Shown: one piece after another, positions 1-64,000 of the stretch
Layout of the letters: every line of letters begins with the position of its first letter
Numbering within the stretch: position 1 is the first letter of the stretch
From: a virus
Reading direction: 5' to 3' (one strand)
IMG/VR virus record: IMGVR_UViG_3300037153_000221
Span: 3,590 to 67,589 of that record
Length of the DNA: 64,000 bases
The notes under the pieces: generated by a model
The model's database searches: none
What the model saw: the letters and a program-made list of their open reading frames with translations, nothing else
Told to the model about the DNA's origin: nothing
Position numbers and translations under genes: made by a program

Positions 1-1557
1 CTCGTCGTAGGCGACGACAGCATCCTGCGCGTCGGCTTCCGCAACCTGTACAAGATCGGCGGCCAGGAACGGTACCGCGCGGGCGCCACGGGCTTCACCG
101 GGGTCAAGCGTGTAAACCCCAACCCGCCCCGCTACCGGCGCGTCGGCTTCAACGCCGAGGCGTCCAGCGAACGTGACGGGCACCCGGCCAAGCTCGTGCT
201 GGACACCGGCAAGGACACACGCTGGACTTCGCACGATCACACCATCCCGAACTTCACCGAGTACGTCGAGATTCATCTGCCGCAGGCTCGCTACACGGGC
301 TTTCGCATCAACGTGCCGTCGCCGAACGTCACCATGTACATCTCCGTTTTCGCGCGTAACCGGCGCCGGAAGAAGAAGGGCGGCGGTTACGAGTACCGGC
401 CGTCGCAGATGGACGGAGTGGACATCCCCGAGGGCTTCATCAACATCCCGGAGTCACAGGGCGGCGGGCAGGTGCCGGGTGGTCACGGCGGTCATGCCTA
501 CATGCGCCGCATCGAGAACGTCGGCCCGCACCCGAAGGGTGTCCAGGAGGCGTTCAAGATCCACCCCGATGGCAAAGCGCTGGATCTAGGCTACAACTCC
601 GTTCTGCGCGTTAGCTTCCGCGAGCTACACCAGACCAGCCCCGGCACCTTCAGGGTCTCCGTGCGCACGCTGAAGGCCAACACCAAGAGCGGCGTGCCGC
701 AGCCGCCCAAGCCGCCGAAGGAACCCAAGCGCATCGAAGTCAACGACATCTCCGACATCGTGCGCGTGGTGCTGCGCTGGGCGGGCTTTGAGGAGTGGGA
801 GATCGAGAACACGGGCGCCAAGCTCAGCGGCGACTGGGTGTTCAACCGCCAGACCTTCTTCATCGACATCATCAAGAAGGTCCAGGAGGTGACGGGCTTC
901 GTGTTCTTCATGAAGCCACCGACGAACAACGACCGCTCCATCGGCGTGCCGGTGTTCCGTTCGTCCTGGCTGCTGCGTGATGACATCCCCGACTTGGCGC
1001 TTGTCACGCAGGACGATCTTCTGACTGGAGTTCAGGGAAAGATCACGGACGAACCGCTGGCGTCCATCATCTACGTGCGCGGCGCCCCCGATCAGAAGGG
1101 CAAGACCTACCTCGCCGACCGCACCAAGCGACTCCAGGCCAAGTACGTGCCGACCTGGTGGCGCAAGCACAACCGCCTCGGCGGCGTGCTGCGCCACGTC
1201 GTGCACACCGAGGACCGCCTGACCGACCAGAAGTCCGTGGACGTGTACGCGCGCCTGTGGGCGCTGCGGATGGCGCTGGAGGGCGCGACGGCGACTGCCG
1301 CCGTGCCCGGCACGCCCGAGTTCGACCTGGACGACCAGATCGGCCTGGCCGATAACATCGCGGGCCTGACCACGCGGCTGTACGTCGCCCAGCGAAACCT
1401 GGAGTTCACGACAGGCGAGAACGGCAGTTGGAAGCTAACGCTCGGCGGCGCGCTGCTGGACACGCCGGACATCGTGGAGACCAAGGCGGACCTTCGGGCG
1501 ATCCTGCCGCCGTCGCAGGCGCTCAGCTACATCGGCGACTACTACGAGATCAACTGA
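1..1557 (+). CDS. Minor tail / baseplate-hub-like structural protein (5' truncated by window edge)
   Basis: Frame is open from base 1 (LVVGDDSILRVGFRNL...) into ORF 196..1557; C-terminal 'ATAAVPGTPEFDLDDQI' resembles tail hub proteins; lies upstream of a tail fibre gene. Confidence 0.55.
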   Translation, partial: LVVGDDSILRVGFRNLYKIGGQERYRAGATGFTGVKRVNPNPPRYRRVGFNAEASSERDGHPAKLVLDTGKDTRWTSHDHTIPNFTEYVEIHLPQARYTGFRINVPSPNVTMYISVFARNRRRKKKGGGYEYRPSQMDGVDIPEGFINIPESQGGGQVPGGHGGHAYMRRIENVGPHPKGVQEAFKIHPDGKALDLGYNSVLRVSFRELHQTSPGTFRVSVRTLKANTKSGVPQPPKPPKEPKRIEVNDISDIVRVVLRWAGFEEWEIENTGAKLSGDWVFNRQTFFIDIIKKVQEVTGFVFFMKPPTNNDRSIGVPVFRSSWLLRDDIPDLALVTQDDLLTGVQGKITDEPLASIIYVRGAPDQKGKTYLADRTKRLQAKYVPTWWRKHNRLGGVLRHVVHTEDRLTDQKSVDVYARLWALRMALEGATATAAVPGTPEFDLDDQIGLADNIAGLTTRLYVAQRNLEFTTGENGSWKLTLGGALLDTPDIVETKADLRAILPPSQALSYIGDYYEIN

Positions 1558-2093
1558 TGCCCGCCTCGTCAACAGGTCTGCCCGTCGCCTACAGCGCGCA
1601 GGCCGTCGTGCGCAATATGACCATCGGTGCGATCACCTCCTACGACGCCCGCAAGAAGGAGGACTGGGAGCGTCAGATGGACGAGTACGACTGCCAGGTC
1701 AAGGTGCCGGTACAGGTGCCTGCGGTCGGCGCCGTCCCGGTCTGGCTGCCGTTCGAGGTGGGCTTCACGGTGTACTTCATCGCGCCACTGGACAACCCCA
1801 AGCGCGAGACACCGTACGACGACCCGATCTTCACATGGGGCTGCCGTCGTATCGGCAAGTTCCGCTTCTTCGTCATGGTCAACCTGCTGGAGTGGGTCGG
1901 TCATCCCGCGCCGGTCTCTCCCGACGACGACAGCAAGGGCATCACCGGGGCGAGGATGGAAGTCGGCATCATGCACCCCGCCGTGCATCCGGGCGAGGAC
2001 AAGAAGTACAACTGCGAACTGGAGTTGCACCTGAACTTCCAGGGATACGGCGGGGCGATCTCTGATCTCGATGGCGTGGAGGGCGAAAGCTGA
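1557..2093 (+). CDS. Hypothetical tail-module protein
   Basis: TGATG coupling at both ends; starts MPASSTG. Confidence 0.6.
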   Translation: MPASSTGLPVAYSAQAVVRNMTIGAITSYDARKKEDWERQMDEYDCQVKVPVQVPAVGAVPVWLPFEVGFTVYFIAPLDNPKRETPYDDPIFTWGCRRIGKFRFFVMVNLLEWVGHPAPVSPDDDSKGITGARMEVGIMHPAVHPGEDKKYNCELELHLNFQGYGGAISDLDGVEGES

Positions 2094-4549
2094 TGGACAA
2101 GACACCGCTTGGACTCACCAGGCTGGACCCGGCCGAGTCGCTGGCGACGGACGGCTACTCGTTCCAGGCGATCAACCCCATCATCATCGACCGCCTGCTG
2201 CGCGTCGGCGTCTACCTGCACAAGCACGATGCGCACGCGCGCCTCGGCGATCCACTGGACGAGCCGGAGATCACCACGGCCGCGACGGGCGGCCAGATCC
2301 CGTCCGACACGCTCGTGGCGACGTGCTACACGGTCGTGGACGAGTACGGCGGCGAGAGCCTGCCGTCCCCCATCGCCTCCGTGAGCACGGCGCCGGGGAT
2401 TGCGGAGCCGTTCGACGTGCCCGCGTACGAGATCGACAACACGCAGGGGAACCTGCGCAATGGCACCTACTACTACGTGCTGACGCTGACCGACGACACA
2501 GGCGGCGAGACCATCCCGTCCCCGCCTCTGCAAGTGGACATCCAACCTGGCAACGACCTGAACGCCGTCGTCTTCAGCGGCCTGACCGAGATCACCGAGA
2601 GTAGCGAAGGCGCGACCGGCTGGCGCATGTACAAGTCCACCGGCCAGTCTCGCTACCACTACATCGCAGACGGCCCGGCCGGTCTGGACTCCATCACCGA
2701 CGACGGCTTGCTGTGCGCCGACTGCCTGACCGAACCGCCGACCGAGGGCCACACCAACTCGACCAACAGCGTCACCGTCACCGTTCCGGACGCTGGCGTG
2801 CTCGCCGGGGCGAGTGCCTTCCGGATCTACCTGGGCGTGGACGGAGACTTCACCTCCCCCGCGCTGGCCGGGGAGTTCGACCCCGACCAGGTGAACGTCG
2901 CCATCGAGTTCCTTCAGGTCGCCGTGGACACCGGCACGCCGCCTGATGCCTCAACTACAGTCGCGGGCGCGCAGAAGATCAACCCCGACACGGACATCCT
3001 CAACTGGCCGTGGAAGGCGCCGGTCGCCACGACGGCCGATCTTCCCGACGACGCCGAAGAAGGCGACGTGCGCTTCGTGCTGGAGGACGCCACCATCTGG
3101 CTGTTCAAGGACACGTCCTGGATTCAGTACACGGCGCCGCCGCAGTTCTGGAAGGCACCCGTGACGAGCCTGGCCGAGCTTCCGACGACCGGGAATGTGC
3201 CCGGCGACGTGCGCGTCGTACTGGCCGACTTGAGTCTGTACATCTGGGACGTGGGCACCACGTCGTGGAAGCTGCTCTCTCCGCGTCCGGTGCCGGTCCA
3301 GGACGAGGGCGACGATCTTCCCGCGCGCGGCACCATCGACTTCCACGGCTCCGGCGTCACTGTCACCGACGACCCGGACAACAACAAGACCGTCGTCACG
3401 GTCAGCGGTGGGGGCGGGGGCGGCGGCGGGGGCGGTCCCTACACCATTGAGGGCGGCGAGGGGCCGAGCTACACATTCGATGACGCCGAGCAGGTGCGGC
3501 TGGCCGTGCGGCGCTACGAGGTGCCGCGCTTCTGGACCGCAGGGTTCCTTCCCCTGGAGCACGAAAATTACAGCCCCGCAGGCGCCTACCACCTCGTGGA
3601 CGGCGAGATGATCCCGCAGTCGGCCGGGACCGGCAGTCACTCCGTGATCCACGGAACGGGTGCCGCCCAGGTCAGGGATGGCTTCGGCCTGAGCATCATG
3701 GTGGACTACACGATCCTGTCTGACGACTGGGACGAGATCGGCCTGAAGGTCCGCGATGGACTCGATTTCGGCAACGGCGGGCCGACCATCACCATTGACA
3801 AGGCGGCGGGCACGATCACGCTGCACAACGGCGTGACTGACGTTCAGACGTTGGGCGCGGCCGAGGACTACGTGCTCCCCGAGATCGGCGAGACACGGCG
3901 TCTGACGTTGCGCGTAGAGAAGTACAGCGATGCTGACCCCTGGTACCTGACCGGCGTGGACCAAAGCCCGACCGACAACAGCGTGTACTGGCAGATGGAG
4001 GCTGATGTCAGCGCGACGTGGGGCGCGCACGAGCCGCACAGTGAGATCTACGCCACCTGGTCGGCTACGGGCGCACTCAAGTTCTTCAACTTCCGCCAGT
4101 GGACGCTCGTCATCAAGAGCATCCTCACGCTCCTTGTGCCTGACCCCGTGTCCGGCGATATCACGCATGAGTGGATGATCGTCGCGGAGGACGGTGGCTT
4201 CGGCATCAACGCAGGCTTCACGGTGTCGCCCGAGAACGACTGGACCGTGGACAACGTGTACGGCTATGCGGACGGCGGCATGTGCGTGATGGCCGGGACG
4301 CTGACGAGCGGGGCGTCGGCGGCGCCCGCGCCCGGCGACCTGATCGCCACGGTCTGGCCGACGCCGACGACCAACCTACTCCTCCAGGTCATCACGGGCG
4401 ACGACGACGGCCGCGAGTTCGGCGCGGTGTCCATCGACCTCAACGGCACCGTGCGATGGGAGATGGGTCGCTCCAGCGCTCCGGCGACTAAGCATCCGTA
4501 CGTCGTGCTGGATGGCGTGACGTATCCGATGAACAGGCCGAACTGGTAA
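2093..4549 (+). CDS. Tail fibre / receptor-binding-type structural protein, 818 aa
   Basis: Acidic, beta-rich; duplicated 'WKAPVxxxxxLP...GDVRxVL' motif; poly-Gly hinge; C-terminal fibre-like domain. Confidence 0.65.
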   Translation: MDKTPLGLTRLDPAESLATDGYSFQAINPIIIDRLLRVGVYLHKHDAHARLGDPLDEPEITTAATGGQIPSDTLVATCYTVVDEYGGESLPSPIASVSTAPGIAEPFDVPAYEIDNTQGNLRNGTYYYVLTLTDDTGGETIPSPPLQVDIQPGNDLNAVVFSGLTEITESSEGATGWRMYKSTGQSRYHYIADGPAGLDSITDDGLLCADCLTEPPTEGHTNSTNSVTVTVPDAGVLAGASAFRIYLGVDGDFTSPALAGEFDPDQVNVAIEFLQVAVDTGTPPDASTTVAGAQKINPDTDILNWPWKAPVATTADLPDDAEEGDVRFVLEDATIWLFKDTSWIQYTAPPQFWKAPVTSLAELPTTGNVPGDVRVVLADLSLYIWDVGTTSWKLLSPRPVPVQDEGDDLPARGTIDFHGSGVTVTDDPDNNKTVVTVSGGGGGGGGGGPYTIEGGEGPSYTFDDAEQVRLAVRRYEVPRFWTAGFLPLEHENYSPAGAYHLVDGEMIPQSAGTGSHSVIHGTGAAQVRDGFGLSIMVDYTILSDDWDEIGLKVRDGLDFGNGGPTITIDKAAGTITLHNGVTDVQTLGAAEDYVLPEIGETRRLTLRVEKYSDADPWYLTGVDQSPTDNSVYWQMEADVSATWGAHEPHSEIYATWSATGALKFFNFRQWTLVIKSILTLLVPDPVSGDITHEWMIVAEDGGFGINAGFTVSPENDWTVDNVYGYADGGMCVMAGTLTSGASAAPAPGDLIATVWPTPTTNLLLQVITGDDDGREFGAVSIDLNGTVRWEMGRSSAPATKHPYVVLDGVTYPMNRPNW

Positions 4550-5196
4550 TGCCTGGAACCGTACTTCAGTTCGACCCTAGCTGCTCCAACCGCCAGAAGG
4601 AGTGGTTTCAGGAGGCGATGCTGCGCTCGCACTTCCCGTTCGACCGGGCCGATCTGAAGTTGAGCGTCAAGGGTGTGGACGAGCCGCCGTGTCCTGGACA
4701 CAACGACTACATGTGCACCGAGACCTACCACGGCGGACCCGAGGGCACGTTCTCCATCATCTACATCCGCAACGGCGTCGAGGACCCCAACCACCCGGCC
4801 AATGCCGGGGTGCCGACCATCGAAGGACGCAAGCTGTTCTGGCTGGAGAGCGCCATCCACGAGGTGGGCCACGCCTTCACTCTCGGTCACCTCGCGGTGG
4901 ACGACCCGTCCACCGCGCACCTGTGCGAGATGTTCCAGTACCGCGACTCGCCGGGCACTCCGCGCTACGGCACACTCCCGGACTGGAGCGTCGGCGCCGA
5001 CACGAGCACGAGCCTGGACCCATGGCGCAACGCCATCTCCGAGGCCGTCGCCGAGTGGTTCAAGGATCTCTACCTCCCCGCCCAGTACCGCTGGTACAGC
5101 CAGCGCACGCTGTGGGACTTCAGACGGGAGTCCTTCACTAGCTGGTGGGATCTGCTCGAAGCGTTCATGTGTCCAGCCCCGAGCGACAGTTCCTGA
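4549..5196 (+). CDS. Zincin/metzincin-like zinc metallopeptidase
   Basis: AIHEVGHAFTLGH motif (HEXXH with a third His); TAATG-coupled to the fibre gene. Confidence 0.55.
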   Translation: MPGTVLQFDPSCSNRQKEWFQEAMLRSHFPFDRADLKLSVKGVDEPPCPGHNDYMCTETYHGGPEGTFSIIYIRNGVEDPNHPANAGVPTIEGRKLFWLESAIHEVGHAFTLGHLAVDDPSTAHLCEMFQYRDSPGTPRYGTLPDWSVGADTSTSLDPWRNAISEAVAEWFKDLYLPAQYRWYSQRTLWDFRRESFTSWWDLLEAFMCPAPSDSS

Positions 5197-5786
5197 TGGA
5201 GTTCCCGCACCGTCCAGAATGGTTGTTGGAGCCAAGCCAGGGCTACGTGTTGATCGGCACGGCGTCGGGCACGGGCGACCGGACGTTCCGCCCCGGCGAG
5301 ATCTCCGTCCAGGCGCCACATGACCCTGCGGCCCTCAGCTACACCGCATGGGCCGAGATCTCGGGGTATGGGCCAGTCTCCTCGTACGGGGCAGTGGACA
5401 TCTGGGGGATGATGAGCGAGGAGGGCGGCGTCGCCGTCCCGCTGCTGTCGGCGTACCAGACGGGGATCATGAAGGACATCTTCAGCGCATCGGCGGCGCT
5501 CGTCGGCACGCCGTACTACGACATCCCCCCGTACCCGCCGTCGATGACCTACGTGCGCGCGAATCTGTACGGCTACGAGGTGACCGGCGACGACGTGCCG
5601 CACGTCCTCGGACCCTGGATCATCGAACTGTACAAGCGCATGAACGTCGGCGGTGGCGGCGTGACGCCTGAGCCGCCCGAGGACGCCCCGTGCCCGCCGC
5701 GCCAGCCCTGGCCGTACGTCGATCCTGAGACCGTGCCGCCTCGGATTGACTCCGAGTCCGGCCGGGTACGACGCTCCAACCCGTAG
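5196..5786 (+). CDS. Hypothetical protein (last gene of the tail operon)
   Basis: TGATG coupling; starts MEFPHRPEW. Confidence 0.55.
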   Translation: MEFPHRPEWLLEPSQGYVLIGTASGTGDRTFRPGEISVQAPHDPAALSYTAWAEISGYGPVSSYGAVDIWGMMSEEGGVAVPLLSAYQTGIMKDIFSASAALVGTPYYDIPPYPPSMTYVRANLYGYEVTGDDVPHVLGPWIIELYKRMNVGGGGVTPEPPEDAPCPPRQPWPYVDPETVPPRIDSESGRVRRSNP

Positions 5787-5923
5787 CATCATGCTACGCT
5801 GCCGGACTTTCCCACGAGAGGAGGTGTTCCCACGGACCATGACTAAGCGCCGCGCTTGAGCGAAGTCAACGTAGCGAGCGGCGCGACTGGAACCGATGTG
5901 TCAACTCAAGTCAGGAGATCAAC

Positions 5924-6499
5924 TTGCGAATCGCAATCGCGGCGGCGCTCTCGACCGCCGCCCTCGCCTTCGTACTTCCATCCACCGCGTCCGCCGACAT
6001 GGCGGACTGCAAGCCGAAGCTGGAGCGCAACTACTCCAAGCATTACCGGCAGGTAGCACACAAGCACGGCACTCGTGCACCGGGGCGCAATATCCGCAGG
6101 CAAGGGGTCCTGTTCCGTCACGTCACCTTCAGAGCGACGTGCGGGGAGATCCGGCGCAGCGACCACCAGTTGAAGAAGCTGTTGGCGCGCCCGACGTTCG
6201 CTGAACTCACACGGCTGGCCGTGCCGCCGCCGCAACCACCGGCAGGCGTCCAGTCAACTACACAACGTGCCACGGGTGGTCCACTAGCCTCCATCCGCGC
6301 GTGCGAGTCCGGGGGCAACTACGCCACGAACACCGGCAACGGGTTCTACGGCGCCTACCAGTTCACCCTGGAGACCTGGCAAGCCATGGGTGGCAGTGGA
6401 CTGCCGTCCAACGCTAGCCCGGCCGAGCAGGACATGCGGGCCGCGAAGCTCTGGAACGGGGGAGCCGGAGCCGGTAACTGGCCCGTTTGCGGCCACTGA
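5924..6499 (+). CDS. rpf: Secreted resuscitation-promoting factor (Rpf-type lytic transglycosylase)
   Basis: Signal peptide ending ASA; Rpf core 'IRACESGGNYATNTGNGFYGAYQF...TW...GG...A...EQ...A...GAGNWPVC'; AGGAG RBS. Confidence 0.9.
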   Translation: MRIAIAAALSTAALAFVLPSTASADMADCKPKLERNYSKHYRQVAHKHGTRAPGRNIRRQGVLFRHVTFRATCGEIRRSDHQLKKLLARPTFAELTRLAVPPPQPPAGVQSTTQRATGGPLASIRACESGGNYATNTGNGFYGAYQFTLETWQAMGGSGLPSNASPAEQDMRAAKLWNGGAGAGNWPVCGH

Positions 6500-6558
6500 C
6501 GGCGCCTGCTAGCATCGCGGGCCGAGCGACATCGGCATCCGCTCTACCTCCAAACGCT

Positions 6559-6591
6559 CGACGGGCCGCGCCCACAAGGTGCGGCCCGTCG
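6559..6591 (+). terminator. GC-rich hairpin downstream of rpf
   Basis: CGACGGGCCGCGCC-CACAA-GGTGCGGCCCGTCG. Confidence 0.45.
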
Positions 6592-6625
6592 TGTGTCTCG
6601 ACTCCTCCCAGCAGCCGTTCTACCC

Positions 6626-6718
6626 ATGGACCAGACCGACCTAACCGCCCTCGTGATCCTGTTCTTCGTGGTGCTCCTGGCGATCATCACGGTGCTTGCG
6701 GTCATCAACTCCGGCTGA
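6626..6718 (+). CDS. 30-aa single-pass membrane peptide
   Basis: MDQTDLTALVILFFVVLLAIITVLAVINSG; too short for the ORF track. Confidence 0.45.
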   Translation: MDQTDLTALVILFFVVLLAIITVLAVINSG

Positions 6719-6795
6719 CCAGCGTTCCGTCCGCAGCGACGGATAGGGTGTGTAGCACGATGCCACACACGACTGGAGTTCGGAGGTAGCTAGAG

Positions 6796-7890
6796 ATGGC
6801 AGCGACGCAGGAGGGGCCGAAGCGCCTGGAGCCGCTTCGCTACGGAAGCCGGTGGCTGTACGCACCGCCGAGTGAGGAGGACGTGAAGACCTGGTTCGAC
6901 GGCCAGCGCCTGCATCCGGGGATGGCGCATGAGCCGTACTACGGCGGGATCGTGCTGATCGGCGCCAAGGAGAAGATCCAGCAGACGTTCGAGAACGCCA
7001 ACGGGACGCTGCTCCAGCGCGAGATCGAGCGCATGACGTTCACCCCATACGTCAAGGTGGACACGCGCATCGCCTACTTCCACGACCTGATCGCGGCGCT
7101 CAATGCGGAGGACCCGTTCAAGTACATCCCGGTCATCGAGCCGGTGCCGGTGAAGATCATCACCGACCGCAACTCGCCGTACTACAACGAGCACTTGCCC
7201 GAGGGCTACTTCATGTTCCCGGTGCGCAACAACACCGAACGGGAGTCCTTCAATCGCTACATCGGCGCGCGCTGGCGGGTCGCCATCTACGAGGCCGACC
7301 AGTACATGAACGCCATCGCGGGCAAGGAGCCGCGTCCACTGATCCAGGGCGTCGGCACCAAGCAGTCGCTCCTGGTGAAGCAGTACGCCGACGACAACGT
7401 GCTGATGAAGGCCGAGACCGGCGCCATCGGGCGCGCGCTAGGCGTGGCGGGCATCCTCGTGGTCGGCACTGGCATCGCCACGGCCGAGGACATGCAGGAG
7501 TTCCAGAGCGCGCCGCCGCCCGGTCAGGCAGCCGGGGACATCACGCCGCTGCCCGAGATCGTCGCTCCGTCCGAGCCGCAGGCGGGCGTGCGCCAGGAAG
7601 GCCCGGAGGCCGAGGGCCAGGTGAACATGCCCGGCGTCAACGACCAGGGCGCGGTGGTCCCGGACGAGTCCACGCCGCAGGAGCGTGACGAGGAGATGCG
7701 CGCACGGGCGCGCACGCTTTCGGACGAACTGAAGTCTGTATCTCCGGCTGCGCACGCCGCCTACGTCGAGTGGTACACCAAGGAGCGCCAGTTCCCGGCG
7801 CTCGACCAACTCAGCGGCCCGGCGCTCAACGGCGCCGTCGTGGCGCTGGAGCGCAAGCTGGACGAGGCGCGGCAGGCGAGCACGGCATGA
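6796..7890 (+). CDS. Single-strand annealing protein (Rad52/Sak-like recombinase)
   Basis: 'YVKVDTRIAYF' and 'KAETGAIGRAL...GI...IATAEDM' motifs; next to an exonuclease gene; GGAGG RBS. Confidence 0.65.
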   Translation: MAATQEGPKRLEPLRYGSRWLYAPPSEEDVKTWFDGQRLHPGMAHEPYYGGIVLIGAKEKIQQTFENANGTLLQREIERMTFTPYVKVDTRIAYFHDLIAALNAEDPFKYIPVIEPVPVKIITDRNSPYYNEHLPEGYFMFPVRNNTERESFNRYIGARWRVAIYEADQYMNAIAGKEPRPLIQGVGTKQSLLVKQYADDNVLMKAETGAIGRALGVAGILVVGTGIATAEDMQEFQSAPPPGQAAGDITPLPEIVAPSEPQAGVRQEGPEAEGQVNMPGVNDQGAVVPDESTPQERDEEMRARARTLSDELKSVSPAAHAAYVEWYTKERQFPALDQLSGPALNGAVVALERKLDEARQASTA

Positions 7891-8426
7891 GCGAGTTCGA
7901 CGGGAGCGTGACCGTCTTCTACGACGACACGCCGACCACCGTCAACAAGGGCGGTGGCGGCTCGCGCGGGCACTGGTCCAAGGGCCACAAGGAGAAGCAG
8001 CGCTGGGAAGGCGTCTATCTCGCGCTATTCCTCCAGGCCAAGCTGCCGAGGCGCCTGGACTTCGTGCGCGTCCACATCCTGCTGGAGTATGCGAGGCCGA
8101 ACACCAAGCGCGATCCGGAGAACTTCCGTCACCCTGTAGTGAAGCCGCTGGCCGACGCCTTCGTGAAGGCGGGCTACCTCAAGGACGACAACCCCGACTA
8201 CTTCGATGTCGGCAGCCTGACCATCAGCCGCGACAAGCTGGACGCTCCGAAAACCATCAAGTCGCGGATCACCGTCACCATCGACTACAGGTTGGCCAGC
8301 GCCGACCCGGAGCCGTATGGTCTGGCGGCCCCGGCACCGGGCGGCGCGGCAGGCGCAACGGGCCGGGACGTGGGGGATGATGCTCACGCCCGGCGAACGC
8401 CCACGCGCCAGCCTACTAGGAGGTGA
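7887..8426 (+). CDS. RusA-like Holliday junction resolvase
   Basis: 'RDPEN...KPLADAFVKAGYLKDD' matches the RusA catalytic pattern; ATGA overlap with the SSAP gene. Confidence 0.7.
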   Translation: MSEFDGSVTVFYDDTPTTVNKGGGGSRGHWSKGHKEKQRWEGVYLALFLQAKLPRRLDFVRVHILLEYARPNTKRDPENFRHPVVKPLADAFVKAGYLKDDNPDYFDVGSLTISRDKLDAPKTIKSRITVTIDYRLASADPEPYGLAAPAPGGAAGATGRDVGDDAHARRTPTRQPTRR

Positions 8427-8432
8427 CGCGAG

Positions 8433-9638
8433 TTGCTACTACCCGGTGACGCCATCGGAATATCAGACATCCTCCAGTACAGGGCGTGCGCGCAACTGTT
8501 CGCCTTCGGGATGCGCCGCCACGTCCCGCTGCCCGAGCGCTTCCAGCTATACGCGGGCGAGGCCGACGAGCCGCCCGAGTCCGAGAGCTATGCCACCGCT
8601 TACGGGCACGCCGCCCACGAGATGGTGGAGATGGTCGAGGTGACCGGCTGTTCGCACGACGTGGCCGTGGACAGCGTGTGGCCCAAGTACCAGCACTGGC
8701 TGGACCCCGACGACCTGGACCGGCTGCGCGCAGACCTGGACACCTGGGAGGGCCGCCGAGTTCAGGGCTTCAGGCTGATTGGAACCGAACTTGAGTTGCG
8801 AGTTCCGCTGTTCGTCCACGACGGCCGCCAGATCTACTTCCGTGGCCGGATCGACGCGCTCTACCAGCACCTCCAGAACCCGGCCTTCTTCTACTCGCGC
8901 GACTACAAGTCCAGCCGCTGGCCCAAGTCCGAGGCCGAGGTGCACAAGGATCTCCAGCAGTGGGCGTACAACTGGATGGTCCACGAATACTTCCCCGAGT
9001 GCGCGCGGCTCATACAGATCTACGACCAGTTCCGCTTCGGCGCCATCCCCACCCAGAAGAACGACGAGCAGCGCAAGCGCATCAAGGACTGGCTGATCCG
9101 TCAGGTGAAGGCGATCCTCGCCGACGACCGGCTGAAGCCCACCAGCAACGACATGTGTCACTTCTGCCCGATTCTTCTCGACTGCCGCGTCACCCATCAG
9201 AGCGGCGACTACTGGGTCAACCGGCTGGGGGCGCTCGCGCCCGAGAAGAAGGTCGGCCGCAAGATCCAAGTCCAACTCACGCAGGAGTTCGCGGGCTACG
9301 AGATCTACGCCGAGCTACTGCCCCGCGTCAAGCGCGCCCAGAAGGTCATGGAGCGCTTCATCGCGGCCGTCGAAGGCGACCTGAAGGAGATGGACCAGGA
9401 GACCAGGGAGGCGCTGGGGTTCGAGCTTTCCCGGCCGCGCCGACTGGACACCTGGGACGCTGACGCCAAACGGCAGTTGCTCGCTGAGTTCGGCGACGAT
9501 GCCGTCCACCTGATGCGCGTGACCAAGACGGACGTGGAGGAGTTCTTCGGCGCCGACTCCGATGAAGCGCGCCGGATCATCAACATGGCGTCCAAGCGTG
9601 AGACCGCGCCGTCCCTCAAGCAGCGAAAGGCAGCGTGA
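8433..9638 (+). CDS. PD-(D/E)XK RecB/Cas4-like exonuclease
   Basis: 'GRIDA...DYKS...QQWAY' nuclease motifs; N-terminal Cys plus C-terminal CxxC...C. Confidence 0.8.
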   Translation: MLLPGDAIGISDILQYRACAQLFAFGMRRHVPLPERFQLYAGEADEPPESESYATAYGHAAHEMVEMVEVTGCSHDVAVDSVWPKYQHWLDPDDLDRLRADLDTWEGRRVQGFRLIGTELELRVPLFVHDGRQIYFRGRIDALYQHLQNPAFFYSRDYKSSRWPKSEAEVHKDLQQWAYNWMVHEYFPECARLIQIYDQFRFGAIPTQKNDEQRKRIKDWLIRQVKAILADDRLKPTSNDMCHFCPILLDCRVTHQSGDYWVNRLGALAPEKKVGRKIQVQLTQEFAGYEIYAELLPRVKRAQKVMERFIAAVEGDLKEMDQETREALGFELSRPRRLDTWDADAKRQLLAEFGDDAVHLMRVTKTDVEEFFGADSDEARRIINMASKRETAPSLKQRKAA

Positions 9639-9639
9639 G

Positions 9640-9906
9640 ATGGGAGTCGTAATCCAGATCGTCGGACTGGCGGCAGGAGATATCACGGGCGCCGAGGGCA
9701 AGTACGTCAAGGAGTACACGCCGAGCGGATTCGGCGGGCGCGGCGACCTGGTGGTCACCGACGAGATCGCGGACGCCAAGCTCTACCCGGACCTGGTGGC
9801 GGCGTGGGAGGAGTACAAGCGGGTCTCGGACACGCACCCGTGGCGCAGCGATGGCAAGCCCAACCGGCCGCTGACCGCGTTCACGGTGTCGATGCAGAAC
9901 GTCTAA
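9640..9906 (+). CDS. Hypothetical protein
   Basis: Starts MGVVIQIV; good codon usage. Confidence 0.55.
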   Translation: MGVVIQIVGLAAGDITGAEGKYVKEYTPSGFGGRGDLVVTDEIADAKLYPDLVAAWEEYKRVSDTHPWRSDGKPNRPLTAFTVSMQNV

Positions 9907-10207
9907 GATCTGACGACAGTCCAGGGTTCAGATCCGGGGCGGCCAGCTTTCGGACTTGTTCCCGCATCTTCGGAGAAAAGTCCGTGACGACGGCGAAGCT
10001 CCATGCTACGGTGCCGCGAAACGCGAGCGGTCAGAGATGTGGCCGTAGCGCAGACATAGCGAGAGGGCCGAAGGCTCCACCGTGATCGCTGGCGGTGATC
10101 TTGTAGGCGGTGCCCCCGACCCTCTGCGGGATGACGCTGAGAGCCAGTCGCCTGGACCCAGCGAGGCCCACTGTAGCACGGCGCGACAGTCCTTCGAGCT
10201 AGCACGG

Positions 10208-10318
10208 ATGCGGTGCGACATCTGTCGCCTTCCCTGGCTCGCGTCCGGTTCCTTGGCGGACTCCCGAGAGTGCCCCTTCTGCGGGGCGAAGTTCGGAGCT
10301 AGGAGACTGGAGCAGTGA
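10208..10318 (+). CDS. Small zinc-ribbon peptide
   Basis: MRCDIC...CPFCG; GTGA overlap with the initiator gene. Confidence 0.35.
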   Translation: MRCDICRLPWLASGSLADSRECPFCGAKFGARRLEQ

Positions 10319-11298
10319 CCAACCCCAACCCGCGCCTCCTGGACGAGCGTGTCGTCCTAATCATCCCGTCGCTGGCTGTTCATCTTGGCCTGAACGAAGC
10401 GGTGGTCCTCCAGCAGTTGCACTACGTGCTCATGCGCAACACCGCCGAGGTGAGGGATGGACTGAAGTCGGTCCGTATGACCTACGCCGACTGGCAGCGC
10501 GAGTTCCCCTGGTGGTCCGATTCGACCATCCGACGCATCTTTGATGGACTCCGTGACGCCGGTCTCGTGCGTTTCACACGCACGAAGGAGGCTGCCTGGT
10601 ACGCCATCGACCACGCTGCGGTTGACGCCAGGTTGGGCACTTCGAGAGTGGCAGATCGAGCAGAACGGAGTGGTCAATCTGAGCAGAACCCGTGTAGTGA
10701 AGAAGGTAAAGAAGAAGAAGGACTACCAGGCGGCGAAGGCACGCTGTTCGGCGGCGACGTGGCCCCGGCCGAGGAAACCCCGGACGAAGTGGCGCTCGTG
10801 TGGGAGCGCTGGGAGCAGACGTTTCCCGGCCAGAACCGTGGTGGACTCACGGGTCCACGGCGCCGGGATCTCACCAAGGCGTTGAACGCAGTCGAGGGAA
10901 ACCTGGACGTGATGCTGCGCGCTATCGCCGGATTCTCGTCCTGGCTCAAGAGCGACCGGGGAACCGGACGGCCCGAGATTCCCCGTGTCTTCGCCACGGG
11001 GATGCACGACAGGAAGAACCTCACGGACAAGATCTACGGCTGGGCCGACGAGGCGCCGTCCGACACGATCACTACGGTCCACATCTCAGAAGGGCGTCGG
11101 CGCGAGATCTCGAATCGCAAGGGGTCCATCGTGGCGATGTTCACGTACGGCGCGCAGGACGACGAGCGCAGTCCGTACTACGTCACGGCGATGCAGGACA
11201 CGGCGTGGCTGAAAGACAACTTCGGCATTGAGTGGGAAGTGGTGGATGGACGCCCCGTCTTCACCGAGCCGACCAAACTTCCGGAACCGAGAACATGA
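10315..11298 (+). CDS. Phage replication initiator (winged-helix, O/DnaD-like)
   Basis: 'PSLAVHLGLNEAVVLQQLHY...W...FPWWS.STIRR' N-terminus typical of phage initiators; upstream of DnaB. Confidence 0.75.
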   Translation: MTNPNPRLLDERVVLIIPSLAVHLGLNEAVVLQQLHYVLMRNTAEVRDGLKSVRMTYADWQREFPWWSDSTIRRIFDGLRDAGLVRFTRTKEAAWYAIDHAAVDARLGTSRVADRAERSGQSEQNPCSEEGKEEEGLPGGEGTLFGGDVAPAEETPDEVALVWERWEQTFPGQNRGGLTGPRRRDLTKALNAVEGNLDVMLRAIAGFSSWLKSDRGTGRPEIPRVFATGMHDRKNLTDKIYGWADEAPSDTITTVHISEGRRREISNRKGSIVAMFTYGAQDDERSPYYVTAMQDTAWLKDNFGIEWEVVDGRPVFTEPTKLPEPRT

Positions 11299-11813
11299 CA
11301 GCGATCAGAAGTGAAGCGGGTCCAGCAGTCCTGAGCCAAGACCGGCGCTACCGCTACACCCTGACGAGAGTCTGGGATGAAGAACTGCCGACGATCAACT
11401 TCATCGGGCTGAACCCTTCGACCGCCGACGAATCCGCACTCGACCCCACCCTGCGCCGTTGCCTGCGCTTCGCTCACGACTGGGGATTTGGAGCGTTCGT
11501 CGTCACCAACCTGTTCGCATACCGCGCGACAGATCCGCTGGACATGAAGCGCGCGCTCGAACCAGTGGGTGAGCACTTCCAGGACTTCAACCAGAACGAC
11601 GTGCACCTACTGCACGAAGCGCGGACGGCGAGTCGGGTCGTCGCGTGCTGGGGCACGCATGGACACTTCAAGAACCGAGACCAGCATGTCCGCCGCATCT
11701 TGCAGGCGGCGACGATCCCGCTGTATGTCTTCGGGCTGAGTAAGCACGGGTTTCCAGTCCACCCGTTGTACCAGTCCTCCGAAACCAAGCTCAAGCTGTG
11801 GCCGTACGAGTGA
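11295..11813 (+). CDS. DUF1643-family protein
   Basis: 'YRY.L.R.W...IGLNPSTAD...DPT.RRC...NLFAYRATDP...WG...HPLY'. Confidence 0.85.
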   Translation: MTAIRSEAGPAVLSQDRRYRYTLTRVWDEELPTINFIGLNPSTADESALDPTLRRCLRFAHDWGFGAFVVTNLFAYRATDPLDMKRALEPVGEHFQDFNQNDVHLLHEARTASRVVACWGTHGHFKNRDQHVRRILQAATIPLYVFGLSKHGFPVHPLYQSSETKLKLWPYE

Positions 11814-11941
11814 CCTGGTGGCTGATCGTCGGCGGGATCGTGGTGTGGATCGCTGCGGTCGCGTTCGCGCTCGCCATCATGCGCATCGTGGCGAAGGCCG
11901 ACGAGCGGATCGAGCAGGAGAAGGAGCGCGAGCGTAGGTGA
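11810..11941 (+). CDS. Small membrane protein
   Basis: VTWWLIVGGIVVWIAAVAFALAIM...; GTGA overlaps at both ends. Confidence 0.5.
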   Translation: MTWWLIVGGIVVWIAAVAFALAIMRIVAKADERIEQEKERERR

Positions 11942-13311
11942 CAACGGCAGTCGTCCCCTACAGCGACGAAGGCGAGTGGAGCATCGTCGGCCAGATGATG
12001 TCCAACCCGACGCGCGTGGCCGAGGCCATCGGCGCGCAGATCGAACTGGAGGACTTCTACCGTCCAGACGCGCGCCTGATCTTCGAGGCCATCGTGTACT
12101 CCTACTACGCGGACGAACCCGTGGACCCCGTGGTGATCGGCGACCGGCTCGCGGACCCACTGAGCAGACAGTGGAACTGCCAGCCGTCCGAGGTGCCTGG
12201 ACGGCTGAAGGCGCAGGCGGACGCGCGCCGCTACGACGACAACGTGCGCGACCACGCACTGCTGATAAAGCGCCACAGCACCAACCGCCAGATGCTCGCG
12301 CTCTGCCAGGCCGTCGAGCACCGGATCGCCGAGGGCCGCGACACGCCGGAGGAGATCGGCGACTTCATGACCACCGAGGCGGCACGCCTGACCACGGGCG
12401 CCGCCAAGCGTGCCGAGATCATCTCTCACGCGGACGTGGGCCGCGAGTACATCCGCTACCTCCAGATGCAGCAGGCGGCGAGGGCGCAGGGCTTCGAGAT
12501 CGGCGTTTACACCGGACTGTCGTTCATAGATAACTGGACGCGCGGGATCGCGCCGTCCGAACTCATGATGCTGGGCGGACCGCCCGGCGTCGGCAAGTCG
12601 GCCGTCGCCTGGAGCGCCGTCGAGGGGTTCGCCCGGCGCCAGGTGACCAAGCACCCGGACAAGCGCGTCGGCGCCATGGTGTTCAGCCTGGAGATGGCGC
12701 TGGTCGGCTCGTCGGCGCGTGTCGCCACCAGGTCCAGCGGTATCGTCGGCGACAAGCTGCGCGAGGGCGACGTGACCAACGACGAACTCTCGCGCATCAT
12801 CGCGTCGTGGAAGAACGACATGTACCTGCCGCTGTACTGGAACTTCGCCTCGAACTTCAAGATGTCCCAGATGCGGGCATTGATAGTCGAGGCCATCAGG
12901 CGCCATAATGTCGGACTGGTGTTGGTAGATCACTTCCGGATGTTCGATCCAGACCGGCGCATCAACAATCCAAACCAGGAGGACGAAGCCAAAGCCCGAT
13001 TCCTCAAGGAAGACGTAGCCAAGGACTTGAACGTGGCCGTCATGTGTCTCGCGCACACCATCAAGCTCTCGCGCGACTACGGCGACGGCCGTCCAACCCT
13101 CAACGACCTACGCGGGTCCGGACAGGTAGCGGCGCATTGCGACATCGTGGCGTTCATGCACATGCCCATCCTGCTAGCGACCGAGGCCGAGTTGAAGGAG
13201 AACACCTACGACCCGCACGCCGCCGAGATGCTGTACCGAAAGAACAGGAACGGTGGACTGGGTAGAGCGAACTTCGAGTTCATTGCCCAGACCATGACCG
13301 TCCGCGACTAG
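11938..13311 (+). CDS. dnaB: DnaB-like replicative helicase
   Basis: Walker A GPPGVGKS; FSLEM; VDH; 'RPTLNDLRGSGQV'; KNRNG. Confidence 0.95.
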   Translation: MTTAVVPYSDEGEWSIVGQMMSNPTRVAEAIGAQIELEDFYRPDARLIFEAIVYSYYADEPVDPVVIGDRLADPLSRQWNCQPSEVPGRLKAQADARRYDDNVRDHALLIKRHSTNRQMLALCQAVEHRIAEGRDTPEEIGDFMTTEAARLTTGAAKRAEIISHADVGREYIRYLQMQQAARAQGFEIGVYTGLSFIDNWTRGIAPSELMMLGGPPGVGKSAVAWSAVEGFARRQVTKHPDKRVGAMVFSLEMALVGSSARVATRSSGIVGDKLREGDVTNDELSRIIASWKNDMYLPLYWNFASNFKMSQMRALIVEAIRRHNVGLVLVDHFRMFDPDRRINNPNQEDEAKARFLKEDVAKDLNVAVMCLAHTIKLSRDYGDGRPTLNDLRGSGQVAAHCDIVAFMHMPILLATEAELKENTYDPHAAEMLYRKNRNGGLGRANFEFIAQTMTVRD

Positions 13312-13326
13312 AGGAGTGAACTGAAG

Positions 13327-14106
13327 TTGTCCGAACAGCAACCACAGACGCAGCCGGTGGAGGACGATCCGTTCGCCGCCCCGGCCGAAGATCCGTTCGC
13401 CGAGTCCAGCGAGCAGGGCGCGCCGCCCTCCGAGGCGCCGCCGCCCGCCGCCGAAGCGCCCGCCGAGCCGACGCCGCCCGCCGAGGCGCCGCCCATCGTG
13501 GACCGTGAGGGCGCCCCGGTGCAAGGGCCGCTCGACACCGCGCCCGAGGACCACGAGCCGCCGCCGCAGCCGGACCCGACGCCGGACCCGGACGCAGGCA
13601 GCCAGCAACCGGCCCAGGAGGCGCCCCAGCCGCCCCAGGAGCCGCAGGCGCCGCCGCCCGCAGCCCCGGAGCCTCCGGCCGCTGAGGCGCCGCAGGAGGA
13701 GCCTGCCGCGCCGCCGCCGCCGCCCGCGCCCGAGCCGACGCCGCAGCCCCCGGCCGACCCCGCAGCGCAGGGAACGCCGGACAGCAACGGCGACGGCGGG
13801 GACGAGAAGAAGTCCACCGTGCGTCACTACGTCGTGCTCTACCAGACCGGCCCGACGACGTTCGAGGTGGCCAAGCTGCTGGACGCGGACGGCCAGCCCA
13901 AGCACGCCGTCGTCGTCATGGACGGCCAGGCGTACCTGGAGGCGCGCAACAACGAGCACGCCTACAAGCTCGCCTTCCACATCCTCGGATCGCCCAAGGA
14001 GGGCGCCACGCTGTGGCCGATCCCGAAGGCGAGCTACCGACCGCGCCGTGTCCAGCCCGCCCCGCCGCAGCCCGAGCGCGAACGGCTCACGATCACGGCG
14101 ACGTAA
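13327..14106 (+). CDS. Pro/Glu/Ala-rich disordered protein with a folded C-terminal domain
   Basis: About 160-aa low-complexity N-terminus; GAGGAG RBS. Confidence 0.7.
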   Translation: MSEQQPQTQPVEDDPFAAPAEDPFAESSEQGAPPSEAPPPAAEAPAEPTPPAEAPPIVDREGAPVQGPLDTAPEDHEPPPQPDPTPDPDAGSQQPAQEAPQPPQEPQAPPPAAPEPPAAEAPQEEPAAPPPPPAPEPTPQPPADPAAQGTPDSNGDGGDEKKSTVRHYVVLYQTGPTTFEVAKLLDADGQPKHAVVVMDGQAYLEARNNEHAYKLAFHILGSPKEGATLWPIPKASYRPRRVQPAPPQPERERLTITAT

Positions 14107-14163
14107 GGCCCAACCGAAGTCCAGTGCTAGCGCCGGGGGACCAGTGCCCCCGGCGCACCGCCG

Positions 14164-14622
14164 ATGTCCGCACACCACGACCCGACCAAGGTCTTCGAGA
14201 CCAGCATCATCGTCAAGGAGACCCGTGCGATCCACCAGGGTCGCAACGGGAGCACGGGCGAGGAGTACACGCTGTACCAGATCGTGGCGACCAGGCCGAA
14301 CGGGCAGATGATCGACCTGAACCTGCGCAGCTTCGAGGACTTGGCCCGCGACGAGGTGCTGCCGGTGGAGGTGACGCCGTTCGTCAGCGAGCAGTACGGC
14401 ACGTCGTACACGCTCAAGGCGAAGGCCAAGTCCAAGGCTCGCCAGGAACTGGAGCAGTTGGCCTCCAGGGTCGAACGACTGGAACGTCATCTCGGTCTAA
14501 CTTCTGACTCAAGTTCGGATCTTGCCGCTGGACCCCCGCCACCGCCAGCGCCGGACCGACAACCCGCCGCCCCGCCGCCGCCGATCCAGCGGCAGGAAAC
14601 CGGGGGAGGCCAAGCGTTCTAG
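14164..14622 (+). CDS. Hypothetical beta-rich + coiled-coil protein (paralogue of 25977..26357)
   Basis: Shared motifs with the paralogue; see findings. Confidence 0.65.
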   Translation: MSAHHDPTKVFETSIIVKETRAIHQGRNGSTGEEYTLYQIVATRPNGQMIDLNLRSFEDLARDEVLPVEVTPFVSEQYGTSYTLKAKAKSKARQELEQLASRVERLERHLGLTSDSSSDLAAGPPPPPAPDRQPAAPPPPIQRQETGGGQAF

Positions 14623-14631
14623 GAGGAAGCG

Positions 14632-14934
14632 ATGGAGGCAGCGCCGAGGCTCCCAACCACGACCAGCAACCTGGACAAGCAGCCGAACTTCGACGCGCTC
14701 AAGCGGTGGATGGGCCAACTTGAGTCGTGGTCTGTGGACATCTACGAGGAGCGCCAACGCCTGCTGGCCGAGAAGGAGGAGATCACCCAGGAGCGCGACG
14801 GCCTACAGCAAGTCGTCAACGACGTGGAGTGGAAGGCCGACGCTTACGACACGTTAGTGGAGAAGCTGGCCGACGCGGCACGCGGCATCGCGGACTTTCA
14901 GGAGGTGTACGACCTGTGCGGCGTGAGAGCATGA
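14632..14934 (+). CDS. Coiled-coil hypothetical protein
   Basis: AGGAGG RBS. Confidence 0.6.
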   Translation: MEAAPRLPTTTSNLDKQPNFDALKRWMGQLESWSVDIYEERQRLLAEKEEITQERDGLQQVVNDVEWKADAYDTLVEKLADAARGIADFQEVYDLCGVRA

Positions 14935-15254
14935 CGTACGCTCCGGTCGCTGTCATGTGGGCGAACCGGCGCTGGGGTCGCGGGCGCCTGTGGCAGCTAG
15001 CCACGCGGGCGTTCTGCTTCACGTTCGGGCACCGCTTCACGGCGTGGTTCGAGGACTGGGACGAGGACCAGCCACCGCCGCACCCGGAGATCCGTGGGCT
15101 GTGGCACCGGGGCTGCCGCCGCGAGTGTGGGATCATCCAGACGGCCACGACGACGCGACTTCAGTTGGAGGCTGGCGCGCTCACCGATGGCGACGACCTC
15201 TGGCACCGTTGGGGCAGTAGCGACAGGAGGAGTTATGAACGACGGCAAGACTGA
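14931..15254 (+). CDS. Hypothetical protein (Cys/His motifs)
   Basis: ATGA overlap; 'FCFTFGH...C.RECG'. Confidence 0.45.
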   Translation: MTYAPVAVMWANRRWGRGRLWQLATRAFCFTFGHRFTAWFEDWDEDQPPPHPEIRGLWHRGCRRECGIIQTATTTRLQLEAGALTDGDDLWHRWGSSDRRSYERRQD

Positions 15255-15723
15255 GATGTACGAGCCGGTGTCCGATCCGCGCCACGGCGATCACCAACTG
15301 ACCCCGCTCAAAGGCGGGCGCTACGACCAGATCATCCACGGCCCCCCCGGCACCGACGTGGGCGACCTTCACATCGAACTGGAGCCGGTCGTGTTCGAGG
15401 ACCAGCACCCGACGACAGTCACACATTCCGGCTGGCACGTCAGCGAGGAGCACCTGGAGCAGATCGAGCAGGGCGCGCACGTCCGGCTGTCGCTCTGGCA
15501 GCACCCGATGCCGCCCGTCGCCGTGTCCGTGGAGCCGCCCGTGTGCGCGTGCCATGGCGACACGATGGAGTGGGACCCCGACGAGGGCAACTACTACTGC
15601 GCGCACCTGACACGACTGGACCAGCGCGCGACCGGCGAACCCGCCAAGTCGGCACTGGACCAGGCGCATGAGGGGTTCAAGCCGCGCCCCGACGAGCAGG
15701 ACCCGTACCTCGGCCACGACTAG
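15235..15723 (+). CDS. Hypothetical protein
   Basis: AGGAGG RBS; starts MNDGKTE. Confidence 0.6.
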   Translation: MNDGKTEMYEPVSDPRHGDHQLTPLKGGRYDQIIHGPPGTDVGDLHIELEPVVFEDQHPTTVTHSGWHVSEEHLEQIEQGAHVRLSLWQHPMPPVAVSVEPPVCACHGDTMEWDPDEGNYYCAHLTRLDQRATGEPAKSALDQAHEGFKPRPDEQDPYLGHD

Positions 15724-15821
15724 GTGGACCGACCGGAAGGAAGACTGGACACCCCGGACGGCCGCAAACTCGAACGCCAGTTGGCCGTAGGCGCTGGCGG
15801 TCTGGTACGCTGCCGTCCGGG

Positions 15822-16421
15822 ATGATGCTGGGAGCCGACGACATCGGCCCTTACGAGGGGCTGATCTTCTCCACCGCTGCGCGCTACGCCGCGTACTTTG
15901 ACGACGACGTGGAGGACATCCAGCAGGTACTGCGGCTGAAGGTCTGGCGCGCGCTGAAGGCATACGATCCACGGCGCTCCAGTCAACCAGTACAGAAGTT
16001 CGTATTCTCCTGTCTGCGCAACCAGGTCAAGGACTTACTGAAGCAGCAGTTCCGGCTCAACCGCGCGCGCCGGTCCGCCTCGCCGGTCTACCTGGACGAC
16101 GAGGCCGGACTGACACCCGACTTCTTCGAGCGCAAGTACCTCGTGGTGGAGGAAGAAGCCGTCTTCGCCGTCGTGGACGACGAGGACTGCGAACTCCCGT
16201 CCACACTTACGACGTTCGAGGTGACGGTTGTACACCTGCTTCTGCTGGAGTACAACCAGACCGAGGCGGCGCGGATACTCGACGTACCGCGCGGGCGGAT
16301 ACGCGCCGCGCACACCTCGGTCAAGGAGAAAATGGCGGACTGGCGTCCGACGCTACCGCTGCCCGCCATGAACGGCAACGGGCACCACGAGCGCGCGACG
16401 CTGGACCGCATCCTCTCCTAA
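15822..16421 (+). CDS. Sigma-70 family (ECF-like) RNA polymerase sigma factor
   Basis: Region 2 'EDIQQ...VWRALKAYDP...RNQVKD'; region 4 HTH 'YNQTEAARILDVP'. Confidence 0.8.
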   Translation: MMLGADDIGPYEGLIFSTAARYAAYFDDDVEDIQQVLRLKVWRALKAYDPRRSSQPVQKFVFSCLRNQVKDLLKQQFRLNRARRSASPVYLDDEAGLTPDFFERKYLVVEEEAVFAVVDDEDCELPSTLTTFEVTVVHLLLLEYNQTEAARILDVPRGRIRAAHTSVKEKMADWRPTLPLPAMNGNGHHERATLDRILS

Positions 16422-16642
16422 GCTAGCCGCTTGCTCGTCACGCTGAGCTTCGCGGCCCACTCGCCGTAGGTGACGCGGAACTGGCCCGACACCCGCGCGC
16501 GCAGGCTGGCGTCGTCGTCCCCGTTCGGCTTGTGGTCCACCATGAACATCAGCTTGCACGCCCGCCAGTCGTTGTCCTCCGGCCCCACCGCCAGGGCCTC
16601 CACCATCCACTTCTCCTTGGGCTGTGTCGTTCCGTCAGTCAC
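16418..16642 (-). CDS. Possible small hypothetical protein
   Basis: 3' part of ORF 16418..17095 looks coding; start uncertain. Confidence 0.3.
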   Translation of the reverse strand: MTDGTTQPKEKWMVEALAVGPEDNDWRACKLMFMVDHKPNGDDDASLRARVSGQFRVTYGEWAAKLSVTSKRLA

Positions 16643-16766
16643 GGGGTAGTCGTACCTTCCCTTGTCCAGTTGAGCGGGGGTGCTAGGTGGTAACGGTAGT
16701 CCACGGTGAGGCGGGAGCGCGTCGTATAGCGCCCGCTTCGCCAGGTACACCTCGTCGGTCTCGGGC

Positions 16767-17795
16767 TTAGGCGGCACGCGCGACGGCCTCGTTGAACGTG
16801 CCCTGTCGCCTCGCCATGGACTTGCCGATGTCGCGCTTGCTGATCTCCACGTAGCAGAGGGTCTGCTGGAGCGTGGCGTGTCCAAGCAGGCGCGAGACCT
16901 GTTCGAGATCCATGCCCGCCCGCAGCCACTCGGTGGCGCAGGTGTGACGCAGCCGGTGCCAGCGCCACCCCATGCCCAGCGAGTCCTGGAGCAGCGAGCC
17001 GAAGCGATCCTCGGGCATCGGGTTGTTGCGCCACTGCGCGTAGCACACCAGCCACGGCCTGTCATGCGTCGGCCGCATCGTAGCTCTGAACTCAAGCCAG
17101 GCGTAAACGCGGGCGCGGGCCTCGTCGGTGTAGGGGATCTCGCGGATCTTCACGTAGCCGGTGGTCGGGTCGGCCTTGCCACGCACGACGAAGTATTCGT
17201 TGTCGTAGTGGACATCATCGACCGACAGTCCGTAGATCTCCGACGAGCGCATCCCCAGGTCCAGCGCCAGGCGGATCATGCAGTCAAGCTGGAGCCGGAA
17301 GGCGTGCCGCCATACGCGCGCCCACGGACCCTTGCCCTCGATCCAGCGCCGCACCGCAAACGAGCCGCGCCCCCGCTCCCCGGCCGCACGGTCCGGCAGG
17401 TACGGGAGCTTGCGGTTGATGGTCTCCCAGAAGACGGCCATCTCCGCTGTGGTGTACGGCTTGGGCTGCGTGACGCCGGTCGAGCCGCGCGGATTCTTCA
17501 CGGCCTTCAGGCGCAGGTACTGGTCGGCGGTGATGACGCCAGCCGTGTACGCCCAGGTGAAGAACCCGCGCAGCATGTTCATCTTCTTGCGCACGGTGTT
17601 GACGTGCAGGCCACCTGCCAGCAGTTCGGACGAGTAGCCGAGGAAGTCGGCCGACGTGACCTGAGAGAGATCGCGGCCCTCCTCCTCAAGTCGAGACTCC
17701 AGTCCGCCGAGAACGATCAGGGTCTCGTGGCACCGGCCCGGCGAGATGTTGTTGAACACCAGGTGCTCGGCGGTGAAGCGCTCGGTCACGTTCAT
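16767..17795 (-). CDS. Tyrosine recombinase / integrase (XerC/D-like)
   Basis: Catalytic R (GMRSSE), K (RGK), HxxR (HRLRH), LLGH and Y; N-terminal SAM-like domain. Confidence 0.9.
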   Translation of the reverse strand: MNVTERFTAEHLVFNNISPGRCHETLIVLGGLESRLEEEGRDLSQVTSADFLGYSSELLAGGLHVNTVRKKMNMLRGFFTWAYTAGVITADQYLRLKAVKNPRGSTGVTQPKPYTTAEMAVFWETINRKLPYLPDRAAGERGRGSFAVRRWIEGKGPWARVWRHAFRLQLDCMIRLALDLGMRSSEIYGLSVDDVHYDNEYFVVRGKADPTTGYVKIREIPYTDEARARVYAWLEFRATMRPTHDRPWLVCYAQWRNNPMPEDRFGSLLQDSLGMGWRWHRLRHTCATEWLRAGMDLEQVSRLLGHATLQQTLCYVEISKRDIGKSMARRQGTFNEAVARAA

Positions 17796-17983
17796 CTGAC
17801 GCGCTCGATCTTGCCGGACCCGCCGTCGCGGGTCACGTTGCCCTCGGTGATGCGCACCTCGCCCTGGCGCTCCAGTTCCAGCGCCGCCCGGCACTCCACG
17901 ATCCCGCCGACGTACAGCGTCTTGCTGTCACGCCGATCCAGCGCAGTGAGCAGCCTGCGCGCGCTCTTGCTCAACTCGGTCAT
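17792..17983 (-). CDS. Small hypothetical (winged-helix-like) protein
   Basis: ATGA-coupled to the recombinase gene. Confidence 0.5.
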   Translation of the reverse strand: MTELSKSARRLLTALDRRDSKTLYVGGIVECRAALELERQGEVRITEGNVTRDGGSGKIERVR

Positions 17984-18702
17984 CGCTTCCCTGCTCCCAC
18001 CCTCATGACTTTGCCACCTTTCTTTCGCCGGACGAGAGTCCCGGCCTTGCGGTCCGACGCCTTATCGCTCGGACCCTTTGGACGCCCGGTGTGCGCCACC
18101 GGCAGCACACCGTCGATACGTGACCGCTCGCGTGGCCCCTTGTCCTCACCGCGCGGTCTCCGGCGAGGACTCTGACGAGGGTCCGGTGGCACATACTCCC
18201 AGCGCGCAGTCGGACCCATACTCGGCGAGCCGGGGGGACGGCGGATCATGCCGTCAGGTAGCTCGTCCAGCTTGGCAGCGGCGGTGGTTCGAGCGATGTC
18301 GAACGCGCGCGCCACGTCAGGCACAGAGAACGGCTCGCTCTGGCCGACCACCCAGTCACGGATCTGCTCGACCCGGACCTTGGTGGCTGGCTTGCGACTG
18401 GACCCGTTCGTGTCAGGGGGTGCGGCCTCCGCTTCGGCCGGACCCCCCTCCTGCGTTTTTGCCGCACCCTTGTGCTCGTCCTTATCTTCGGACTCAAGTT
18501 GAGAGATACGGTCGCTCAGCAGGAGCACCGTCTTGGACAGCGACTCGACTGCTTCACGCAGCGCGTCGCTCTCGCTGACGTACTCGCGTCCGTTGAGTGC
18601 GGCGAGCGTCTTCCGGAGCACGGGCAGTTCGTCCACCAGTGGCTCGATGAACTCGATGCGCTCGCGGATGTGCTGGCGCTGGTTGTCCAAGAACTCGGTC
18701 AT
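17980..18702 (-). CDS. Coiled-coil + HTH DNA-binding protein
   Basis: 'FSVPDVARAFDIARTTAAAKLDEL' HTH; basic tail. Confidence 0.6.
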   Translation of the reverse strand: MTEFLDNQRQHIRERIEFIEPLVDELPVLRKTLAALNGREYVSESDALREAVESLSKTVLLLSDRISQLESEDKDEHKGAAKTQEGGPAEAEAAPPDTNGSSRKPATKVRVEQIRDWVVGQSEPFSVPDVARAFDIARTTAAAKLDELPDGMIRRPPGSPSMGPTARWEYVPPDPRQSPRRRPRGEDKGPRERSRIDGVLPVAHTGRPKGPSDKASDRKAGTLVRRKKGGKVMRVGAGKR

Positions 18703-18881
18703 CGGACCACCATCGCGCCTTCCTCGAAACGCCAGTCCCGTTCTTGGGCCAGCGCCTCGGCATCCTCGCGGCTCCGATGTCCATAGGTAGCGAGCACCGT
18801 GCGGTCGTGTCCCCACAGCAGAACGCAGGCGCCGATGGCCTCGTTCTCCTGGGTGGGATGCCAGACGAGAATGTCAGTCAT
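18699..18881 (-). CDS. Hypothetical protein
   Basis: Coupled overlaps; GAGG RBS. Confidence 0.5.
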   Translation of the reverse strand: MTDILVWHPTQENEAIGACVLLWGHDRTVLATYGHRSREDAEALAQERDWRFEEGAMVVR

Positions 18882-19581
18882 CGTCCACCTCCTCTAGCCG
18901 GATACTGGCGCCGTCCGGTAGGTGGATCGTGTCGCCGGGTTGCATGTCCGCCGCCCTGGCGAGCGCATCACCCCACGAGTCGGGCGCGGCGTCCACGGGC
19001 GTGGACGAGAGACCGCCCGCCTGCGTGGGCGTGAGCAAGCCAGCGGACATGTCCTCCTCGGCGTCTGGCTTGTCGTTGCGTCCCTCGGCCACGGGAAGTC
19101 CGGGCTGGAACGGACGCTGGCGACCCTTGTGCTCGCCGCGCTTGCGACCGTCGTTGAACATCCGGACCTGGGTATCGCTGGACAGCAGTTGCTCGGTAAA
19201 GCCGAACTCGATGTAGTAGTCCTCCGGGAACACCCACAGGTGATATTCGTTGGACGTGTCCACCAAGCGCGACTCGGCCGGGTAGATCTCGACCGCCTCG
19301 CGCTCGGGACCCGCGATCTCGTTCTTGATCGCCTGGTAGTGCCGCCAGTCCGTCATCGGGTGGCGGTCGTGGCGCTTCATGGAGAGGTGCATGAACCCCT
19401 CGCGCCCCTCGTCAGGCCCGCCCATGTACGTGACGGTGACCTGGTAGAGATCGTTGAACCACACCTCGTCGGCGGGTCGGGAGCCGACCTGGACCCTGAG
19501 CGCGTCCAGCATCGGGTTCGGGGTGCCCTGTCGCATGGGCGTCCACTCGTGGCGTAGGTTCCTACTGCTGGAACGGGCCAT
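18874..19581 (-). CDS. Conserved phage protein (HLS...W...Q.IKNE...YP...HLW type)
   Basis: Motif string recognised from uncharacterised phage proteins; start uncertain. Confidence 0.55.
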   Translation of the reverse strand: MARSSSRNLRHEWTPMRQGTPNPMLDALRVQVGSRPADEVWFNDLYQVTVTYMGGPDEGREGFMHLSMKRHDRHPMTDWRHYQAIKNEIAGPEREAVEIYPAESRLVDTSNEYHLWVFPEDYYIEFGFTEQLLSSDTQVRMFNDGRKRGEHKGRQRPFQPGLPVAEGRNDKPDAEEDMSAGLLTPTQAGGLSSTPVDAAPDSWGDALARAADMQPGDTIHLPDGASIRLEEVDDD

Positions 19582-19870
19582 TCATGTCATCCCACATCAT
19601 GGCCTGCTCGCGCAAGCCGGTGATCGCTTCCTCGACGGTCTCGGCGCCCTGTGTGACGAGCGGAAGCGCGGCCGGGGTGTCCGCGCGTCGTCCTTGCGCG
19701 ATCCACCAGTTGTTGTTCGTGCCCTCACGAGGTGACACGATGTAGGTCCAGCCAGGCAGTCCGAGATCCCTCGGCTGGCGAGAACCCAGCGGCTGTTGCG
19801 GCGTAGTCAAGCTCCGTCCTCCAAACGGTTCAGTGTCGCGTCCTGCGACAGTATATAGGACATCCCCCAC
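19562..19870 (-). CDS. Hypothetical protein
   Basis: ORF in the leftward operon; start uncertain. Confidence 0.4.
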   Translation of the reverse strand: MGDVLYTVAGRDTEPFGGRSLTTPQQPLGSRQPRDLGLPGWTYIVSPREGTNNNWWIAQGRRADTPAALPLVTQGAETVEEAITGLREQAMMWDDMNGPFQQ

Positions 19871-19885
19871 GTTCGTGCATAACGA

Positions 19886-19908
19886 GAAAAGGGGGCCGAA
19901 GCCCCCTT
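19886..19908 (-). terminator. Intrinsic terminator
   Basis: GGGGGC stem with a UUCG loop on the minus strand, followed by a U-run; downstream of 19943..20728. Confidence 0.65.
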
Positions 19909-19942
19909 CCCGTCCAGTCTGCGGCTGATCGCCGAACTTCAG

Positions 19943-20728
19943 TTAGGCCGCTGCCGCCTCGGCCGCCGCGTCCGCCGCCTCGGCCTCGGCCTTGGCCGCG
20001 ATGTCCTCGTCGCCGTCCTGGGTGAACGGGTCGGCGGTCGCCTCGCGCTCGGTCTGGCTGGACGGCTTGGGCGTCGCGGCGGCGCCGTCCTGCTGCTTGC
20101 CCGTCTTGGCGTTGCCCTTGGCGTTGGACGCGGCCTTGGTGGCGGCGGGCTTCGGCTCGGCCTTGGTCTCGGCGGGCTTCTCGGCCTCCGGCTCCGGCGC
20201 GGGTGTCGGCTCGGGCGCCGGGGTCGGCTCCGGGGTCGGCTCCGGATCGGGCTGGACGCTCTCGCCCTTCAGCGCCGCCTCGGCGGCGTCCAGCAGGCGA
20301 AGCTCGGGCGTGACCTTCTCCGAGATCTTGTCGCGCTGCTCGATGGCCTTCGCCAGCGCCTTCTCGGCGTCGCTGACGGCGCCCTCGGCCTCGCGCAGAC
20401 CCGCCGTGACGGACTCGCGTCGAGCGCGGATCGCCTGGAGCGGCGTCATGTCGCGGACGGTGCTGGTCGCCTGCGGCTGCGGCTTGGGCTGTGCCTGCGG
20501 CTGCGCCTTGCTCGCGGCGGGCTTGGCGTTGGCGGTGGACTTGGCGCCGGACTTGCGTCCGGTGTTCGAGGGCGTCTTGCCGGACCGTCCGCCCGTCGTG
20601 GCCCGCATCCGGCGAAGCTGCTGGTACACGCCGTTGGTGGTGATGCCCAGCGCCTCCGCGATCTGCGTCGCGTTCTTCCCCTGCTCCAGAAGGTTCTGGA
20701 TCTGCTGCTGTCGCTCGGTGAGCGCCAT
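19943..20728 (-). CDS. HTH (LuxR/sigma4-like) + Ala/Lys/Pro-rich nucleoid-like protein
   Basis: 'LTERQQQI...GKNATQIAEALGITTNGVYQQL'; histone-like linker, coiled coil, PE repeats; AAGGAGG RBS. Confidence 0.75.
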   Translation of the reverse strand: MALTERQQQIQNLLEQGKNATQIAEALGITTNGVYQQLRRMRATTGGRSGKTPSNTGRKSGAKSTANAKPAASKAQPQAQPKPQPQATSTVRDMTPLQAIRARRESVTAGLREAEGAVSDAEKALAKAIEQRDKISEKVTPELRLLDAAEAALKGESVQPDPEPTPEPTPAPEPTPAPEPEAEKPAETKAEPKPAATKAASNAKGNAKTGKQQDGAAATPKPSSQTEREATADPFTQDGDEDIAAKAEAEAADAAAEAAAA

Positions 20729-20848
20729 GTCTACTTCCTCCTTGCGGTGGTGTTCCGCGTTCTAGTGATGGCTGTGCGCCACCGATCCAGGTCCAGTGTA
20801 GACCCGGATCGGCGTCACGTCCAGTTCTTATATACGACGGTACGGCTA

Positions 20849-21037
20849 CTACTTGGTGACGTTGCCCGTCGCCCCGCATACGGGACAGGCAACCTTGAGC
20901 GCGGTCTGGCCCAGCACGCCCGTGCCGTCGCAGTGTGCGCACGGCTCGGTGTTGGCGGCTAGCGCCTCGGCGTGGGCGGAACCACAACCCCAGTCATCGA
21001 ACGGGAGTCCGATGTTCGCGTCGTTCCTGCTCACCAC
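20849..21037 (-). CDS. Small DnaJ-type zinc-finger protein
   Basis: CAHCDGTG...CPVCGATG. Confidence 0.55.
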   Translation of the reverse strand: MVSRNDANIGLPFDDWGCGSAHAEALAANTEPCAHCDGTGVLGQTALKVACPVCGATGNVTK

Positions 21038-21059
21038 TTCCTACCCATCTTGACCCTCC

Positions 21060-21368
21060 TTAGTCCACGCGCCATCCGGCCGCGAATACGGCCTCGGCGC
21101 TGTCGTAGTCCTCGTGATCCATGCCGCCGTCCTCGCCGGTCGCCAGGAAGGTGTTGAGGCGCCGGTCGAACATCAGCGTCTTCCAGATGGTCCAGCGCCG
21201 GTCGGGACTGGCGAGCATGACGCCAGGCTCGTGGTGGCTGCCACGAGTGCGGTTCATGAGCGGCAGCGCGTCATCGAGCGGCCAGTGATCGGGGGACTTC
21301 ATCATCAGGATGTCCGCCACCTCGCCCTGGATCTGCGGGTGGATTCTGCTCTCGTCCATATCGTTCAA
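21060..21368 (-). CDS. Hypothetical protein
   Basis: Good codon usage; ends GWRVD. Confidence 0.55.
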   Translation of the reverse strand: MNDMDESRIHPQIQGEVADILMMKSPDHWPLDDALPLMNRTRGSHHEPGVMLASPDRRWTIWKTLMFDRRLNTFLATGEDGGMDHEDYDSAEAVFAAGWRVD

Positions 21369-21381
21369 CTCTCGTTAGCGG

Positions 21382-22008
21382 TTAGTAGGTGCGACGGTCC
21401 GGGTCGTAGCGGACCTTGAGAAGCGGGAAGTCGTGGTTGACCGAGAAGTCGTACGGCTCGCCGAACGAGTCCGTGGCGCCGTGTAGCGCGCGCTCCTCGG
21501 CGGGCCGGTCCATCATCGGCGGCCAGTATTCGCACTCCTCCAGGTGGTGCGTGACGAGATCCGTGTGGATCACGACGCCCCAGTAGGTCCAGGACTCCTG
21601 CGGGAGCACCGGCAGCCCGTGCATGTCGGTGCCGCCGACCCAGGAAGCGTCCGCTGTGAAGTCCAGGATCTGGCCGTCTGGCGTGATGCACCAGGCGTGG
21701 TTGACGTAGGCGCCGTTGCCCAGCGTGTAGTAGCCCTCGACGTAGCGAAGCTCCGGGTCCGCCTTCGCGGCCTGCCAGGCGTTGTTGAAGCACTGCTGCA
21801 TCGGACCCTTGAGGTGTTCGTACTCGGGCGGGACCGGCGCGCCCGTCCAGAACGCGCCGTGCCGCAGGATCAGGTCGGCGCCGCCCTTGTAGTAATACTC
21901 CCAGCGGTCACCATCCCACTGCTCGCGGCGAAGCTCCAGTGCACGCTTGAACGCCATCTTGCCCGCCTCACCGGGCGGCAGGAGATCTCTGAACTTGAAT
22001 CCGCTCAT
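21382..22008 (-). CDS. Transglutaminase/papain-like Cys-His-Asp protein
   Basis: 'QCFNNA...YVEG...HAWC...ILDFT'. Confidence 0.5.
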   Translation of the reverse strand: MSGFKFRDLLPPGEAGKMAFKRALELRREQWDGDRWEYYYKGGADLILRHGAFWTGAPVPPEYEHLKGPMQQCFNNAWQAAKADPELRYVEGYYTLGNGAYVNHAWCITPDGQILDFTADASWVGGTDMHGLPVLPQESWTYWGVVIHTDLVTHHLEECEYWPPMMDRPAEERALHGATDSFGEPYDFSVNHDFPLLKVRYDPDRRTY

Positions 22009-23057
22009 GCGACGTTGGCCTCCGGGTCCTCGTTGGGGCGGTGCATCGGCTCGTCGTCGTCCAGATCCTCGTCCATGATGCGCTGGAGATCTTCGGCCAT
22101 CTCCGGGCGCGCGGCCAACTGCTCACGCACGGCGTCCCGGACATGGAACTGCTCCTCGGCGAACTGGCGCACCTCGTCGGGAAGCTCGGCGAACGGGTCC
22201 AGTCGCAGCATACGGCGGATGTGGTAGTCCACCAACATGCTCTCGCGGACCGTCATGTCGGTCTCGGCGATGAACTGACGCGCCCACTCGTGGTGCTGGT
22301 GACGCTCGTACTCCTTCGCCGCGCGCATCTTCAGCGCCTCCGGGTACGCCCAGGCGCCCTGGTAGTCGCAGAACGGGTCGTACATGTCGAACATCGTCTG
22401 GTACGAGATGCCGTGCTCGGCCACGCTGTCGTCGTCCAGGTTGCGGTCGGCGATGTGCGACCAGATGTCATGCCAGGCGTAGTCGAAGTCCGGACCCGTG
22501 TAGTTCGCGGCGAACCGGATCGCGTCATCGTTGACGAGCGTCACGCGCGGCTCGTTGGCGTAGAACTTGCCGGTGAGCGCGAGCACGTCCTTGTCGATCT
22601 CGACCACGGTGATGTGCTCGACGCCGGGCTTGGACAGCAGCGCCGCCACGAGACATCCCAACCCCAGTCCAGTGATAAGCACCCGGCCGTGGGCGTTGAC
22701 GAACGCATGGCCGTGCTCGTAGATCTCGGCCGGAGTGTCCGACATGATCGGGATGTAGCCGGGGTGCGGCGAGTCGGCGTCCACCACAGACCCGTCCTCG
22801 ATGTCCTCCTGCTCGCCCTTGGTGACCTTGCGAAGCAGCGTCACGTAGTGGCCGGGCGGGATCGTCCGGCGCAGGCGCTCCTCCGTGTTGACGCCACCCT
22901 GAGCGATGGCGACGGCCTTCGAGCGCCGGTAGTGCTCCTCGGTGATGTCGAAGTGCATGATGCGCCAGCGGCCCACCTCGTCGTCCTCGGTGATGAAGCG
23001 GCCGACGCGCGCAGCTTCGGCCAGGCGGTTCAGTTCCTCTACAGGCAGCGTCGCCAT
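22005..23057 (-). CDS. Class I SAM-dependent methyltransferase (spermidine-synthase-like)
   Basis: 'MSDTPAE', 'VLITGLGLG', 'VVEID', 'DA', 'DYAWHDIW'. Confidence 0.75.
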   Translation of the reverse strand: MATLPVEELNRLAEAARVGRFITEDDEVGRWRIMHFDITEEHYRRSKAVAIAQGGVNTEERLRRTIPPGHYVTLLRKVTKGEQEDIEDGSVVDADSPHPGYIPIMSDTPAEIYEHGHAFVNAHGRVLITGLGLGCLVAALLSKPGVEHITVVEIDKDVLALTGKFYANEPRVTLVNDDAIRFAANYTGPDFDYAWHDIWSHIADRNLDDDSVAEHGISYQTMFDMYDPFCDYQGAWAYPEALKMRAAKEYERHQHHEWARQFIAETDMTVRESMLVDYHIRRMLRLDPFAELPDEVRQFAEEQFHVRDAVREQLAARPEMAEDLQRIMDEDLDDDEPMHRPNEDPEANVA

Positions 23058-23251
23058 CAGGACTCCATCACGTCGATCAGGTAGTCCTCGGGGCGGATCG
23101 TGTACATCCCGCCCTCCCAGTTGATCTGCACGCCACGATCCACGACCGTCGTGGACTTGACCGTGCCGCGCTCGGTGAAGTCGATGGACGGGCCGACGCA
23201 CAAGTCGCCGGGCTGAAGGTCGATGGCGCGCTTGCTTACGACTGTAGTCAT
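23057..23251 (-). CDS. Small SH3-like hypothetical protein
   Basis: 'AIDLQPGDL'; translationally coupled. Confidence 0.5.
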   Translation of the reverse strand: MTTVVSKRAIDLQPGDLCVGPSIDFTERGTVKSTTVVDRGVQINWEGGMYTIRPEDYLIDVMES

Positions 23252-23523
23252 AGGTTCTCCTCGATCTCCTGAAGCTCTACGAGAGCGTTGATGATGACAT
23301 CGGGCACTGGCTCGCCCGTGTCGGTGTAGAAGTCGCCGATGCGGCGGATGATGTGCGTCTGGATGGCCAGGCACGCGCGCGAGAAGTCCGTGAACGCCGA
23401 CAGGTCTCGGAAGTCCTCGTCCTCGGGTACCAGTTCCTCCATCGTGCGCAGCCAGATGCCGCCTGTGCGCTGGGCGGCGGTGAGCAGCAACTGAAGTCGC
23501 TCCAAGCGGTCGGCGTCGCTCAT
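23248..23523 (-). CDS. Hypothetical protein
   Basis: ATGA-coupled downstream of ruvB. Confidence 0.5.
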   Translation of the reverse strand: MSDADRLERLQLLLTAAQRTGGIWLRTMEELVPEDEDFRDLSAFTDFSRACLAIQTHIIRRIGDFYTDTGEPVPDVIINALVELQEIEENL

Positions 23524-24653
23524 GCTGACAACTCCATCGCTCGCAAGACTCCGGCATTGGTGAGGAACCGCCCACCGTGGCCGACTTGCAGGTAGCCGCG
23601 CTCGATCAAGTACGGCTCGACGCGAAGCTGGATGGCCTTGGCGTCACGCGACTTGCCGATGGCGGTCGCAATCGTGGACACCGAAGCCTGGTAGGTGACG
23701 ACGCCCTGCGCTGTCTCGCGGCGAGCGTGGTTGAGCAGGAAGACAAGCATCCCCTGCATGTCTGCGGTCAGGCCGTCCGGCGTGACGCCGACGAGATCGT
23801 GCAGAACTTCCAACGCAAGTTCACGGGTAACGTGCGAGTCCGTGAGCATGGCGGCGTTCTTGAGGTAGTTGTTGATCTCGCGCGGCACACCTCGGGAAGC
23901 GCGAGCGAACACACGGGCGACCGGCTCGCCCATCGCCAGGCCAAGCTGGTCGGCGTTGCGGCGCGCGATGATCGTCATGTCGTCCTCGCTGTAGGGTGCG
24001 AGCAGCGGACGGATCGGGAAGCGGTTGATGAACGCATCGGGCAGCGCACCCTCGTCGGTGGTGGCGCCCATGATGGTGACGTGCGGGAACTGGAGGACGC
24101 CCGTGCCGGTCGGCAGTGTGAAGTCCTCCATCACCGAGAACAGCACCTCCGGCTGCGTGGACGAGTTGCGCCCACGACGATCCATGATCGCCTGCTGGTG
24201 CACCTCGTCAATGAATAGGATGTCGCCGTCCTGCATTACGCGCGAGAGTTCCAGCAGGGTGTCGGCGCTGATCGGCGCCTCAAGTTGGAACACCCGGCGC
24301 CCAAGCTCGTGAGCGATGACGTGCGCGAACGTCGTCTTGCCGGTGCCGGACCGACCGACGAGCAGGATGTGGTCCATGCGACGGCCACGGGAAACCGCGA
24401 CTTCAGTCATGCGCTTGAGCAGCGCCTTGGCCTTCTCCTGTCCGACGATCTGATCGAACGTGACGGGGCGAAGCTCGTTGCCGGAGCGGTCGGCCGTCGA
24501 GACCGGCTGGATCGGCGCTTGCGGCGCCTGCGGCTTGCGGATCGCGTCGCGGATCGCGCGCGTCTGATCCTTGAAGCGCTCGTAGGCGAGCCAGGCGGGC
24601 GTCGTGCCCTCGTCGCGCGGCTCGTCGGGGTTATCGGTCCAAAGCGGGTTCAC
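23520..24653 (-). CDS. ruvB: RuvB-like Holliday junction branch-migration AAA+ ATPase
   Basis: 'LRP.TF...VGQ', 'DHILL.G..GTGKTT.A..IA.EL', 'GDILFIDEVH', 'MEDF', 'GATT..G.L', 'SRGVPR', 'EPYLI..G'. Confidence 0.88.
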   Translation of the reverse strand: MNPLWTDNPDEPRDEGTTPAWLAYERFKDQTRAIRDAIRKPQAPQAPIQPVSTADRSGNELRPVTFDQIVGQEKAKALLKRMTEVAVSRGRRMDHILLVGRSGTGKTTFAHVIAHELGRRVFQLEAPISADTLLELSRVMQDGDILFIDEVHQQAIMDRRGRNSSTQPEVLFSVMEDFTLPTGTGVLQFPHVTIMGATTDEGALPDAFINRFPIRPLLAPYSEDDMTIIARRNADQLGLAMGEPVARVFARASRGVPREINNYLKNAAMLTDSHVTRELALEVLHDLVGVTPDGLTADMQGMLVFLLNHARRETAQGVVTYQASVSTIATAIGKSRDAKAIQLRVEPYLIERGYLQVGHGGRFLTNAGVLRAMELSA

Positions 24654-24686
24654 GTCACCTCCAAACGTTGACAGTGTAGCACCGGG

Positions 24687-25319
24687 CTACACCTCGTGTA
24701 CAGGGCAGGATTCGGTCCAGTCGTGTAGCACTGGACCACCGAATGTATCGGGCATACCGTTGCAGCCCTTGAGCCATTCGGACCAGGCGGTCCGCCACCA
24801 GATGCGACCCTTGCCGATGGCGGCGATGGCGGCGAAGTCCTTTGTGTCGTCGCGGAATTCGTTACGCTGCAACTCCAGTTCAGCGGAGAGGGCGGCACGC
24901 TCGGCCTCGGGCCGCTCGTGAGCCTTGGCGTTCAGGGCGTTCTGCTTCTCGCGCAGTTCAGCCCAGCGCTCCATGTCCACCCTGATATGCGACCAGAACT
25001 CGACGGGCATCGGGTCGCTGGACGCCTGGAGGAGCGGCATGAAGAACCACTCCATGCCGTTCCAGAACAGATCAGCGATGTGGTGCTCGCCGACGAACAC
25101 CTTGGCGGTGTCGGCGTCCAGCCAGTGCAGCTTCGGGCGAACTGGAGTCTCCATCTCGGCCTCCGGGTCGGTTGCGGGGAACCACATGCCGCAGTTGGGG
25201 CAGTCGATCAGGCCCTCGTCGTCTGCGACAGCGGTGAACACATGACCGCACCCGACCACGTACAACGGACCGTGGAGCGGGGGCGGCATGTGCGGGGAGT
25301 CGGGACAGCGGAACCTCAT
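24687..25319 (-). CDS. Zinc-ribbon-containing hypothetical protein
   Basis: CP...CGH...CPNCG. Confidence 0.55.
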   Translation of the reverse strand: MRFRCPDSPHMPPPLHGPLYVVGCGHVFTAVADDEGLIDCPNCGMWFPATDPEAEMETPVRPKLHWLDADTAKVFVGEHHIADLFWNGMEWFFMPLLQASSDPMPVEFWSHIRVDMERWAELREKQNALNAKAHERPEAERAALSAELELQRNEFRDDTKDFAAIAAIGKGRIWWRTAWSEWLKGCNGMPDTFGGPVLHDWTESCPVHEV

Positions 25320-25504
25320 GACGGCTTCTCCGACTCCGGCAATTCGGCGAGCGCGTCGATGATCGCCTCGCGCGGCGTGTCGCCGTAGCCACGACGCTGG
25401 TAGCCGTCGTCCATCGTGATGTGCGCTTCGTACGGGTAGTGCGGGGGGCGGTGGAAGAACACCTCCAGGCGAGCCTGAATGTGCATGGCGACGTGCTCCA
25501 TCAT
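25316..25504 (-). CDS. Hypothetical protein
   Basis: 'GYGDTPREAI'; coupled. Confidence 0.5.
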   Translation of the reverse strand: MMEHVAMHIQARLEVFFHRPPHYPYEAHITMDDGYQRRGYGDTPREAIIDALAELPESEKPS

Positions 25505-25980
25505 CGCACCCGCTGGATCGGCGTGACCATGTAGTAGTCATGGCGCGCCGGGAGTCCGCCGTCAGCGTTGCTGCGCAGGATCTCCAGGTGGCACGGCGCC
25601 CAGCCCGTGGACTTGCCGACGATGAACCGGCGCGTTGCCGACTCGGGCGTGTCCTGGACTTCGACGCGCCAGCCCTCCAGGCCCATCAGTTGGGGCGACT
25701 GGGAGTAGACGGCCTGCTCGTCGGCGTCCTCGCACGCGAGCTTGAGCATTTCGAGCACCGTCATGTAGACGTTCCAGGCGTCGGGCGTGCCGCGATCAAC
25801 GTCGGGCATCTCGTCCAGCCACTTCTCGTCCACCTTCAGGCGGCCGACAAGCTCGGCCAGGATGCGCTCGGTGCGCTCGGCGCACACGTCGTAGCCGAGG
25901 GTGGTCAGGTGGTCGCCGTGGTCCACGATGTACAGGCGCTGCTCGTCGTTACAGGTGACGTAGACTTCGAGCTTGCTCAC
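25501..25980 (-). CDS. Conserved phage hypothetical protein
   Basis: 'PQL.GLEGWRVEV...RRF.VGKSTGW.P.HLE...GG'. Confidence 0.6.
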   Translation of the reverse strand: MSKLEVYVTCNDEQRLYIVDHGDHLTTLGYDVCAERTERILAELVGRLKVDEKWLDEMPDVDRGTPDAWNVYMTVLEMLKLACEDADEQAVYSQSPQLMGLEGWRVEVQDTPESATRRFIVGKSTGWAPCHLEILRSNADGGLPARHDYYMVTPIQRVR

Positions 25981-26357
25981 TGGTTCACCTCCAGGGGTGT
26001 GTCGATTGATCGGATGAGCGCGTTCAGCTTGCGCTCCAGGTCGGTAACGCGCGACTCCAGTTCCGTGATGCGCTGGTTGTCGCTGCGCTCGCCGCCGCTC
26101 GGAGTGTCCTGACGGCGCGCCTTGTCGCGGACGATCTTGATGGTGTAGTTCTCGACCTTGCCGTCCTTGACGTACGGGTCGAAGGTCACCTCGACCACGC
26201 CGTTGACGGCATCGAACGTCTTGAGCACGTCCGTGATCGGCGTGCCGTCCAACTCGGTGGCGTAGACACGGTAGAGCGTCCAGCCACGACCGCCGCGCGT
26301 GCCCGTCTTCTCGACTTCGACGCGGTTGACGTTGATCTTGCGGGTGGTGCCGCTCAT
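25977..26357 (-). CDS. Paralogue of 14164..14622
   Basis: 'WTLYRVYAT..DG..I...LKTF...VEVT...YTIK...LESRV..LER'. Confidence 0.65.
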   Translation of the reverse strand: MSGTTRKINVNRVEVEKTGTRGGRGWTLYRVYATELDGTPITDVLKTFDAVNGVVEVTFDPYVKDGKVENYTIKIVRDKARRQDTPSGGERSDNQRITELESRVTDLERKLNALIRSIDTPLEVNQ

Positions 26358-26791
26358 GGAGTCTGGTGCTCCTTCGTAGTTGTGACGGGAGTTCCGTCTT
26401 GGGCGAATGTGGTGAACGTGTAGCCGTCGTAGTCCGGCAGGCGCCGGAGTTGACGGTGCACGTAGTGGATCTGCTCCACGCTCAGCGGCGCGGGCCTGTC
26501 GGACAGCACGATGGCGCCCGGCTTGAGGATTCTGAACTGACCCCACAGCCAGTAGTACATGATGGCCATGTTGCGCTCGTCATCGAAGTTGCCTTCGGCA
26601 CGGCGCGCGGCCTCGAACGTGGCCTCGGGGATGCCCGGCTCGCCGTCCATCTCGAAGATGTCCATGAACGAGAAGCCGAACTCGTCCAGCGCGATCTCCT
26701 CCAACGGCATCGCCGCGTCGCACTGGCGCATCACGATGGTGATGGGTTCGAGCGAGTCGGGCGGGTAGGTGGACACGCGCATGACCTTCAT
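26354..26791 (-). CDS. Hypothetical protein
   Basis: ATGA-coupled. Confidence 0.55.
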   Translation of the reverse strand: MKVMRVSTYPPDSLEPITIVMRQCDAAMPLEEIALDEFGFSFMDIFEMDGEPGIPEATFEAARRAEGNFDDERNMAIMYYWLWGQFRILKPGAIVLSDRPAPLSVEQIHYVHRQLRRLPDYDGYTFTTFAQDGTPVTTTKEHQTP

Positions 26792-27048
26792 GGCGTGTCC
26801 GGCCTCTCCGTGAGCGCGTCGATGCGGTCCTGCGGCACCGTCTTGTCGATCTCGGCGCCGATGGCGTTCAGTAGCCCCTGACTTGCGTCGTGGACTACCG
26901 CCCACGCCTCGTAGCCGTACAGACCGCCCATGTCGGCGTTGGCGAAGGCGCCCTGTCGGGTCAACTCGTCCGGCGTGAGCTTCGCGCCCTCCGGGTGCTC
27001 GGACGTGTAGTCCTCGTCGCTGATGTACAGCACGATCAGGTGCTTCAT
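26788..27048 (-). CDS. Hypothetical protein
   Basis: ATGA-coupled. Confidence 0.55.
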   Translation of the reverse strand: MKHLIVLYISDEDYTSEHPEGAKLTPDELTRQGAFANADMGGLYGYEAWAVVHDASQGLLNAIGAEIDKTVPQDRIDALTERPDTP

Positions 27049-27179
27049 CGGTCTCTCCGCATCCAGTCGAGTGCGAGGCAGATGGGGACTGCGATCACGG
27101 CGAGCGCCAGGAACACCACGATGGCCTGGGCGGACTCGTCGTTCAGGTTGAAGATGACGAACACGCGAGCGATCTCCAT
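27045..27179 (-). CDS. Small membrane protein
   Basis: Hydrophobic stretch AIVVFLALAVIAVPICLAL. Confidence 0.5.
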   Translation of the reverse strand: MEIARVFVIFNLNDESAQAIVVFLALAVIAVPICLALDWMRRDR

Positions 27180-27180
27180 G

Positions 27181-27399
27181 TCAGGACTCCAGTTCGGTCT
27201 TGGTTTCGCCGGGCACACCGTCAACCGTCCACGGGCACTTGTCGTCCGGGCGGTCACAGCGGGCGATGGCCGCGCCGGGCCACTGGAAGCCGCCCGCACG
27301 ACGTTCACGGACGATCTCTGCCTTCGTTCGACGGGTAGCACCGACGCGCGGACCGTCGCTGGTGAAGTCGTTGAAGTACACCTCGTGGTAGTGGGCCAT
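27181..27399 (-). CDS. Hypothetical protein
   Basis: Starts MAHYHEVY; TGATG-coupled. Confidence 0.45.
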   Translation of the reverse strand: MAHYHEVYFNDFTSDGPRVGATRRTKAEIVRERRAGGFQWPGAAIARCDRPDDKCPWTVDGVPGETKTELES

Positions 27400-27587
27400 C
27401 ACTTCACCTCGAACTTGTCGTAGTCGATGCCGACGAGCGTCATCTTGTTGTAGCGACCGGGAAGCCAGTCGCCCGTGAACTCGCGCCGGTCCTTCTTGGT
27501 GGCGAAGAACATGCAGACGAGATCGCCGCGCTCGGCGACGCCGTACAGCACGTACACCTTCTTCGCCTTCTTCGTCTTGGACTTCAC
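27399..27587 (-). CDS. Hypothetical basic protein
   Basis: Coupled. Confidence 0.5.
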   Translation of the reverse strand: MKSKTKKAKKVYVLYGVAERGDLVCMFFATKKDRREFTGDWLPGRYNKMTLVGIDYDKFEVK

Positions 27588-27829
27588 GGCTTCGCTCGCT
27601 TTCGTTTCTTCGCGTCCCTACGTAGGGACTTGAGTTGAGTGATGGTGAGCGCACGGGCAGCGTGCGCCTGCGCCACGTCGTAGTGACGCCTGAACTCGAC
27701 CAGGCGTGGGTCGCCGTCGAGATCCAAGGTGGTGACACGGAAGAAGAACGGCCGCGAGTAGCGGCCGTCCTCCTTCACATCGGACACGATGACGCGCCCG
27801 ATCTTCGTTCCTTCGGGCGGGATGCTCAT
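27584..27829 (-). CDS. Hypothetical protein
   Basis: ATGA-coupled. Confidence 0.5.
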   Translation of the reverse strand: MSIPPEGTKIGRVIVSDVKEDGRYSRPFFFRVTTLDLDGDPRLVEFRRHYDVAQAHAARALTITQLKSLRRDAKKRKRAKP

Positions 27830-28809
27830 GTCAGCTTCTTCAACTGCTCCTGGAGCATCCGCGCCATGTCGTTGATCTCCTCCTGCTCGTCGCCGAGGAT
27901 GGAGGCGTACTCACCGGCACGGCGCTGGAGCGCACGGAACCGGCTCCAGTGGTTGGCGATGACATCGCTTCGGACGGCGCGCTCGCGCTGCTCGGTCCGG
28001 AGCTTGCGCACCTCCTGCATCGCCTCCTTGATCTCCTCACGGGCGTTGGCCATGTGGTGCCTACGGACCAACTCCCGTTCGCTCGCGCTGTCGGCGAGCG
28101 GGACGGCGTGCAGGTAGGCACGGCCCTTGTAGAGATCGTGCAGCATCTCCGACAGCGCCTCCACCTGCTCGGCGTGCCGTTCGGGGATGAAGTAGATCCC
28201 TCCGGCCTTGCCGCGCAGGTTCTCGCCGGACAGGCCCTCGACCTTGCGGGTCTCGTCGGCCTCGCTGCGGATGTAGTTGCGCACGACCCCTCGCACGCGG
28301 GCGCCCGTGATCTTCGAGGTGTTCTTGTCGTAGAAGTCCTGGATGGACTCCATCATGCCCAGCACCTCGGGACGCGAGACCCCGCCGAGCGCGTTGTACT
28401 TGATCGGGTCCGTGTCATCGTTCTTCATAAAGATGACGCGCATCGCCTTCGGGTAGTCCACGACCCGCTCGTCCAGGTCTCGCACGACGGTGGAGATCTG
28501 GTACACGCAGTCGTCGGCGCTCTCGGAGATCTGCACCACGTCGGTCTCGTGGATGACATCGCCGACGCGCTTGCGACCCTCCTGCTCGCGCATCGCGCGC
28601 TTGAAGGTGTTGATGGCCTTCGTGTCCTTCGGGGCGAGCGTCGGCGGAAGGCCCGCCTTGGCGAGCGCGAGCTTGAGCGCTCGCAGTCCGACCGACTCGT
28701 CCGGCACGCTGAACCAGGTCAGGTAGCCGAGAGGCTTGATCTTCTTGTCGTCGCTGATGGCGACGACCCCTTCGATGCTCTTGGGCATGGTCGGCATGGC
28801 CGCGTCCAC
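27826..28809 (-). CDS. DUF6744-like protein associated with the AAA-VWA pair
   Basis: 'LGYLTWFSV', 'GG.YF.P', helical C-terminus; downstream of VWA. Confidence 0.55.
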   Translation of the reverse strand: MDAAMPTMPKSIEGVVAISDDKKIKPLGYLTWFSVPDESVGLRALKLALAKAGLPPTLAPKDTKAINTFKRAMREQEGRKRVGDVIHETDVVQISESADDCVYQISTVVRDLDERVVDYPKAMRVIFMKNDDTDPIKYNALGGVSRPEVLGMMESIQDFYDKNTSKITGARVRGVVRNYIRSEADETRKVEGLSGENLRGKAGGIYFIPERHAEQVEALSEMLHDLYKGRAYLHAVPLADSASERELVRRHHMANAREEIKEAMQEVRKLRTEQRERAVRSDVIANHWSRFRALQRRAGEYASILGDEQEEINDMARMLQEQLKKLT

Positions 28810-28894
28810 ACTCCTTTCGATTCGTACATGGGACTGTAGTTATGGGACAGTGTACTACACGGGGTGGACAGATGACTGTCCACCCCGGTCCTGC

Positions 28895-30589
28895 TCAGGT
28901 GATGTGCGTGGCGAGTTGGGCGGTCGCCTCGCTCGGATCTTCGAGGTTGAAGTCGTGCACGTCCACGACGTTCTCCCCGCAGTAGTCGCGCAGGTACTGG
29001 AACGACCCGCCGATGCCGACGCCGTGGAACCTGACGCCCTTCGCATCGAGTCCGTCGCGCAGCATCTTGTCCTCGGGACCGAAGCTCGCCTGGCCGTCGC
29101 CCACGAGCACGATGTCCGCCTTGCGGAACTCGTTGGCGGTCTCCATGATCTTCTTCGCAAGCGCGACGCCCTGGAGGGGCACCGTGCCGCCACCGAAGAA
29201 GTGGCTCGCCATGTCCACGATGTCCTGCGCGTTCAGTTCGCGCTTGGCCGGGAACAGGAAGTGGTGGACTTCGCCACTGGACCCGAACCCGACGTACGCG
29301 AAGTCGCGGTCCTCGCGTCGGCAGATGTTCAGCAGGCAGCACGCGATGGCCTTGCACCACACGTTGCGCTGTCCGCCCATCGAACCCGACTCGTCGCCGA
29401 CCAGCACGATGGGACCGCGCCCGGCGTGCTCCTCGCCCACGGTGTCGTACACCATGAGTTCGCCGGACAGGTAGCGCATGTAGAAGTCGTCCTCGGTGTC
29501 CGGGTCCGCGAGCACGCCCAGTTCGGCCGGGAGGATGCGCCGTAGCTCATCTCCCAACTTGAGATCCACGATCTCGTCCTGACCGCCGACGACGCGCTTG
29601 GCACGCTCGAAGCGCATGTGCTGATCGAGTCGGCCGTACAGTTCGGCCACCGCCTTCAGCGTGGGATTGTTCATCCACATGTCGGCGATGGTCAGCGCCT
29701 GCTCGGGCGACTCGTAACGCGGCTCGCCCTTGTCCAGACCGGCACCGAAGCTCGGCATGTTGCCCGCGCTCTCGGCCGCAGCCTTCGCCTCCTTGACCGC
29801 GCTCACGACCGCATCGTGAGCGGCCTTCGAGAACGGCTTGGGGATGTTCGCAGCGACCGCCTGCGCCTGCGCGATGGCGCCGCGCTTGTCCAGGACGCCC
29901 TGGCGAATGGCGTCCACAAGCTCCTGCGGGATCGGCTGTCCGTTGGCGTTCAGTTCGCGCGCCTCCTGACGCAGCGACTCCAGTTCGTTGATCGCGCCGT
30001 CCGCCGTGTCGCGCGCCTGCTCGAACTCCTCGGCCATGCGAGCCTGTTCGACTAGCTCGTCACCGAGAATGGACTTCAGCGCGCCGATGGCGGCCATGGT
30101 GGCGACAGCGGCCGTGCTCGGACTGTCGCGGGTGATGTTGCGCGACTGCGCGTGATCGTCCTCGGCCGTCATCTTCGAGAGGATCTTCGCGTGATGCGCG
30201 ACGCCGGGGTCCACCTCGTCGGGCGAGAGGATCTGCGGCTCGCGTGCGTGGTGGTAGGAGTAGAACACATCTCGTGTCAACTCCTCCCACGCATCGTACG
30301 CGGGAGCGTTCTCGCGCGCCGCCTTCGCAGCACGCGCCTGCTCCTGGTAGGACTTGATCTCGTCCGGACTGGCCGTGGTGAAGTCCGGCGCGTCCGGTTC
30401 GGGCACGTCGGGCGCGATGTGCGGCGCGTCCTCGACGGCCATGCGCCTGAAGCGCGGGGAGTCGTCGGTGTAGTTGCCGAAGACCATCTTGTCCACGGAA
30501 TCGTGCTCCACGGACTGGCGCGGCATCTGCACGGGCGGGGTGTCACCACGCCGGTTGAACAGGCGGCGGATGATGTCGTCGTAACCCAC
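28895..30589 (-). CDS. VWA-domain (ViaA/CoxE-like) MoxR partner protein
   Basis: MIDAS 'DESGSM', 'GGGT', 'DIVLVGDG'; GTG start after AAGGAG. Confidence 0.88.
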   Translation of the reverse strand: MGYDDIIRRLFNRRGDTPPVQMPRQSVEHDSVDKMVFGNYTDDSPRFRRMAVEDAPHIAPDVPEPDAPDFTTASPDEIKSYQEQARAAKAARENAPAYDAWEELTRDVFYSYHHAREPQILSPDEVDPGVAHHAKILSKMTAEDDHAQSRNITRDSPSTAAVATMAAIGALKSILGDELVEQARMAEEFEQARDTADGAINELESLRQEARELNANGQPIPQELVDAIRQGVLDKRGAIAQAQAVAANIPKPFSKAAHDAVVSAVKEAKAAAESAGNMPSFGAGLDKGEPRYESPEQALTIADMWMNNPTLKAVAELYGRLDQHMRFERAKRVVGGQDEIVDLKLGDELRRILPAELGVLADPDTEDDFYMRYLSGELMVYDTVGEEHAGRGPIVLVGDESGSMGGQRNVWCKAIACCLLNICRREDRDFAYVGFGSSGEVHHFLFPAKRELNAQDIVDMASHFFGGGTVPLQGVALAKKIMETANEFRKADIVLVGDGQASFGPEDKMLRDGLDAKGVRFHGVGIGGSFQYLRDYCGENVVDVHDFNLEDPSEATAQLATHIT

Positions 30590-30727
30590 GGTACTCCTTC
30601 CTTGTTCGTGATTACAGTTCGTTCGTAAGCGGTGGTCGGCGCCCGCATGTCCATCCATGTCCGTCACACGGACGCCGACCACCGCTCACGCACAGGATGC
30701 GTGAGCGGTGTCCCTGGAGGGAAGTGT

Positions 30728-31978
30728 TCACTCCTCCTCGCCTGCGATGGTCTTCTCGACCCAGTTGTGCGCCTGGGTGATCTCGGACAGCACCGCCTCC
30801 AGGTCGGCGGTGTCGTGACCCTGCGAGCCGCCTTCGCGGATCTGGTCGTTCGCGTCGCGCTTGAGGCGCCGGAGGTCGCGCATGACCTTGAAGCCGCGCT
30901 CCATCTGCTCGTCGGTCGGCTCGCCGCCGTTCGCCTGGATGTCGCCCTTGACGGCATCCAGTTCGTTGAGCACCGGATCGAGAGCTTCGCGCATCCGCGA
31001 CGCCTTGCGGGCGAACACGTTGGCGAACTCCATGACGATCTTGTGCGCCGACTCGCGGTGGTCCGGGTGGTTCCACGCCATGTGCTGGCAGACGATCATG
31101 TCGTCGGTGGACACCGACCCTTCGCCTCGCGTCCACGCACGCGCCTTCATGGCGCGCAGCATCTGACCGATGCGACGCTGGCTCGGCGGGTGACCGGCGC
31201 TCGCCCAGCGCTCCTGCGCGATCTGCATGGACTCGATGACGGCATCGGGGATGATGACCGACATCGCCTCCATGCGCGCCTGACGGATCTCGTCCAGCGA
31301 GATGTTCGGAGCGTTCGACATGTCCACCGTGGACGCCGACGCCTGGTACTCGTCCTGGATGCGCATGACATCCTTGCGACCTTCGGGCGAGCGCACCGGC
31401 TGCACCACGAGCGAGATGCCCCAGCGGTCACGGAACGGTTGAAGATCCTCGCGGTCGGGAAGCTCGTTCGAGCTACCGAAGATGCAGAGGAGTTGCGACA
31501 GGTCCAGCGTCGCGCCGCCGACCTTCAGCTTGCGCTGCGCCATCACGTCCAGCAGCGCGTTCGCCATGGTGGGCGAGCACTTGAAGATCTCGTCCAGGTA
31601 GCCGAGAACGGCAGTCGGGAGAAAGCCGTCCGTGAGGCGTTCGATGCGCCCCTCCTTCATGGCCGGGAGCGAGCGCGGACCCAGCACGTCATCCGCGCTG
31701 GACTCCTTGAAGACCATGTAGTTGAACAGGTCGGACTTGCTCGCGCCCGAGATGCAGCGGAGCATCAGTTCGATGGCCCACGTCTTGCCCACGCCCGGAT
31801 CGCCGAGGAACAGCGGATCGACGCCGGACACGAGCGAGTTGCCGAGAAGTTCGATCATGTCTCGGCGCTCGATGTTGTACTGCGCGAGCCAGCCGTCCGG
31901 CGCGAAGATCTCGCGGTGCTTGACCACGAGCGCGTCCGTGACGGTGCCACGCTTGACTACGGGATCGGCGATTGCCAC
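30728..31978 (-). CDS. MoxR/RavA-family AAA+ ATPase
   Basis: GDPGVGKT; 'LDEIFK'; 'SSNELP'; 'FRDRW'. Confidence 0.9.
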   Translation of the reverse strand: MAIADPVVKRGTVTDALVVKHREIFAPDGWLAQYNIERRDMIELLGNSLVSGVDPLFLGDPGVGKTWAIELMLRCISGASKSDLFNYMVFKESSADDVLGPRSLPAMKEGRIERLTDGFLPTAVLGYLDEIFKCSPTMANALLDVMAQRKLKVGGATLDLSQLLCIFGSSNELPDREDLQPFRDRWGISLVVQPVRSPEGRKDVMRIQDEYQASASTVDMSNAPNISLDEIRQARMEAMSVIIPDAVIESMQIAQERWASAGHPPSQRRIGQMLRAMKARAWTRGEGSVSTDDMIVCQHMAWNHPDHRESAHKIVMEFANVFARKASRMREALDPVLNELDAVKGDIQANGGEPTDEQMERGFKVMRDLRRLKRDANDQIREGGSQGHDTADLEAVLSEITQAHNWVEKTIAGEEE

Positions 31979-31984
31979 TTCGTA

Positions 31985-33325
31985 TCACCCTCCAGGGGTA
32001 TCGTTGGACTCTAGTTCGGGGATTGCGCTGCGCATGGCGCTCAGTTCGAGCATGATGCGCTGCGCTGTCCCCTCGAAGGTTCGCGCGTGCTGCGCCTCAC
32101 GGCGAGCACGGACACGAGCCTTGAACTTCTCGACGGCTCGGCGCTCGCGCATGTGCGCACGCTCGGCGCGCTCCAGCCTGCGCTGCTCACGGGCACGCTC
32201 ACGCTTGCCCTTCAGGTAGTTCTCGCCATCCTTTCGCATGGCGTGCGTGCCGTCCACCAACCTCGGCACGCCGTGCGCGTCGCGTGACACGGCGGAAAGG
32301 GGGATGTAGTTTCGTTCGACCCACGCAGCGTGCGCCTCACGAGACTGGACGACCTTCGCGCGGTCGGCGCGCCAGGCTTCCAGCCACCCTTCCCAGCCGC
32401 CGTACGCATGGAGCGCGGCTTCGCGCGAGGACCACGACGGCCAGCGCTGCCCGGCGAACCACTTGCCGTTCATGTACGCATCCCAGCGGTCGTGCCGGTT
32501 GCGGAAGCGCTGGCAGTGCAGGCACTGCTTGTACTCGACGCGCGACGTTCGGTCGAACGAGCGATAGGTGTCGTCGTACTGGGCGTAGTTCTCGGACCCC
32601 CACACGATCACGCCGTTCACCATCGTTCGCCTATAGAGCGACTTGCGTTCGGGCGTATACCGGCGCCAGTACGTGAACTCGCCGGGCTTGCCACGATTCC
32701 ACAGTCGTTCGCCGACCATGTACGTGTCCACGCCTGCGAACTCCTCGGACGTGGAGACCATCTCGTCCTCGGCGTACGAGTAGTGCTCCACGGTGCCCGC
32801 GACGCACAGGTGGCGCTCGGTGTCCACCGGCTCGGGTCCGGGTTCGTACGCATGGAAGCGCTTGGGCACGGACGGCTCGAAGACCTCGGGTTCGGGGTCA
32901 TCCGCGCGCGGGATGATCGGAACGCCGTTCGGCAGGTTGTACGAGGACAGCCACGCCTCGCGCACCTTGATGCGTCCACGCGAGATGGACTCGACTTGCT
33001 GCGCGGCGATCTTCACGTTCCAGTGGTCGCCGGGCGTGTCCGCCCATCCGCGTACGGGGTAGTAGTCCTTGTTGACCACGATCTCCACGCACTCGCCGCG
33101 CACGTTGCGGCAGATGCGACCCATTGGGAAGTGATGGCCGAACGAGTACACCACGTCGCGCGTGATGATGATGCTGTTCGTGTCGCCGCTGTTCGCCACG
33201 CACTCGGGCACGAGCGCGTGCGCGGCCCAGAAGTCCACAGCTTCGCTGTTCGAGCGCGGCTTGCGCACACGGCGTCCGCCGTTCTTCTCACGCATGATGG
33301 CGTCACGCCAGTCACGAATGTCCAT
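31985..33325 (-). CDS. Hypothetical protein, 446 aa (Trp/Arg-rich)
   Basis: 'VYSFGHHFPM' N-terminal motif; GAGGAGG RBS. Confidence 0.65.
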   Translation of the reverse strand: MDIRDWRDAIMREKNGGRRVRKPRSNSEAVDFWAAHALVPECVANSGDTNSIIITRDVVYSFGHHFPMGRICRNVRGECVEIVVNKDYYPVRGWADTPGDHWNVKIAAQQVESISRGRIKVREAWLSSYNLPNGVPIIPRADDPEPEVFEPSVPKRFHAYEPGPEPVDTERHLCVAGTVEHYSYAEDEMVSTSEEFAGVDTYMVGERLWNRGKPGEFTYWRRYTPERKSLYRRTMVNGVIVWGSENYAQYDDTYRSFDRTSRVEYKQCLHCQRFRNRHDRWDAYMNGKWFAGQRWPSWSSREAALHAYGGWEGWLEAWRADRAKVVQSREAHAAWVERNYIPLSAVSRDAHGVPRLVDGTHAMRKDGENYLKGKRERAREQRRLERAERAHMRERRAVEKFKARVRARREAQHARTFEGTAQRIMLELSAMRSAIPELESNDTPGG

Positions 33326-33530
33326 CGTTCACCTCCTCGCGGGTGGGGGGATAGGGGTACATGTCACGCAGCAGCGCATAGTCCTGCGCTGCACGCTGGA
33401 TTTCGGACTCCAGTTCGGAGTTCTCGCGCTTCAGGTTGCGCACCTGAAGCACCAGGAAGATGATGGCGCCGTACGCGATGAACAGCGCGAGCGCTGCGAT
33501 GGACGCGAGCGTGTGGGAGACTTCGATCAT
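33312..33530 (-). CDS. Small membrane + coiled-coil protein
   Basis: Transmembrane segment followed by a heptad pattern. Confidence 0.55.
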   Translation of the reverse strand: MIEVSHTLASIAALALFIAYGAIIFLVLQVRNLKRENSELESEIQRAAQDYALLRDMYPYPPTREEVNDGHS

Positions 33531-33688
33531 CGGCCGATCCTCACGAGGTGGAGCGCCGAGTAGTAGTCCTGCGGCCAGCGCGCAGGATCGACGTATCCGA
33601 CCTTGCGGTCGTACGCGCGAGCGTTCGCAACCCAGCGATACAGGGCAGCGCGCGCGGTGCGCAAACGGGCGAGGGCGAGCGGGGACAT
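33527..33688 (-). CDS. Small hypothetical protein
   Basis: GGAGG RBS; starts MSPLALARL. Confidence 0.45.
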   Translation of the reverse strand: MSPLALARLRTARAALYRWVANARAYDRKVGYVDPARWPQDYYSALHLVRIGR

Positions 33689-33921
33689 GCGAACCTCCAA
33701 ACTAGGGTCCAGGGTATCAGAAATACGGAAGCATGGACGCTCGCGCAGACGGCGCGGACGCCCGAGACAGCGGGTTCTTACAGGGAAACTGGCGTCCGTT
33801 CGTAGGCACGGACAGGCGGGAGGCAAAGTCTTCAGTCACGCCGTCCGGCTCGCGCTCGCACAGGCATCGGGACCCCTCTCGAAGCTGCGGCGCGCGCCTG
33901 GACGGCGTGACGCTTGTGACG

Positions 33922-34788
33922 CTAGTTGCGCCCGATGTGGGCGATAGCGTCCAGTGAGTCGGCGAACACGAGCACGGACCACTGTCCGCACTTCGCGCAT
34001 CGCTCCATCACCGCGAGGACACCGTGGTCCTCCAGTTCGTACAGCAGGCCACGCGCGACACCGCGCGAAACGTGGTCCAGAACGACGGTCCCCTCGTTCA
34101 TGCCGCCACCCACACGGGCGACGGCGCGAACGAGTTGGCGAGGTGACGCGCGAACGCGACCTTCGCAGCGTGGAACGTCGGGTACGAGTTGCCGGTATGG
34201 ATCTCGGCGTGGTACGCGCCCGGCGCCAGCGTGGCGTCGCACACTACGTACGGACCGGAGTCCGTTCGTAGGAGCAGGCCCACGGCGTGCGTGGTGCCGA
34301 GTTCGTCGCGCTCGAAGATTCCAAGGATCTCGGCGCCCTGTTCGTCAGCGCACTCGGCGTAGGCGCGGTAGCGCGAGGAGTGCATCACAGCACCTCCAGG
34401 TCGATGGCGGACAGGTTGTACAACTCGTAGGCGCACAGGACCGTGGTCTCCGTGCACCCGTGGAAGTCGGCGACCATGTTGGCCGCGAGCTTCGCAGGCA
34501 CGCTGCGCGAACGCAGCGCGAGGAAGTCCAGCGCGAGCGTGAGGCGGGCCATGCTCAGCATCGCCCCTCCCCGAAAGCCGCCACGCGGCGCTCGCGCTCC
34601 ACCTGCTGCGCGTGGCGCCGGGGGTAGGCGACGCACTCGCTGCACTTGCCCTGCGTGATGTGCAGCACGCGGTCGTCCAGGCGGGCGACGGGCATGTCAT
34701 CCCAGCACTCTGGACAGCACACGATCTCTAGCGCGTGCACGGGGTCGCGCTCGCGCAACTCGTTCTCGACTGCTTGCACGGGGTCCAT
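33922..34788 (-). CDS. Four tiny coupled early genes (33922..34101, 34098..34385, 34385..34561, 34555..34788)
   Basis: Overlapping start/stop codons and RBSs; two carry CxxC pairs. Confidence 0.5.
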
Positions 34789-34887
34789 GCGTAACTCCAG
34801 TCTGTTCGTAGGTACAGGTACGTTCGTTCGTTCGTGTTCGCCCACAGACGTGAGCGAGCACCAAAGAACGCCCGAAGGCGGGGGGGC

Positions 34888-35217
34888 CTAAGCCCCACCC
34901 GCCTGCTTGGCGATGCTCTCCTGCGCGGCCTTGACCGCCTTGGCGAGCGCGTCCAGCTTGCCGGTAGCGGCGAACGCTCCGGCGATGTCGGCGGCCGTGA
35001 ACACCTTGCCGCCCGCGATGGCCGAGCCGACCGCGTACTCCGGGACCGCGATCTGGTTCACGCCCACCTGATGGATCAGGTAGGTGTCGTCCGGATCGCC
35101 CGCGCGGACACCCACGCCCACGCGCTCACCGATGTCGGCGTTGAGCGTGAGCGTGCGGGAGTCGTCCAGCACGTAACGAGCGCGGCTCTTTGCCGCGCCA
35201 TTGGTGGCGAGTGCCAT
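34888..35217 (-). CDS. First gene of the leftward early operon, Ala-rich
   Basis: GGAGG RBS; clean codon usage. Confidence 0.7.
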   Translation of the reverse strand: MALATNGAAKSRARYVLDDSRTLTLNADIGERVGVGVRAGDPDDTYLIHQVGVNQIAVPEYAVGSAIAGGKVFTAADIAGAFAATGKLDALAKAVKAAQESIAKQAGGA

Positions 35218-35290
35218 GATTGCGTACCTCCAGGGTGCGCGTAGGATTCACACGAGCACAGGCGCCCGTTCGAGCGCGTGCACTTGCACT

Positions 35291-35640
35291 TGCATTGGAG
35301 ACACGGAGCAGCCGCGCCGATGTGTGACATCGGCGCGGCTGCGCCGCATCCTGCACTGGAGACACGGAGTCGGCGCGCCGATGTGTGACACGGCGCGCCG
35401 GACGTGAGTCCAGCGTGAGAGTCGGTCTCCCGGTCTCACGGGAGACACGGAGCGGAGACCCCCCGATGTGACGTCACACCCTGGACGGTCCGCTCCGTGT
35501 CTCCAGTGCAGGAAGCTGGAACGCTGGACGGTCCGACTAGGCGTCACACCCTGGACGGTCCGCTCCGTGTCTCCAGTGCAGGAACGCTGGACGGTCCGAT
35601 GTGTCACACATTGGACGGTCCGCTCCGTGTCTCCAGTGCA
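35291..35640. repeat. Mirror-symmetric array of six bipartite units TGCACTGGAGACACGGAG-N14-TGTGAC
   Basis: Three forward units (35291, 35352, partial 35441) and three reverse units (ending 35510, 35580, 35640) meet at the palindrome TGTGACGTCACA, 35467-35478. Confidence 0.9.
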
Positions 35641-35849
35641 GCACGCTGGACGCTCCGTGAGAAACCCGGACCCTACCCGCCGATACCGGCGACCGACTGA
35701 CCGGACTGACTAGCTCACGGCGCGTCCAGCGCCATGGCCCTGGAGCACCCTGGACAAACGTCCGACTACAGTTGGACGCTAGGATCTCCGATAATCGTCG
35801 TGAGCGCGCACCCGCGCGCCGAACCCACCGACACACTGGAGACCCCCCA

Positions 35850-36827
35850 ATGTCACTCAAGCTCTACACCGCCGCTGATCGGCGCCGCATGAATCTCGTC
35901 ACTGCTGACGACATCTTGAAGTCCACCCGTGCCGCCGCAAAGCTCGGCCTACAGGGCGAGCAGTGGAGCGCGGAGGATCGCGCGGAGTGCGCGGCTCACC
36001 TCGTCACCCTGGTTATGGGGCGCGCCACGCTGGACGCCGAAACCGTCCGCACTCCGGCGCACGGGAACCTGTACCCCGCGCGCCTGATCGGCATGGACTT
36101 TCTCGTCAAGCGTGCGGGCGACTGGCGCCGCGCGCGTGAGGCGCAGATTGCGCGCGATGCGGCGGACGCTAACGAGCGCGGCGGCATGGCCGTGCACGGG
36201 AGCACTACCGGCGATAACGGCGACGCAAACAACCTCACCCCGTGGGGCGCGCGCATCCGCGCGGTGGAGATGCTCCAGAACGCGGGCATCATCGGCGCAA
36301 CGATGGACGCGCCCGCGCCGATGTGGTCGCTTGCCTACGGCGCCGCGCGCGGCGCCGCCGGTATCGAATCGCGCGAGGTTGCGGAAGAACTGGAGTTGAC
36401 GTTTGACACCTATCGCGCGCACCTCAGCCGCGCGGCTAAGACGCTCCGCGCGTGCGGCGGATGGGACGCATGGCTGGACGCGCTGCTCATGGAAGGCATC
36501 GACTGGAGCGCGCCGGGCGAGTACGTGCACGAGCGCGCGGAGGACATCGCCTCCCGCACCGCGCGGGCAAACGCGCGAGATGCGGCCGTGAGCGTGCGGA
36601 CCGTCAAGCCGCGCACCATCGGCAAGCGCGCAAGCGCCGGAGCCGCCTGGAGCCGCGCGCGAGTCTCGCCCGCCTTCCGCGTGCGGACCGTCATCGACCC
36701 GCTACCCGCGCGCACGCACGACCGACTCCGAAAGGCGTCCGACATGCGGCGCAAGCGCGCGGCGGCGGTCACTCCGGCCGAACGGCGGCAGGCGCGCCTA
36801 GCGGCTGGACTCCCGGTCGAGTCCTAA
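35850..36827 (+). CDS. HTH (sigma region 4-like) DNA-binding protein, 325 aa
   Basis: 'IESREVAEELELTFDTYRAHLSRAAKTL'; basic C-terminus; first rightward gene. Confidence 0.6.
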   Translation: MSLKLYTAADRRRMNLVTADDILKSTRAAAKLGLQGEQWSAEDRAECAAHLVTLVMGRATLDAETVRTPAHGNLYPARLIGMDFLVKRAGDWRRAREAQIARDAADANERGGMAVHGSTTGDNGDANNLTPWGARIRAVEMLQNAGIIGATMDAPAPMWSLAYGAARGAAGIESREVAEELELTFDTYRAHLSRAAKTLRACGGWDAWLDALLMEGIDWSAPGEYVHERAEDIASRTARANARDAAVSVRTVKPRTIGKRASAGAAWSRARVSPAFRVRTVIDPLPARTHDRLRKASDMRRKRAAAVTPAERRQARLAAGLPVES

Positions 36828-36845
36828 ACGGACAACCCCCCGGTT

Positions 36846-36870
36846 GCGCCGGAGCTTTCCGCTCCGGCGC
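36846..36870 (+). terminator. Hairpin after 35850..36827
   Basis: GCGCCGGAGC-TTTCC-GCTCCGGCGC. Confidence 0.45.
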
Positions 36871-37196
36871 CCGCCCCCCACATGGCTTCCGCTCTCTCGC
36901 CAGCCCTGAAAAAAACCCCTGCAAATGGACCGAACTCGCGCTCGTCCAATGTGCAACTCAAGTTCAGCTTTGCACGTTTGGACGGGGCAGATTCAACCCG
37001 AAACCGACTGGACCGGGGGCAGTCCACGCCTACTGTGCAGGACGGGTACGGCGGACCCCTCGAATTGGGTCCGGTCAGCACGGAAAGCCCCTGCAAATCC
37101 CCAGGCTGGATACCGCTGGAGGAATCTCAGCGGTCAATAAGACCCCCTCCCCTACCCAGCCGGGGTGGAGTCCCGGCGCGGTGGTAGGGTCCAGGG

Positions 37197-37322
37197 ATGG
37201 CGTATGTGCTCGCGGCGGTGTGCGTGCTGGTGGTGCTCTGGCACGTCTTCCTCGTACCCCCGGACTGGCCGGAGGAGGATGGACCGCTCGCGGAGATCTA
37301 CAACCTGGACGACTACCGTTGA
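37197..37322 (+). CDS. Small membrane peptide (probably leaderless)
   Basis: MAYVLAAVCVLVVLWHVFLV...; TAGGGT 6 nt upstream of ATG. Confidence 0.45.
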   Translation: MAYVLAAVCVLVVLWHVFLVPPDWPEEDGPLAEIYNLDDYR

Positions 37323-37697
37323 TGCCGAGATACGAGCCGATCCCTGAACTAGAGTCCGCACGTTTGGAGTCCCAGGCGGCACGCAGGTGGTTCAACCTGC
37401 TGGACGAACTGGACTGGGTGGCGTACACGTTCGACCCCGTGTACGGACCGACCAAGGACTTCAACTTCGACTACGCGGCCGGGAAGGGCGCCAGGGTCAT
37501 CGCCGAAGTGCTCGCCCACCCGCGAGGCCACGAACTCGCGCAGCCGAGGCAGTACCCGTGTCCACGATGTTGGGGGACGGGAAAGCCTGGAGTCCTCGGA
37601 CAGCACGGACGACGGCTGGTGGGACTGCCCGACCTGTCAGGGCACCGGCAAGCTCGCCGACCGGCGCAAACCCCAAACTGGAGTCGTGAACTCGTGA
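37322..37697 (+). pseudogene. Frameshifted gene with a split DnaJ-type zinc finger
   Basis: CPRCWGTG in one frame, CPTCQGTG in the +1 frame; that frame ends in a GTGA overlap with the next gene. Confidence 0.45.
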
Positions 37698-37900
37698 CCG
37701 CACCCGACACTCACAAGTCGTCCACCATCACCGACCATCCCTTCACCCCGAGGACCGAGGCGACGCTGGCGCTCCCGATGTACCACGGCTTCGTCACCGT
37801 GGACCCCGAGCATCGCAAGCGCCTGCCGCCCAATCCATACCTCTGCGGCCACCCCGGCTGCAACCTGGCCGAGAGCGCGCACGAGACCACCACGAACTGA
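37694..37900 (+). CDS. Small hypothetical protein (H..C..C..H)
   Basis: 'DHPF...LCGHPGCNLAESAH'. Confidence 0.45.
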   Translation: MTAPDTHKSSTITDHPFTPRTEATLALPMYHGFVTVDPEHRKRLPPNPYLCGHPGCNLAESAHETTTN

Positions 37901-37910
37901 TAGCCTCACC

Positions 37911-39005
37911 AGGTCCGTCGCGGGCGCCTATACCGCGAGGTGAAGGGTCGGTCCGGCCGGGACAAGGGCCAGCGCAACCGTGCACGGCGGCGCAAGGTAC
38001 TCCCCGGCTGGGGCAACAGATGCCATGGCAACGCGGCTGATCTGCCCCCGTTCCCGCGACGGACTTCCTCACTTATACCTTGTCAAGTCCCGTCGCCTCC
38101 CCGGACGACCGAAAGTCCAACGGTAATCCAGGCGTAGGCGCCACCGGCTCCCCCACCCAGCCGCAGTTCAGGGGTTTCCACACGGCGGAACGCTGGACCG
38201 CTATGGTCAGACATGGGACGGTAAGCGTCCAGGGGGGCGAATTGTCACCGGGAGGACACCTTCTGCCCGGAAATCGCAAACACCGGAAGTTAGTGGCGCA
38301 CGGACGGTCCGGCCCGTGCTACAACGCTTCAGGCCGTCAGGGAAGACGGCTCGCCAGCGTCCTGACCCCCAGACGGCGCTGGCCTTCGAGAGAGCACAAC
38401 GGGGGCGGCACGCGACCAGCCTCCCCGCGTCGCGGCGCCGCCCTCGAAGTGTGCCGTCCGTGCCCGGCGCTAGCAGCCGGTCGTCGCGGACCCCCCGGAG
38501 TCCAAAAGTACCCCGCGCGCGCGTTGGCCCACGACGCCAGTCCGCAAATAGACCACAGCGCGCCAGGCCCGTCAGATGTGCTACGGTCCGCGCGAGTTCA
38601 CGATCTGGTCGCCTCGCCACCCGGCTCGCCGGGCGCCCTGGCGGCGGACACGAACTCTGAGCGACGGGGGCGGGCGAGCTTCGACGCCACGCCCGCCCCC
38701 CGAGCCTCCCCACTGGTGACCCGACGCCGCCACGGAGAGACACGAGGGGGAGATCGGGTGGGCGGCCCATCCCGCCGTGGCGCCGCCCACCCGAACGTCC
38801 AGTTCCGGCCATGCTCTGGGCGTGATAGCGTTCCGCGCGTGCGGGCGGACGCGGGTCGAAGTCGCGGCCCGTCCGCACACCCCTCGTTCCGCTCCGACGC
38901 CAATACCGGCTGGGACGCGGAGCACCCCCGACCGCCCCTCCACTCCACCTGGACTCCTGCTCAAGACACGGCCGGGGAACAGGCCGGGCCGAAGTGGAGG
39001 GGCGG
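37911..39005. ncRNA. Candidate large structured RNA or sRNA cluster
   Basis: At least six perfect 8-13 bp stems, some nested; no credible CDS. Confidence 0.5.
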
Positions 39006-39042
39006 AAGGCTTCACAAACGAAGTGTCCACTTGGAGGTGGAG

Positions 39043-40952
39043 ATGGCGTCGATACTCTGGCGAAGCAAGGACAAGGGCCGTCACGAATGGCTCGTGTCCG
39101 ACACCAACGACGAGGCGTACGGCCTCAACGTCGCGGTGAACACCCACCCGTCCGTGATCGGCGGGCACGACCAGCGGTTCGTGGAGACCCAGATCTACGA
39201 CCACGCGCAACCGCGCAACTCCCGTTGGACGATCACCGTGCTCGACCGCGAGACCGGCGAATCGTTCAGCTTCCACGAGAAGGGCGGCGAAGGCCAGAAG
39301 GCGCTCACCCTGCGCGCGCTCACCGTCGCCCGCGTCAAGCCGAGGCTGGCGGCATGACACGGCGAGAGAAGGACATCGTGCGCTACTCGCTCGCCTACCT
39401 GGCCACAGGTGACGGGCGCAAGGCCCGCAGCCACACCGCCACGAACCTGCCGCCCGAGACCCGGCGCGAGGTGCGCAAGATCACCGACAAGATGCGCCCG
39501 ATGGTGGTCGCCCGCGTCCGTTCGGTCTTCGGCACCAGGGGGCGCTGATGTACGTCGTGGAGATGACGAGCAAGCTCGCCATGCCGGTCGGTGACAGTGA
39601 CGAGCCGACCATGCTCGTCCAGGAATACTTCGAGACCTACGAGCAGGCCAAGGCGTTCATGGACACGCTGGAGATGAAGCGTGGACGGGCCATCAGCATC
39701 GAGCACCTGACGCTCTACGAGTGGGGGACCGAGCGCAAGATGGGCGCCGTGCTCCAGATCCGCACATGAACGACCACCCCACCGTCCACGAGATGTGCCT
39801 GGAGATCCTGGAGCGCCTGGACCGGATCGAGAACCTGGTCGAGTGGGTGCTGCGCGGCAAGCTGCACGAGATCCGCACGGCCGACATTCCGCGCGAGACC
39901 GACATCCATCTCGCCGGGGAGATCGAGCGGGCGCTGTATCCAGGAACTGAAGTTCAGCCGTAATGGTCGGCACGCACCAGCAGCGCTTCCGCTTCCAGTG
40001 TCCGGTCTGCTGGGCCGGGCCGGGCAAGCCGTGCGTCCACACCGAAGGTCCGCGCAAGGGCAAGACGTGCAAAGCCCACTGGGAGCGCTGGAAGCGCGCG
40101 AAGATCGCCTCGGACCCGGACAAGTTCCGGGTCAAGGCGGTCTGGTCCAGTCAATTCGAGTCAAACCGGAGAAGTCACTGATGAAGAAGCTGCTGTACGA
40201 CAAGTCGCTGCACGTCCACGGCTCGCTGCGTGTCCAGGTGGGCGGGGACCTATCGGCGAACTGGCGCGGCCCGGTCGTCATCACCACCTACGGCGGTGGC
40301 GGCGGTCAGCGCAACATCTACGGCACGAAGACCAGCGAGGCGCGCGCGTGGGCCATCGCGGTCCTGGAGGCGTGCAAGGTCGCCGACGACGAGTACGGCC
40401 TGGAGGTGGACGAGAAGGGCGAGGCCACCCTGATCGTGGACCTGGTGGACAACACCCAGACCAAGCGCCCGAAGCTCCGGTCGGCTGCATGACGCTGGAG
40501 CACAACCGCAGCGCGCCGAGCCGGAGCGTCACGGACATCGGACCTGGCGACTACATCAAGGTCGGGCGCCAGTGGAAGCAGGTGCGCTCGAACAGCGACC
40601 ATGGCGCCGACCGTCCACAGCGCGACGGCAACTGGCGCGTGACCACCACGGACGGCTCCACCTACTCGGGCTGGGGCATCAACCTGTACGCCAAGGCCGA
40701 GGACATGGTGCAGCGGTGACCGTCGAGATCGACACGCCGCAGACCGAGACCACGCGACCGCCGATCCGGGCGATACCGGGTCGGCGGCGCTACCGCGTCA
40801 CGATCATCAAGCCCGCCCAGGACATCGTGCACCGCCACCTGAGTGAGCCGATGGCCGACCAGATGGTCAAAGCGATGACCGGCGTCATGTACAAGCAGAA
40901 GGCCGACGAGACCGATCTGATCCTCGGCGTGAAGATCGAACCGGAGTTCTAG
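39043..40952 (+). CDS. Run of eight small coupled genes (39043..39357, 39354..39548, 39548..39769, 39766..39963, 39963..40181 zinc finger, 40181..40492, 40489..40719, 40716..40952)
   Basis: ATGA/TGATG/TAATG overlaps; 'CPVCWAGPGKPC...H..R' phage zinc finger in 39963..40181. Confidence 0.6.
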
Positions 40953-40974
40953 CTTCCGGCGTAGATTATGGGGT

Positions 40975-42288
40975 ATGGCCGTCACCCCACAGTCGCTGAA
41001 CAGGCATACGAAAGTCCTCCGCAACGCTGGGCTGCCAGACGACGCCATCGGCGTCCTGCTCAGCATGTCGCGCGCGGATGTCCACAACGTCACCGAGGAC
41101 CCGAACTACCCGGTCCCGCCGTGCATGAGCAACAACGCCGTCACGCGCTGCATCGACCCCAGTGGCGGCGGCGGGGGCGGCACCCAGGGACCAGAAGGTC
41201 CGCAAGGGCCGGAGGGTCCGGCCGGGCCTGCCGGTCCACAGGGTCCGGAGGGGCCTCCGGGTCCGCAGGGCCTGAAGGGCGACACCGGAGCGACCGGCTC
41301 CTCGGGCGCGCAAGGGCCGAAGGGCGACACCGGGGCCAAAGGTGTGGACGGCAGTCCGGGCGTAGCGGGCGCGAAGGGCGATCCCGGACCGCAGGGCGCG
41401 CTCGGCCCGCAGGGTGATCCGGGTCCGCAGGGCGCGCAGGGTCTTCAGGGCGTCCCCGGCGCCAAGGGTGACAAGGGTGACAAGGGTGACACCGGCGCCC
41501 AAGGCCCAAAGGGTGACACCGGACCGCAAGGTCCCGGCAAGGCCGGGCAGCCGCTGGTGTTCGAGTTCAACGCGGTGTCAGCCCTCAAGAGCGCGCCGGG
41601 TCCGGGCGAGGTGTGCATCAACGGCGCCTGGAACACGGTGGACACAATCTACCTGAGTGGACAGGATGCGGACGGCAACAGCATCGCTGACATCTTCAGG
41701 ATGGGCTACATGGGCGGCGTTGCCACGATCCAGCAGATCGGCACGACCAACCTGTGGAGGCAGTCCACAGCCATCGTGTATGTCAAGGCGGACGGCCATG
41801 TGGAGTTGGTCGGCCTGCCGTACCCGATGTACGCCGACACCGCCCTTCCTAACGCCCGCGTGCGGGTGACGCTCCTGCCGATGGTGCCGCTCCCGGTTGG
41901 TGGCGCCTACAACGACGTGCTCACGCGCGGCGAGACCGAGGAGGAACTGTCATGGCGGACGCTGAAGTTCCAGATCGGGCAGTCCTTCACAGTCCCCGGC
42001 GCCGTGAGCGCGGCGACGCTGCCGGTGATCTACGTGCCGGTGACGTTCCCGCAGGCAGTGAGGCTGGTAGGCGTGCGAGCGGCGCTCCAGTCCGGGACCA
42101 GTGTCGTGGCCCAGATGCAGCGCAACGGCTCGAATCTCGGCTCCCCGATCACCGTGACGCCGACAGCGGCCACGACGGCGTTCAGCCAGGCGCTCTCGAA
42201 TAACGACCGCCTCGGCGTGGTGCTCTCGGCGCCGACCGGCTCTCCGGTCGGCCTGTCGCTCACAGCGATCCTGGAGCACTCGGTCTAG
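40975..42288 (+). CDS. Collagen-like fibre protein
   Basis: Long G-X-Y run (about 41188-41537); beta-rich C-terminal domain. Confidence 0.8.
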
Positions 42289-42327
42289 CTCGCGCGGGCG
42301 CTCAGCATCGTGTAGCATCCTGCGACA

Positions 42328-43184
42328 ATGAGCGATGCTGAGCGCCCCGACATCCGGCCGACCCGCTGGCGAGCGGTGATCGTGGCCGAGTTCACGACGC
42401 ACGACTACCCGGCCAGCGAGGGCAACACGGCCGCACGCCAGGCCAGCTTGGTCCGCGACGCGGCGATCCGAGGCGAGCGAGACATCAACTCAAGTCGTCC
42501 AGTAGTCCTCCTCCAGAACCTCGAACGGGTCGATGCCTAAGCGCAAGCTGGACTCGAAGCGTGCCATGACGATCCTGGCGGCGGTCCCAATAGACGGGGG
42601 CCTCACACGCCGGGAGGTGGCCATGGCGGTCAGTCCGATCTCCGATCAGACCGTCTACAAGTACCTGGAGCAGATGGTGCGCGACGGCTGGCTCAGGAAG
42701 GACGGCGGCGCTGTCAAGGTGTACACGCGCAAGTGGCACCTGGACCGCTGGTTCACGCCGATGCACCTCCCGACCGCCGTCTTCATCAACGAGGACGTGA
42801 TCCTCGGACCGTTTTGCCGGAACTGCGGTTGGAACATCGACATGCACGGAGGCCGGACGCGCCGCTGTCCAACCGACTTCAACCCCTTACTAGGCGGGAG
42901 AGCCTTCCATGGGAGCCGTGCTGTTCGCAGGGATCGAGAGCGTGACGGGTCGAGAGATCCGTCTGTGGAGCACGCCACTGGCGATCCAAGTCGCTGATGG
43001 TCCACTCCAGCGCGTCGATATACACCGAGGCGATGATGTGAAAATCGCCAAGGAGATGATGGGGTCCGTCTGCGTGGTGGCGCGCGTGAACGGCAAGCTC
43101 TATGTCGCGTTCGATCTGATGACGTGGCGGACCGCCAGTGTCGAGCAGAAGCGCGAACTGGAGTCCAAGGCGAGGGCTGCATGA
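42328..43184 (+). CDS. Three small genes (42328..42540; 42533..42997 wHTH + Cys/His; 42909..43184)
   Basis: 'LTRREVA...SDQTVYKYLEQMVRDGWL' winged-helix pattern. Confidence 0.5.
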
Positions 43185-43283
43185 AGGCTCCTCGCTGCTA
43201 CGTCTGCGGCGCCGGGGAAGACGCGCCGTGTGCCGGTCCGCCACCCGGCTATCGTTGTCCATTCGTTTGGAGAGGTGAGCAAG

Positions 43284-43613
43284 ATGGCAGTGATCGAGGA
43301 GACTCCGCAGGACGTGGAGACCCAGAAGGCGATCAACAACATCATCCAGATCTTCACGGAACTGTCGCACCCGGTGAGGGTGAGGGCACTGCTGTACATC
43401 CGTGAGCACAAGCAGGCATCGCCCGTGCAGATGGCCGGACCACTCGGCGTGAGTCTCGGAACCATCGCCTACCACATCCGGGTGCTGGAGGGGAAGATGG
43501 GGATGATCGAACTCAAGTCCGAGACTCGCGTCCGGGGCGCCGTCGAGCACACCTACAGGCTCACGACGAAAGGGCGCCGCATCCTGAAGATCGTGGACAA
43601 GGCAACGCAATGA
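43284..43613 (+). CDS. ArsR/SmtB-type winged-helix regulator
   Basis: 'LSHPVRVRAL...SP...LG..AYHIRVL...RVRGAVEH.Y'. Confidence 0.8.
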   Translation: MAVIEETPQDVETQKAINNIIQIFTELSHPVRVRALLYIREHKQASPVQMAGPLGVSLGTIAYHIRVLEGKMGMIELKSETRVRGAVEHTYRLTTKGRRILKIVDKATQ

Positions 43614-45041
43614 CAGCCTCAGAACTACTCGCGCAGTTCATGGAGGAGAACCGTCCGGACTACAGCGCCTACGCGATCTACATGGTGGACGAGCAGGACG
43701 TGGAGGCCGGGAAGACGCGCAGCGCCGACGACTGGCTCCGGTTCTTCGGCTACGACATGATCGCCAACGTGGACGCCGCCATCGTCGGCCTGGGCGACGT
43801 GCTGTTCGTCGTCAAGGACCGCTACCGCGAAGTCCCCTTCCACTACCACGGTGACGATGGGCCTGCCTAGCGGCTGGACTGAAGTTCCGGCTTCGGCGAC
43901 CTACAGGAAGCAGTGGGTGGCGATGTTCGGTACGGCGGTGCCCGTGCCGCGCGAGTTCCACCACCGCGACGGACGCACCGCGCTCATGGGCCGCGAGCCG
44001 TATGGACCCGACGACATGCGCTGGCACATCAGCGTGCGCCACGGCGAAGTCAACGTCGATGGTCGGATACCGACATGGGACGAGATGGTGGACACCGCGC
44101 ACGCGCTGCGGCCGGGCGTGCCCTTCGTGGTCGGTGTTCCGCCGCGCTCGTGGTGGATGAACGTCCATCCTCACGTCCTGCACCTGATCGAGACCAAGGA
44201 CCAGCCGCTAATCGCACGCTGGCGCGAGGAGCGGATGGGCACGCCGCCGACATGACGAACAGTCCGACTGAAGTTGTGGCGTTAGGCGCGTCCGGCGTGC
44301 TGGGTATCCTGGCCGCAGTGTTCTACGGTCTGGGCTGGTGGATGAACCGGAAGGAGCGACATGGCAAGCGATGACGGCGTGATGGACCACCAGGAGATGG
44401 TCCGGGCGTTCGGGATCGGCAACATGCACGAGGACCCGTGGCGCGATCCGGCCTTCACAAGCGACCCGCACGCCTACGACCCACGCGACGACCGGCCGAC
44501 GCGCCGTGAACTCGCCGAGGACGAGGAGTGGTGGCGGCGCCGGGAACGCAGGCTGGCTCGTGAACAGGCCACTGACGAGGGGTGAGCGAGCGGTCGTAGC
44601 CCTGGCGGTGATCGCCGGGGGCCTGGTGGGTGGACTGCTGCCGATGCCGTGGAGGCTCGCGCTGCTGCTCGTGGTGCCGATTGGTATATACATCAACGAG
44701 CGCAGCACGTACGAGAGCCGTTGGTACAAGGAACCGAAGGAGAAGAAGAAGTGATCGAAGTTGAACGTGACGAGCGGAGCTTCATCGTCAAGTCCGACGA
44801 CCAGAACGCGGAGAACCTGGCGCTGGACTCGGCCGTCCAGGTCGCGGCGCCGCATCTGGCTGCCGACTTCCAGTCCACACAGGTGGATGACGACGGCTGG
44901 CTGCGGTGGCGGGTCCAGCGCGAGGACTGGGAGTCGCTGATCGAGGTGCTGGAGGCCCTGGGCACCGAGGACGGCATCAATCCCGAGGAGACCGACGCCG
45001 CCGTGACCGAGATCGAGGAGGCGCTGAAGGAGCCGGTGTAA
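43610..45041 (+). CDS. Six small genes (43610..43870; 43851..44255; 44252..44374 TM; 44361..44585; ~44560..44754 TM; 44751..45041)
   Basis: Coupled ORFs; 43851..44255 has 'WHIS...PTWDEM...NVHP..LHL'. Confidence 0.55.
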
Positions 45042-45072
45042 CCTCGGACGACAGTTGGGGTAGAAGTCTCTG

Positions 45073-45106
45073 AAAGGGCCGCGAAACCCGCCATCGCGGC
45101 CCTTTT
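45073..45106 (+). terminator. Intrinsic terminator
   Basis: AAAGGGCCGCGA...TCGCGGCCCTTTT. Confidence 0.75.
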
Positions 45107-45262
45107 CCGTGTTTTGGAGCATTGGTCAGTTTCCTGCCCTTGACTTTTGGTCTGAGGATCTGAGAGGGTGCCGCTGCCGGTCGATCTGGACCGGCCACCA
45201 GGCGGCGTCAGGGAGTGGTTGGGACGGCCGCGCGGTGCCATATCCACAAGGAGGGCTAGCGC

Positions 45263-46708
45263 ATGAAGCGCACCCATCTCGTGCTCCTTGTGAGCACTCT
45301 CGTGGCCTGTCTCGGCGGTCCGTCCGTCGCGCAGGCGCTACCGGGCGACCCGGCCATCGACAGCCAGTCCCCGTTCCGTCTGGACGACCGCAACCTGGAG
45401 CCGGGTTGCTTCGTGCCCGGCCGTGGGCCAGTCGATCTGGACACGCATCTGGACCTCACGTACCTCATGAACGGCGAGATCGCCCGTGAGCTTCACGTCA
45501 CGGTCGATCACGACTCGCCGGTCAACGTGGACCAGGTGTTGGTGCCCTCGGCCATCGACGGCTACCAGGTGTACAACACGTTCACCAACACCGGGAACGC
45601 GAACGACATCGGCCCGAACTTCACGGCCGTGGACCTGTTCGCGCCGGACTCGAACGGCATCGACGGGCCTGATCCGATCAGCACCCGCGATGTCATCGTG
45701 TGCGTGTCGGACCACGGCGCCGCGCAGAACGAGCCGTACCAGCAGGAGGACGGCGGACTGGTGTCCGCGAAGAACCGGCCGATCATCGCCCCGCACGTCA
45801 CGGCGTTCGGTCAGTCGGCCATCGCTCCACTGAAGACCTACAAGATCGGCTTCGGCTACTCGGTCGAGAAGTGGTACACCGCTCCGTCGTACGACGGCGC
45901 CAACACGTTCCCGTTCCACCCCACGGTCACGGACCCCAACGCGGTTCCGTCGCCGACGTGGCTGGGCGCGCTGCCGTCATCTGTCCGGATCGCCCCTCGT
46001 CCCAACGACTTCGCGTATGACGCTCGTCGCGTCAACGACGTGGACCAGTTCGGCGAGGAGTTCGGGGACCTGAAGACCGACTACGGTCAGACGACCCGGT
46101 TCCGGCAGGAGGGTGACATGTTCGCCTGGACATCCTCCAACAACAACGAGCCGGACACGCTCGCGCACCTGATTACCCTCAACGCGCAGGGCGACCTGCC
46201 GATGAAGTGGTCGATCCGGCCGTCGCTGGCGTCGCCGTCCTCGCTGCGTGAAGTCACGTTCAACGACGCGGACTTCCGCGCGTGGGACAAGTCGTGGCAG
46301 GACTACTACTGCGGCAAGGGTCCGCGCCCGGCGATGCTGCTCCCGCCCGGCACGAACTCGCCCGATCCGCGCGACTGCGCCATCGTGGTGAACCCGCCCG
46401 TGTCGCAGCCCGCCGAGCCGGTCGTCAACGTGACGACTCCGGCGCCGGTCGTCAACACGACGGTGGTCCAGCCGCAGTGCGTGTCCAACCGCGTCATCAA
46501 CATGAAGTTCGGCAAGAAGGTCCGCAAGGCCAGCGTCCGCCTGAACGGCGTCACGTACAAGGCCCACAAGTCCAACGGTCGTCTGCGACTGAGCCTGTCC
46601 CTGCGCGGCCTCAAGGGTCTGCCGGGCCAGTACGTCAAGGTCACCGTGAAGACCCAGAAGCGGCACCACAAGGCGGTCAAGAGCGCCCGCCTGTACAAGC
46701 TCTGCTGA
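45263..46708 (+). CDS. Secreted protein with a basic C-terminal 'LRGL...LYxxC' domain
   Basis: Signal peptide (AQA); acidic core; P/T/V linker; AGGAGG RBS; own terminator (moron-like). Confidence 0.8.
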   Translation: MKRTHLVLLVSTLVACLGGPSVAQALPGDPAIDSQSPFRLDDRNLEPGCFVPGRGPVDLDTHLDLTYLMNGEIARELHVTVDHDSPVNVDQVLVPSAIDGYQVYNTFTNTGNANDIGPNFTAVDLFAPDSNGIDGPDPISTRDVIVCVSDHGAAQNEPYQQEDGGLVSAKNRPIIAPHVTAFGQSAIAPLKTYKIGFGYSVEKWYTAPSYDGANTFPFHPTVTDPNAVPSPTWLGALPSSVRIAPRPNDFAYDARRVNDVDQFGEEFGDLKTDYGQTTRFRQEGDMFAWTSSNNNEPDTLAHLITLNAQGDLPMKWSIRPSLASPSSLREVTFNDADFRAWDKSWQDYYCGKGPRPAMLLPPGTNSPDPRDCAIVVNPPVSQPAEPVVNVTTPAPVVNTTVVQPQCVSNRVINMKFGKKVRKASVRLNGVTYKAHKSNGRLRLSLSLRGLKGLPGQYVKVTVKTQKRHHKAVKSARLYKLC

Positions 46709-46733
46709 TCCGCACGAGACCAGCGGAGAAAAT

Positions 46734-46761
46734 CGAGGGGGTCGCTACGGCGGCCCCCTCG
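46734..46761 (+). terminator. Hairpin terminator
   Basis: CGAGGGGGTCGC-TACG-GCGGCCCCCTCG. Confidence 0.6.
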
Positions 46762-46947
46762 GTCGTTCACTGGACTGAAGTTCGGACGTAGTGGACCGAG
46801 CAGCCGGATCGCGGGCCGAGTTTGCTACTCTGCGAACCACCTCATGCTCTTGGGGTCAGGGCGCACGGCGGCGGCGATGATGGGAGGCGCGGCCACATGG
46901 GACGGCCGCGCGCATCGTCGCCGCAGCGTCCTGTAGCATGGCGCAAC

Positions 46948-47463
46948 ATGGGCGTCTACACGGGGGTGGGGAGCCGGAAGGCTCCGGCCGAGATCCTTGA
47001 TCTCCTCTGGCGGGCCGCTGTGGCGCTGCGTAAGGACGGCTGGACGGCCCGGAGCGGCCACGCCGAGGGTTCGGACCAGGCCGTCGAGAACGGGGCGCGA
47101 GCGAGCGCGGAGATCTACCTTCCGTGGCCGGGGTTCAACGGGCGCGTTCTGTGGGCATCCTTCGTGATGGCTCGCCCCCAGCCCGAGGCGTTTACCATCG
47201 CACGGGAGTTTCACCCTAACTGGGCCGCGTGCTCGACGGCAGCCCGCGCCCTCCATGCCCGCAACGCTCACCAGATCCTCGGACCCGACGTGCTCAACCC
47301 CGTGCTGCCGACCTTCGTGCTCTGCTGGACTCCCGGCGCGCGCGTGCAGGGGGGCACGGCGACGGCGCTGCGCCTGGCCGAGCACTACGGAGTGGACGTG
47401 TACAACCTGGCGCTCGCCACGGCGCGCGGCCGGATCGAACGGTGGACAAGGGAGGCGGCGTGA
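46948..47463 (+). CDS. SLOG/DprA-like nucleotide-binding protein
   Basis: 'YTGVGSR', 'SGHAEGSD', 'IYLPW', 'RNAHQILG', 'GGTATA'. Confidence 0.7.
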   Translation: MGVYTGVGSRKAPAEILDLLWRAAVALRKDGWTARSGHAEGSDQAVENGARASAEIYLPWPGFNGRVLWASFVMARPQPEAFTIAREFHPNWAACSTAARALHARNAHQILGPDVLNPVLPTFVLCWTPGARVQGGTATALRLAEHYGVDVYNLALATARGRIERWTREAA

Positions 47464-47747
47464 TAATCGCAGGCGTGATCGTGGTCATCGTGGCGGCATA
47501 CTTCATCCGCCGCAGGCGTCGGACGGGCCAGTGGATGGACCTGGGCTAGCCCGCTGCGTGCTCTGTCACGCGGAAGTCGAGTGGAGGGGCCTGATGCCGG
47601 AGCGCTGCGGTAGCTGCGGCGCGCGCGGAGGGATGCGCGTGCTGCGCGTCCACGGCAAGCGCTACGACCCCGAGGCCGACTGGGCGCGGGTCATCGAGAA
47701 CCTGCGCCGGGTGATCGCTAAGCACGGACGGAAGTTGGAGCTACCGC

Positions 47748-48104
47748 GTGAACAGAGAAGCCAAGCTCGAAGCCCTGTACAGCCAGCTACCGAGCCTCGA
47801 CTGCCTGGGATTGTGTAGCGAGTCGTGCCACTTCATCGGGATGACGACCTTGGAGCACTCGCGCATCAAGCGTACGTCCGGGCACGACATCCAGTGGACG
47901 GACTCTCCGTGCCCGGCGCTGAACTTCATGGGCCGCTGCGACGTGTATTCGATGCGCCCGATGATCTGCCGGTTGTGGGGCGTGGTGGAGGACATGCCGT
48001 GTCACTACGGATGCAAACCCTCACCGAGATACTTGACGAGGGAGGAAGGTTTCAGCTTTCTGAGGAGAGCCAGAGAACTCTCCGGACCGCAATCCATCGG
48101 ATGA
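47748..48104 (+). CDS. YkgJ-like Cys-cluster (Zn/Fe-S) protein
   Basis: 'C...C..SC...CP.L..GRC.VY..RP.ICRLWG'. Confidence 0.75.
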   Translation: MNREAKLEALYSQLPSLDCLGLCSESCHFIGMTTLEHSRIKRTSGHDIQWTDSPCPALNFMGRCDVYSMRPMICRLWGVVEDMPCHYGCKPSPRYLTREEGFSFLRRARELSGPQSIG

Positions 48105-48138
48105 TCCATCAACTACTGATGGGGAAGGGAGCAGGGAA

Positions 48139-48885
48139 GTGCGACGTGTCGTTGTAGCCGGTGCCGTTAGCGCCGGACTGGTGTTGACCTTTGTGTCGGC
48201 ACTACCAGCAGTGACGGGGGCCAACCAGGAGCCACCGCCCAAGCATCACCATCACAAGCACCACAAGCACCACAAGAAGCACAAGGTGACGGTCTGCCAC
48301 AAGGGCATGACGATCATGGTGGACAAGAGTGCGCTCCAGGCGCACCTAAACCACGGTGACCACATCGGTCCGTGTCCGCATCCCACGCCGACGCCGACTC
48401 CCACGCCGACGCCGACGCCCACGCCGACGCCGACGCCGACCGCGACACCGACGCCGACCGCGACACCAACGCCCACGCCGGTCGCCGGGCCACCCGGCCC
48501 TCCCGGTCCTCCTGGACCTCCTGGCCCTCCCGGTCCCGCTGGACCCCCTGGCCCTCCTGGGCCTGCCGGTGAGACCCGCTGCCCGAAGGGGTCGGTCCGT
48601 CTGACCAAGTGGCGCTTGGTCGTCAGGCGTGGCCATCGCGTGACGAGCTTCAAGGCGACGTTCAACGGCGAGAAGGCGAAGGTCACCCGCACGCACACCA
48701 AGGGCGGGCGGCGGATGTTCGTCGTGCGCATCGACATGCGTGGACTGAAGTTCGGCGTTTACAACGCACGGGTCCGGTACCGCCTGGCCGGTGACCACCG
48801 GAAGTTCCCGCGCAGCAAGGTCCACCTCTACCGCGCGTGTGGTGGCAAAGACTCGATGAACGCGAAGTCGATCATCACGCTGTGA
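48139..48885 (+). CDS. Secreted protein with His-rich, (PT)n and collagen segments and the same basic C-terminal domain as 45263..46708
   Basis: Signal peptide; 'VCHKG...HLNHGD..GPC'; (PT)n; (GPP)n; 'IDMRGL...LYRAC'. Confidence 0.75.
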   Translation: MRRVVVAGAVSAGLVLTFVSALPAVTGANQEPPPKHHHHKHHKHHKKHKVTVCHKGMTIMVDKSALQAHLNHGDHIGPCPHPTPTPTPTPTPTPTPTPTPTATPTPTATPTPTPVAGPPGPPGPPGPPGPPGPAGPPGPPGPAGETRCPKGSVRLTKWRLVVRRGHRVTSFKATFNGEKAKVTRTHTKGGRRMFVVRIDMRGLKFGVYNARVRYRLAGDHRKFPRSKVHLYRACGGKDSMNAKSIITL

Positions 48886-51389
48886 AGCTCGACGCCGAGG
48901 AAGCGGAGAGGGCGGCTCGCGTGATCGAGGAGATGTTCGCGGACATCGAAGATCTGCGCGAGTTCGCCCGCCATCATGACGCCGAGCACCTTGGCACGCG
49001 GACGCGGGAGAGCCACGCGCGTGTCACCTTGTTCAACCTCATGAGCTACGCGACTGACGGCGACCTGTACGGCGAGGACGATGTGGAGGAGGCAGATGGA
49101 AGCGACAGTGTTCACCGACCCGGAGACCTCCGAGCCGAAGATCCTGACGAACGGGGAGAAGCTGGACCTTGAGGTGCCGGTGGGTCTGGGGTGGGCGGAC
49201 TATCACATCGTCAGCCAGTACAGCTTGGAGGCGGCGGTGGCCGCGCTGCAACACATAAAGCGCAACTCCCGTTGTCACATGGCCCGCGTCGTGGCCCAGG
49301 AAACGCTTAGGGTCATAGGTCTTACCGGAGACCTTCCGACCGATCCAGACGGGATGCCGGAACAGGTCAAGCTCGTGGGAACCGCCGACAATGCGATGTT
49401 GGTGGACAACTACTACAGACCGTGACCGGAAAACGCGGGAAAAGCGTGCTGGAAGTCTGGACCCGCGTGTGAAAGGCTGGACCGATGTGGAGAATCACTG
49501 GCATCATCGAGTCGTACGCCCCAGGGGAGATCCTGCTGGCGCTCGTGGCCGGTGTCGGGACGTTCCTCGGCGGCGTGCAGTTCATCGTGGCCTTCGTGGT
49601 CGGGGTGAGCGTCGCTGGGCTGGCAAGGAAGCTCGACAGCTTCGGTCTTGGCGGGTGAAGTGCAACGCGCCGCTCCGGCGCTTCCAGACACGGTTCGGTG
49701 CTCCGTTTGTAGCGGAGCACCGCCCCGTGTGGTGGGATGCCCTAATGGTGGAGGTGTGGACAGCCGTGGCTGAAGACCCAGGCTACGAACCGCCGCAGTC
49801 CGACCAGTGTCCAGTGCCGCTCCAGCGGTTCCTGTACCTGCTCATGCGCGACTTCATCCCGCCCGGCTACGTAGAGAGCCTGATGATGCAGTCCACGAAC
49901 GAGACCGCCGCCAAGATCGCGGGCTTCACCAACAAAGATCTGGCGAGCTACGCGGAGAAGCTGGGTCGCCAACTGACGTACGTACCGCCCGCCTGAAGTT
50001 TGCAGGTAGGCGGTCGGCGGATACACTGCAACTGTCCAACGACCCCAAGGGGGAAGCATGTCGGAAGACCCGCAGGACCAGCAGGAGCCGCAGGACGCTC
50101 CGGAGGCCGGGAGCCAGGAGCCGGACGAGGCTGACAGCGGCGTCCAGCCCATCGAAGGTGACCAGGGCGAGTACGTCGAGCAGGACCCGATGGCCGCTGG
50201 CGGGGGCCAGGGCTTCGACCCGGACCGTCCCGTCCGCACGTCGGCGCCGACCGCCGACCAGCAGTCCGGCGTCCCGCAGCCCACGGACGGCTCCAACGAG
50301 GGGGTCGAGCCGAACGAGGAGATGCGCGGGCCAGTCGAGCCGGGCAGCGGCAGCGAGGAGGAGGAGTCCGAGGAGGGCGGTGACGGCGAGGGCGAGCAGC
50401 CGCAGCAGTAACCGGCGAACTGCCGTCGGAACTTAGAGGCCCGCTGTCCACTTGGCAGCGGGCCTCACGCTTGAAACGAGCGGGGAGGGGAAAGCATGAA
50501 TGAATGGATAGGTCTTCTAGTCGCAGTGCTCATCGCGGTGCTGATCTGGTACCTCGTGCCGTCGCCCATCGGCCTAATCATCGCCCTGGCGATCCTGCTG
50601 CTGGTGCTGCTCGCGGCGTTCGGCGGGGTGCGGCGCAGGCCATAGCCGGGCGGCACGTCTTCGGCTATTTGCGGAAGCTGGGCGGGCGCGAAGGGCGCCG
50701 GGTGTAGTATGCTGCTACGCCATGGCCGAGGCGTGGTTCCGCCAACTTGACAATCAGCGCGTTGAGATCTTCCTGAAGGTCGAGCGCCGGAACGGCGAGG
50801 ACTACAAGCTCCGGGCGAGTGGGCCGGAGGAAGACATGTTCGAGCTTGTCACCTGGTTCGAGGAGCGGACCGGCGTGCGAGTGGACAGTCCGAACTGGCG
50901 CCGCGTGCGCAAGGGTCCACGAGTCGATCCAAGCCAGACGACCTTCGAGATCGAGGCGACGCCAAGTGGCTAGCTGTACAGACTGCGGGGCCGATATCGT
51001 CCACGCCAAAACGAGGGACGGCGAGAACGTCCCCCTGGAGAAGTTCACCGAGCCGACTGGAGTCGGCCGGTACAGGATCGTGGAGCTAGGCCCTCCACTG
51101 ATCGTGGAGATGGTGCCGGAAGCGGGGGGCATCGACGCCTACCCGGACCATCGACTGGACTGTCCGGGGCATCTCAATGGCTCTCCCAACCGACGATGAC
51201 GTGAGAGAACGCCTGCGGTCACTCGGCGAGCGGCGTGCGCGGCTAACTGAGGACGAGAGTTCGCTCGCAGTGGAGATCTCGGACGCCCTGCGTGATGCCG
51301 AAGGGCTGATCCCCCGCGCTGAGGCTGCGCGGCTGATCGGCGTCCACCGGACCACCCTGTACCGCGTCTACCTGAACGGCAATGGCTGA
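48882..51389 (+). CDS. Small accessory genes (48882..49172; 49096..49425; 49485..49658 TM; 49766..49996; 50058..50411 acidic, disordered; 50496..50645 TM; 50722..50973; 50966..51199 Zn; 51177..51389 HTH)
   Basis: Coding-like ORFs; 'RAEAARLIGVHRTTLYR' HTH in the last. Confidence 0.5.
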
Positions 51390-51744
51390 CGAGGGCATCA
51401 AGATCCGCAGGGAGTACATCGAGGCGAGCCTGCGCAACGAGGACTTACTGGGCCGTAAGCAACTGCGGCGCCTGGGGTATCCGGCGCTGGGGTCCATCCT
51501 GGCGATGACCGGCGTCGAGCGCATCCCGGACGAATACTGGGCGCTTGACGTGGACGAGGACGGCTACAGCGTGGCCATCGTGTCGTGCCCCTGCGGCATT
51601 ACACCTCGCATCGCGGCCGGTCTGGTCATCGTCCCGTGTTAAGATCTGGAGGACCGCGAGGAGCCAGAGCGCTGTCAGCGGGCATACTCCTTCACCGGCA
51701 GCGCCGTGTTCGTCTTCAACTCCCCGAAGCGATCCGAAGCATAA
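51382..51744 (+). pseudogene. Zinc-ribbon gene interrupted by an in-frame TAA
   Basis: CPCG...PC-TAA(51640-51642)-DLEDREEPERCQRAYSF... continues in frame to 51744. Confidence 0.45.
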
Positions 51745-51803
51745 GATTGGACGATAGTTTTGGGATCTGACCGGGTATGGTGTAGCATGGAGAGACACCG
51801 CAC

Positions 51804-52091
51804 ATGCACACCAATCCACCCACCTCGCGTGACACCATCATCGCCCTCCGGGTGATCGCCCGCGAGCTTGGCGTGGACTGCGCCTGGGCGCACGCGGACT
51901 CGTTCGTCTTCGAGATCGGCGGCGGCTGGCTGCTCCGGGTTCGCCCGGACGATGCGGCGCGGTTCCGGCTTTCGGCTTGCTACGGCAGCACGGAGATCTG
52001 TAGGCTGTGGTCTCTTGCACGAGATCTGGGGCGCCTGGCGGCGCTGGCCCGTGATCTCCGAGCCGAAGTCGCGGCGCAGACCGCCGCCTAA
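51804..52091 (+). CDS. Hypothetical protein
   Basis: GGAGA RBS; TAGCAT -10 upstream. Confidence 0.5.
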   Translation: MHTNPPTSRDTIIALRVIARELGVDCAWAHADSFVFEIGGGWLLRVRPDDAARFRLSACYGSTEICRLWSLARDLGRLAALARDLRAEVAAQTAA

Positions 52092-52150
52092 CAGAAGGGG
52101 ATGATGCTGGTGCTGGGCCGTAGGGCGAACTCGTCTGGGATCTGACGGCC

Positions 52151-52831
52151 GTGGCGTACGCCAACGGCCGCATCCCCGCCTCTGCGCTCGTCGGCATCCC
52201 CGGCAACGGCCGTCTTCTCCGAACTCCAGGTCTGAGCTATATCGCCATGGCCGACCGCGCCAAGAAGGACGGCGTGGATATGGCCATCTGGGAGTCCTCG
52301 ATGCGCCGGACCTACCGCGAGTACGCGGCGCAGTTGATGGCGCGCAACTACTGGTGCTCGCGCGGCAACTGCGGCAACGCGGCCGTCCCCGGCACGTCCA
52401 ACCACGGCTGGGGGCTGGCCGTGGACCTGATGTCGATGACGCAGCGCAACTGGGTGGACCGGCACGGCTCCTTCTACGGCTGGGCGAAGAAGTGGAGCGA
52501 CGCGGCCTGGGAGTGGTGGCACCTCAAGTACCGTGCGGGCGTGTACAACCCGCCGCCGCCCGGTCCGCGCACGCTGTACAGGGGCTGTCGTCCAGGCAAC
52601 GACGTGAAGTACCTGATGTGGATGCTCCAGGTCATCCCCCTGCGGCATCCCACCAAGCGCAAGAAGCGCTACTTCAAGCGCTCGTGGAAGCGACACCGCG
52701 TGTACGGGCCGCGTGTTGCCGCGTCGGTTCGGCAGTTCCAACGTGACCACGGACTGAAGGCCGATGGTGTCTGCGGCCCGGTGACGTGGAAGAAGATCAA
52801 GGCGGCGTACAAGCGCCACCACAAGAGTTGA
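52151..52831 (+). CDS. Endolysin: M15 (VanY-like) zinc peptidase + peptidoglycan-binding domain
   Basis: 'NGRIP', 'AAVPGTSNHGWGLAVD', 'EWWH'; 'VRQFQRDHGLKADGVCGPVTW'. Confidence 0.9.
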   Translation: MAYANGRIPASALVGIPGNGRLLRTPGLSYIAMADRAKKDGVDMAIWESSMRRTYREYAAQLMARNYWCSRGNCGNAAVPGTSNHGWGLAVDLMSMTQRNWVDRHGSFYGWAKKWSDAAWEWWHLKYRAGVYNPPPPGPRTLYRGCRPGNDVKYLMWMLQVIPLRHPTKRKKRYFKRSWKRHRVYGPRVAASVRQFQRDHGLKADGVCGPVTWKKIKAAYKRHHKS

Positions 52832-52841
52832 GGAGGTAGAC

Positions 52842-53294
52842 ATGAGCATGGAAGACCCGGCGCTCCCGCCCGAAACCGATCAACCTCCGGACCGTAGTCA
52901 GGAGCTAGTGGACTACGCCTTGGACTGGATGCAGTCCTCGGCGATCAAGGTCATCGGCGCCAAGCTCCTGCCGCTGATCCTCGGCTCCGGCGCGCTCGCC
53001 ACCGGCCTGGCCTGGCTCCAGGACGCCATCGGCATCGACCTCAGTCCAGCCGCCGTGACCGGCCTGATCGGCACGATCATCGCGGGCGCCGTCGTCATGG
53101 CGTTCGCGTACGTGCGCAACCACGGGCGCGGCGCGGCGCAACTGGGCACGGCCCTGGTCGAGCTTCAGAAGTTGCGCGAGGCCGGGCAGCAATACTTCGA
53201 TCCGTCCACCACGAGCATCCCGGAGCCGGGCGAGGGCTACCGTGAACCTTCGGTGCCTCCGGGGATCGCAGGGCCGGGCGTGAACAAGCCGTGA
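52842..53294 (+). CDS. Holin
   Basis: Two TM segments; lies between two lysin-like genes. Confidence 0.65.
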   Translation: MSMEDPALPPETDQPPDRSQELVDYALDWMQSSAIKVIGAKLLPLILGSGALATGLAWLQDAIGIDLSPAAVTGLIGTIIAGAVVMAFAYVRNHGRGAAQLGTALVELQKLREAGQQYFDPSTTSIPEPGEGYREPSVPPGIAGPGVNKP

Positions 53295-54040
53295 GCCTGC
53301 CGTCCACGCCGAACCGGGCCATCCCGTACGTCATCAAAGAAGGTGACAGCGGCTGGCCCGTGTACGGACTACAGCGGATGCTCAATGGCCATGGCGTCAA
53401 GATCGCATCCGATGGCGACTTCGGTCCAGCCACCGAGAAGAAGACCAAGGAGGCGCAGAAGCGCCTGAAGCTCACGCAGGACGGCATAGCCGGTCCCAAG
53501 ACGCAGGCCAGCCTCTGCGTCGAACTCGCCAACGAGACCACGATCCACGGCCTGCCGGTCGGACTCTCGCGGTCGGTTATGGAGGGCGAGTCGGGCTACT
53601 TCCTCGGCGCCGTCAACTGGAGCGTCATCGGGGGTGTGGACTGCGGCGTCGTGCAGCAGCGCGTGCTGGGGCCGGTCTTCAGCCCGACGATCATGATGGA
53701 CGCCTTCGACCCCAACAAGTCACTTGTCAGGTCGATGCACCTGCTGGACGAGCGCGCCGAGACCTACTTCGACCGGCCGGGTGTCGTCAGGCGTCAGGAC
53801 CGGCTGGAGTACAGCATCCGCCTCGGCCTGCTCGCGCACAACTGGCCGTGGGCCGCACAGCAACTGGCGGACGGCCACCCGCTCTCCACGACCAAGGAGG
53901 CGACGTGGGTTCCGGCCGGACTAAAGTTCCCGGACGGCACCCCCGTGCACTCGTACGCGGACTGGTCGCAGTTCTACGCCATGGGCGGTCCGCACGGCGA
54001 GGCCAAGATGACCAGGTATGTCAGGACGTGGCCGAAGTGA
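53291..54040 (+). CDS. Second lysin-like protein (PG-binding + putative lysozyme-fold domain)
   Basis: 'GDSG..V..LQ..L...DGDFGPATE...DGIAGPKT'; 'MEGESG', 'DCGVVQ'. Confidence 0.7.
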   Translation: MSLPSTPNRAIPYVIKEGDSGWPVYGLQRMLNGHGVKIASDGDFGPATEKKTKEAQKRLKLTQDGIAGPKTQASLCVELANETTIHGLPVGLSRSVMEGESGYFLGAVNWSVIGGVDCGVVQQRVLGPVFSPTIMMDAFDPNKSLVRSMHLLDERAETYFDRPGVVRRQDRLEYSIRLGLLAHNWPWAAQQLADGHPLSTTKEATWVPAGLKFPDGTPVHSYADWSQFYAMGGPHGEAKMTRYVRTWPK

Positions 54041-54483
54041 ACGGCTCACAATGCAACTGGCACCTGGACAGCCTGGACGTTCCGGAGGCGAGTGATCCCA
54101 TGGCCGAGATCGCCGAACTGAAGTCCAACGCCAAGGTCATCGACCTGTCCGGCGACCGCGCCGAACTGACGGCGCGCTTCAACAAGACGATGGAGAAGGA
54201 AGCGGGCTACTCGTACTACTCGAACCTGGAGTGCCACCTGAAGTGGACGCAGCCGGGTCCGAAGTACGCGAACGACCGCAACCCCTGCTACGACTGCCCG
54301 TACTACACCGAGGACCACTTCAACGAAGCGCGCGCCCTGCTGTGCGCCCTCGGCCGCGAGCAGAACGACCTCCTGGACGCGATGTACGCGCTGGACGCGC
54401 TCGCGGCGCTCGACGCCGAGCTAGCGCGCGTACACGACGCCGAGATCGGCGCGTCCGTCGAACTCGCCGCCGCCCTGCTGTAA
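54037..54483 (+). CDS. Hypothetical Cys-containing protein
   Basis: GTGA-coupled. Confidence 0.5.
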   Translation: MNGSQCNWHLDSLDVPEASDPMAEIAELKSNAKVIDLSGDRAELTARFNKTMEKEAGYSYYSNLECHLKWTQPGPKYANDRNPCYDCPYYTEDHFNEARALLCALGREQNDLLDAMYALDALAALDAELARVHDAEIGASVELAAALL

Positions 54484-54492
54484 GGGGCGGCG

Positions 54493-54948
54493 GTGTCGGA
54501 CCCCAAGCCCTTCACCTCGCACAAGGCGGCGACCGTCTTCCTGCGCGTGCCGCACACCGACTGGGCGGCGATCAAGCGCGGCTCGAAGACGGAGTTCCGC
54601 ACGCACGGCCTGGGATATCCGGCGCTGTTCAACGTCAAGACGCCAACTGCCGTCGTGGCCTACGTGATGCGCGGCAAGCCGCCGCGCTACGAGCACTGCA
54701 TGTTGGTGCTGGAGGAGACCTTCAGGGAGCCGCTGGGCGCCATCTCGCCCGAATCGCTGGCGCGCGAGGGCTTCCCGGACATCGCGCACTTCCGGCGCTA
54801 CTGGATGGGCCGCACCAAGCTGCGCTTCCGGCCGCTGTCGGAGGTGCAGGCGTATCGTGTGCGACCATACCGACAGGGCGACACCGCGATGCTGGGTCTC
54901 GTCCTGATGGAGCGCCTGTACGGGGACTACTTCAATGGAAAGCGCTGA
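54493..54948 (+). CDS. ASCH/PUA-like domain protein
   Basis: 'AIKRGSKTEFR...I..E...REGF...F..YW'. Confidence 0.7.
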   Translation: MSDPKPFTSHKAATVFLRVPHTDWAAIKRGSKTEFRTHGLGYPALFNVKTPTAVVAYVMRGKPPRYEHCMLVLEETFREPLGAISPESLAREGFPDIAHFRRYWMGRTKLRFRPLSEVQAYRVRPYRQGDTAMLGLVLMERLYGDYFNGKR

Positions 54949-55446
54949 AGTCTCGATCTACGACGCGATGGTCATGCTGCTCAACGCTGGGCGGCTACCG
55001 ATCTTCCTGATATCGCCGGACGGCGAGGAGTGGATCATGCGCTACTACTACATGAAGCCGGAGTGTCCACTGATCCCCAACGACTACGGCGAGGAGCAGG
55101 GCGACTCCGTGGAGCGCGAGCGCATCCTGGTCGAGATCGTGTATTGGACCGGACTTGACATATGGTCGAGTGTGTAGAAAGGAGGTGAAAGATGGTTACC
55201 GCCAGGTTCAGGGTCACGCGCGTCACTCCCCAAGGCTGCACGCAGGAGGAGATCGACTCAGGCGAGAAGCAGCCGTACGCCTACGAAGTCGAGATGACGC
55301 CCGACTATGCCGGTGGACGCAACAAGCAGTGGTCTGAGGCCACGCCGCAGGGCGTCTTCCGGATGCTCATTACGAACCTCGCCGCAGTCGAGGCGTTGCC
55401 GCTGGGATCGCACCAGCACATCACGCTGGAGACAGTGGACGAGTAG
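54935..55446 (+). CDS. Two small hypothetical genes (54935..55177; 55192..55446)
   Basis: 55192 has an AAAGGAGG RBS and 'NKQWSEATPQG...ITN'. Confidence 0.55.
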
Positions 55447-55466
55447 CGGTACGGCTGAGGATAAGG

Positions 55467-55892
55467 GTGTCCGGACCCAGCCAGACCGTCTACACCACCA
55501 TGAGCACTCCGATCATCGCCAACAAGGCCAGCTTCCACGAGGAGGCGCGCTACCAGATGTGCTGCGCCGTCTGCGGCACGACCAAGGGCTTCAACGCGCA
55601 CCACGTCCTCTACGCGCAGATCCTGGAGCGCGAGTATGGGCTGACTGGAAACGCGCTGTACGACACGCGCAACGCGCTGCGGATCTGCACCGAGAACGGC
55701 AACAACTGCCACTCGCGCCACCACCACGCCGTCCGCAAGATCATGACCGTCGAACTGACGGACGAGAACGTCGCGTACGTGTTCGAGGTGATGGGCCTGT
55801 ACGGCGCCGACTGGCTTCGCCGGTACTACGACGACGACGTGCAGGACAGCCGGATCGTCAAACTGGAGTCCGAACTTAGGGTGGCGGCATGA
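55467..55892 (+). CDS. HNH endonuclease (terminase-associated)
   Basis: CAVCG...HH...N...C....CH..HH; upstream of the terminase genes. Confidence 0.75.
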   Translation: MSGPSQTVYTTMSTPIIANKASFHEEARYQMCCAVCGTTKGFNAHHVLYAQILEREYGLTGNALYDTRNALRICTENGNNCHSRHHHAVRKIMTVELTDENVAYVFEVMGLYGADWLRRYYDDDVQDSRIVKLESELRVAA

Positions 55893-56004
55893 ATCCCCCT
55901 TACGACGGAAAGCTGTTCACGGTGGACCTGATCCTCAAGCTCCTCGGCATCGAGATCAAGGTCGTTGGCACCATCGAGATGCTGGACATCAGGCGGGAAC
56001 TGAC

Positions 56005-56676
56005 GTGAGCGCGCTCCTGCCGCCCACGCCGTTCAACAACTTCGAGGTGGAGATGCCTGCGGGCGGGAAGATGTACCTCCAGTCCGACGAGGAGGTGGAG
56101 TTGTGGGACAAGACGATGGAGCGGTACATGGACGACTACCACCTCACGAACATCAACGACCTACACCTCCTGGGCGCGATCCTCCAGCAGCAAGTCCTGC
56201 TGTTCCGCTCGCAGCGGATGCTCAACGGCATGGAGGCCGAGCTAGACAACGCAGGCGTGCCGACCGGCCGCTACATCCAGCACAAGCTCGACGCCGAGCA
56301 GACGGTCGCGGCGCAGAAGCTCATGAACACGGCCACCACCCAGATCACGTCGCTGGAGCGCACGCTGGGCTTGACAAAGGAGCAGCGAGAGGCTGGCGGA
56401 CAGGTGTCGGTGCCGAACTACATTCGGACGCTAAAGCGCGCGGCGCACGCGCGGGGCATCCACATCTCGAAGCGTGTAATCGCGTATGAGAAGTTCGTCC
56501 AGGACTTCTCGTGGCGGCTGCGTGTCCTCCAGAACGCCGACGCGGAGGACCGGGCATACCATGACCTCTCCCCGGAGAAGCTGTGCGACTGGGCGCGGGA
56601 TCAGATCGCGGAGCTAGCCGAGGTGGACAGGAAGTTCGCGCGTGAGATCGGTGCGCTCTACGTTGGAAAGCTCTGA
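56005..56676 (+). CDS. Terminase small subunit (probable)
   Basis: Helical; 'LGLT..QR'; positioned between HNH and TerL. Confidence 0.55.
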   Translation: MSALLPPTPFNNFEVEMPAGGKMYLQSDEEVELWDKTMERYMDDYHLTNINDLHLLGAILQQQVLLFRSQRMLNGMEAELDNAGVPTGRYIQHKLDAEQTVAAQKLMNTATTQITSLERTLGLTKEQREAGGQVSVPNYIRTLKRAAHARGIHISKRVIAYEKFVQDFSWRLRVLQNADAEDRAYHDLSPEKLCDWARDQIAELAEVDRKFAREIGALYVGKL

Positions 56677-56924
56677 GAAGGCCGATCTGTACCTGGTCCT
56701 ATGGCGAGCCTGGGGTATCAACAGTTTCGCAGCGAGCAACATGTTCGCTCGCGGGCAAGTGTCCATCGACGGCTTCGTCGTGCCGCATCCGTGGGCGCGC
56801 AACCACTGGACCAAGCAGCAGTTGTACGGCCGGATGCTGACGTGTATGCGCGGACAGGTGAGGCTGTACGGATCGGCCATCGACCGGACGTGCGTAGTGG
56901 TCAACGAGCAACTGGAGTTACGCC

Positions 56925-57134
56925 GTGAGCCTCACTCCGCACGAGCGCGAGTTCATGGAACGCTTCGCCTCGCTGCCGAACCCACTCGGTTGGAAGCCAG
57001 CGGGTCGTGACGAGGACGGCGTGGCGCAGATGCAGTGCGTCACGCACGGCCAGGGCACCATGACCGTCACGATCATGAAGATCACGGAGAAGGGGCTGGT
57101 GTACAGCCACCGGAGGTACATCTACGATGGCTAA
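56925..57134 (+). CDS. Hypothetical protein
   Basis: GGAG RBS; coding-like. Confidence 0.45.
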   Translation: MSLTPHEREFMERFASLPNPLGWKPAGRDEDGVAQMQCVTHGQGTMTVTIMKITEKGLVYSHRRYIYDG

Positions 57135-57513
57135 GCTGTGCGAGTGCGGCTGTGGACGGCCGACAAAGCCCGCAACGCAGACTCGGCGCCGCGACGGCGT
57201 GGTCAAGGGCGAGCCGCAGCGCTTTGTGAAGGGTCACGCCCGTCGCGTTGGACGGCCCCCGGTTCGACGTGGCGACGGCTGCCTGATCTGGCAGGGCAGG
57301 CCATCAGCACAGGGTTATGGACGGACTGTAGTTGACGGCAAGACCATCCCGGCGCATGTCGCGGTATGGGTGGAGGCGAACGGTCCGGTTCCCGAGGACC
57401 ACGAGATCGACCACACCTGTTTCGAGCGCATGTGTGTAGAGTTGACGCATCTGGAGTGTGTGACGCGAGCGGAGAACCGCAGGCGTGCAGCGCTGAGGAG
57501 ATGGCATGGCTAA
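57127..57513 (+). CDS. HNH homing endonuclease-like protein
   Basis: 'CECGCG' N-terminus; 'CLIWQG...GYG...AH...IDH.C..R.CV...HLE.VT..EN'. Confidence 0.85.
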   Translation: MAKLCECGCGRPTKPATQTRRRDGVVKGEPQRFVKGHARRVGRPPVRRGDGCLIWQGRPSAQGYGRTVVDGKTIPAHVAVWVEANGPVPEDHEIDHTCFERMCVELTHLECVTRAENRRRAALRRWHG

Positions 57514-59308
57514 GGGCGAACTGGGGTTCATCGACGGCCAGCACAACGTCGAGATGACGGACGGCGTGTGGCGCTTTGACGATGACGACTGGGCCTTGAT
57601 CGCCATGCTCATGGACCCGATCCACTGCGCAGAGCTTCTGTTCGAGGACCCGAAGAATCGAGACCAGGGTGGGTGCTACAGGGTCTGGGATTACCAATAC
57701 GGCTTGTTCCGCCGCACCGACAACTACGAGGGCTACCCGTGCGCTCGTACAGTGGGCAAGACGGAGAGCATGAAGGCCGACGCGGTGTCTCACGTCTTCC
57801 GGCGCCAGGGCGAGGGGATGCTGATAACGGCGCCGGAGTTGATCCACCTGATGCCGCTGTGCGACGCCATCGAGGAGCGCATCCGTGACACGCGCCTGAC
57901 GCGCGACTTCCTGGACACCCGCAACCAGAAGACCGGCTTCAACCACCGGCCCTTCCAGGCCGACTTCCTGGACGGCACCAAGATCATCGGGCGCATCCCC
58001 AAGCTCACGGGCACGGGCGTCAAGGGCCAGCACGTTCCCGACCTACGCATCGAGGAGGGCCAGGACTACCCGGAGAAGGGCTGGATCGAAGTCCACGAGA
58101 CCGTGATGAAGGACCATGTGGACGGCGACGGCGAGGGCGACTTCACGTACATCTTCTACGGCGTGCACTCCGGCGCGCGCGACGGGCGCTTCTACCGGCT
58201 GTCCACGTCCGGCGAGTTCAGGATCTCCACGATCACCGCCGTGATGCGGCCGGGCTGGGGTCCAGACGAGAAGGCGCGGGCGGCGGCCATCTACGGCGGA
58301 ACTCAAGCTCCGGACTACCGGCGCAACATCCTGGGCGAAGCCGGGGGAGCGTCGTCGGCGTTCTTCGTCACCGCGCGCCTGATGGCCTGCTTGGACCAGG
58401 ACCGCGAGAGCGACTACAACACCGTCCACTGGAAGCGCCAGGCGCTGATGGCCGAGGAGATCGACCGGATGATCGGCGACCTGTCCGGCGTGCCGAAGGA
58501 GCAGCACACGGAGATCATGTACGACACGCTCAAGACGCTCGTGGACCTTCCCGAGCTACCGAACGTGCAGCAGATCTACCTCGGTGGCGACATCGGCCTC
58601 GTCAACGACCCGACCGTGCTGACGCTGTGGGCGGTCCAGCCGGACACCAAGAAGCGCTCGCGCATCCGGCTCGTGCGCATGTTCCACCTCTGGCGCTTCC
58701 GCGAGAAGATGATCCGCCAGTTGCTGTACATCATCGGCTGGCGCTACGGGCAGCGTCTGCGGGGCGCGGGCATCGACGTGACGGGGCTGGGCCTGCCGAT
58801 CTTCCAGGCCATCGAGGACGACGAGGCGGCGCCGCAGCACCTCGTGGACGTGACGCGCGGCTACGTCTTCAACGCCAAGGTGCCCATCGGCGTGGACAAG
58901 AGCCTCGTCACGCAGGACTCGCAGGGGCGCCTGCGCGACCATCTCGGCAACATGGTGGAGAAGCTGGAGGACCCGTTCACGCGCGAGGAGCGCTACGTCG
59001 TCAAGATGACGATGATCGAAGCCTCGACGCGCTACTTGCGAGAGTTCGTGGACGCGATGTACCTCCAACTGCCGTTCGATCCTGAGATCGCAGGGGACTT
59101 CCAGGGCGAGACCGAGCAGCGCGTGAAGGCCATGGCGGGCGTCCGGAAGAAGCCCAACGCCTTCCACATCCTGGACTCGGCACGCGCCTTCGCCATGGTG
59201 TTCAAGGCGGCCGACGTGGAGGCGCAGACCAAGGTGACCGCACAGCAGCCGGTGCTCGCGCGCGCCGTGGACGTGCGCGGGTCGGCGTCAATGGCTGGAG
59301 TGACATGA
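57506..59308 (+). CDS. terL: Terminase large subunit
   Basis: Walker A 'ARTVGKT'; Walker B-like 'IEE'; RNase H-fold 'GGDIG..NDPT', 'IDVTGLG', 'HILDS'. Confidence 0.85.
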   Translation: MAKGELGFIDGQHNVEMTDGVWRFDDDDWALIAMLMDPIHCAELLFEDPKNRDQGGCYRVWDYQYGLFRRTDNYEGYPCARTVGKTESMKADAVSHVFRRQGEGMLITAPELIHLMPLCDAIEERIRDTRLTRDFLDTRNQKTGFNHRPFQADFLDGTKIIGRIPKLTGTGVKGQHVPDLRIEEGQDYPEKGWIEVHETVMKDHVDGDGEGDFTYIFYGVHSGARDGRFYRLSTSGEFRISTITAVMRPGWGPDEKARAAAIYGGTQAPDYRRNILGEAGGASSAFFVTARLMACLDQDRESDYNTVHWKRQALMAEEIDRMIGDLSGVPKEQHTEIMYDTLKTLVDLPELPNVQQIYLGGDIGLVNDPTVLTLWAVQPDTKKRSRIRLVRMFHLWRFREKMIRQLLYIIGWRYGQRLRGAGIDVTGLGLPIFQAIEDDEAAPQHLVDVTRGYVFNAKVPIGVDKSLVTQDSQGRLRDHLGNMVEKLEDPFTREERYVVKMTMIEASTRYLREFVDAMYLQLPFDPEIAGDFQGETEQRVKAMAGVRKKPNAFHILDSARAFAMVFKAADVEAQTKVTAQQPVLARAVDVRGSASMAGVT

Positions 59309-59890
59309 GCAAGATACTGGTCCAGCAGCGTCCGGGCGGCCCTGTCCGCTTGGCGACGCGCGAGGAGAAGTGCCAGCACATCTGGGTGCCCAAGCAGGCG
59401 TGGAGCGGCGGCAGGCAGCACCACTACTGCATCAACTGCCCGGCCACCTGCGTCGGCGATCCGGTGGCTCTGGGGCGCACCAGTGGAACTCGCAGAGATT
59501 AGGCGCCGACTGGAGTCCGCGCTTCCTCTGCGCATCCCGCAGTTCGACCCCAACACTCCACCGCGCGAGAAGATCAGCAAGCTGGAGGACTACATCCTGA
59601 CGTGCGCCTACCATCGCGGCGAATTGGAGGAGGCGCTGCACTGGTGCCTCGAAGCCGGGAAGAAGCTGCGCGCCCAGTGGGATGACATACAGGGCTACGA
59701 GGTGGGCCTGCCGACGCGGCCGACCAAAGAGCAGATCGACCTGTCCAAACGTCACGTCGCGCCGCAGATCTGGGCCGGACTGGACGAGGCCCGCACCCTG
59801 ACCGAGAGCATAAAGAGGCAGATTTCTCGCTTGGGCGGGAGCGACTACGACGCCGCCAGTCGCGCTTACACCATGCTCAGCGGGTCTTAG
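59305..59890 (+). CDS. Two small genes (59305..59502 Cys/His; 59483..59890)
   Basis: Coupled ORFs between terL and the portal gene. Confidence 0.5.
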
Positions 59891-59927
59891 GCGCCCAATC
59901 TCAGGGCTTGAGTCGTAGATTAGGGCT

Positions 59928-62204
59928 ATGCCCGAGGCCCAGGAATCCCCCGGCGCGCTCAAGGGTCGCCCTGGACCCGACAACGCGATCATCGACAACC
60001 GGACCGGCCTGCCGGACAACGTGGTCCGCGAGGCCGTCATGTCCTACTGGGTGGAGAGCGCCGCGTTGCAGTTCGGGACGCCGACGAACTTCCAGCTTTA
60101 CAGCACCAACCAGGGGTCCAACATGCTGGCGCGGTCTCCCTTCGAGACCCCGAGCAACGTCCTGGACGAGATCAGGCTGGCGCGCCAGGTGGCCGAGTGC
60201 GACGACGACGTGCGCGCCGTCATCGACCAGATGGTCCACACCGCCTACCGCGACGGCATGGAGAACCACCACCCGGACCTGACGACACTTCACGTCTTCA
60301 ACGAGATCGCCAAGCAGATGAACCTGGATCTCGCGCTCAAGGAGTTGCTGCGCGAGTACCTGATCGCGGCACAGGTGGTCACGCTGTCGCTGTTCACGCG
60401 GTCGCGGATCACGTTCGCCCCAACCGACAACGAGAGTCGGACCGTAACCGCGCAGATGTCCACGCCGCTCCTCGGCGTGCTCCCGGCCGAAGACATCCGC
60501 GTGCTGTCCAACGACGTGTTCGACACGGGCGACCTGGGCTATGAGGTGACAGACCAGGCGCTCAAGGAGTGGCTGGAGGAATACTTCGCGGAGACCACTA
60601 GCCCGGCGAAGAAGGAGGCGATGCGGCGCGAGCAGCCCGTCGTCGCCGCCATCTTCACCGAGAAGATCGAGGTGGACTGGAACGATCAGGACAAGTTCAT
60701 CGCGGGCAAGACGATCTACAGGCTCAACCCGCGCATGGTCCACCGCACCACGATGCCGAAGGGGTCCACCGCCTACCCGCGCCCCCGTCTGACCGCCAAC
60801 TTCGCGCTCCTGGAGGCTAAGCGCCTCCTGAACATCATGGACTACGCGCTTCTCCAGGGCGGCACGAACTACATCGTGGTGGCGAAGGTCGGCTCCGACA
60901 ACCTCCCGGCGCAGCAGCCCGAGGTGGACAACCTGACCGACCAGGTGCGCCACGCCTCCCGTACCGGCGTGCTCGTGGGCGACCACCGCATCACCATCGA
61001 CATCATCACGCCGGACCTGGGCGAGCTACTGAACCCGGCCAAGCGCAAGCTCCTGGGCCGCAAGATCGCCATGGCGATGCTGTCCATACCCGAGCAGGTG
61101 ACTCCAGATCCGGGCAACGAGGGCGCTAGGTCCGAAATGGAGTTCGCCGCTAACACGATCCAGTCCGACCGGCACGACATCCAGCGCCACGTCGAGCGCT
61201 ACGTGTACGACGAGATCACGCGGCGCAACCCGTCCAGTCCGATCAAGTCCTCGCCGTCACTCTGGCACGCCAGGGTCATACTCAGCGGCGTCAAGGAGTT
61301 CTACGACAGCGTGATAAAGGCGCGCGACCGAGGCGACATCCCGCGCAAGTGGGCAGTGGAGGTGCTGGGGTTCCCGTACGAGGCGGGTGTAGCACAGCGC
61401 CAGCGCGAGCTTGACGAGGGACATGACGAGATCATGACGCCAGGGTCGGTGCCCTTCTCGGCCAATGATGGCACACCGCCCGTGGACAACGCCGGGGGCC
61501 GTCCGGTCGGCTCCTCGCCCGACAACGGCCGTCCAGGGGCCAGGCGAGCGGGCGAGACCGCGCCGAGCCGGACCATGCAGCGGCGCCGGGGCGAGAACAT
61601 CCGGGCGCACTGGGACCAGGCGAACGCCGCCACCGTGCGCATCGGCGAGTTGACGGCGGCCGTGGTCGAGGAGTACCCGGAGCACACGGTCGGCCGCGTC
61701 ACGTCCATCGAGCGCGAGGCCGTCGAGGCGGGCGAGACCCGCCAGCACGGGCCGGTGTGCGTGGTGCCCGTCAACCCGGCCTACGACGTGGGCGAGCTAC
61801 GCGCCTTCAGGCTCCAGGAGGGCCTGTCCATGATCGTCGGCCAGCGCGTGCAGGACGACGCCATCGTCGCCAAGGCGCTGTGCTTCCGCGAACCCCAGTT
61901 CACGCTTAGCCAGGCCGAGGAGATGGCGCTGCGGTGGGGCTTTGTCACGTCCACCGTCGTCGCGGAGGAGGAGCGCGAGGAGGAGCAGACGCTGACGGCC
62001 GGGCAGATGTTCATGCGCGCCATCCAGGACCCGGCGATGCTCGCCGCCTTCACCGGGGTGGTCGGCGAGATCGTCGCCAAGATCCAGCCGCAGGTGACCA
62101 TCGTCATGCCGGACGAGGCCGACCGCGAGATCATCCGCGACGAGGAGACCGGCGCGATCATCGGCACCCGCGTCATCCCGCGCGTCACCGGAGGTGGCTC
62201 GTGA
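59928..62204 (+). CDS. Portal protein with a long C-terminal extension
   Basis: Position after terL; size; helical core. Confidence 0.7.
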   Translation: MPEAQESPGALKGRPGPDNAIIDNRTGLPDNVVREAVMSYWVESAALQFGTPTNFQLYSTNQGSNMLARSPFETPSNVLDEIRLARQVAECDDDVRAVIDQMVHTAYRDGMENHHPDLTTLHVFNEIAKQMNLDLALKELLREYLIAAQVVTLSLFTRSRITFAPTDNESRTVTAQMSTPLLGVLPAEDIRVLSNDVFDTGDLGYEVTDQALKEWLEEYFAETTSPAKKEAMRREQPVVAAIFTEKIEVDWNDQDKFIAGKTIYRLNPRMVHRTTMPKGSTAYPRPRLTANFALLEAKRLLNIMDYALLQGGTNYIVVAKVGSDNLPAQQPEVDNLTDQVRHASRTGVLVGDHRITIDIITPDLGELLNPAKRKLLGRKIAMAMLSIPEQVTPDPGNEGARSEMEFAANTIQSDRHDIQRHVERYVYDEITRRNPSSPIKSSPSLWHARVILSGVKEFYDSVIKARDRGDIPRKWAVEVLGFPYEAGVAQRQRELDEGHDEIMTPGSVPFSANDGTPPVDNAGGRPVGSSPDNGRPGARRAGETAPSRTMQRRRGENIRAHWDQANAATVRIGELTAAVVEEYPEHTVGRVTSIEREAVEAGETRQHGPVCVVPVNPAYDVGELRAFRLQEGLSMIVGQRVQDDAIVAKALCFREPQFTLSQAEEMALRWGFVTSTVVAEEEREEEQTLTAGQMFMRAIQDPAMLAAFTGVVGEIVAKIQPQVTIVMPDEADREIIRDEETGAIIGTRVIPRVTGGGS

Positions 62205-62647
62205 TCGGCACCTTCACCACCCGGACCTACGCCACCCGCGCCGACTGGATCGCGCGACGGGAGTCCGGCGTTTACGTCGCGCGCAACGCCTTCACGACCG
62301 TGGGCATGACCTGGATGTGGCGCCGGATGGTCGGCATGGTCCCCGACACGCTCGCCGAGGCCGAGATCGTCGTCGGTGACGGCCTGAGCGGCTTTGTGGG
62401 CACCGAGGAGGCGCTGACCGGCGAGAACCAGGACCGTGCCGGTCTGACCGTGCCGCCCGAGATCGTCGGCTCGCGGATCGTGCTGCGCTCCACCTTCACC
62501 GAACGCCAAGCGAACTTCGACTGGATGGAGCGCGGGATCGTCGTGCCGTCCGGCGTGCTGATCGACCGCTCCGTGGCAGACCAGGGCCGCAAGGTCTTCG
62601 GCGCGGTCTGGGATGTTGAGGCCGAACTGGAGTTGGTCGGTGGTTGA
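62201..62647 (+). CDS. Structural protein resembling a tail-fibre/baseplate attachment domain
   Basis: 'N..TTVG...VGDG...STF....ANFDW.E.GI'. Confidence 0.55.
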   Translation: MIGTFTTRTYATRADWIARRESGVYVARNAFTTVGMTWMWRRMVGMVPDTLAEAEIVVGDGLSGFVGTEEALTGENQDRAGLTVPPEIVGSRIVLRSTFTERQANFDWMERGIVVPSGVLIDRSVADQGRKVFGAVWDVEAELELVGG

Positions 62648-62964
62648 TGGCGCTCAACCTCGAACAAGCAGAACCGCGCAAGATCTCTGACAAGCCGGGC
62701 TTCGACACCGTGGACGTGCGGCTGTCCTCCGACGAGCACCTGCGCGCCTGGCGCGTCACCTTCGGCCCGGACCGTACCGACCGGCTCCTTGGACACGGCG
62801 GCGTCGTCACGGGCGTGGACAGGATCGGACCGGCCGCCCTGCCGCTCGACATCGAGCCGGGCGGCGAGGTGGTCATGAGCTTCACGTACGACGACACCGG
62901 GGCACCGCCCGATGGCGACTACACCATCGGCTGCCACGGACTCGGCGACGGTGACTGGGCATGA
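62647..62964 (+). CDS. Hypothetical structural protein
   Basis: TGATG-coupled. Confidence 0.5.
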
Positions 62965-64000
62965 GCGACTACGTTCCGCAGGAATGGGTGGACGACGACG
63001 GCAGCGGCACGACGGGCACGGCTGTCACCGCCGACCGCATGAACCACATCGAGCAGGGCATCAAGGACATGGAGGGCCTGGAGGGTCCGCCCGGTCCGCA
63101 GGGCGACCCCGGACCTCCGGGTGCTGACGGCGCGCCCGGCCCACAAGGTGACCCTGGGCCGCCCGGCGCTGACGGCGCCGATGGCGCACCTGGACCACCT
63201 GGCGCTGACGGGGCCACGGGACCGACCGGCGCGACCGGGCCTGAAGGTCCGACCGGCCCGGCCGGTCCACAGGGCGAGCCTGGGCCGCAGGGTCCGGCTG
63301 GCACCGGCATCAACCTGCTGGGCACGCTCGCCAGCACGGACGACTTGCCGACCGATGCCGCTGACGGTGACACGTACATCATCGACGGCGACGGCTGGAC
63401 GTGGACAGGCACCGAATGGGTGAACGTCGGCCCGATCCAGGGTCCCGCTGGCCCTGCTGGTCCGGCTGGCGTGGAGGGTCCGACAGGTCCGGCCGGACCG
63501 AAGGGCGACACGGGCGCGACTGGCCCGGCCGGTGCTGACGGCGCGCCGGGACCGAAGGGTGACAAGGGCGATACCGGCGCCGCTGGCGCGACGGGTCCGC
63601 CCGGCCCGTCCACTGGACCGGCTGGCGGTGACCTGTCCGGCAACTACCCGAACCCGGTGGTCGTCAGGGCGGACAACAACTTCGCCGTGACCAACCAGTT
63701 GACCGTTGGGCACGAGGCGGCCATCGCCGGGTCGCTCATCGGACAGCAGACCGGCAACGCCGAGTCGTTCTACAACCTCACGGTCTACCAGTCGAACGAC
63801 ACGACCGGCGCCATCGTCCTGCGCACGAACATCAAGCAGTCGCAGAGTAGAGAGTTCAAGATCGACCTGGACGTGGCGGTCGAGCGGCCCGAGTACGGGC
63901 CTGTCCACATCGAGATCGCGGGATGGGGGCACTCCAGCGGGTCCTTCTACTACCTCGGCCACACGATCACCGGAGCCTGGCGCCCGAGGGTGCGGGTGGC
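62961..64000 (+). CDS. Collagen-like fibre protein (3' truncated)
   Basis: 'W.D....[14 protein letters not shown]'; G-X-Y runs; '[11 protein letters not shown]'. Confidence 0.8.

Follow-up and report, generated by a model that had tools for sequence, protein, structure and literature searches.

The DNA of this uncultured temperate phage carries a dense and remarkably even array of short palindromic sites extending over its whole genome, and the explanation to which we lean, tentatively and by analogy, is that these are landing places for a dimeric protein that would silence transcription, an arrangement like that of mycobacteriophage stoperators but palindromic and denser. In the window (the whole stretch of DNA analysed, 64,000 nucleotides), the core word RACTNNAGTY occurs 50 times, against 1.68 expected (standard deviation 1.19, largest value 5, in 100 dinucleotide-preserving shuffles). 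All 49 starts listed in an earlier, sequence-only reading are exact matches; it overlooked a fiftieth copy, at 51055..51064 (13.2 bits), and put the GC content at about 68%, where the measured value is 0.66. The complete virus record (67,589 bp) has 52 copies of the word, and 2 of a control consisting of the same word read backwards.

Within called genes there are 35 strict sites, whereas 300 synonymous-codon shuffles gave a mean of 2.81 (maximum 8) and 300 codon-order shuffles a mean of 0.61 (maximum 4), so the excess is not reproduced by codon-preserving shuffles, a check that the earlier reading had itself proposed. As many as 17 of the 52 strict sites are intergenic, though only 13% of the record is. 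A single frame (xRA-CTN-NAG-TYx) accounts for 26 of the 35 genic sites, which specify peptides of the ELES, ELEL or ELKS type; 26 of the 29 peptide places able to encode the word in this frame do so, the expectation from codon usage being 1.38. Thus, the enrichment is real, and had been understated.

In giving the positions of sites we call exact RACTNNAGTY matches strict, and add the position-matrix score in bits; no strand is assigned to any site. Several strict sites lie at the edges of genes: at 5903..5912 (20.3), 12 nt upstream of the start of an Rpf-like transglycosylase gene; at 6771..6780 (17.6), 34793..34802 (13.5) and 56910..56919 (18.0), with gene starts 16, 5 and 6 nt downstream, respectively; at 13319..13328 (15.8), a gene junction; at 23240..23249 (16.1), at a start codon; and at 28832..28841 (13.9), 23 nt upstream of a DUF6744 gene. 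The top-scoring site, at 18491..18500 (26.4), has TA flanks on both sides, as does that at 39945..39954 (22.8). Other strict sites are at 1023..1032 (20.0), 2017..2026 (19.6), 2953..2962 (13.6), 3227..3236 (16.4), 7727..7736 (16.0), 8788..8797 (17.7), 10460..10469 (19.6), 14506..14515 (22.6), 14717..14726 (14.4), 15157..15166 (16.9), 17695..17704 (17.1), 23489..23498 (11.0), 24399..24408 (14.6), 24871..24880 (18.4), 25140..25149 (14.4), 26053..26062 (20.4), 27185..27194 (20.4), 27627..27636 (19.7), 29976..29985 (19.2), 32007..32016 (23.1), 33406..33415 (20.3), 36388..36397 (16.5), 36955..36964 (17.0), 37347..37356 (19.2), 37676..37685 (17.0), 42487..42496 (14.5), 43156..43165 (17.7), 43510..43519 (19.3), 43877..43886 (16.7), 44266..44275 (16.3), 46773..46782 (20.2), 48743..48752 (21.3), 53919..53928 (12.8), 54116..54125 (20.9), 55861..55870 (23.8), 57324..57333 (19.8), 59508..59517 (17.9) and 62625..62634 (20.1).

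Judged from the pattern of conserved bases, the full motif is a dyad of 26–30 bp, TA-N6-RACT-NN-AGTY-N6-TA. The outward symmetry claimed in the sequence-only reading does not in general exceed chance, but one element of it holds: an A/T position 12 bp from the centre (A) is kept in 75 of 104 half-sites. A degenerate half (RACG, RACC or RACA) is tolerated only when the other half is RACT: the 47 RACG/RACT sites retain the 12-bp flank in 34 and 29 cases, while the eight RACG/RACG sites are at background. The asymmetric variants show no orientation bias with respect to transcription (18 versus 16), and there is no hairpin signal, since no excess of complementarity was found between flanks. The two central bases do not vary freely, as had been stated: on the coding strand GG and GA are favoured, and the pairs CG, GC, AT and TA never occur (0/54; ACTNNAGT). 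That no centre is palindromic follows solely from the genome-wide lack of CTCGAG and CTGCAG (none of either in the whole record, against about 23–28 and 18–23 expected, respectively). The half-site compensation, the lack of orientation bias and of a hairpin signal, and the uniform density and over-even spacing described below support the idea that the sites behave like targets of a two-fold symmetric reader of double-stranded DNA, working genome-wide.

The strict palindrome makes up less than half of the real site family. Over the 67.6-kb record, a position matrix trained on the same genome that it scores finds 125–127 sites of at least 10.5 bits, where codon-order shuffles give 3.0; the number varies with the cutoff, from 117 at 12 bits to 146 at 7 bits. 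The variant sites thus added in the window are at 1420..1429 (18.3), 3835..3844 (14.2), 4562..4571 (15.2), 6399..6408 (15.7), 7238..7247 (16.3), 9469..9478 (15.5), 9665..9674 (14.9), 9912..9921 (19.3), 10931..10940 (14.0), 11943..11952 (15.0), 12914..12923 (18.7), 14112..14121 (19.5), 16192..16201 (16.7), 16338..16347 (17.6), 16692..16701 (13.8), 17089..17098 (15.4), 17221..17230 (13.5), 18031..18040 (14.4), 18728..18737 (12.0), 19181..19190 (18.0), 20550..20559 (17.4), 21000..21009 (17.9), 21367..21376 (20.1), 21992..22001 (15.8), 22660..22669 (17.2), 23812..23821 (20.5), 26384..26393 (13.4), 26880..26889 (12.9), 29556..29565 (15.8), 30610..30619 (13.3), 31607..31616 (17.7), 32640..32649 (17.8), 33787..33796 (16.5), 34253..34262 (17.4), 38119..38128 (14.0), 38533..38542 (14.8), 39217..39226 (18.7), 40939..40948 (17.8), 41347..41356 (17.2), 42821..42830 (16.6), 45047..45056 (16.6), 47201..47210 (14.2), 47727..47736 (17.1), 48176..48185 (15.8), 49264..49273 (17.0), 49991..50000 (16.3), 50418..50427 (21.2), 51252..51261 (15.8), 51750..51759 (16.2), 52222..52231 (16.0), 52752..52761 (12.3), 52890..52899 (15.4), 56416..56425 (12.0), 57519..57528 (15.8), 58300..58309 (13.5), 59067..59076 (16.7), 59905..59914 (13.9), 60429..60438 (16.7), 61135..61144 (21.0), 61891..61900 (13.7) and 62256..62265 (17.5), with weak ones at 4074..4083 (10.5), 5123..5132 (11.8), 11363..11372 (11.1), 15377..15386 (10.7), 15411..15420 (11.5) and 56075..56084 (10.6); the few others are taken up below.

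On average there is one matrix site per 530 bp of the 67.6-kb record, and the spacing is far more even than chance: the coefficient of variation of the gaps is 0.50, against 0.99 for random placement and 0.68 when each site is redrawn inside the gene or intergenic segment that contains it. Only 7 of 124 gaps are shorter than 200 bp (38.8 expected), and only two exceed 2.5 times the mean (10.2 expected). Density is uniform across all three gene blocks (one site per 508–587 bp). Sites are about two-fold enriched in intergenic regions and gene ends, with 25 at gene starts and 25 at gene ends (about 12 expected for each), an equality that fits a preference for ‘cheap places’ as well as it fits regulation.

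The motif was found in six of 13 related viral records examined (seven of 14 with the present one), and is absent from six related temperate records. Over-even spacing recurs in G002, G004, G001 and G003, and in four of five genomes short gaps and long gaps alike are too few. Mean spacing varies 2.6-fold among relatives (525–1401 bp). The A/T step in the flank is TA here and TTAC in relatives. G000 can be aligned to its relatives over only 4–9 kb, at about 67–69% nucleotide identity, and the sites are not conserved in position: five of 123 positions are common to relatives, against 1.9 expected, which indicates turnover and means that no individual site is demonstrably needed. Orthologous positions that are also sites include those of the variant sites at 12515..12524 (21.7), in a DnaB-like gene (G003), 28070..28079 (12.9; G002) and 54645..54654 (13.5; G001 and G002).

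What might read the sites? The sequence-only reading named two candidates encoded by the phage, neither of which tracks the motif across relatives. The product of the gene at 19943..20728 (minus strand), whose stop codon is overlapped by the strict site at 19935..19944 (19.0), has an N-terminal three-helix HTH resembling GerE and sigma region 4 (with sub-threshold Pfam matches to GerE, HTH_23 and GcrA), followed by a basic low-complexity stretch, a coiled coil and an acidic tail. It is the best candidate from the phage, but its family is missing from G003 and G413, both motif-rich, and occurs in G410 and G415, which lack the motif. The protein encoded at 35850..36827 (plus strand) matches no Pfam or PHROG family, and homologues of it were found only in G001, G002 and G415. 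The proteins closest to it by Atlas features resemble sigma factors, which is no more than a lead. It is more likely to be a sigma-like regulator and itself one of the targets, with a conserved site lying 60–82 nt upstream of the gene or its orthologue in three of three genomes, including G001 and G002 (here the strict site at 35764..35773, 22.8 bits, 82 nt upstream). Likewise, an ECF-type sigma-70 family gene (15822..16421, plus strand; Pfam Sigma70_r2 1.9e-07, NCBIfam sigma70-ECF 1.9e-10) has a site 36–133 nt upstream in all five motif-bearing genomes compared, represented here by the variant at 15773..15782 (14.4), 45 nt from the gene. LexA can be set aside as a reader, since only four window sites fit GAAC-N4-GTTC. 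Among the related records compared, no gene family was found to be present in all those with the motif and absent from all those without it. Thus, of the proposal that a dimeric protein acts genome-wide, the dyad, the half-site compensation, the lack of orientation bias and the even array speak in favour, while neither named candidate is supported.

The same array might instead nucleate coating or bridging that compacts, protects or self-marks the DNA with no silencing, the sites serving, for instance, to block or stop a nuclease or translocase that tracks along DNA. Even spacing would bound the longest unprotected stretch, and the deficits of short and long gaps, the equal density of early and late gene blocks, the persistence of density while positions turn over and the equal enrichment of gene starts and gene ends would all be congenial to such a role. 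The word is essentially missing from the bacterial genomes sampled, so it could tell phage DNA from that of the host, and the strong avoidance of CTCGAG and CTGCAG shows that the phage is under nuclease pressure. However, neither a coat protein nor a nuclease partner was found (PADLOC gave no match for a conserved RavA/ViaA/DUF6744 trio or for the HTH proteins), the variation in mean spacing among relatives argues against a fixed physical period, and close relatives lack the motif. We consider this role rather unlikely.

A host protein might also be the reader, phages of one host group having accumulated its word either to make use of the protein or, as a decoy, to titrate it; flank differences among phages would then reflect orthologous host proteins. 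The failure of any phage gene family to track the motif would be explained, and it is consistent with this idea that motif-bearing records have a GC content of 0.645–0.672 and motif-free relatives 0.615–0.637, that the motif-free G415 is nested within a motif-bearing TerL clade, and that G003, with 72 copies of CTCGAG, differs in both its restriction-site avoidance profile and its flank signature. Moreover, the core is identical to the inner part of a LuxR-type box of actinobacteria: a DosR consensus oligonucleotide includes GACT-AA-AGTC (PMC5999986), and dimeric DosR reads GGGACT with HTH domains of the LuxR/NarL type (PMC13486717). The outer GGG of the DosR box, however, is not conserved in the phage sites, and the paucity of sites fitting the LexA core also counts against a host reader. 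Nor is the word enriched in a candidate host-like actinomycete genome of 4.8 Mb that holds a terminase fragment (21 copies, against 36 of the control pattern), and none of 401 genomes sampled from the same phylum has more than two copies of the extended word, where the window density (2 per 64 kb) would give about 90 in a 3-Mb genome. A host reader therefore seems improbable to us.

Still harder to credit is that a sequence-specific enzyme, such as a DNA modification enzyme, nickase or recombinase, acts on the word, perhaps marking the DNA or furthering exchange between diverged relatives at the short sites they share. Short dyads with two central base pairs are characteristic of enzyme sites, the present sites are doubled in frequency at gene boundaries, the word is common to phages that otherwise align over only a few kilobases, and the phage has genes for an exonuclease, a RuvB-like helicase and a tyrosine integrase. 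But enzyme targets are usually avoided or neutral, rather than 30-fold in excess and evenly spaced, and cutting of the two strands at a distance of 2 bp would break the genome into pieces; the models matched by the only methyltransferase-like gene, which is little conserved in relatives, are those for spermine synthase and for methyltransferases in general, not for DNA methylases, and the 12-bp contact and half-site compensation fit a binding dimer better. Finally, a functionless excess arising from codon usage, from common peptides such as Glu-Leu-Glu or from mutation bias, suggested by the shared frame and the GG or GA centre, is refuted by the codon-preserving shuffles, the backwards control and the conservation of the A/T flank independently of the core, the intergenic excess also being against it.

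Dispersed dyad repeats of unknown function have been published for Cluster O mycobacteriophages (PMC4351075), so the description of the system as undescribed stands only for this particular word, its density and its even spacing, none of which was found in the literature searched. Compared with mycobacteriophage stoperators, the present sites are palindromic, independent of orientation and denser. In the silencing array that we tentatively favour, they would be high-affinity sites for one two-fold symmetric, sequence-specific dimer, which may come from the phage or from its host; the DosR dimer and its box, noted above, offer a precedent for the geometry. Each monomer would read RACT beside the dyad and make a second, weaker contact with the A/T step (TA, or TTAC in relatives) 11–14 bp out, giving a footprint of some 26–30 bp. 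A separate 3+3 repeat array, which includes the weak variant at 35401..35410 (10.8 bits), lies in the divergent switch region and looks like an ordinary operator set, so the genome-wide word may not be the immunity operator. Selection would maintain a dense (about one site per 0.5 kb) and even array at a cost in rare codons and altered peptides, and the array would therefore serve coverage of the whole chromosome and not particular genes. In this temperate phage, which carries an integrase, a repressor-like protein on all the sites would block both initiation and elongation of transcription across three oppositely transcribed gene blocks, and silencing would extend to the promoters of the phage's own sigma-factor genes.

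The strict word RACTNNAGTY occurs 50 times in the window, where 1.68 copies would be expected; all 49 starts listed in the sequence-only reading are exact matches, and one more, at 51055, had been missed. The full source record holds 52 copies, compared with 2 of the same pattern read backwards (the control), and the outer R...Y flanks are carried by 52 of 54 occurrences of ACTNNAGT. That coding constraints might by themselves generate the excess had been allowed for in that reading, and codon-preserving shuffles do not reproduce it: against 35 genic sites, synonymous-codon shuffling within each gene gave a mean of 2.81 (maximum 8) and shuffling of codon order a mean of 0.61 (maximum 4; 300 shuffles in each case). 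Most of the genic sites (26/35) lie in the frame xRA-CTN-NAG-TYx. The proteome contains 29 peptide places able to encode the word in this frame, and because 26 of them are used (1.38 expected from codon usage), it appears that codon choice and peptide sequence have both been bent to hold it. Intergenic DNA, which makes up 13% of the record, has 17 of the 52 strict sites. A codon or peptide artefact is ruled out by the shuffles, and a compositional artefact is excluded as an explanation.

Beyond the strict word, 75 of the 104 half-sites carry an A at a distance of 12 bp from the centre, in many cases preceded by T or G. The intervening positions 6–8 are nearly uninformative (0.06–0.13 bits); only about 12–14 positions are conserved, with contacts out to 12–13 bp on each side. 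The outward symmetry that had been remarked on at some copies is not general, as there is no excess complementarity at positions 6–20, which also rules out a hairpin or cruciform. Among one-mismatch variants the sole enriched change is inner T to G (47 versus 9.7). The flank signature is kept in these RACG/RACT sites (34/47 and 29/47), and also in RACC/RACT (n=13) and RACA/RACT (n=5) sites, whereas RACG/RACG sites (n=8) are at background level in both number and flank. One intact half therefore compensates for a degenerate half, as expected of a cooperative dimer on double-stranded DNA. The asymmetric variants have no orientation bias relative to transcription (18 versus 16), and this rules out an RNA-level signal. 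A promoter of the ECF type was also dropped from consideration, because the A/T element, about 13 nt from AAC, is too close for a –35/–10 pair of the usual consensus spacing. With a symmetrised 30-bp matrix refined on the record itself, 129, 122 and 117 sites are found at 10, 11 and 12 bits (3.6, 1.8 and 1.2 in codon-order shuffles), and at 10.5 bits there are 125–127 in the record (122 of them inside the window; shuffles, 3.0). As the matrix was trained on this genome, the exact number of sites varies with the threshold; the excess over shuffles does not.

The central NN does not vary as freely as had been thought: in strict sites it is never CG, GC, AT or TA. The record contains no CTCGAG (about 23–28 expected) and no CTGCAG (about 18–23 expected), so the non-palindromic strict centre can be attributed to restriction-site avoidance, and the idea that the centre must be non-palindromic, which might have hinted at a serine-recombinase-like crossover, was given up. 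GC and CG centres do occur in the variant cores (9/47 and 3/47), where they do not give rise to those hexamers, and GACTCGAGTC sites are present in one relative, G003, which has 72 copies of CTCGAG. The bias of the centre towards GG and GA follows the coding strand (CTG-GAG, CTG-AAG). Among 13 related records, described below, CTGCAG is present 0–2 times in 11 and CTCGAG 0–1 times in 11, the exceptions to this scarcity being G003, G412 (44 CTGCAG) and G005 (81 CTCGAG and 35 CTGCAG); it looks like a restriction-site avoidance that varies by host. A different hexamer, AGATCT, is found 34 times in the whole record, where base composition alone predicts 6.1.

Most of the matrix sites (92/127) are inside genes, and they are spread over the genome at much the same density in each of its three gene blocks (one site per 513, 508 and 587 bp). 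The gaps between them (mean 533 bp, median 469) have a coefficient of variation (CV) of 0.50, compared with 0.99 under random placement, and none of 2000 random trials was as low. Short gaps are scarce (7 of 124 are below 200 bp, versus 38.8 expected from an exponential distribution), as are gaps of more than 2.5 times the mean (2 versus 10.2). When sites are redrawn within their own gene or intergenic segment the CV is 0.68, with 0 of 1000 trials reaching the observed value. Sites occur about twice as often as expected near gene starts (25 versus 12.2 within 30 bp) and, equally, near gene stops (25 versus 12.3), which we read as placement at the lowest coding cost. Mean spacing in relatives ranges from 525 to 1401 bp, and this rules out a fixed physical period near 420 bp. 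One 1.7-kb stretch without a site includes a gene of unknown function (45263–46708, + strand; 481 aa), whose only homologue among the first five relatives, in G003 (43% identical), likewise lies between strict sites 3.4 kb apart; the gene may be a recent acquisition in which 'amelioration' has not so far taken place.

The source record, an IMG/VR virus record of which the window is bases 3590–67589 (linear, 67,589 bp, GC 0.66, judged 77% complete), has 109 genes called by simple codon statistics, covering 87% of its length and arranged in rightward, leftward and rightward blocks. Family scans revealed a tyrosine integrase, a DnaB-like helicase, a DnaD-like loader, an exonuclease, a RuvB-like helicase, a RavA-like MoxR ATPase, a ViaA-like VWA protein, a DUF6744 protein, an ECF-type sigma factor, a DprA-like protein, endolysin domains, collagen-like tail fibres and an Rpf-like transglycosylase. 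In a collection of cultured phages there was no DNA match to the first 20 kb and no protein match to either of the two helix-turn-helix (HTH) proteins discussed later; the only match was that of the large terminase (57506–59308, 600 aa), with 30.8% identity to the annotated terminase of MK557849. We read the source as an uncultured temperate phage, the host of which, judging from the Rpf-like domain and composition, was probably a high-GC Gram-positive bacterium. Upstream of the large terminase, at a distance of 1.6 kb, a gene at 55467–55892 (+) encodes a protein in which a Cys/His pattern typical of HNH endonucleases can be seen by eye. A recombination set, all four proteins of which are kept across the motif-bearing relatives, comprises the RuvB-like helicase (23520–24653, –; NCBIfam 2e-50), the exonuclease (8433–9638, +), a conserved 364-aa protein without a family match, taken for an SSAP in the sequence-only reading (6796–7890, +), and, between these last two, a basic 179-aa protein (7887–8426, +).

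Searches of viral contigs with the terminase and with a RuvB-like alignment gave 13 long related records (G001–G005 and G409–G416). Only 4–9 kb of the source record can be aligned with G001–G004 (67–69% nucleotide identity), and the proteins in common are 25–58% identical. The strict word (copies/control) is abundant in G003 (43/2), G414 (42/3), G002 (27/1), G001 (15/4), G004 (14/0) and G413 (12/0), and is at or near control level in G409 (1/3), G410 (1/4), G411 (2/2), G412 (1/3), G415 (0/3), G416 (5/6) and G005 (0/1). Matrices refined for individual relatives give 157 sites in G003 (gap CV 0.80), 96 in G414 (0.79), 101 in G002 (0.49), 56 in G001 (0.69) and 58 in G004 (0.51), and 0–4 sites in reversed-sequence controls. 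The core is constant across the motif-bearing relatives, and the flank differs: TTAC(G) in G001, G002 and G004, TA in the source record, AAnTT in G003 and ATGnC in G414. In a terminase tree (neighbour-joining on identities, without resampling support) the strongly motif-bearing records group as a single clade, within which motif-free G415 is also nested; the pair G413 (motif weak) and G416 (motif absent) falls outside it. A search of the motif-free relatives for an alternative dense dyad or 8-mer found none. Two other words may be recorded here: a second dyad, CCGGnnnnnCCGG, is over-represented in G003 (L015–L019; 54 copies versus 9.4 expected from half-site counts), and CGCCGGCG is over-represented in motif-free G409 (L068–L071; 50 versus 8.5) and G412 (L081–L084; 41 versus 7.5), where its spacing is not notably even (CV 0.78–0.82).

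Individual site positions are not conserved among the relatives: in comparisons of genic sites of the source record with alignable orthologues, 5 of 123 match a site within 6 bp (1.9 expected). Two places look like regulatory exceptions to this turnover. The gene for the ECF-type sigma factor (15822–16421, +), which all the related records conserve except G005, where it was not detected (12/13), has a site 36–133 nt before it in 5/5 genomes, and orthologues of the gene at 35850–36827 (+) have one 60–82 nt before them in 3/3, with four clustered there in G001.

These results show a strongly selected, dyad-symmetric site of a size suited to a protein, dense and even over the whole genomes of a temperate clade. 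Of published mechanisms the stoperator system comes closest, and a comparable role here is the reading towards which we incline, while giving it somewhat less than an even chance. In PMC9283540, stoperators of Cluster A mycobacteriophages are described as asymmetric 13-mers bound by a monomer, oriented along transcription, located at promoters and between or within genes, and numbering more than twenty in L5 and 26 in TipsytheTRex. On that description our sites resemble them in being many copies of a word across a temperate phage genome (an integrase is present here), and action over a whole genome is the stoperators' own; they differ in that the word is a dyad, with a symmetric logo and half-site compensation, in that orientation is not tied to transcription, and in being about four times denser, mostly genic and evenly spaced. 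A palindromic array, if it halted elongation through a bound immunity repressor as stoperators do, would act independently of orientation, and would suit a genome whose three transcription blocks run in opposed directions. A stoperator-like role fits the conserved sites before sigma genes. Against it, the divergent intergenic region at 35291–35660 has an array of its own, of three 39-nt repeats and three inverted 52-nt repeats that share TGGAGACACGGAG (six copies, five exact and one with one mismatch, the rest of the window having none); its probable role is as operator, promoter or origin array in the genetic switch.

A more tentative proposal is of a 'coverage code', in which more than 100 near-regular dyad sites, in genes and spacers alike, would allow a predicted factor to organise, shield or self-mark the whole chromosome. 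This would amount to sequence-programmed phage chromatin, with spacing rather than position under selection and with flanks (TTAC, AAnTT, ATGnC) diversified by sub-lineage. That the sites serve specifically in coating, bridging or self-marking we consider rather doubtful, even though such a role explains the even spacing inside long genes better than does a stoperator-like one.

It is a little less likely still that the reader of the sites is encoded by the host. In favour of this, motif presence tracks GC among the relatives (0.645–0.672 in motif-bearing and 0.615–0.637 in motif-free records). Prophage relatives were found at three loci in a species collection, one of them a terminase fragment in a real chromosome (G006, 4.8 Mb), and none was found in 400 further genomes of the same class. 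The sequence-only reading had raised the question of host-chromosome density, and in G006 the word is not enriched (21 strict copies versus 36 of the control); the extended word TA-N6-RACT-NN-AGTY-N6-TA occurs at most twice per genome in 401 genomes sampled from the phylum of G006, and the 64-kb window also has two. The word therefore does not act as a host signal along the chromosome in the genomes searched, among which the true host may not be included. Least probable, and in our view improbable, is that the word is an enzyme target; the methyltransferase-like gene at 22005–23057, considered as a candidate reader, was rejected because the model it matches is not of a DNA methylase.

Dispersed dyad repeats are themselves already known. 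According to PMC4351075 and PMC6439249, Cluster O mycobacteriophages carry a 17-bp dyad repeat, TGTTCGGNNNCCGAACA, with a variable centre, in 31–34 copies per roughly 70-kb genome, about one-third of them coding and their function unknown; the copies are invariant and concentrated at one genome end, in phages without an integrase (PMC4351075). To judge from these accounts, the sites described here are similar in being dyads with a variable centre, in more than 30 copies in coding and non-coding DNA, and unlike in being degenerate, uniformly distributed, three to four times denser and from a temperate uncultured lineage. A search here for the Cluster O word with up to two mismatches gave 0 matches. 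The likeness to the DosR (DevR) box is of another kind. The consensus oligonucleotide used for DosR in EMSA has the core GACT-AA-AGTC within ...GGGACT-AA-AGTCCC... (Table 1 of PMC5999986), and, according to PMC13486717, DosR reads GGGACT by its recognition helix as a dimer of LuxR/NarL-type HTH domains, two of which dimerise on inverted half-sites 2 bp apart. The inner core and the inverted ACT/AGT half-sites 2 bp apart are the same here, and because of this identity of core the geometry suits LuxR/NarL-type HTH dimers. However, the outer GGG/CCC (positions 6–8) that DosR reads is not conserved in our sites, which have an extra A/T contact 12 bp out and number more than 100 in a phage rather than forming a promoter regulon; the likeness is one of geometry and not of membership.

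Other dispersed words are further removed. Mobile miniature repeats (REP/MITE-like), which are conserved over the whole unit, able to fold and mostly intergenic, differ from our sites, which have about 12–14 conserved positions and no flank complementarity and are mainly genic. The operators (conserved inverted repeats, CIRs) of the phiC31 repressor are palindromic and belong to a temperate actinophage, with well over a dozen copies genome-wide; compared with the sites here they are far fewer, and they are mostly intergenic and in the early region. Chi and DNA uptake sequences are asymmetric, are read on one strand and are enriched in the chromosome of the host. Like them, our word is selected inside genes at a density of the order of one per kb that is kept while positions turn over; unlike them, it is a dyad, about 28 bp long, and none of the sampled bacterial genomes is enriched in it. 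The core of the LexA (SOS) box of Gram-positive bacteria, GAAC-N4-GTTC, was rejected, as it fits only 4 window sites compared with 122 motif sites, and position 5 has G as often as A.

What might read the sites? Across the source record and its 13 relatives, no gene family separates the records with the motif from those without it by occurring in every one of the former and none of the latter. Of the two HTH proteins put forward in the sequence-only reading, that at 19943–20728 (–) begins with an HTH that gives sub-threshold GerE/HTH_23/GcrA-like matches; after this come a basic stretch of low complexity, a coiled-coil segment that is conserved, and an acidic tail. Its homologue adjoins the integrase in G001 and G002. 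The family does not track the motif: it is present in G001, G002, G004 and G414, is not detectable in motif-bearing G003 or G413, and is found in motif-free G410 and G415. Sub-threshold GerE matches occur in this family and in sigma region 4, with none in motif-rich G003 and some in motif-free records. The other protein, at 35850–36827, has no family match and its nearest Atlas neighbours are sigma-like, which, along with the ECF-type sigma factor, suggests a phage-run transcription cascade. An ArsR-type winged-helix protein (43284–43613) was rejected as reader, being unique to the source record and without a homologue in the relatives, and no ParB family match was found in Pfam and PHROG scans of the proteins examined. 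Further candidate DNA-binding proteins of the phage are encoded at 17792–17983, 39963–40181 and 51177–51389, besides the sigma factor at 15822–16421. The best phyletic correlate is the conserved trio of RavA-like MoxR ATPase, ViaA-like VWA protein and DUF6744 protein (27826–31978, –), present in 9/14 records (7/7 motif-bearing versus 2/7 motif-free); it too was rejected, since its distribution follows phylogeny and it has no DNA-binding annotation. The trio has no PADLOC hit, and for DUF6744 we found no PDB relative and no literature. Metagenomes yielded at least 175 homologues of DUF6744, many of them from contigs some 80–90 kb in length; contigs of this size with DUF6744 proteins 67–79% identical to that of the phage represent closer relatives.

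To our knowledge, a mechanism for the dispersed repeats of actinophages is known only for stoperators, and the Cluster O dyad repeat has gone unexplained since 2015. The word described here, its half-site grammar, density and over-even spacing, and the clade that carries it are new, as far as literature searches reach. Three measurable properties constrain the mechanism: half-site compensation; a density of about one site per 0.5 kb, paid for in rare codons and altered peptides; and a spacing much evener than chance in five divergent genomes, despite turnover of individual positions. Together these are the signature of selection on coverage of the whole chromosome, for which literature searches found no phage precedent. 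The patchy occurrence of the motif among close relatives supplies natural controls, one of them G415, which lacks the motif although its clade carries it. If the reader protein were found, it would provide a DNA-binding module that is compact and orthogonal and whose sites have a well-defined grammar, and a new model for the genome-wide silencing or protection of prophages.

Follow-up and report, generated by a model that had tools for sequence, protein, structure and literature searches.

A structured untranslated stretch with a candidate small RNA in an uncultivated soil phage

Phage genomes are tightly packed, and 1.1 kb without a gene invites explanation. Such a gap lies at positions 37901-39042 of the window analyzed here, the whole stretch of 64,000 nucleotides that spans bases 3590-67589 of a 67,589-bp linear IMG/VR virus record with a CheckV completeness estimate of 77%. 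We asked what this non-coding DNA holds and whether any part of it is made into RNA.

Genomic setting and coding potential

The window has a GC content of 66% and encodes a tyrosine integrase (16767-17894, minus strand) together with a DnaB-type helicase, a PD-(D/E)XK nuclease, a RuvB-like ATPase, a MoxR/vWA pair and collagen-like fibre proteins, a gene set that marks the genome as temperate-type and actinophage-like. The phage is high-GC, temperate-type and uncultivated, and is known solely from soil metagenomes. With the region as query, we found eight public soil runs that contain words of 37600-39400, including two metatranscriptomes, and compared four runs with 33000-43000; the DNA runs X3 and X4 cover the phage at approximately 2-3x depth and show zero differences within the region. 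A 0.5-kb repeat array separates the genes that point leftward from about 35247 from those that point rightward from about 35772, and the non-coding stretch lies 2 kb into the rightward arm, with a block of small genes (35772-37900) on its left and genes leading into the virion module on its right. Small zinc-motif proteins are encoded directly upstream of the region.

A 351-aa protein encoded upstream hints at a regulatory role for this part of the genome. Its family gives a weak match to a LuxR/GerE-type helix-turn-helix (E 0.03), and a Foldseek comparison of its AlphaFold model (mean pLDDT 66.5) with the PDB library returned ECF sigma factors as 11 of the 11 best matches, all of them weak (E 0.02-0.23, TM 0.14-0.17). 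A search with the upstream 325-aa protein found seven relatives with 26-54% identity, all in Logan or ENA assemblies. The helix-turn-helix and fold matches together hint at a phage sigma-like regulator, putatively ECF-sigma-like, which together with the repeat array would make the area a regulatory hub of the genome and a setting that suits a regulatory RNA or leader. The genes next to the gap are orphans, and this part of the genome is poorly constrained. The 68-aa protein before the gap is without a Pfam or PHROG match, and the 104-aa protein after it retrieved only itself among 5.8 billion clustered proteins. The gap and its flanking genes contain the following features:

37694-37900, plus strand: upstream flanking gene, the last before the gap; 68 aa, Cys/His-rich, with GC3 periodicity and a codon log-odds of +0.30
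37911-38066, plus strand: module A, a multibranch domain with a 12-bp perfect closing stem; closing-helix probability 0.93 in the global fold
38187-38232, plus strand: apparent degenerate copy of a repeat-array unit, from alignment with the array unit; background-level folding
38282-38481, plus strand: module B, a long closing helix with four inner hairpins; helix probabilities 0.96-0.99
38579-38587, plus strand: extended -10-like word TGCTACGGT (TG-n-TAnnnT), a candidate small-RNA promoter read from the sequence
38594-38746, plus strand: candidate small RNA, about 150 nt long; RNA contigs at 38605-38746 and 38613-38746, putative start at about 38594
38666-38700, plus strand: strongest hairpin of the small RNA, with an 11-bp perfect stem and a 13-nt loop; probability 0.92
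38742-38887, plus strand: module C, a four-way junction with an 8-bp closing stem; stems checked and perfect
38886-38923, plus strand: short hairpin between modules C and D, with a 7-bp helix; probability 0.99 in the global fold
38932-39005, plus strand: module D, a hairpin with a 13-bp perfect stem
39033-39042 and 39043-39357, plus strand: Shine-Dalgarno sequence and the first gene after the gap; 104 aa, codon log-odds +0.55

Three criteria, GC3, codon usage and homology, mark 37901-39042 as non-coding. GC per codon phase is flat across the region (0.71/0.72/0.67) whereas the genome's real genes reach a GC3 of 0.84-0.96, and each of the six frames has a codon-usage log-odds between -0.39 and -0.67 bits per codon, values that resemble the wrong frames of real genes and contrast with the +0.28 to +0.76 bits per codon of the eight real genes listed. 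Translation of an open reading frame at 38080-39357, or of a minus-strand frame, would be favored by the longest open run, which continues the frame of the downstream gene for 334 codons and is marginally unusual against shuffles (P = 0.049). Stop codons are nevertheless not depleted overall (31 observed against 34.8 in shuffles), GC3 periodicity is absent, seven ORF translations from the region gave zero Pfam matches at E <= 0.1, and the 321-aa translation of 38080-39042 gave 0 matches among 1.84 billion representative proteins. We therefore regard a protein-coding function as highly improbable, in agreement with an earlier note, made from the letters of the sequence, that had dismissed the overlapping reading frames as shadows.

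Closed modules and folding on the plus strand

We examined the base-paired character of the gap, beginning with six stems that the earlier note had listed. All six are perfect Watson-Crick complements, at 37913-37924/38053-38064, 38298-38307/38454-38463 and 38666-38676/38690-38700 in the first half of the list and at 38742-38749/38880-38887, 38754-38766/38782-38794 and 38932-38944/38993-39005 in the second. Counting perfect stems of at least 10 bp with arms at most 200 nt apart, we find 5 in 37905-39045, compared to a mean of 0.58 (sd 0.76) and a maximum of 4 in 2000 dinucleotide shuffles, 0 of which reach 5. The resulting density of 4.38 per kb is 5.6 times the record mean (53 stems in 67.6 kb, 0.78 per kb) and is exceeded only by the repeat array at about 35.3-35.6 kb. 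Under a stricter hairpin definition (stem of at least 9 bp, loop of at most 60 nt), 3 of the record's 49 hairpins fall in the region where 0.83 would be expected.

Folding energies locate this structure in separate units and on one strand. Compared with shuffles, module A (37905-38075) folds with a z-score of -2.45 on the plus strand and -1.25 on the minus strand, module B (38280-38485) with -3.90 on plus (0 of 200 shuffles as good) and -1.06 on minus, module C (38747-38890) with -3.95 on plus (MFE frequency 0.21) and -1.38 on minus, and module D (38925-39012) with -3.57 on plus (MFE frequency 0.35). The longer segment 38560-39045 reaches -4.20 on plus, with 0 of 100 shuffles as good, and -2.70 on minus. 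In modules B and C the native plus strand also has the lower absolute energy, although shuffles of the G-richer minus strand fold better. The stronger plus-strand structure of each module argues for structure at the RNA level on the gene-sense strand, a bias that double-stranded palindromic sites would not predict. The region had been described as 1.1 kb of densely base-paired DNA, and this description overstates it: modules A-D and 38560-39045 beat their shuffles, but 38076-38600 folded as a single piece does not (z -0.93), and 150-nt sliding windows starting at 38050-38250 and 38450-38600 are at the level of a background of 145 windows from the record's first 14.5 kb (mean z -0.24, sd 1.11). 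The structure is thus genuine but modular, with separately closed modules A-D and background-level segments between them.

Mutual comparison of modules A, B and C identified no paralogues, and 11-mers of the region compared with the rest of the record gave nothing beyond chance-level single matches. Module A begins 11 nt past the upstream stop codon and is followed by the region's most U-rich tract, and module D pairs an anti-Shine-Dalgarno-like 5′ arm with a Shine-Dalgarno-like 3′ arm.

Perfect Watson-Crick stems are also compatible with DNA palindromes, and the gap could in principle act as a DNA-level element, for instance in replication initiation, in packaging or as a cluster of palindromic protein-binding sites. 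The core stems are all perfect palindromes, the record's global minimum of cumulative G-C skew lies just right of the region at window position 39462, and two short motifs are common to the region and the array at 35.3-35.6 kb: GGAACGCTGGAC occurs exactly three times in the window (35518, 35581 and 38187), and the array 9-mer GGACGGTCC occurs eight times against 1.9 expected, with five copies in the array and one at 38302 inside module B. Several observations oppose this reading. The skew minimum is partly due to the region's own C-richness, the region contains no iterons or direct repeats and no AT-rich stretch at a GC content of 70%, and 30497-40444 gave zero matches to a 9-nt actinobacterial DnaA-box consensus, with one mismatch allowed. 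The array 2.5 kb upstream is a better origin or operator candidate, and strand asymmetry of folding is unexpected for double-stranded binding sites. A DNA-level element is in our judgment quite unlikely.

The segments between the modules bear on a further alternative, in which the gap would be a spacer without an RNA function of its own, assembled from decayed genes, a decayed repeat and ordinary GC-rich terminator or insulator hairpins that part an early gene block from the operon after it, and in which the RNA piece described below would be a stable read-through decay intermediate. Positions 38187-38232 align with a unit of the control-region array, minus the unit's most conserved part, and on this alignment look like a decayed duplicate of the repeat, so part of the stretch may be junk. 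The unstructured segments and the orphan neighbors suit such a spacer, as do single GC-rich hairpins that stand just after genes elsewhere in the record (for example 36846-36870 and 42296-42347). A search of GTDB with exact patterns of the hairpins and small RNA gave one match, an unrelated Actinomadura hairpin that has the arms of 38666-38700 and sits between convergent genes, a terminator position. In contrast to simple terminator hairpins, however, the modules are nested multibranch domains with a strong plus-strand bias, and a spacer accounts poorly for the excess of stems over the record mean and for RNA with a shared end in two libraries. The region's GC content is also above that of the genome, whereas the usual drift of decaying sequence in high-GC genomes is towards lower GC. 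Spacer DNA of this kind retains some weight as an explanation, though we find it doubtful.

A short RNA in soil libraries and its possible target

The earlier note had also predicted a non-coding transcript, and both metatranscriptomes contain one short RNA piece from the gap, located just downstream of the -10-like word. RNA run X6 yielded a 151-nt contig that matches 38605-38746 at 0 mismatches and then continues into adapter letters, which defines a 142-nt insert, and RNA run X7 yielded 38613-38746 at 0 mismatches with adapter letters on both flanks, a 134-nt insert. The stretch therefore yields at least one short RNA present in soil RNA libraries, on support that is possibly just two molecules, with one insert per library at depths of 3.6 and 6.1. 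The remaining pieces of the RNA runs in 33000-43000 are spurious matches of 33-38 nt with 3-5 mismatches, and the absence of contigs elsewhere does not equate to silence.

The fragments come from two studies and have different left ends and an identical right end at 38746. Two fragments on one 140-nt stretch with an identical end are not what random cover of 1.8 kb gives. The shared end falls in the 5′ arm of module C, 46 nt past the hairpin, and may have arisen through biased priming or reverse transcription at the base of this very stable module. Contigs show neither level, true ends nor strand, and library strandedness is not on record; the adapter orientation in X7 places the first mate on the minus strand, which under the usual adapter-to-mate assignment of a stranded protocol would correspond to a plus-strand RNA with its 3′ end at 38746. 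The RNA piece itself folds with z-scores of -0.95 on the plus strand (-1.88 for 38613-38746) and -2.16 on the minus strand; it does not beat its shuffles on plus and does slightly better on minus.

The arrangement of elements within the unit suggests where such an RNA would begin. In order, it comprises a 5′ stem-loop, the 11-bp hairpin 38666-38700 and a C-rich tail to 38746. The 5′ stem-loop pairs 38594-38599 with 38652-38657 at a probability of 0.95 in the global fold, and the -10-like word, which the earlier note had placed near 38579 and which indeed reads TGCTACGGT at that position, lies 7 nt upstream of it and 18-26 nt upstream of the left ends of the RNA fragments. From the position of this word and the stem-loop spanning 38594-38657, we infer a start at about 38594. 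Libraries of this type lose 5′ ends, and the observed left ends 11-19 nt inside 38594 fit such a start. TGnTAnnnT words are common by themselves across the 64 kb, and a two-hexamer sigma-70 scan of 35000-41000 found zero plus-strand promoters and did not pick up the -10-like word. A scan of the same interval for hairpin-plus-U terminators found 2 terminator-like sites against 2.9 expected, both on the minus strand and none on the plus strand. As neither scan reports a promoter or a terminator for the small RNA, both are putative assignments here.

These RNA data weigh on another proposal for the locus, that modules A-D belong to a single large non-coding RNA with several domains, 0.6-1.1 kb long, which would form a new phage class at the scale of GOLLD and ROOL, with the 140-nt piece as a fragment or processing product. 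Four closed modules with plus-strand-specific stability over 1.1 kb, elevated GC without a coding signal and long-range helices in the global fold (for example 38185-38195/38826-38836, probability 0.92) all agree with a single large molecule. Long-range pairs in a 1.1-kb MFE fold are unreliable, however, and the RNA evidence is limited to 38605-38746. The background-level windows in the middle of the stretch and the apparent decayed repeat at 38187-38232 speak against continuous structure, and Rfam returned zero large-RNA matches at E up to 10. One new large RNA, the first of two options in the earlier note, is on this evidence unlikely.

A possible target of the small RNA lies nearby. Nine of the 13 loop nucleotides of the strongest hairpin (38681-38689) are perfectly antisense to 39044-39052, which takes in the second and third start-codon bases and the seven that follow in the gene 39043-39357, and this is the sole complement of the loop's 9-mer on the plus strand of the whole window. 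A 9-nt match to the start region from -20 to +20 is reached by a share of 0.0235 of 2000 shuffled RNAs, a P value that is uncorrected and post hoc. When the full RNA is paired with the start region, the duplex energy is unexceptional (P = 0.20), and a duplex-energy scan of the RNA 3′ tail against the whole record is uninformative in this GC-rich genome. Pairing between the loop and the start codon is thus a lead, not a result, read from complementarity in the sequence.

Taken together, the observations are best explained, if tentatively, by a structured untranslated leader or spacer on the plus strand of 37901-39042 that contains at least one small RNA, about 150 nt long, for which the adjoining gene offers a plausible antisense target. 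The leader or spacer would lie between a short block of regulatory genes, including the putative ECF-sigma-like protein, and a long rightward operon into the virion genes, and would consist of a string of modules A, B, C and D with the small-RNA unit at about 38594-38746 between B and C. As part of the same explanation, the unit may well be made, or may accumulate, as a discrete species, either through transcription driven by the extended -10-like word (38579-38587) or through cutting of a read-through transcript. Its strongest hairpin would expose a 13-nt loop that could then pair with 39044-39052 and keep translation of the gene that follows low, whether in cis or in trans, and the flanking closed modules might serve as stabilizing, processing or termination structures. 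Detection of the short RNA alone in bulk soil would fit expression in the prophage state at least as well as the early expression suggested in the earlier note.

Relation to known families and phage RNAs

Searches for relatives place the locus in no known family. Rfam gave 0 matches for the whole 64-kb window at gathering thresholds, at which the unmatched families include GOLLD, ROOL, HEARO, raiA, C4, 6C, group I and II introns, RNase P and tmRNA, and the 6 matches for 36700-39200 at E up to 10 all concern families from eukaryotes or viruses and stay well short of threshold, the best of them with 26.8 bits where 74 are required. ARAGORN detected 0 tRNA or tmRNA genes in the window, and the earlier judgment that the gap shows no tRNA, tmRNA, RNase P or intron consensus agrees with these results. 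At the nucleotide level, a blastn search (word 11) with 37700-39250 found zero matches among 50,697 phage records, and the region gave none against plasmids; IMG/VR contained 0 exact copies of DNA patterns taken from the small RNA and hairpins. The neighboring proteins compared with phages by tblastn gave none, save for distant vWA-type matches of a 595-aa protein in unrelated phages; IMG/VR scans with the 104-aa protein, a 481-aa protein and alignment A1 returned nothing, as did GTDB genomes with alignment A2. In JGI metagenomes, alignment A1 found one 2.4-kb contig (L002), which ends inside the upstream gene and is without the region.

We compared the locus with four groups of phage RNAs. 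GOLLD and ROOL are, like the gap, long, ORF-free, GC-rich and multi-helix stretches in phage genomes. Here parts of the stretch are unstructured, just approximately 140 nt are seen as RNA, and neither family, which the earlier note had named as known large phage RNAs, matched even at E up to 10. The lambdoid late leader has the layout pR′-6S RNA-tR′ with Q antitermination and shares with the present locus a short RNA just upstream of a long late operon and small zinc-motif proteins directly upstream. In the present locus, by contrast, no canonical promoter, hairpin-plus-U terminator or Q homologue was detected and the RNA ends 46 nt past the hairpin, and the likeness is an analogy only.

The c4 RNA of phages P1 and P7 uses two complementary blocks. 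The proposed loop-pairing logic resembles this same-strand upstream antisense RNA, by analogy, although one complementary block was found here. P1 c4 forms a single operon with its targets icd and ant (PMC8198154), and both c4 in the immI operon c4-icd-ant and the RNA described here are small RNAs upstream of, on the same strand as and complementary to the translation start of a gene. As in P1 c4, a loop is complementary, here over 9 nt, to the site where translation of a gene further downstream begins, in what would be one transcription unit. In contrast to c4, the downstream gene is an orphan and not an antirepressor homologue, the host clade differs, and no Rfam match was found at E up to 10 with the curated C4 family included.

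The closest counterpart in setting is the leader of cluster A mycobacteriophages. There, a non-coding leader of about 500 bp gives rise to abundant, stable, processed RNAs of 100-500 nt that are detected in lysogen samples too (PMC5712189). The Pleft leader RNAs of L5, D29 and StarStuff and the present locus share an actinobacteriophage or actinophage-like origin, several hundred ORF-free base pairs that run from a control region to the next same-strand gene, and discrete small RNAs, which in the mycobacteriophages are 100-500 nt long and accumulate. By analogy, the closed modules would resemble these processed, stable leader RNAs. The two differ in that the present gap has double the length, does not adjoin the promoter but sits about 2 kb downstream from the divergent control region, and is without sequence similarity to the leader by blastn against the 50,697 phage records. 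A mark of the cluster A RNAs is a common 5′ end at a mapped early promoter; here one RNA piece from two libraries has a common right and not a common left end, in contigs that give neither level nor true ends.

We see in the locus a new and unclassified instance, from one genome, of a kind already known, and not a demonstrated large RNA. A more far-reaching reading would make the whole 1.1-kb stretch one plus-strand RNA with four autonomous domains, a new class of large phage regulatory RNA that is cut at the foot of module C to release an RNA of about 150 nt silencing the first gene of the late operon. We hold this to be improbable; if true, it would represent a switch made of RNA alone, for the early-to-late transition or for immunity, in a lineage of actinophages without cultured relatives. 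Stable non-coding RNAs of actinobacteriophages are known and their function is still unassigned (PMC5712189). With a loop antisense to the next start codon as a testable hypothesis and RNA from the environment, the locus supplies both for a lineage without cultured or database relatives.

Possible sigma-like gene and repeat array between divergent arms

35772-36827 (+), putative sigma-like gene encoding a 351-aa protein
35290-35650, repeat array between the divergent gene arms

The family to which the 351-aa protein is assigned has at least seven members, all of them from metagenome assemblies. Sequence comparison returned a weak match to a LuxR/GerE-type HTH (E 0.03), and when we compared a model of the protein with a PDB library using Foldseek, the best 11 matches were all ECF sigma factors (E 0.02-0.23). 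The gene product is thus possibly a phage-encoded sigma-like regulator. Contigs from two public soil DNA runs in which the phage has about 2-3x depth (X3 and X4) reveal a second strain, present at 35597-36299 and 39404-39416. Within the sigma-like gene, most of its differences lie a multiple of three bases apart, and one 215-nt contig has 8 differences; this pattern suggests that the gene is under purifying selection.

The array is built from units of roughly 40-55 nt: three point one way and three the other. An array of the same kind lies at 849-1149 of L002, a 2.4-kb JGI metagenome contig, upstream of the homologous gene; its ends, GTCACA...GTGTCTCCAGTGCA, are conserved around a variable middle of 17-18 nt. 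We consider the array at 35290-35650 a candidate promoter set, operator set or origin.

Gene-free gap, frame switch and skew minimum

36830-37196, second gap without genes, about 370 bp, directly after the sigma-like gene
37322-37697 (+), two CxxCxGxG zinc-finger-like motifs in different reading frames

The second gap opens with a 10-bp hairpin (36846-36870) followed by a C-run word identical to that of the 3′ arm of hairpin 38666-38700, the strongest hairpin of a candidate small RNA in the non-coding stretch 37901-39042. Folding energy compared with shuffles gives a z of -3.29 for 36800-36949 on the + strand (background mean -0.24, sd 1.11). Further right, the first CxxCxGxG motif (37559-37582) lies in the frame of the ATG at 37322 and the second (37626-37649) in the frame with a stop at 37695. 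Between them runs GGGGG/GGGAAAG, and GC3 changes frame at that point; a +1 frameshift would explain the switch, as would an indel introduced in assembly. Cumulative G-C skew across the whole 67.6-kb record reaches its global minimum at 39462 (record position 43051), a little to the right of the non-coding stretch.

Fibre repeat and leftward accessory module

41016-41683, fibre gene, portion with the collagen-like repeat
27826-33325 (-), leftward gene block

Over the collagen-like repeat, summed depth in the soil DNA runs is very high and many joints come from contigs of other organisms; both reflect repeat cross-matching and are no feature of this phage. The leftward block encodes DUF6744, a 595-aa vWA/ViaA-like protein (phrog_24053), a MoxR-type AAA+ ATPase and a 446-aa partner, and constitutes an accessory module that is unusual for a phage.
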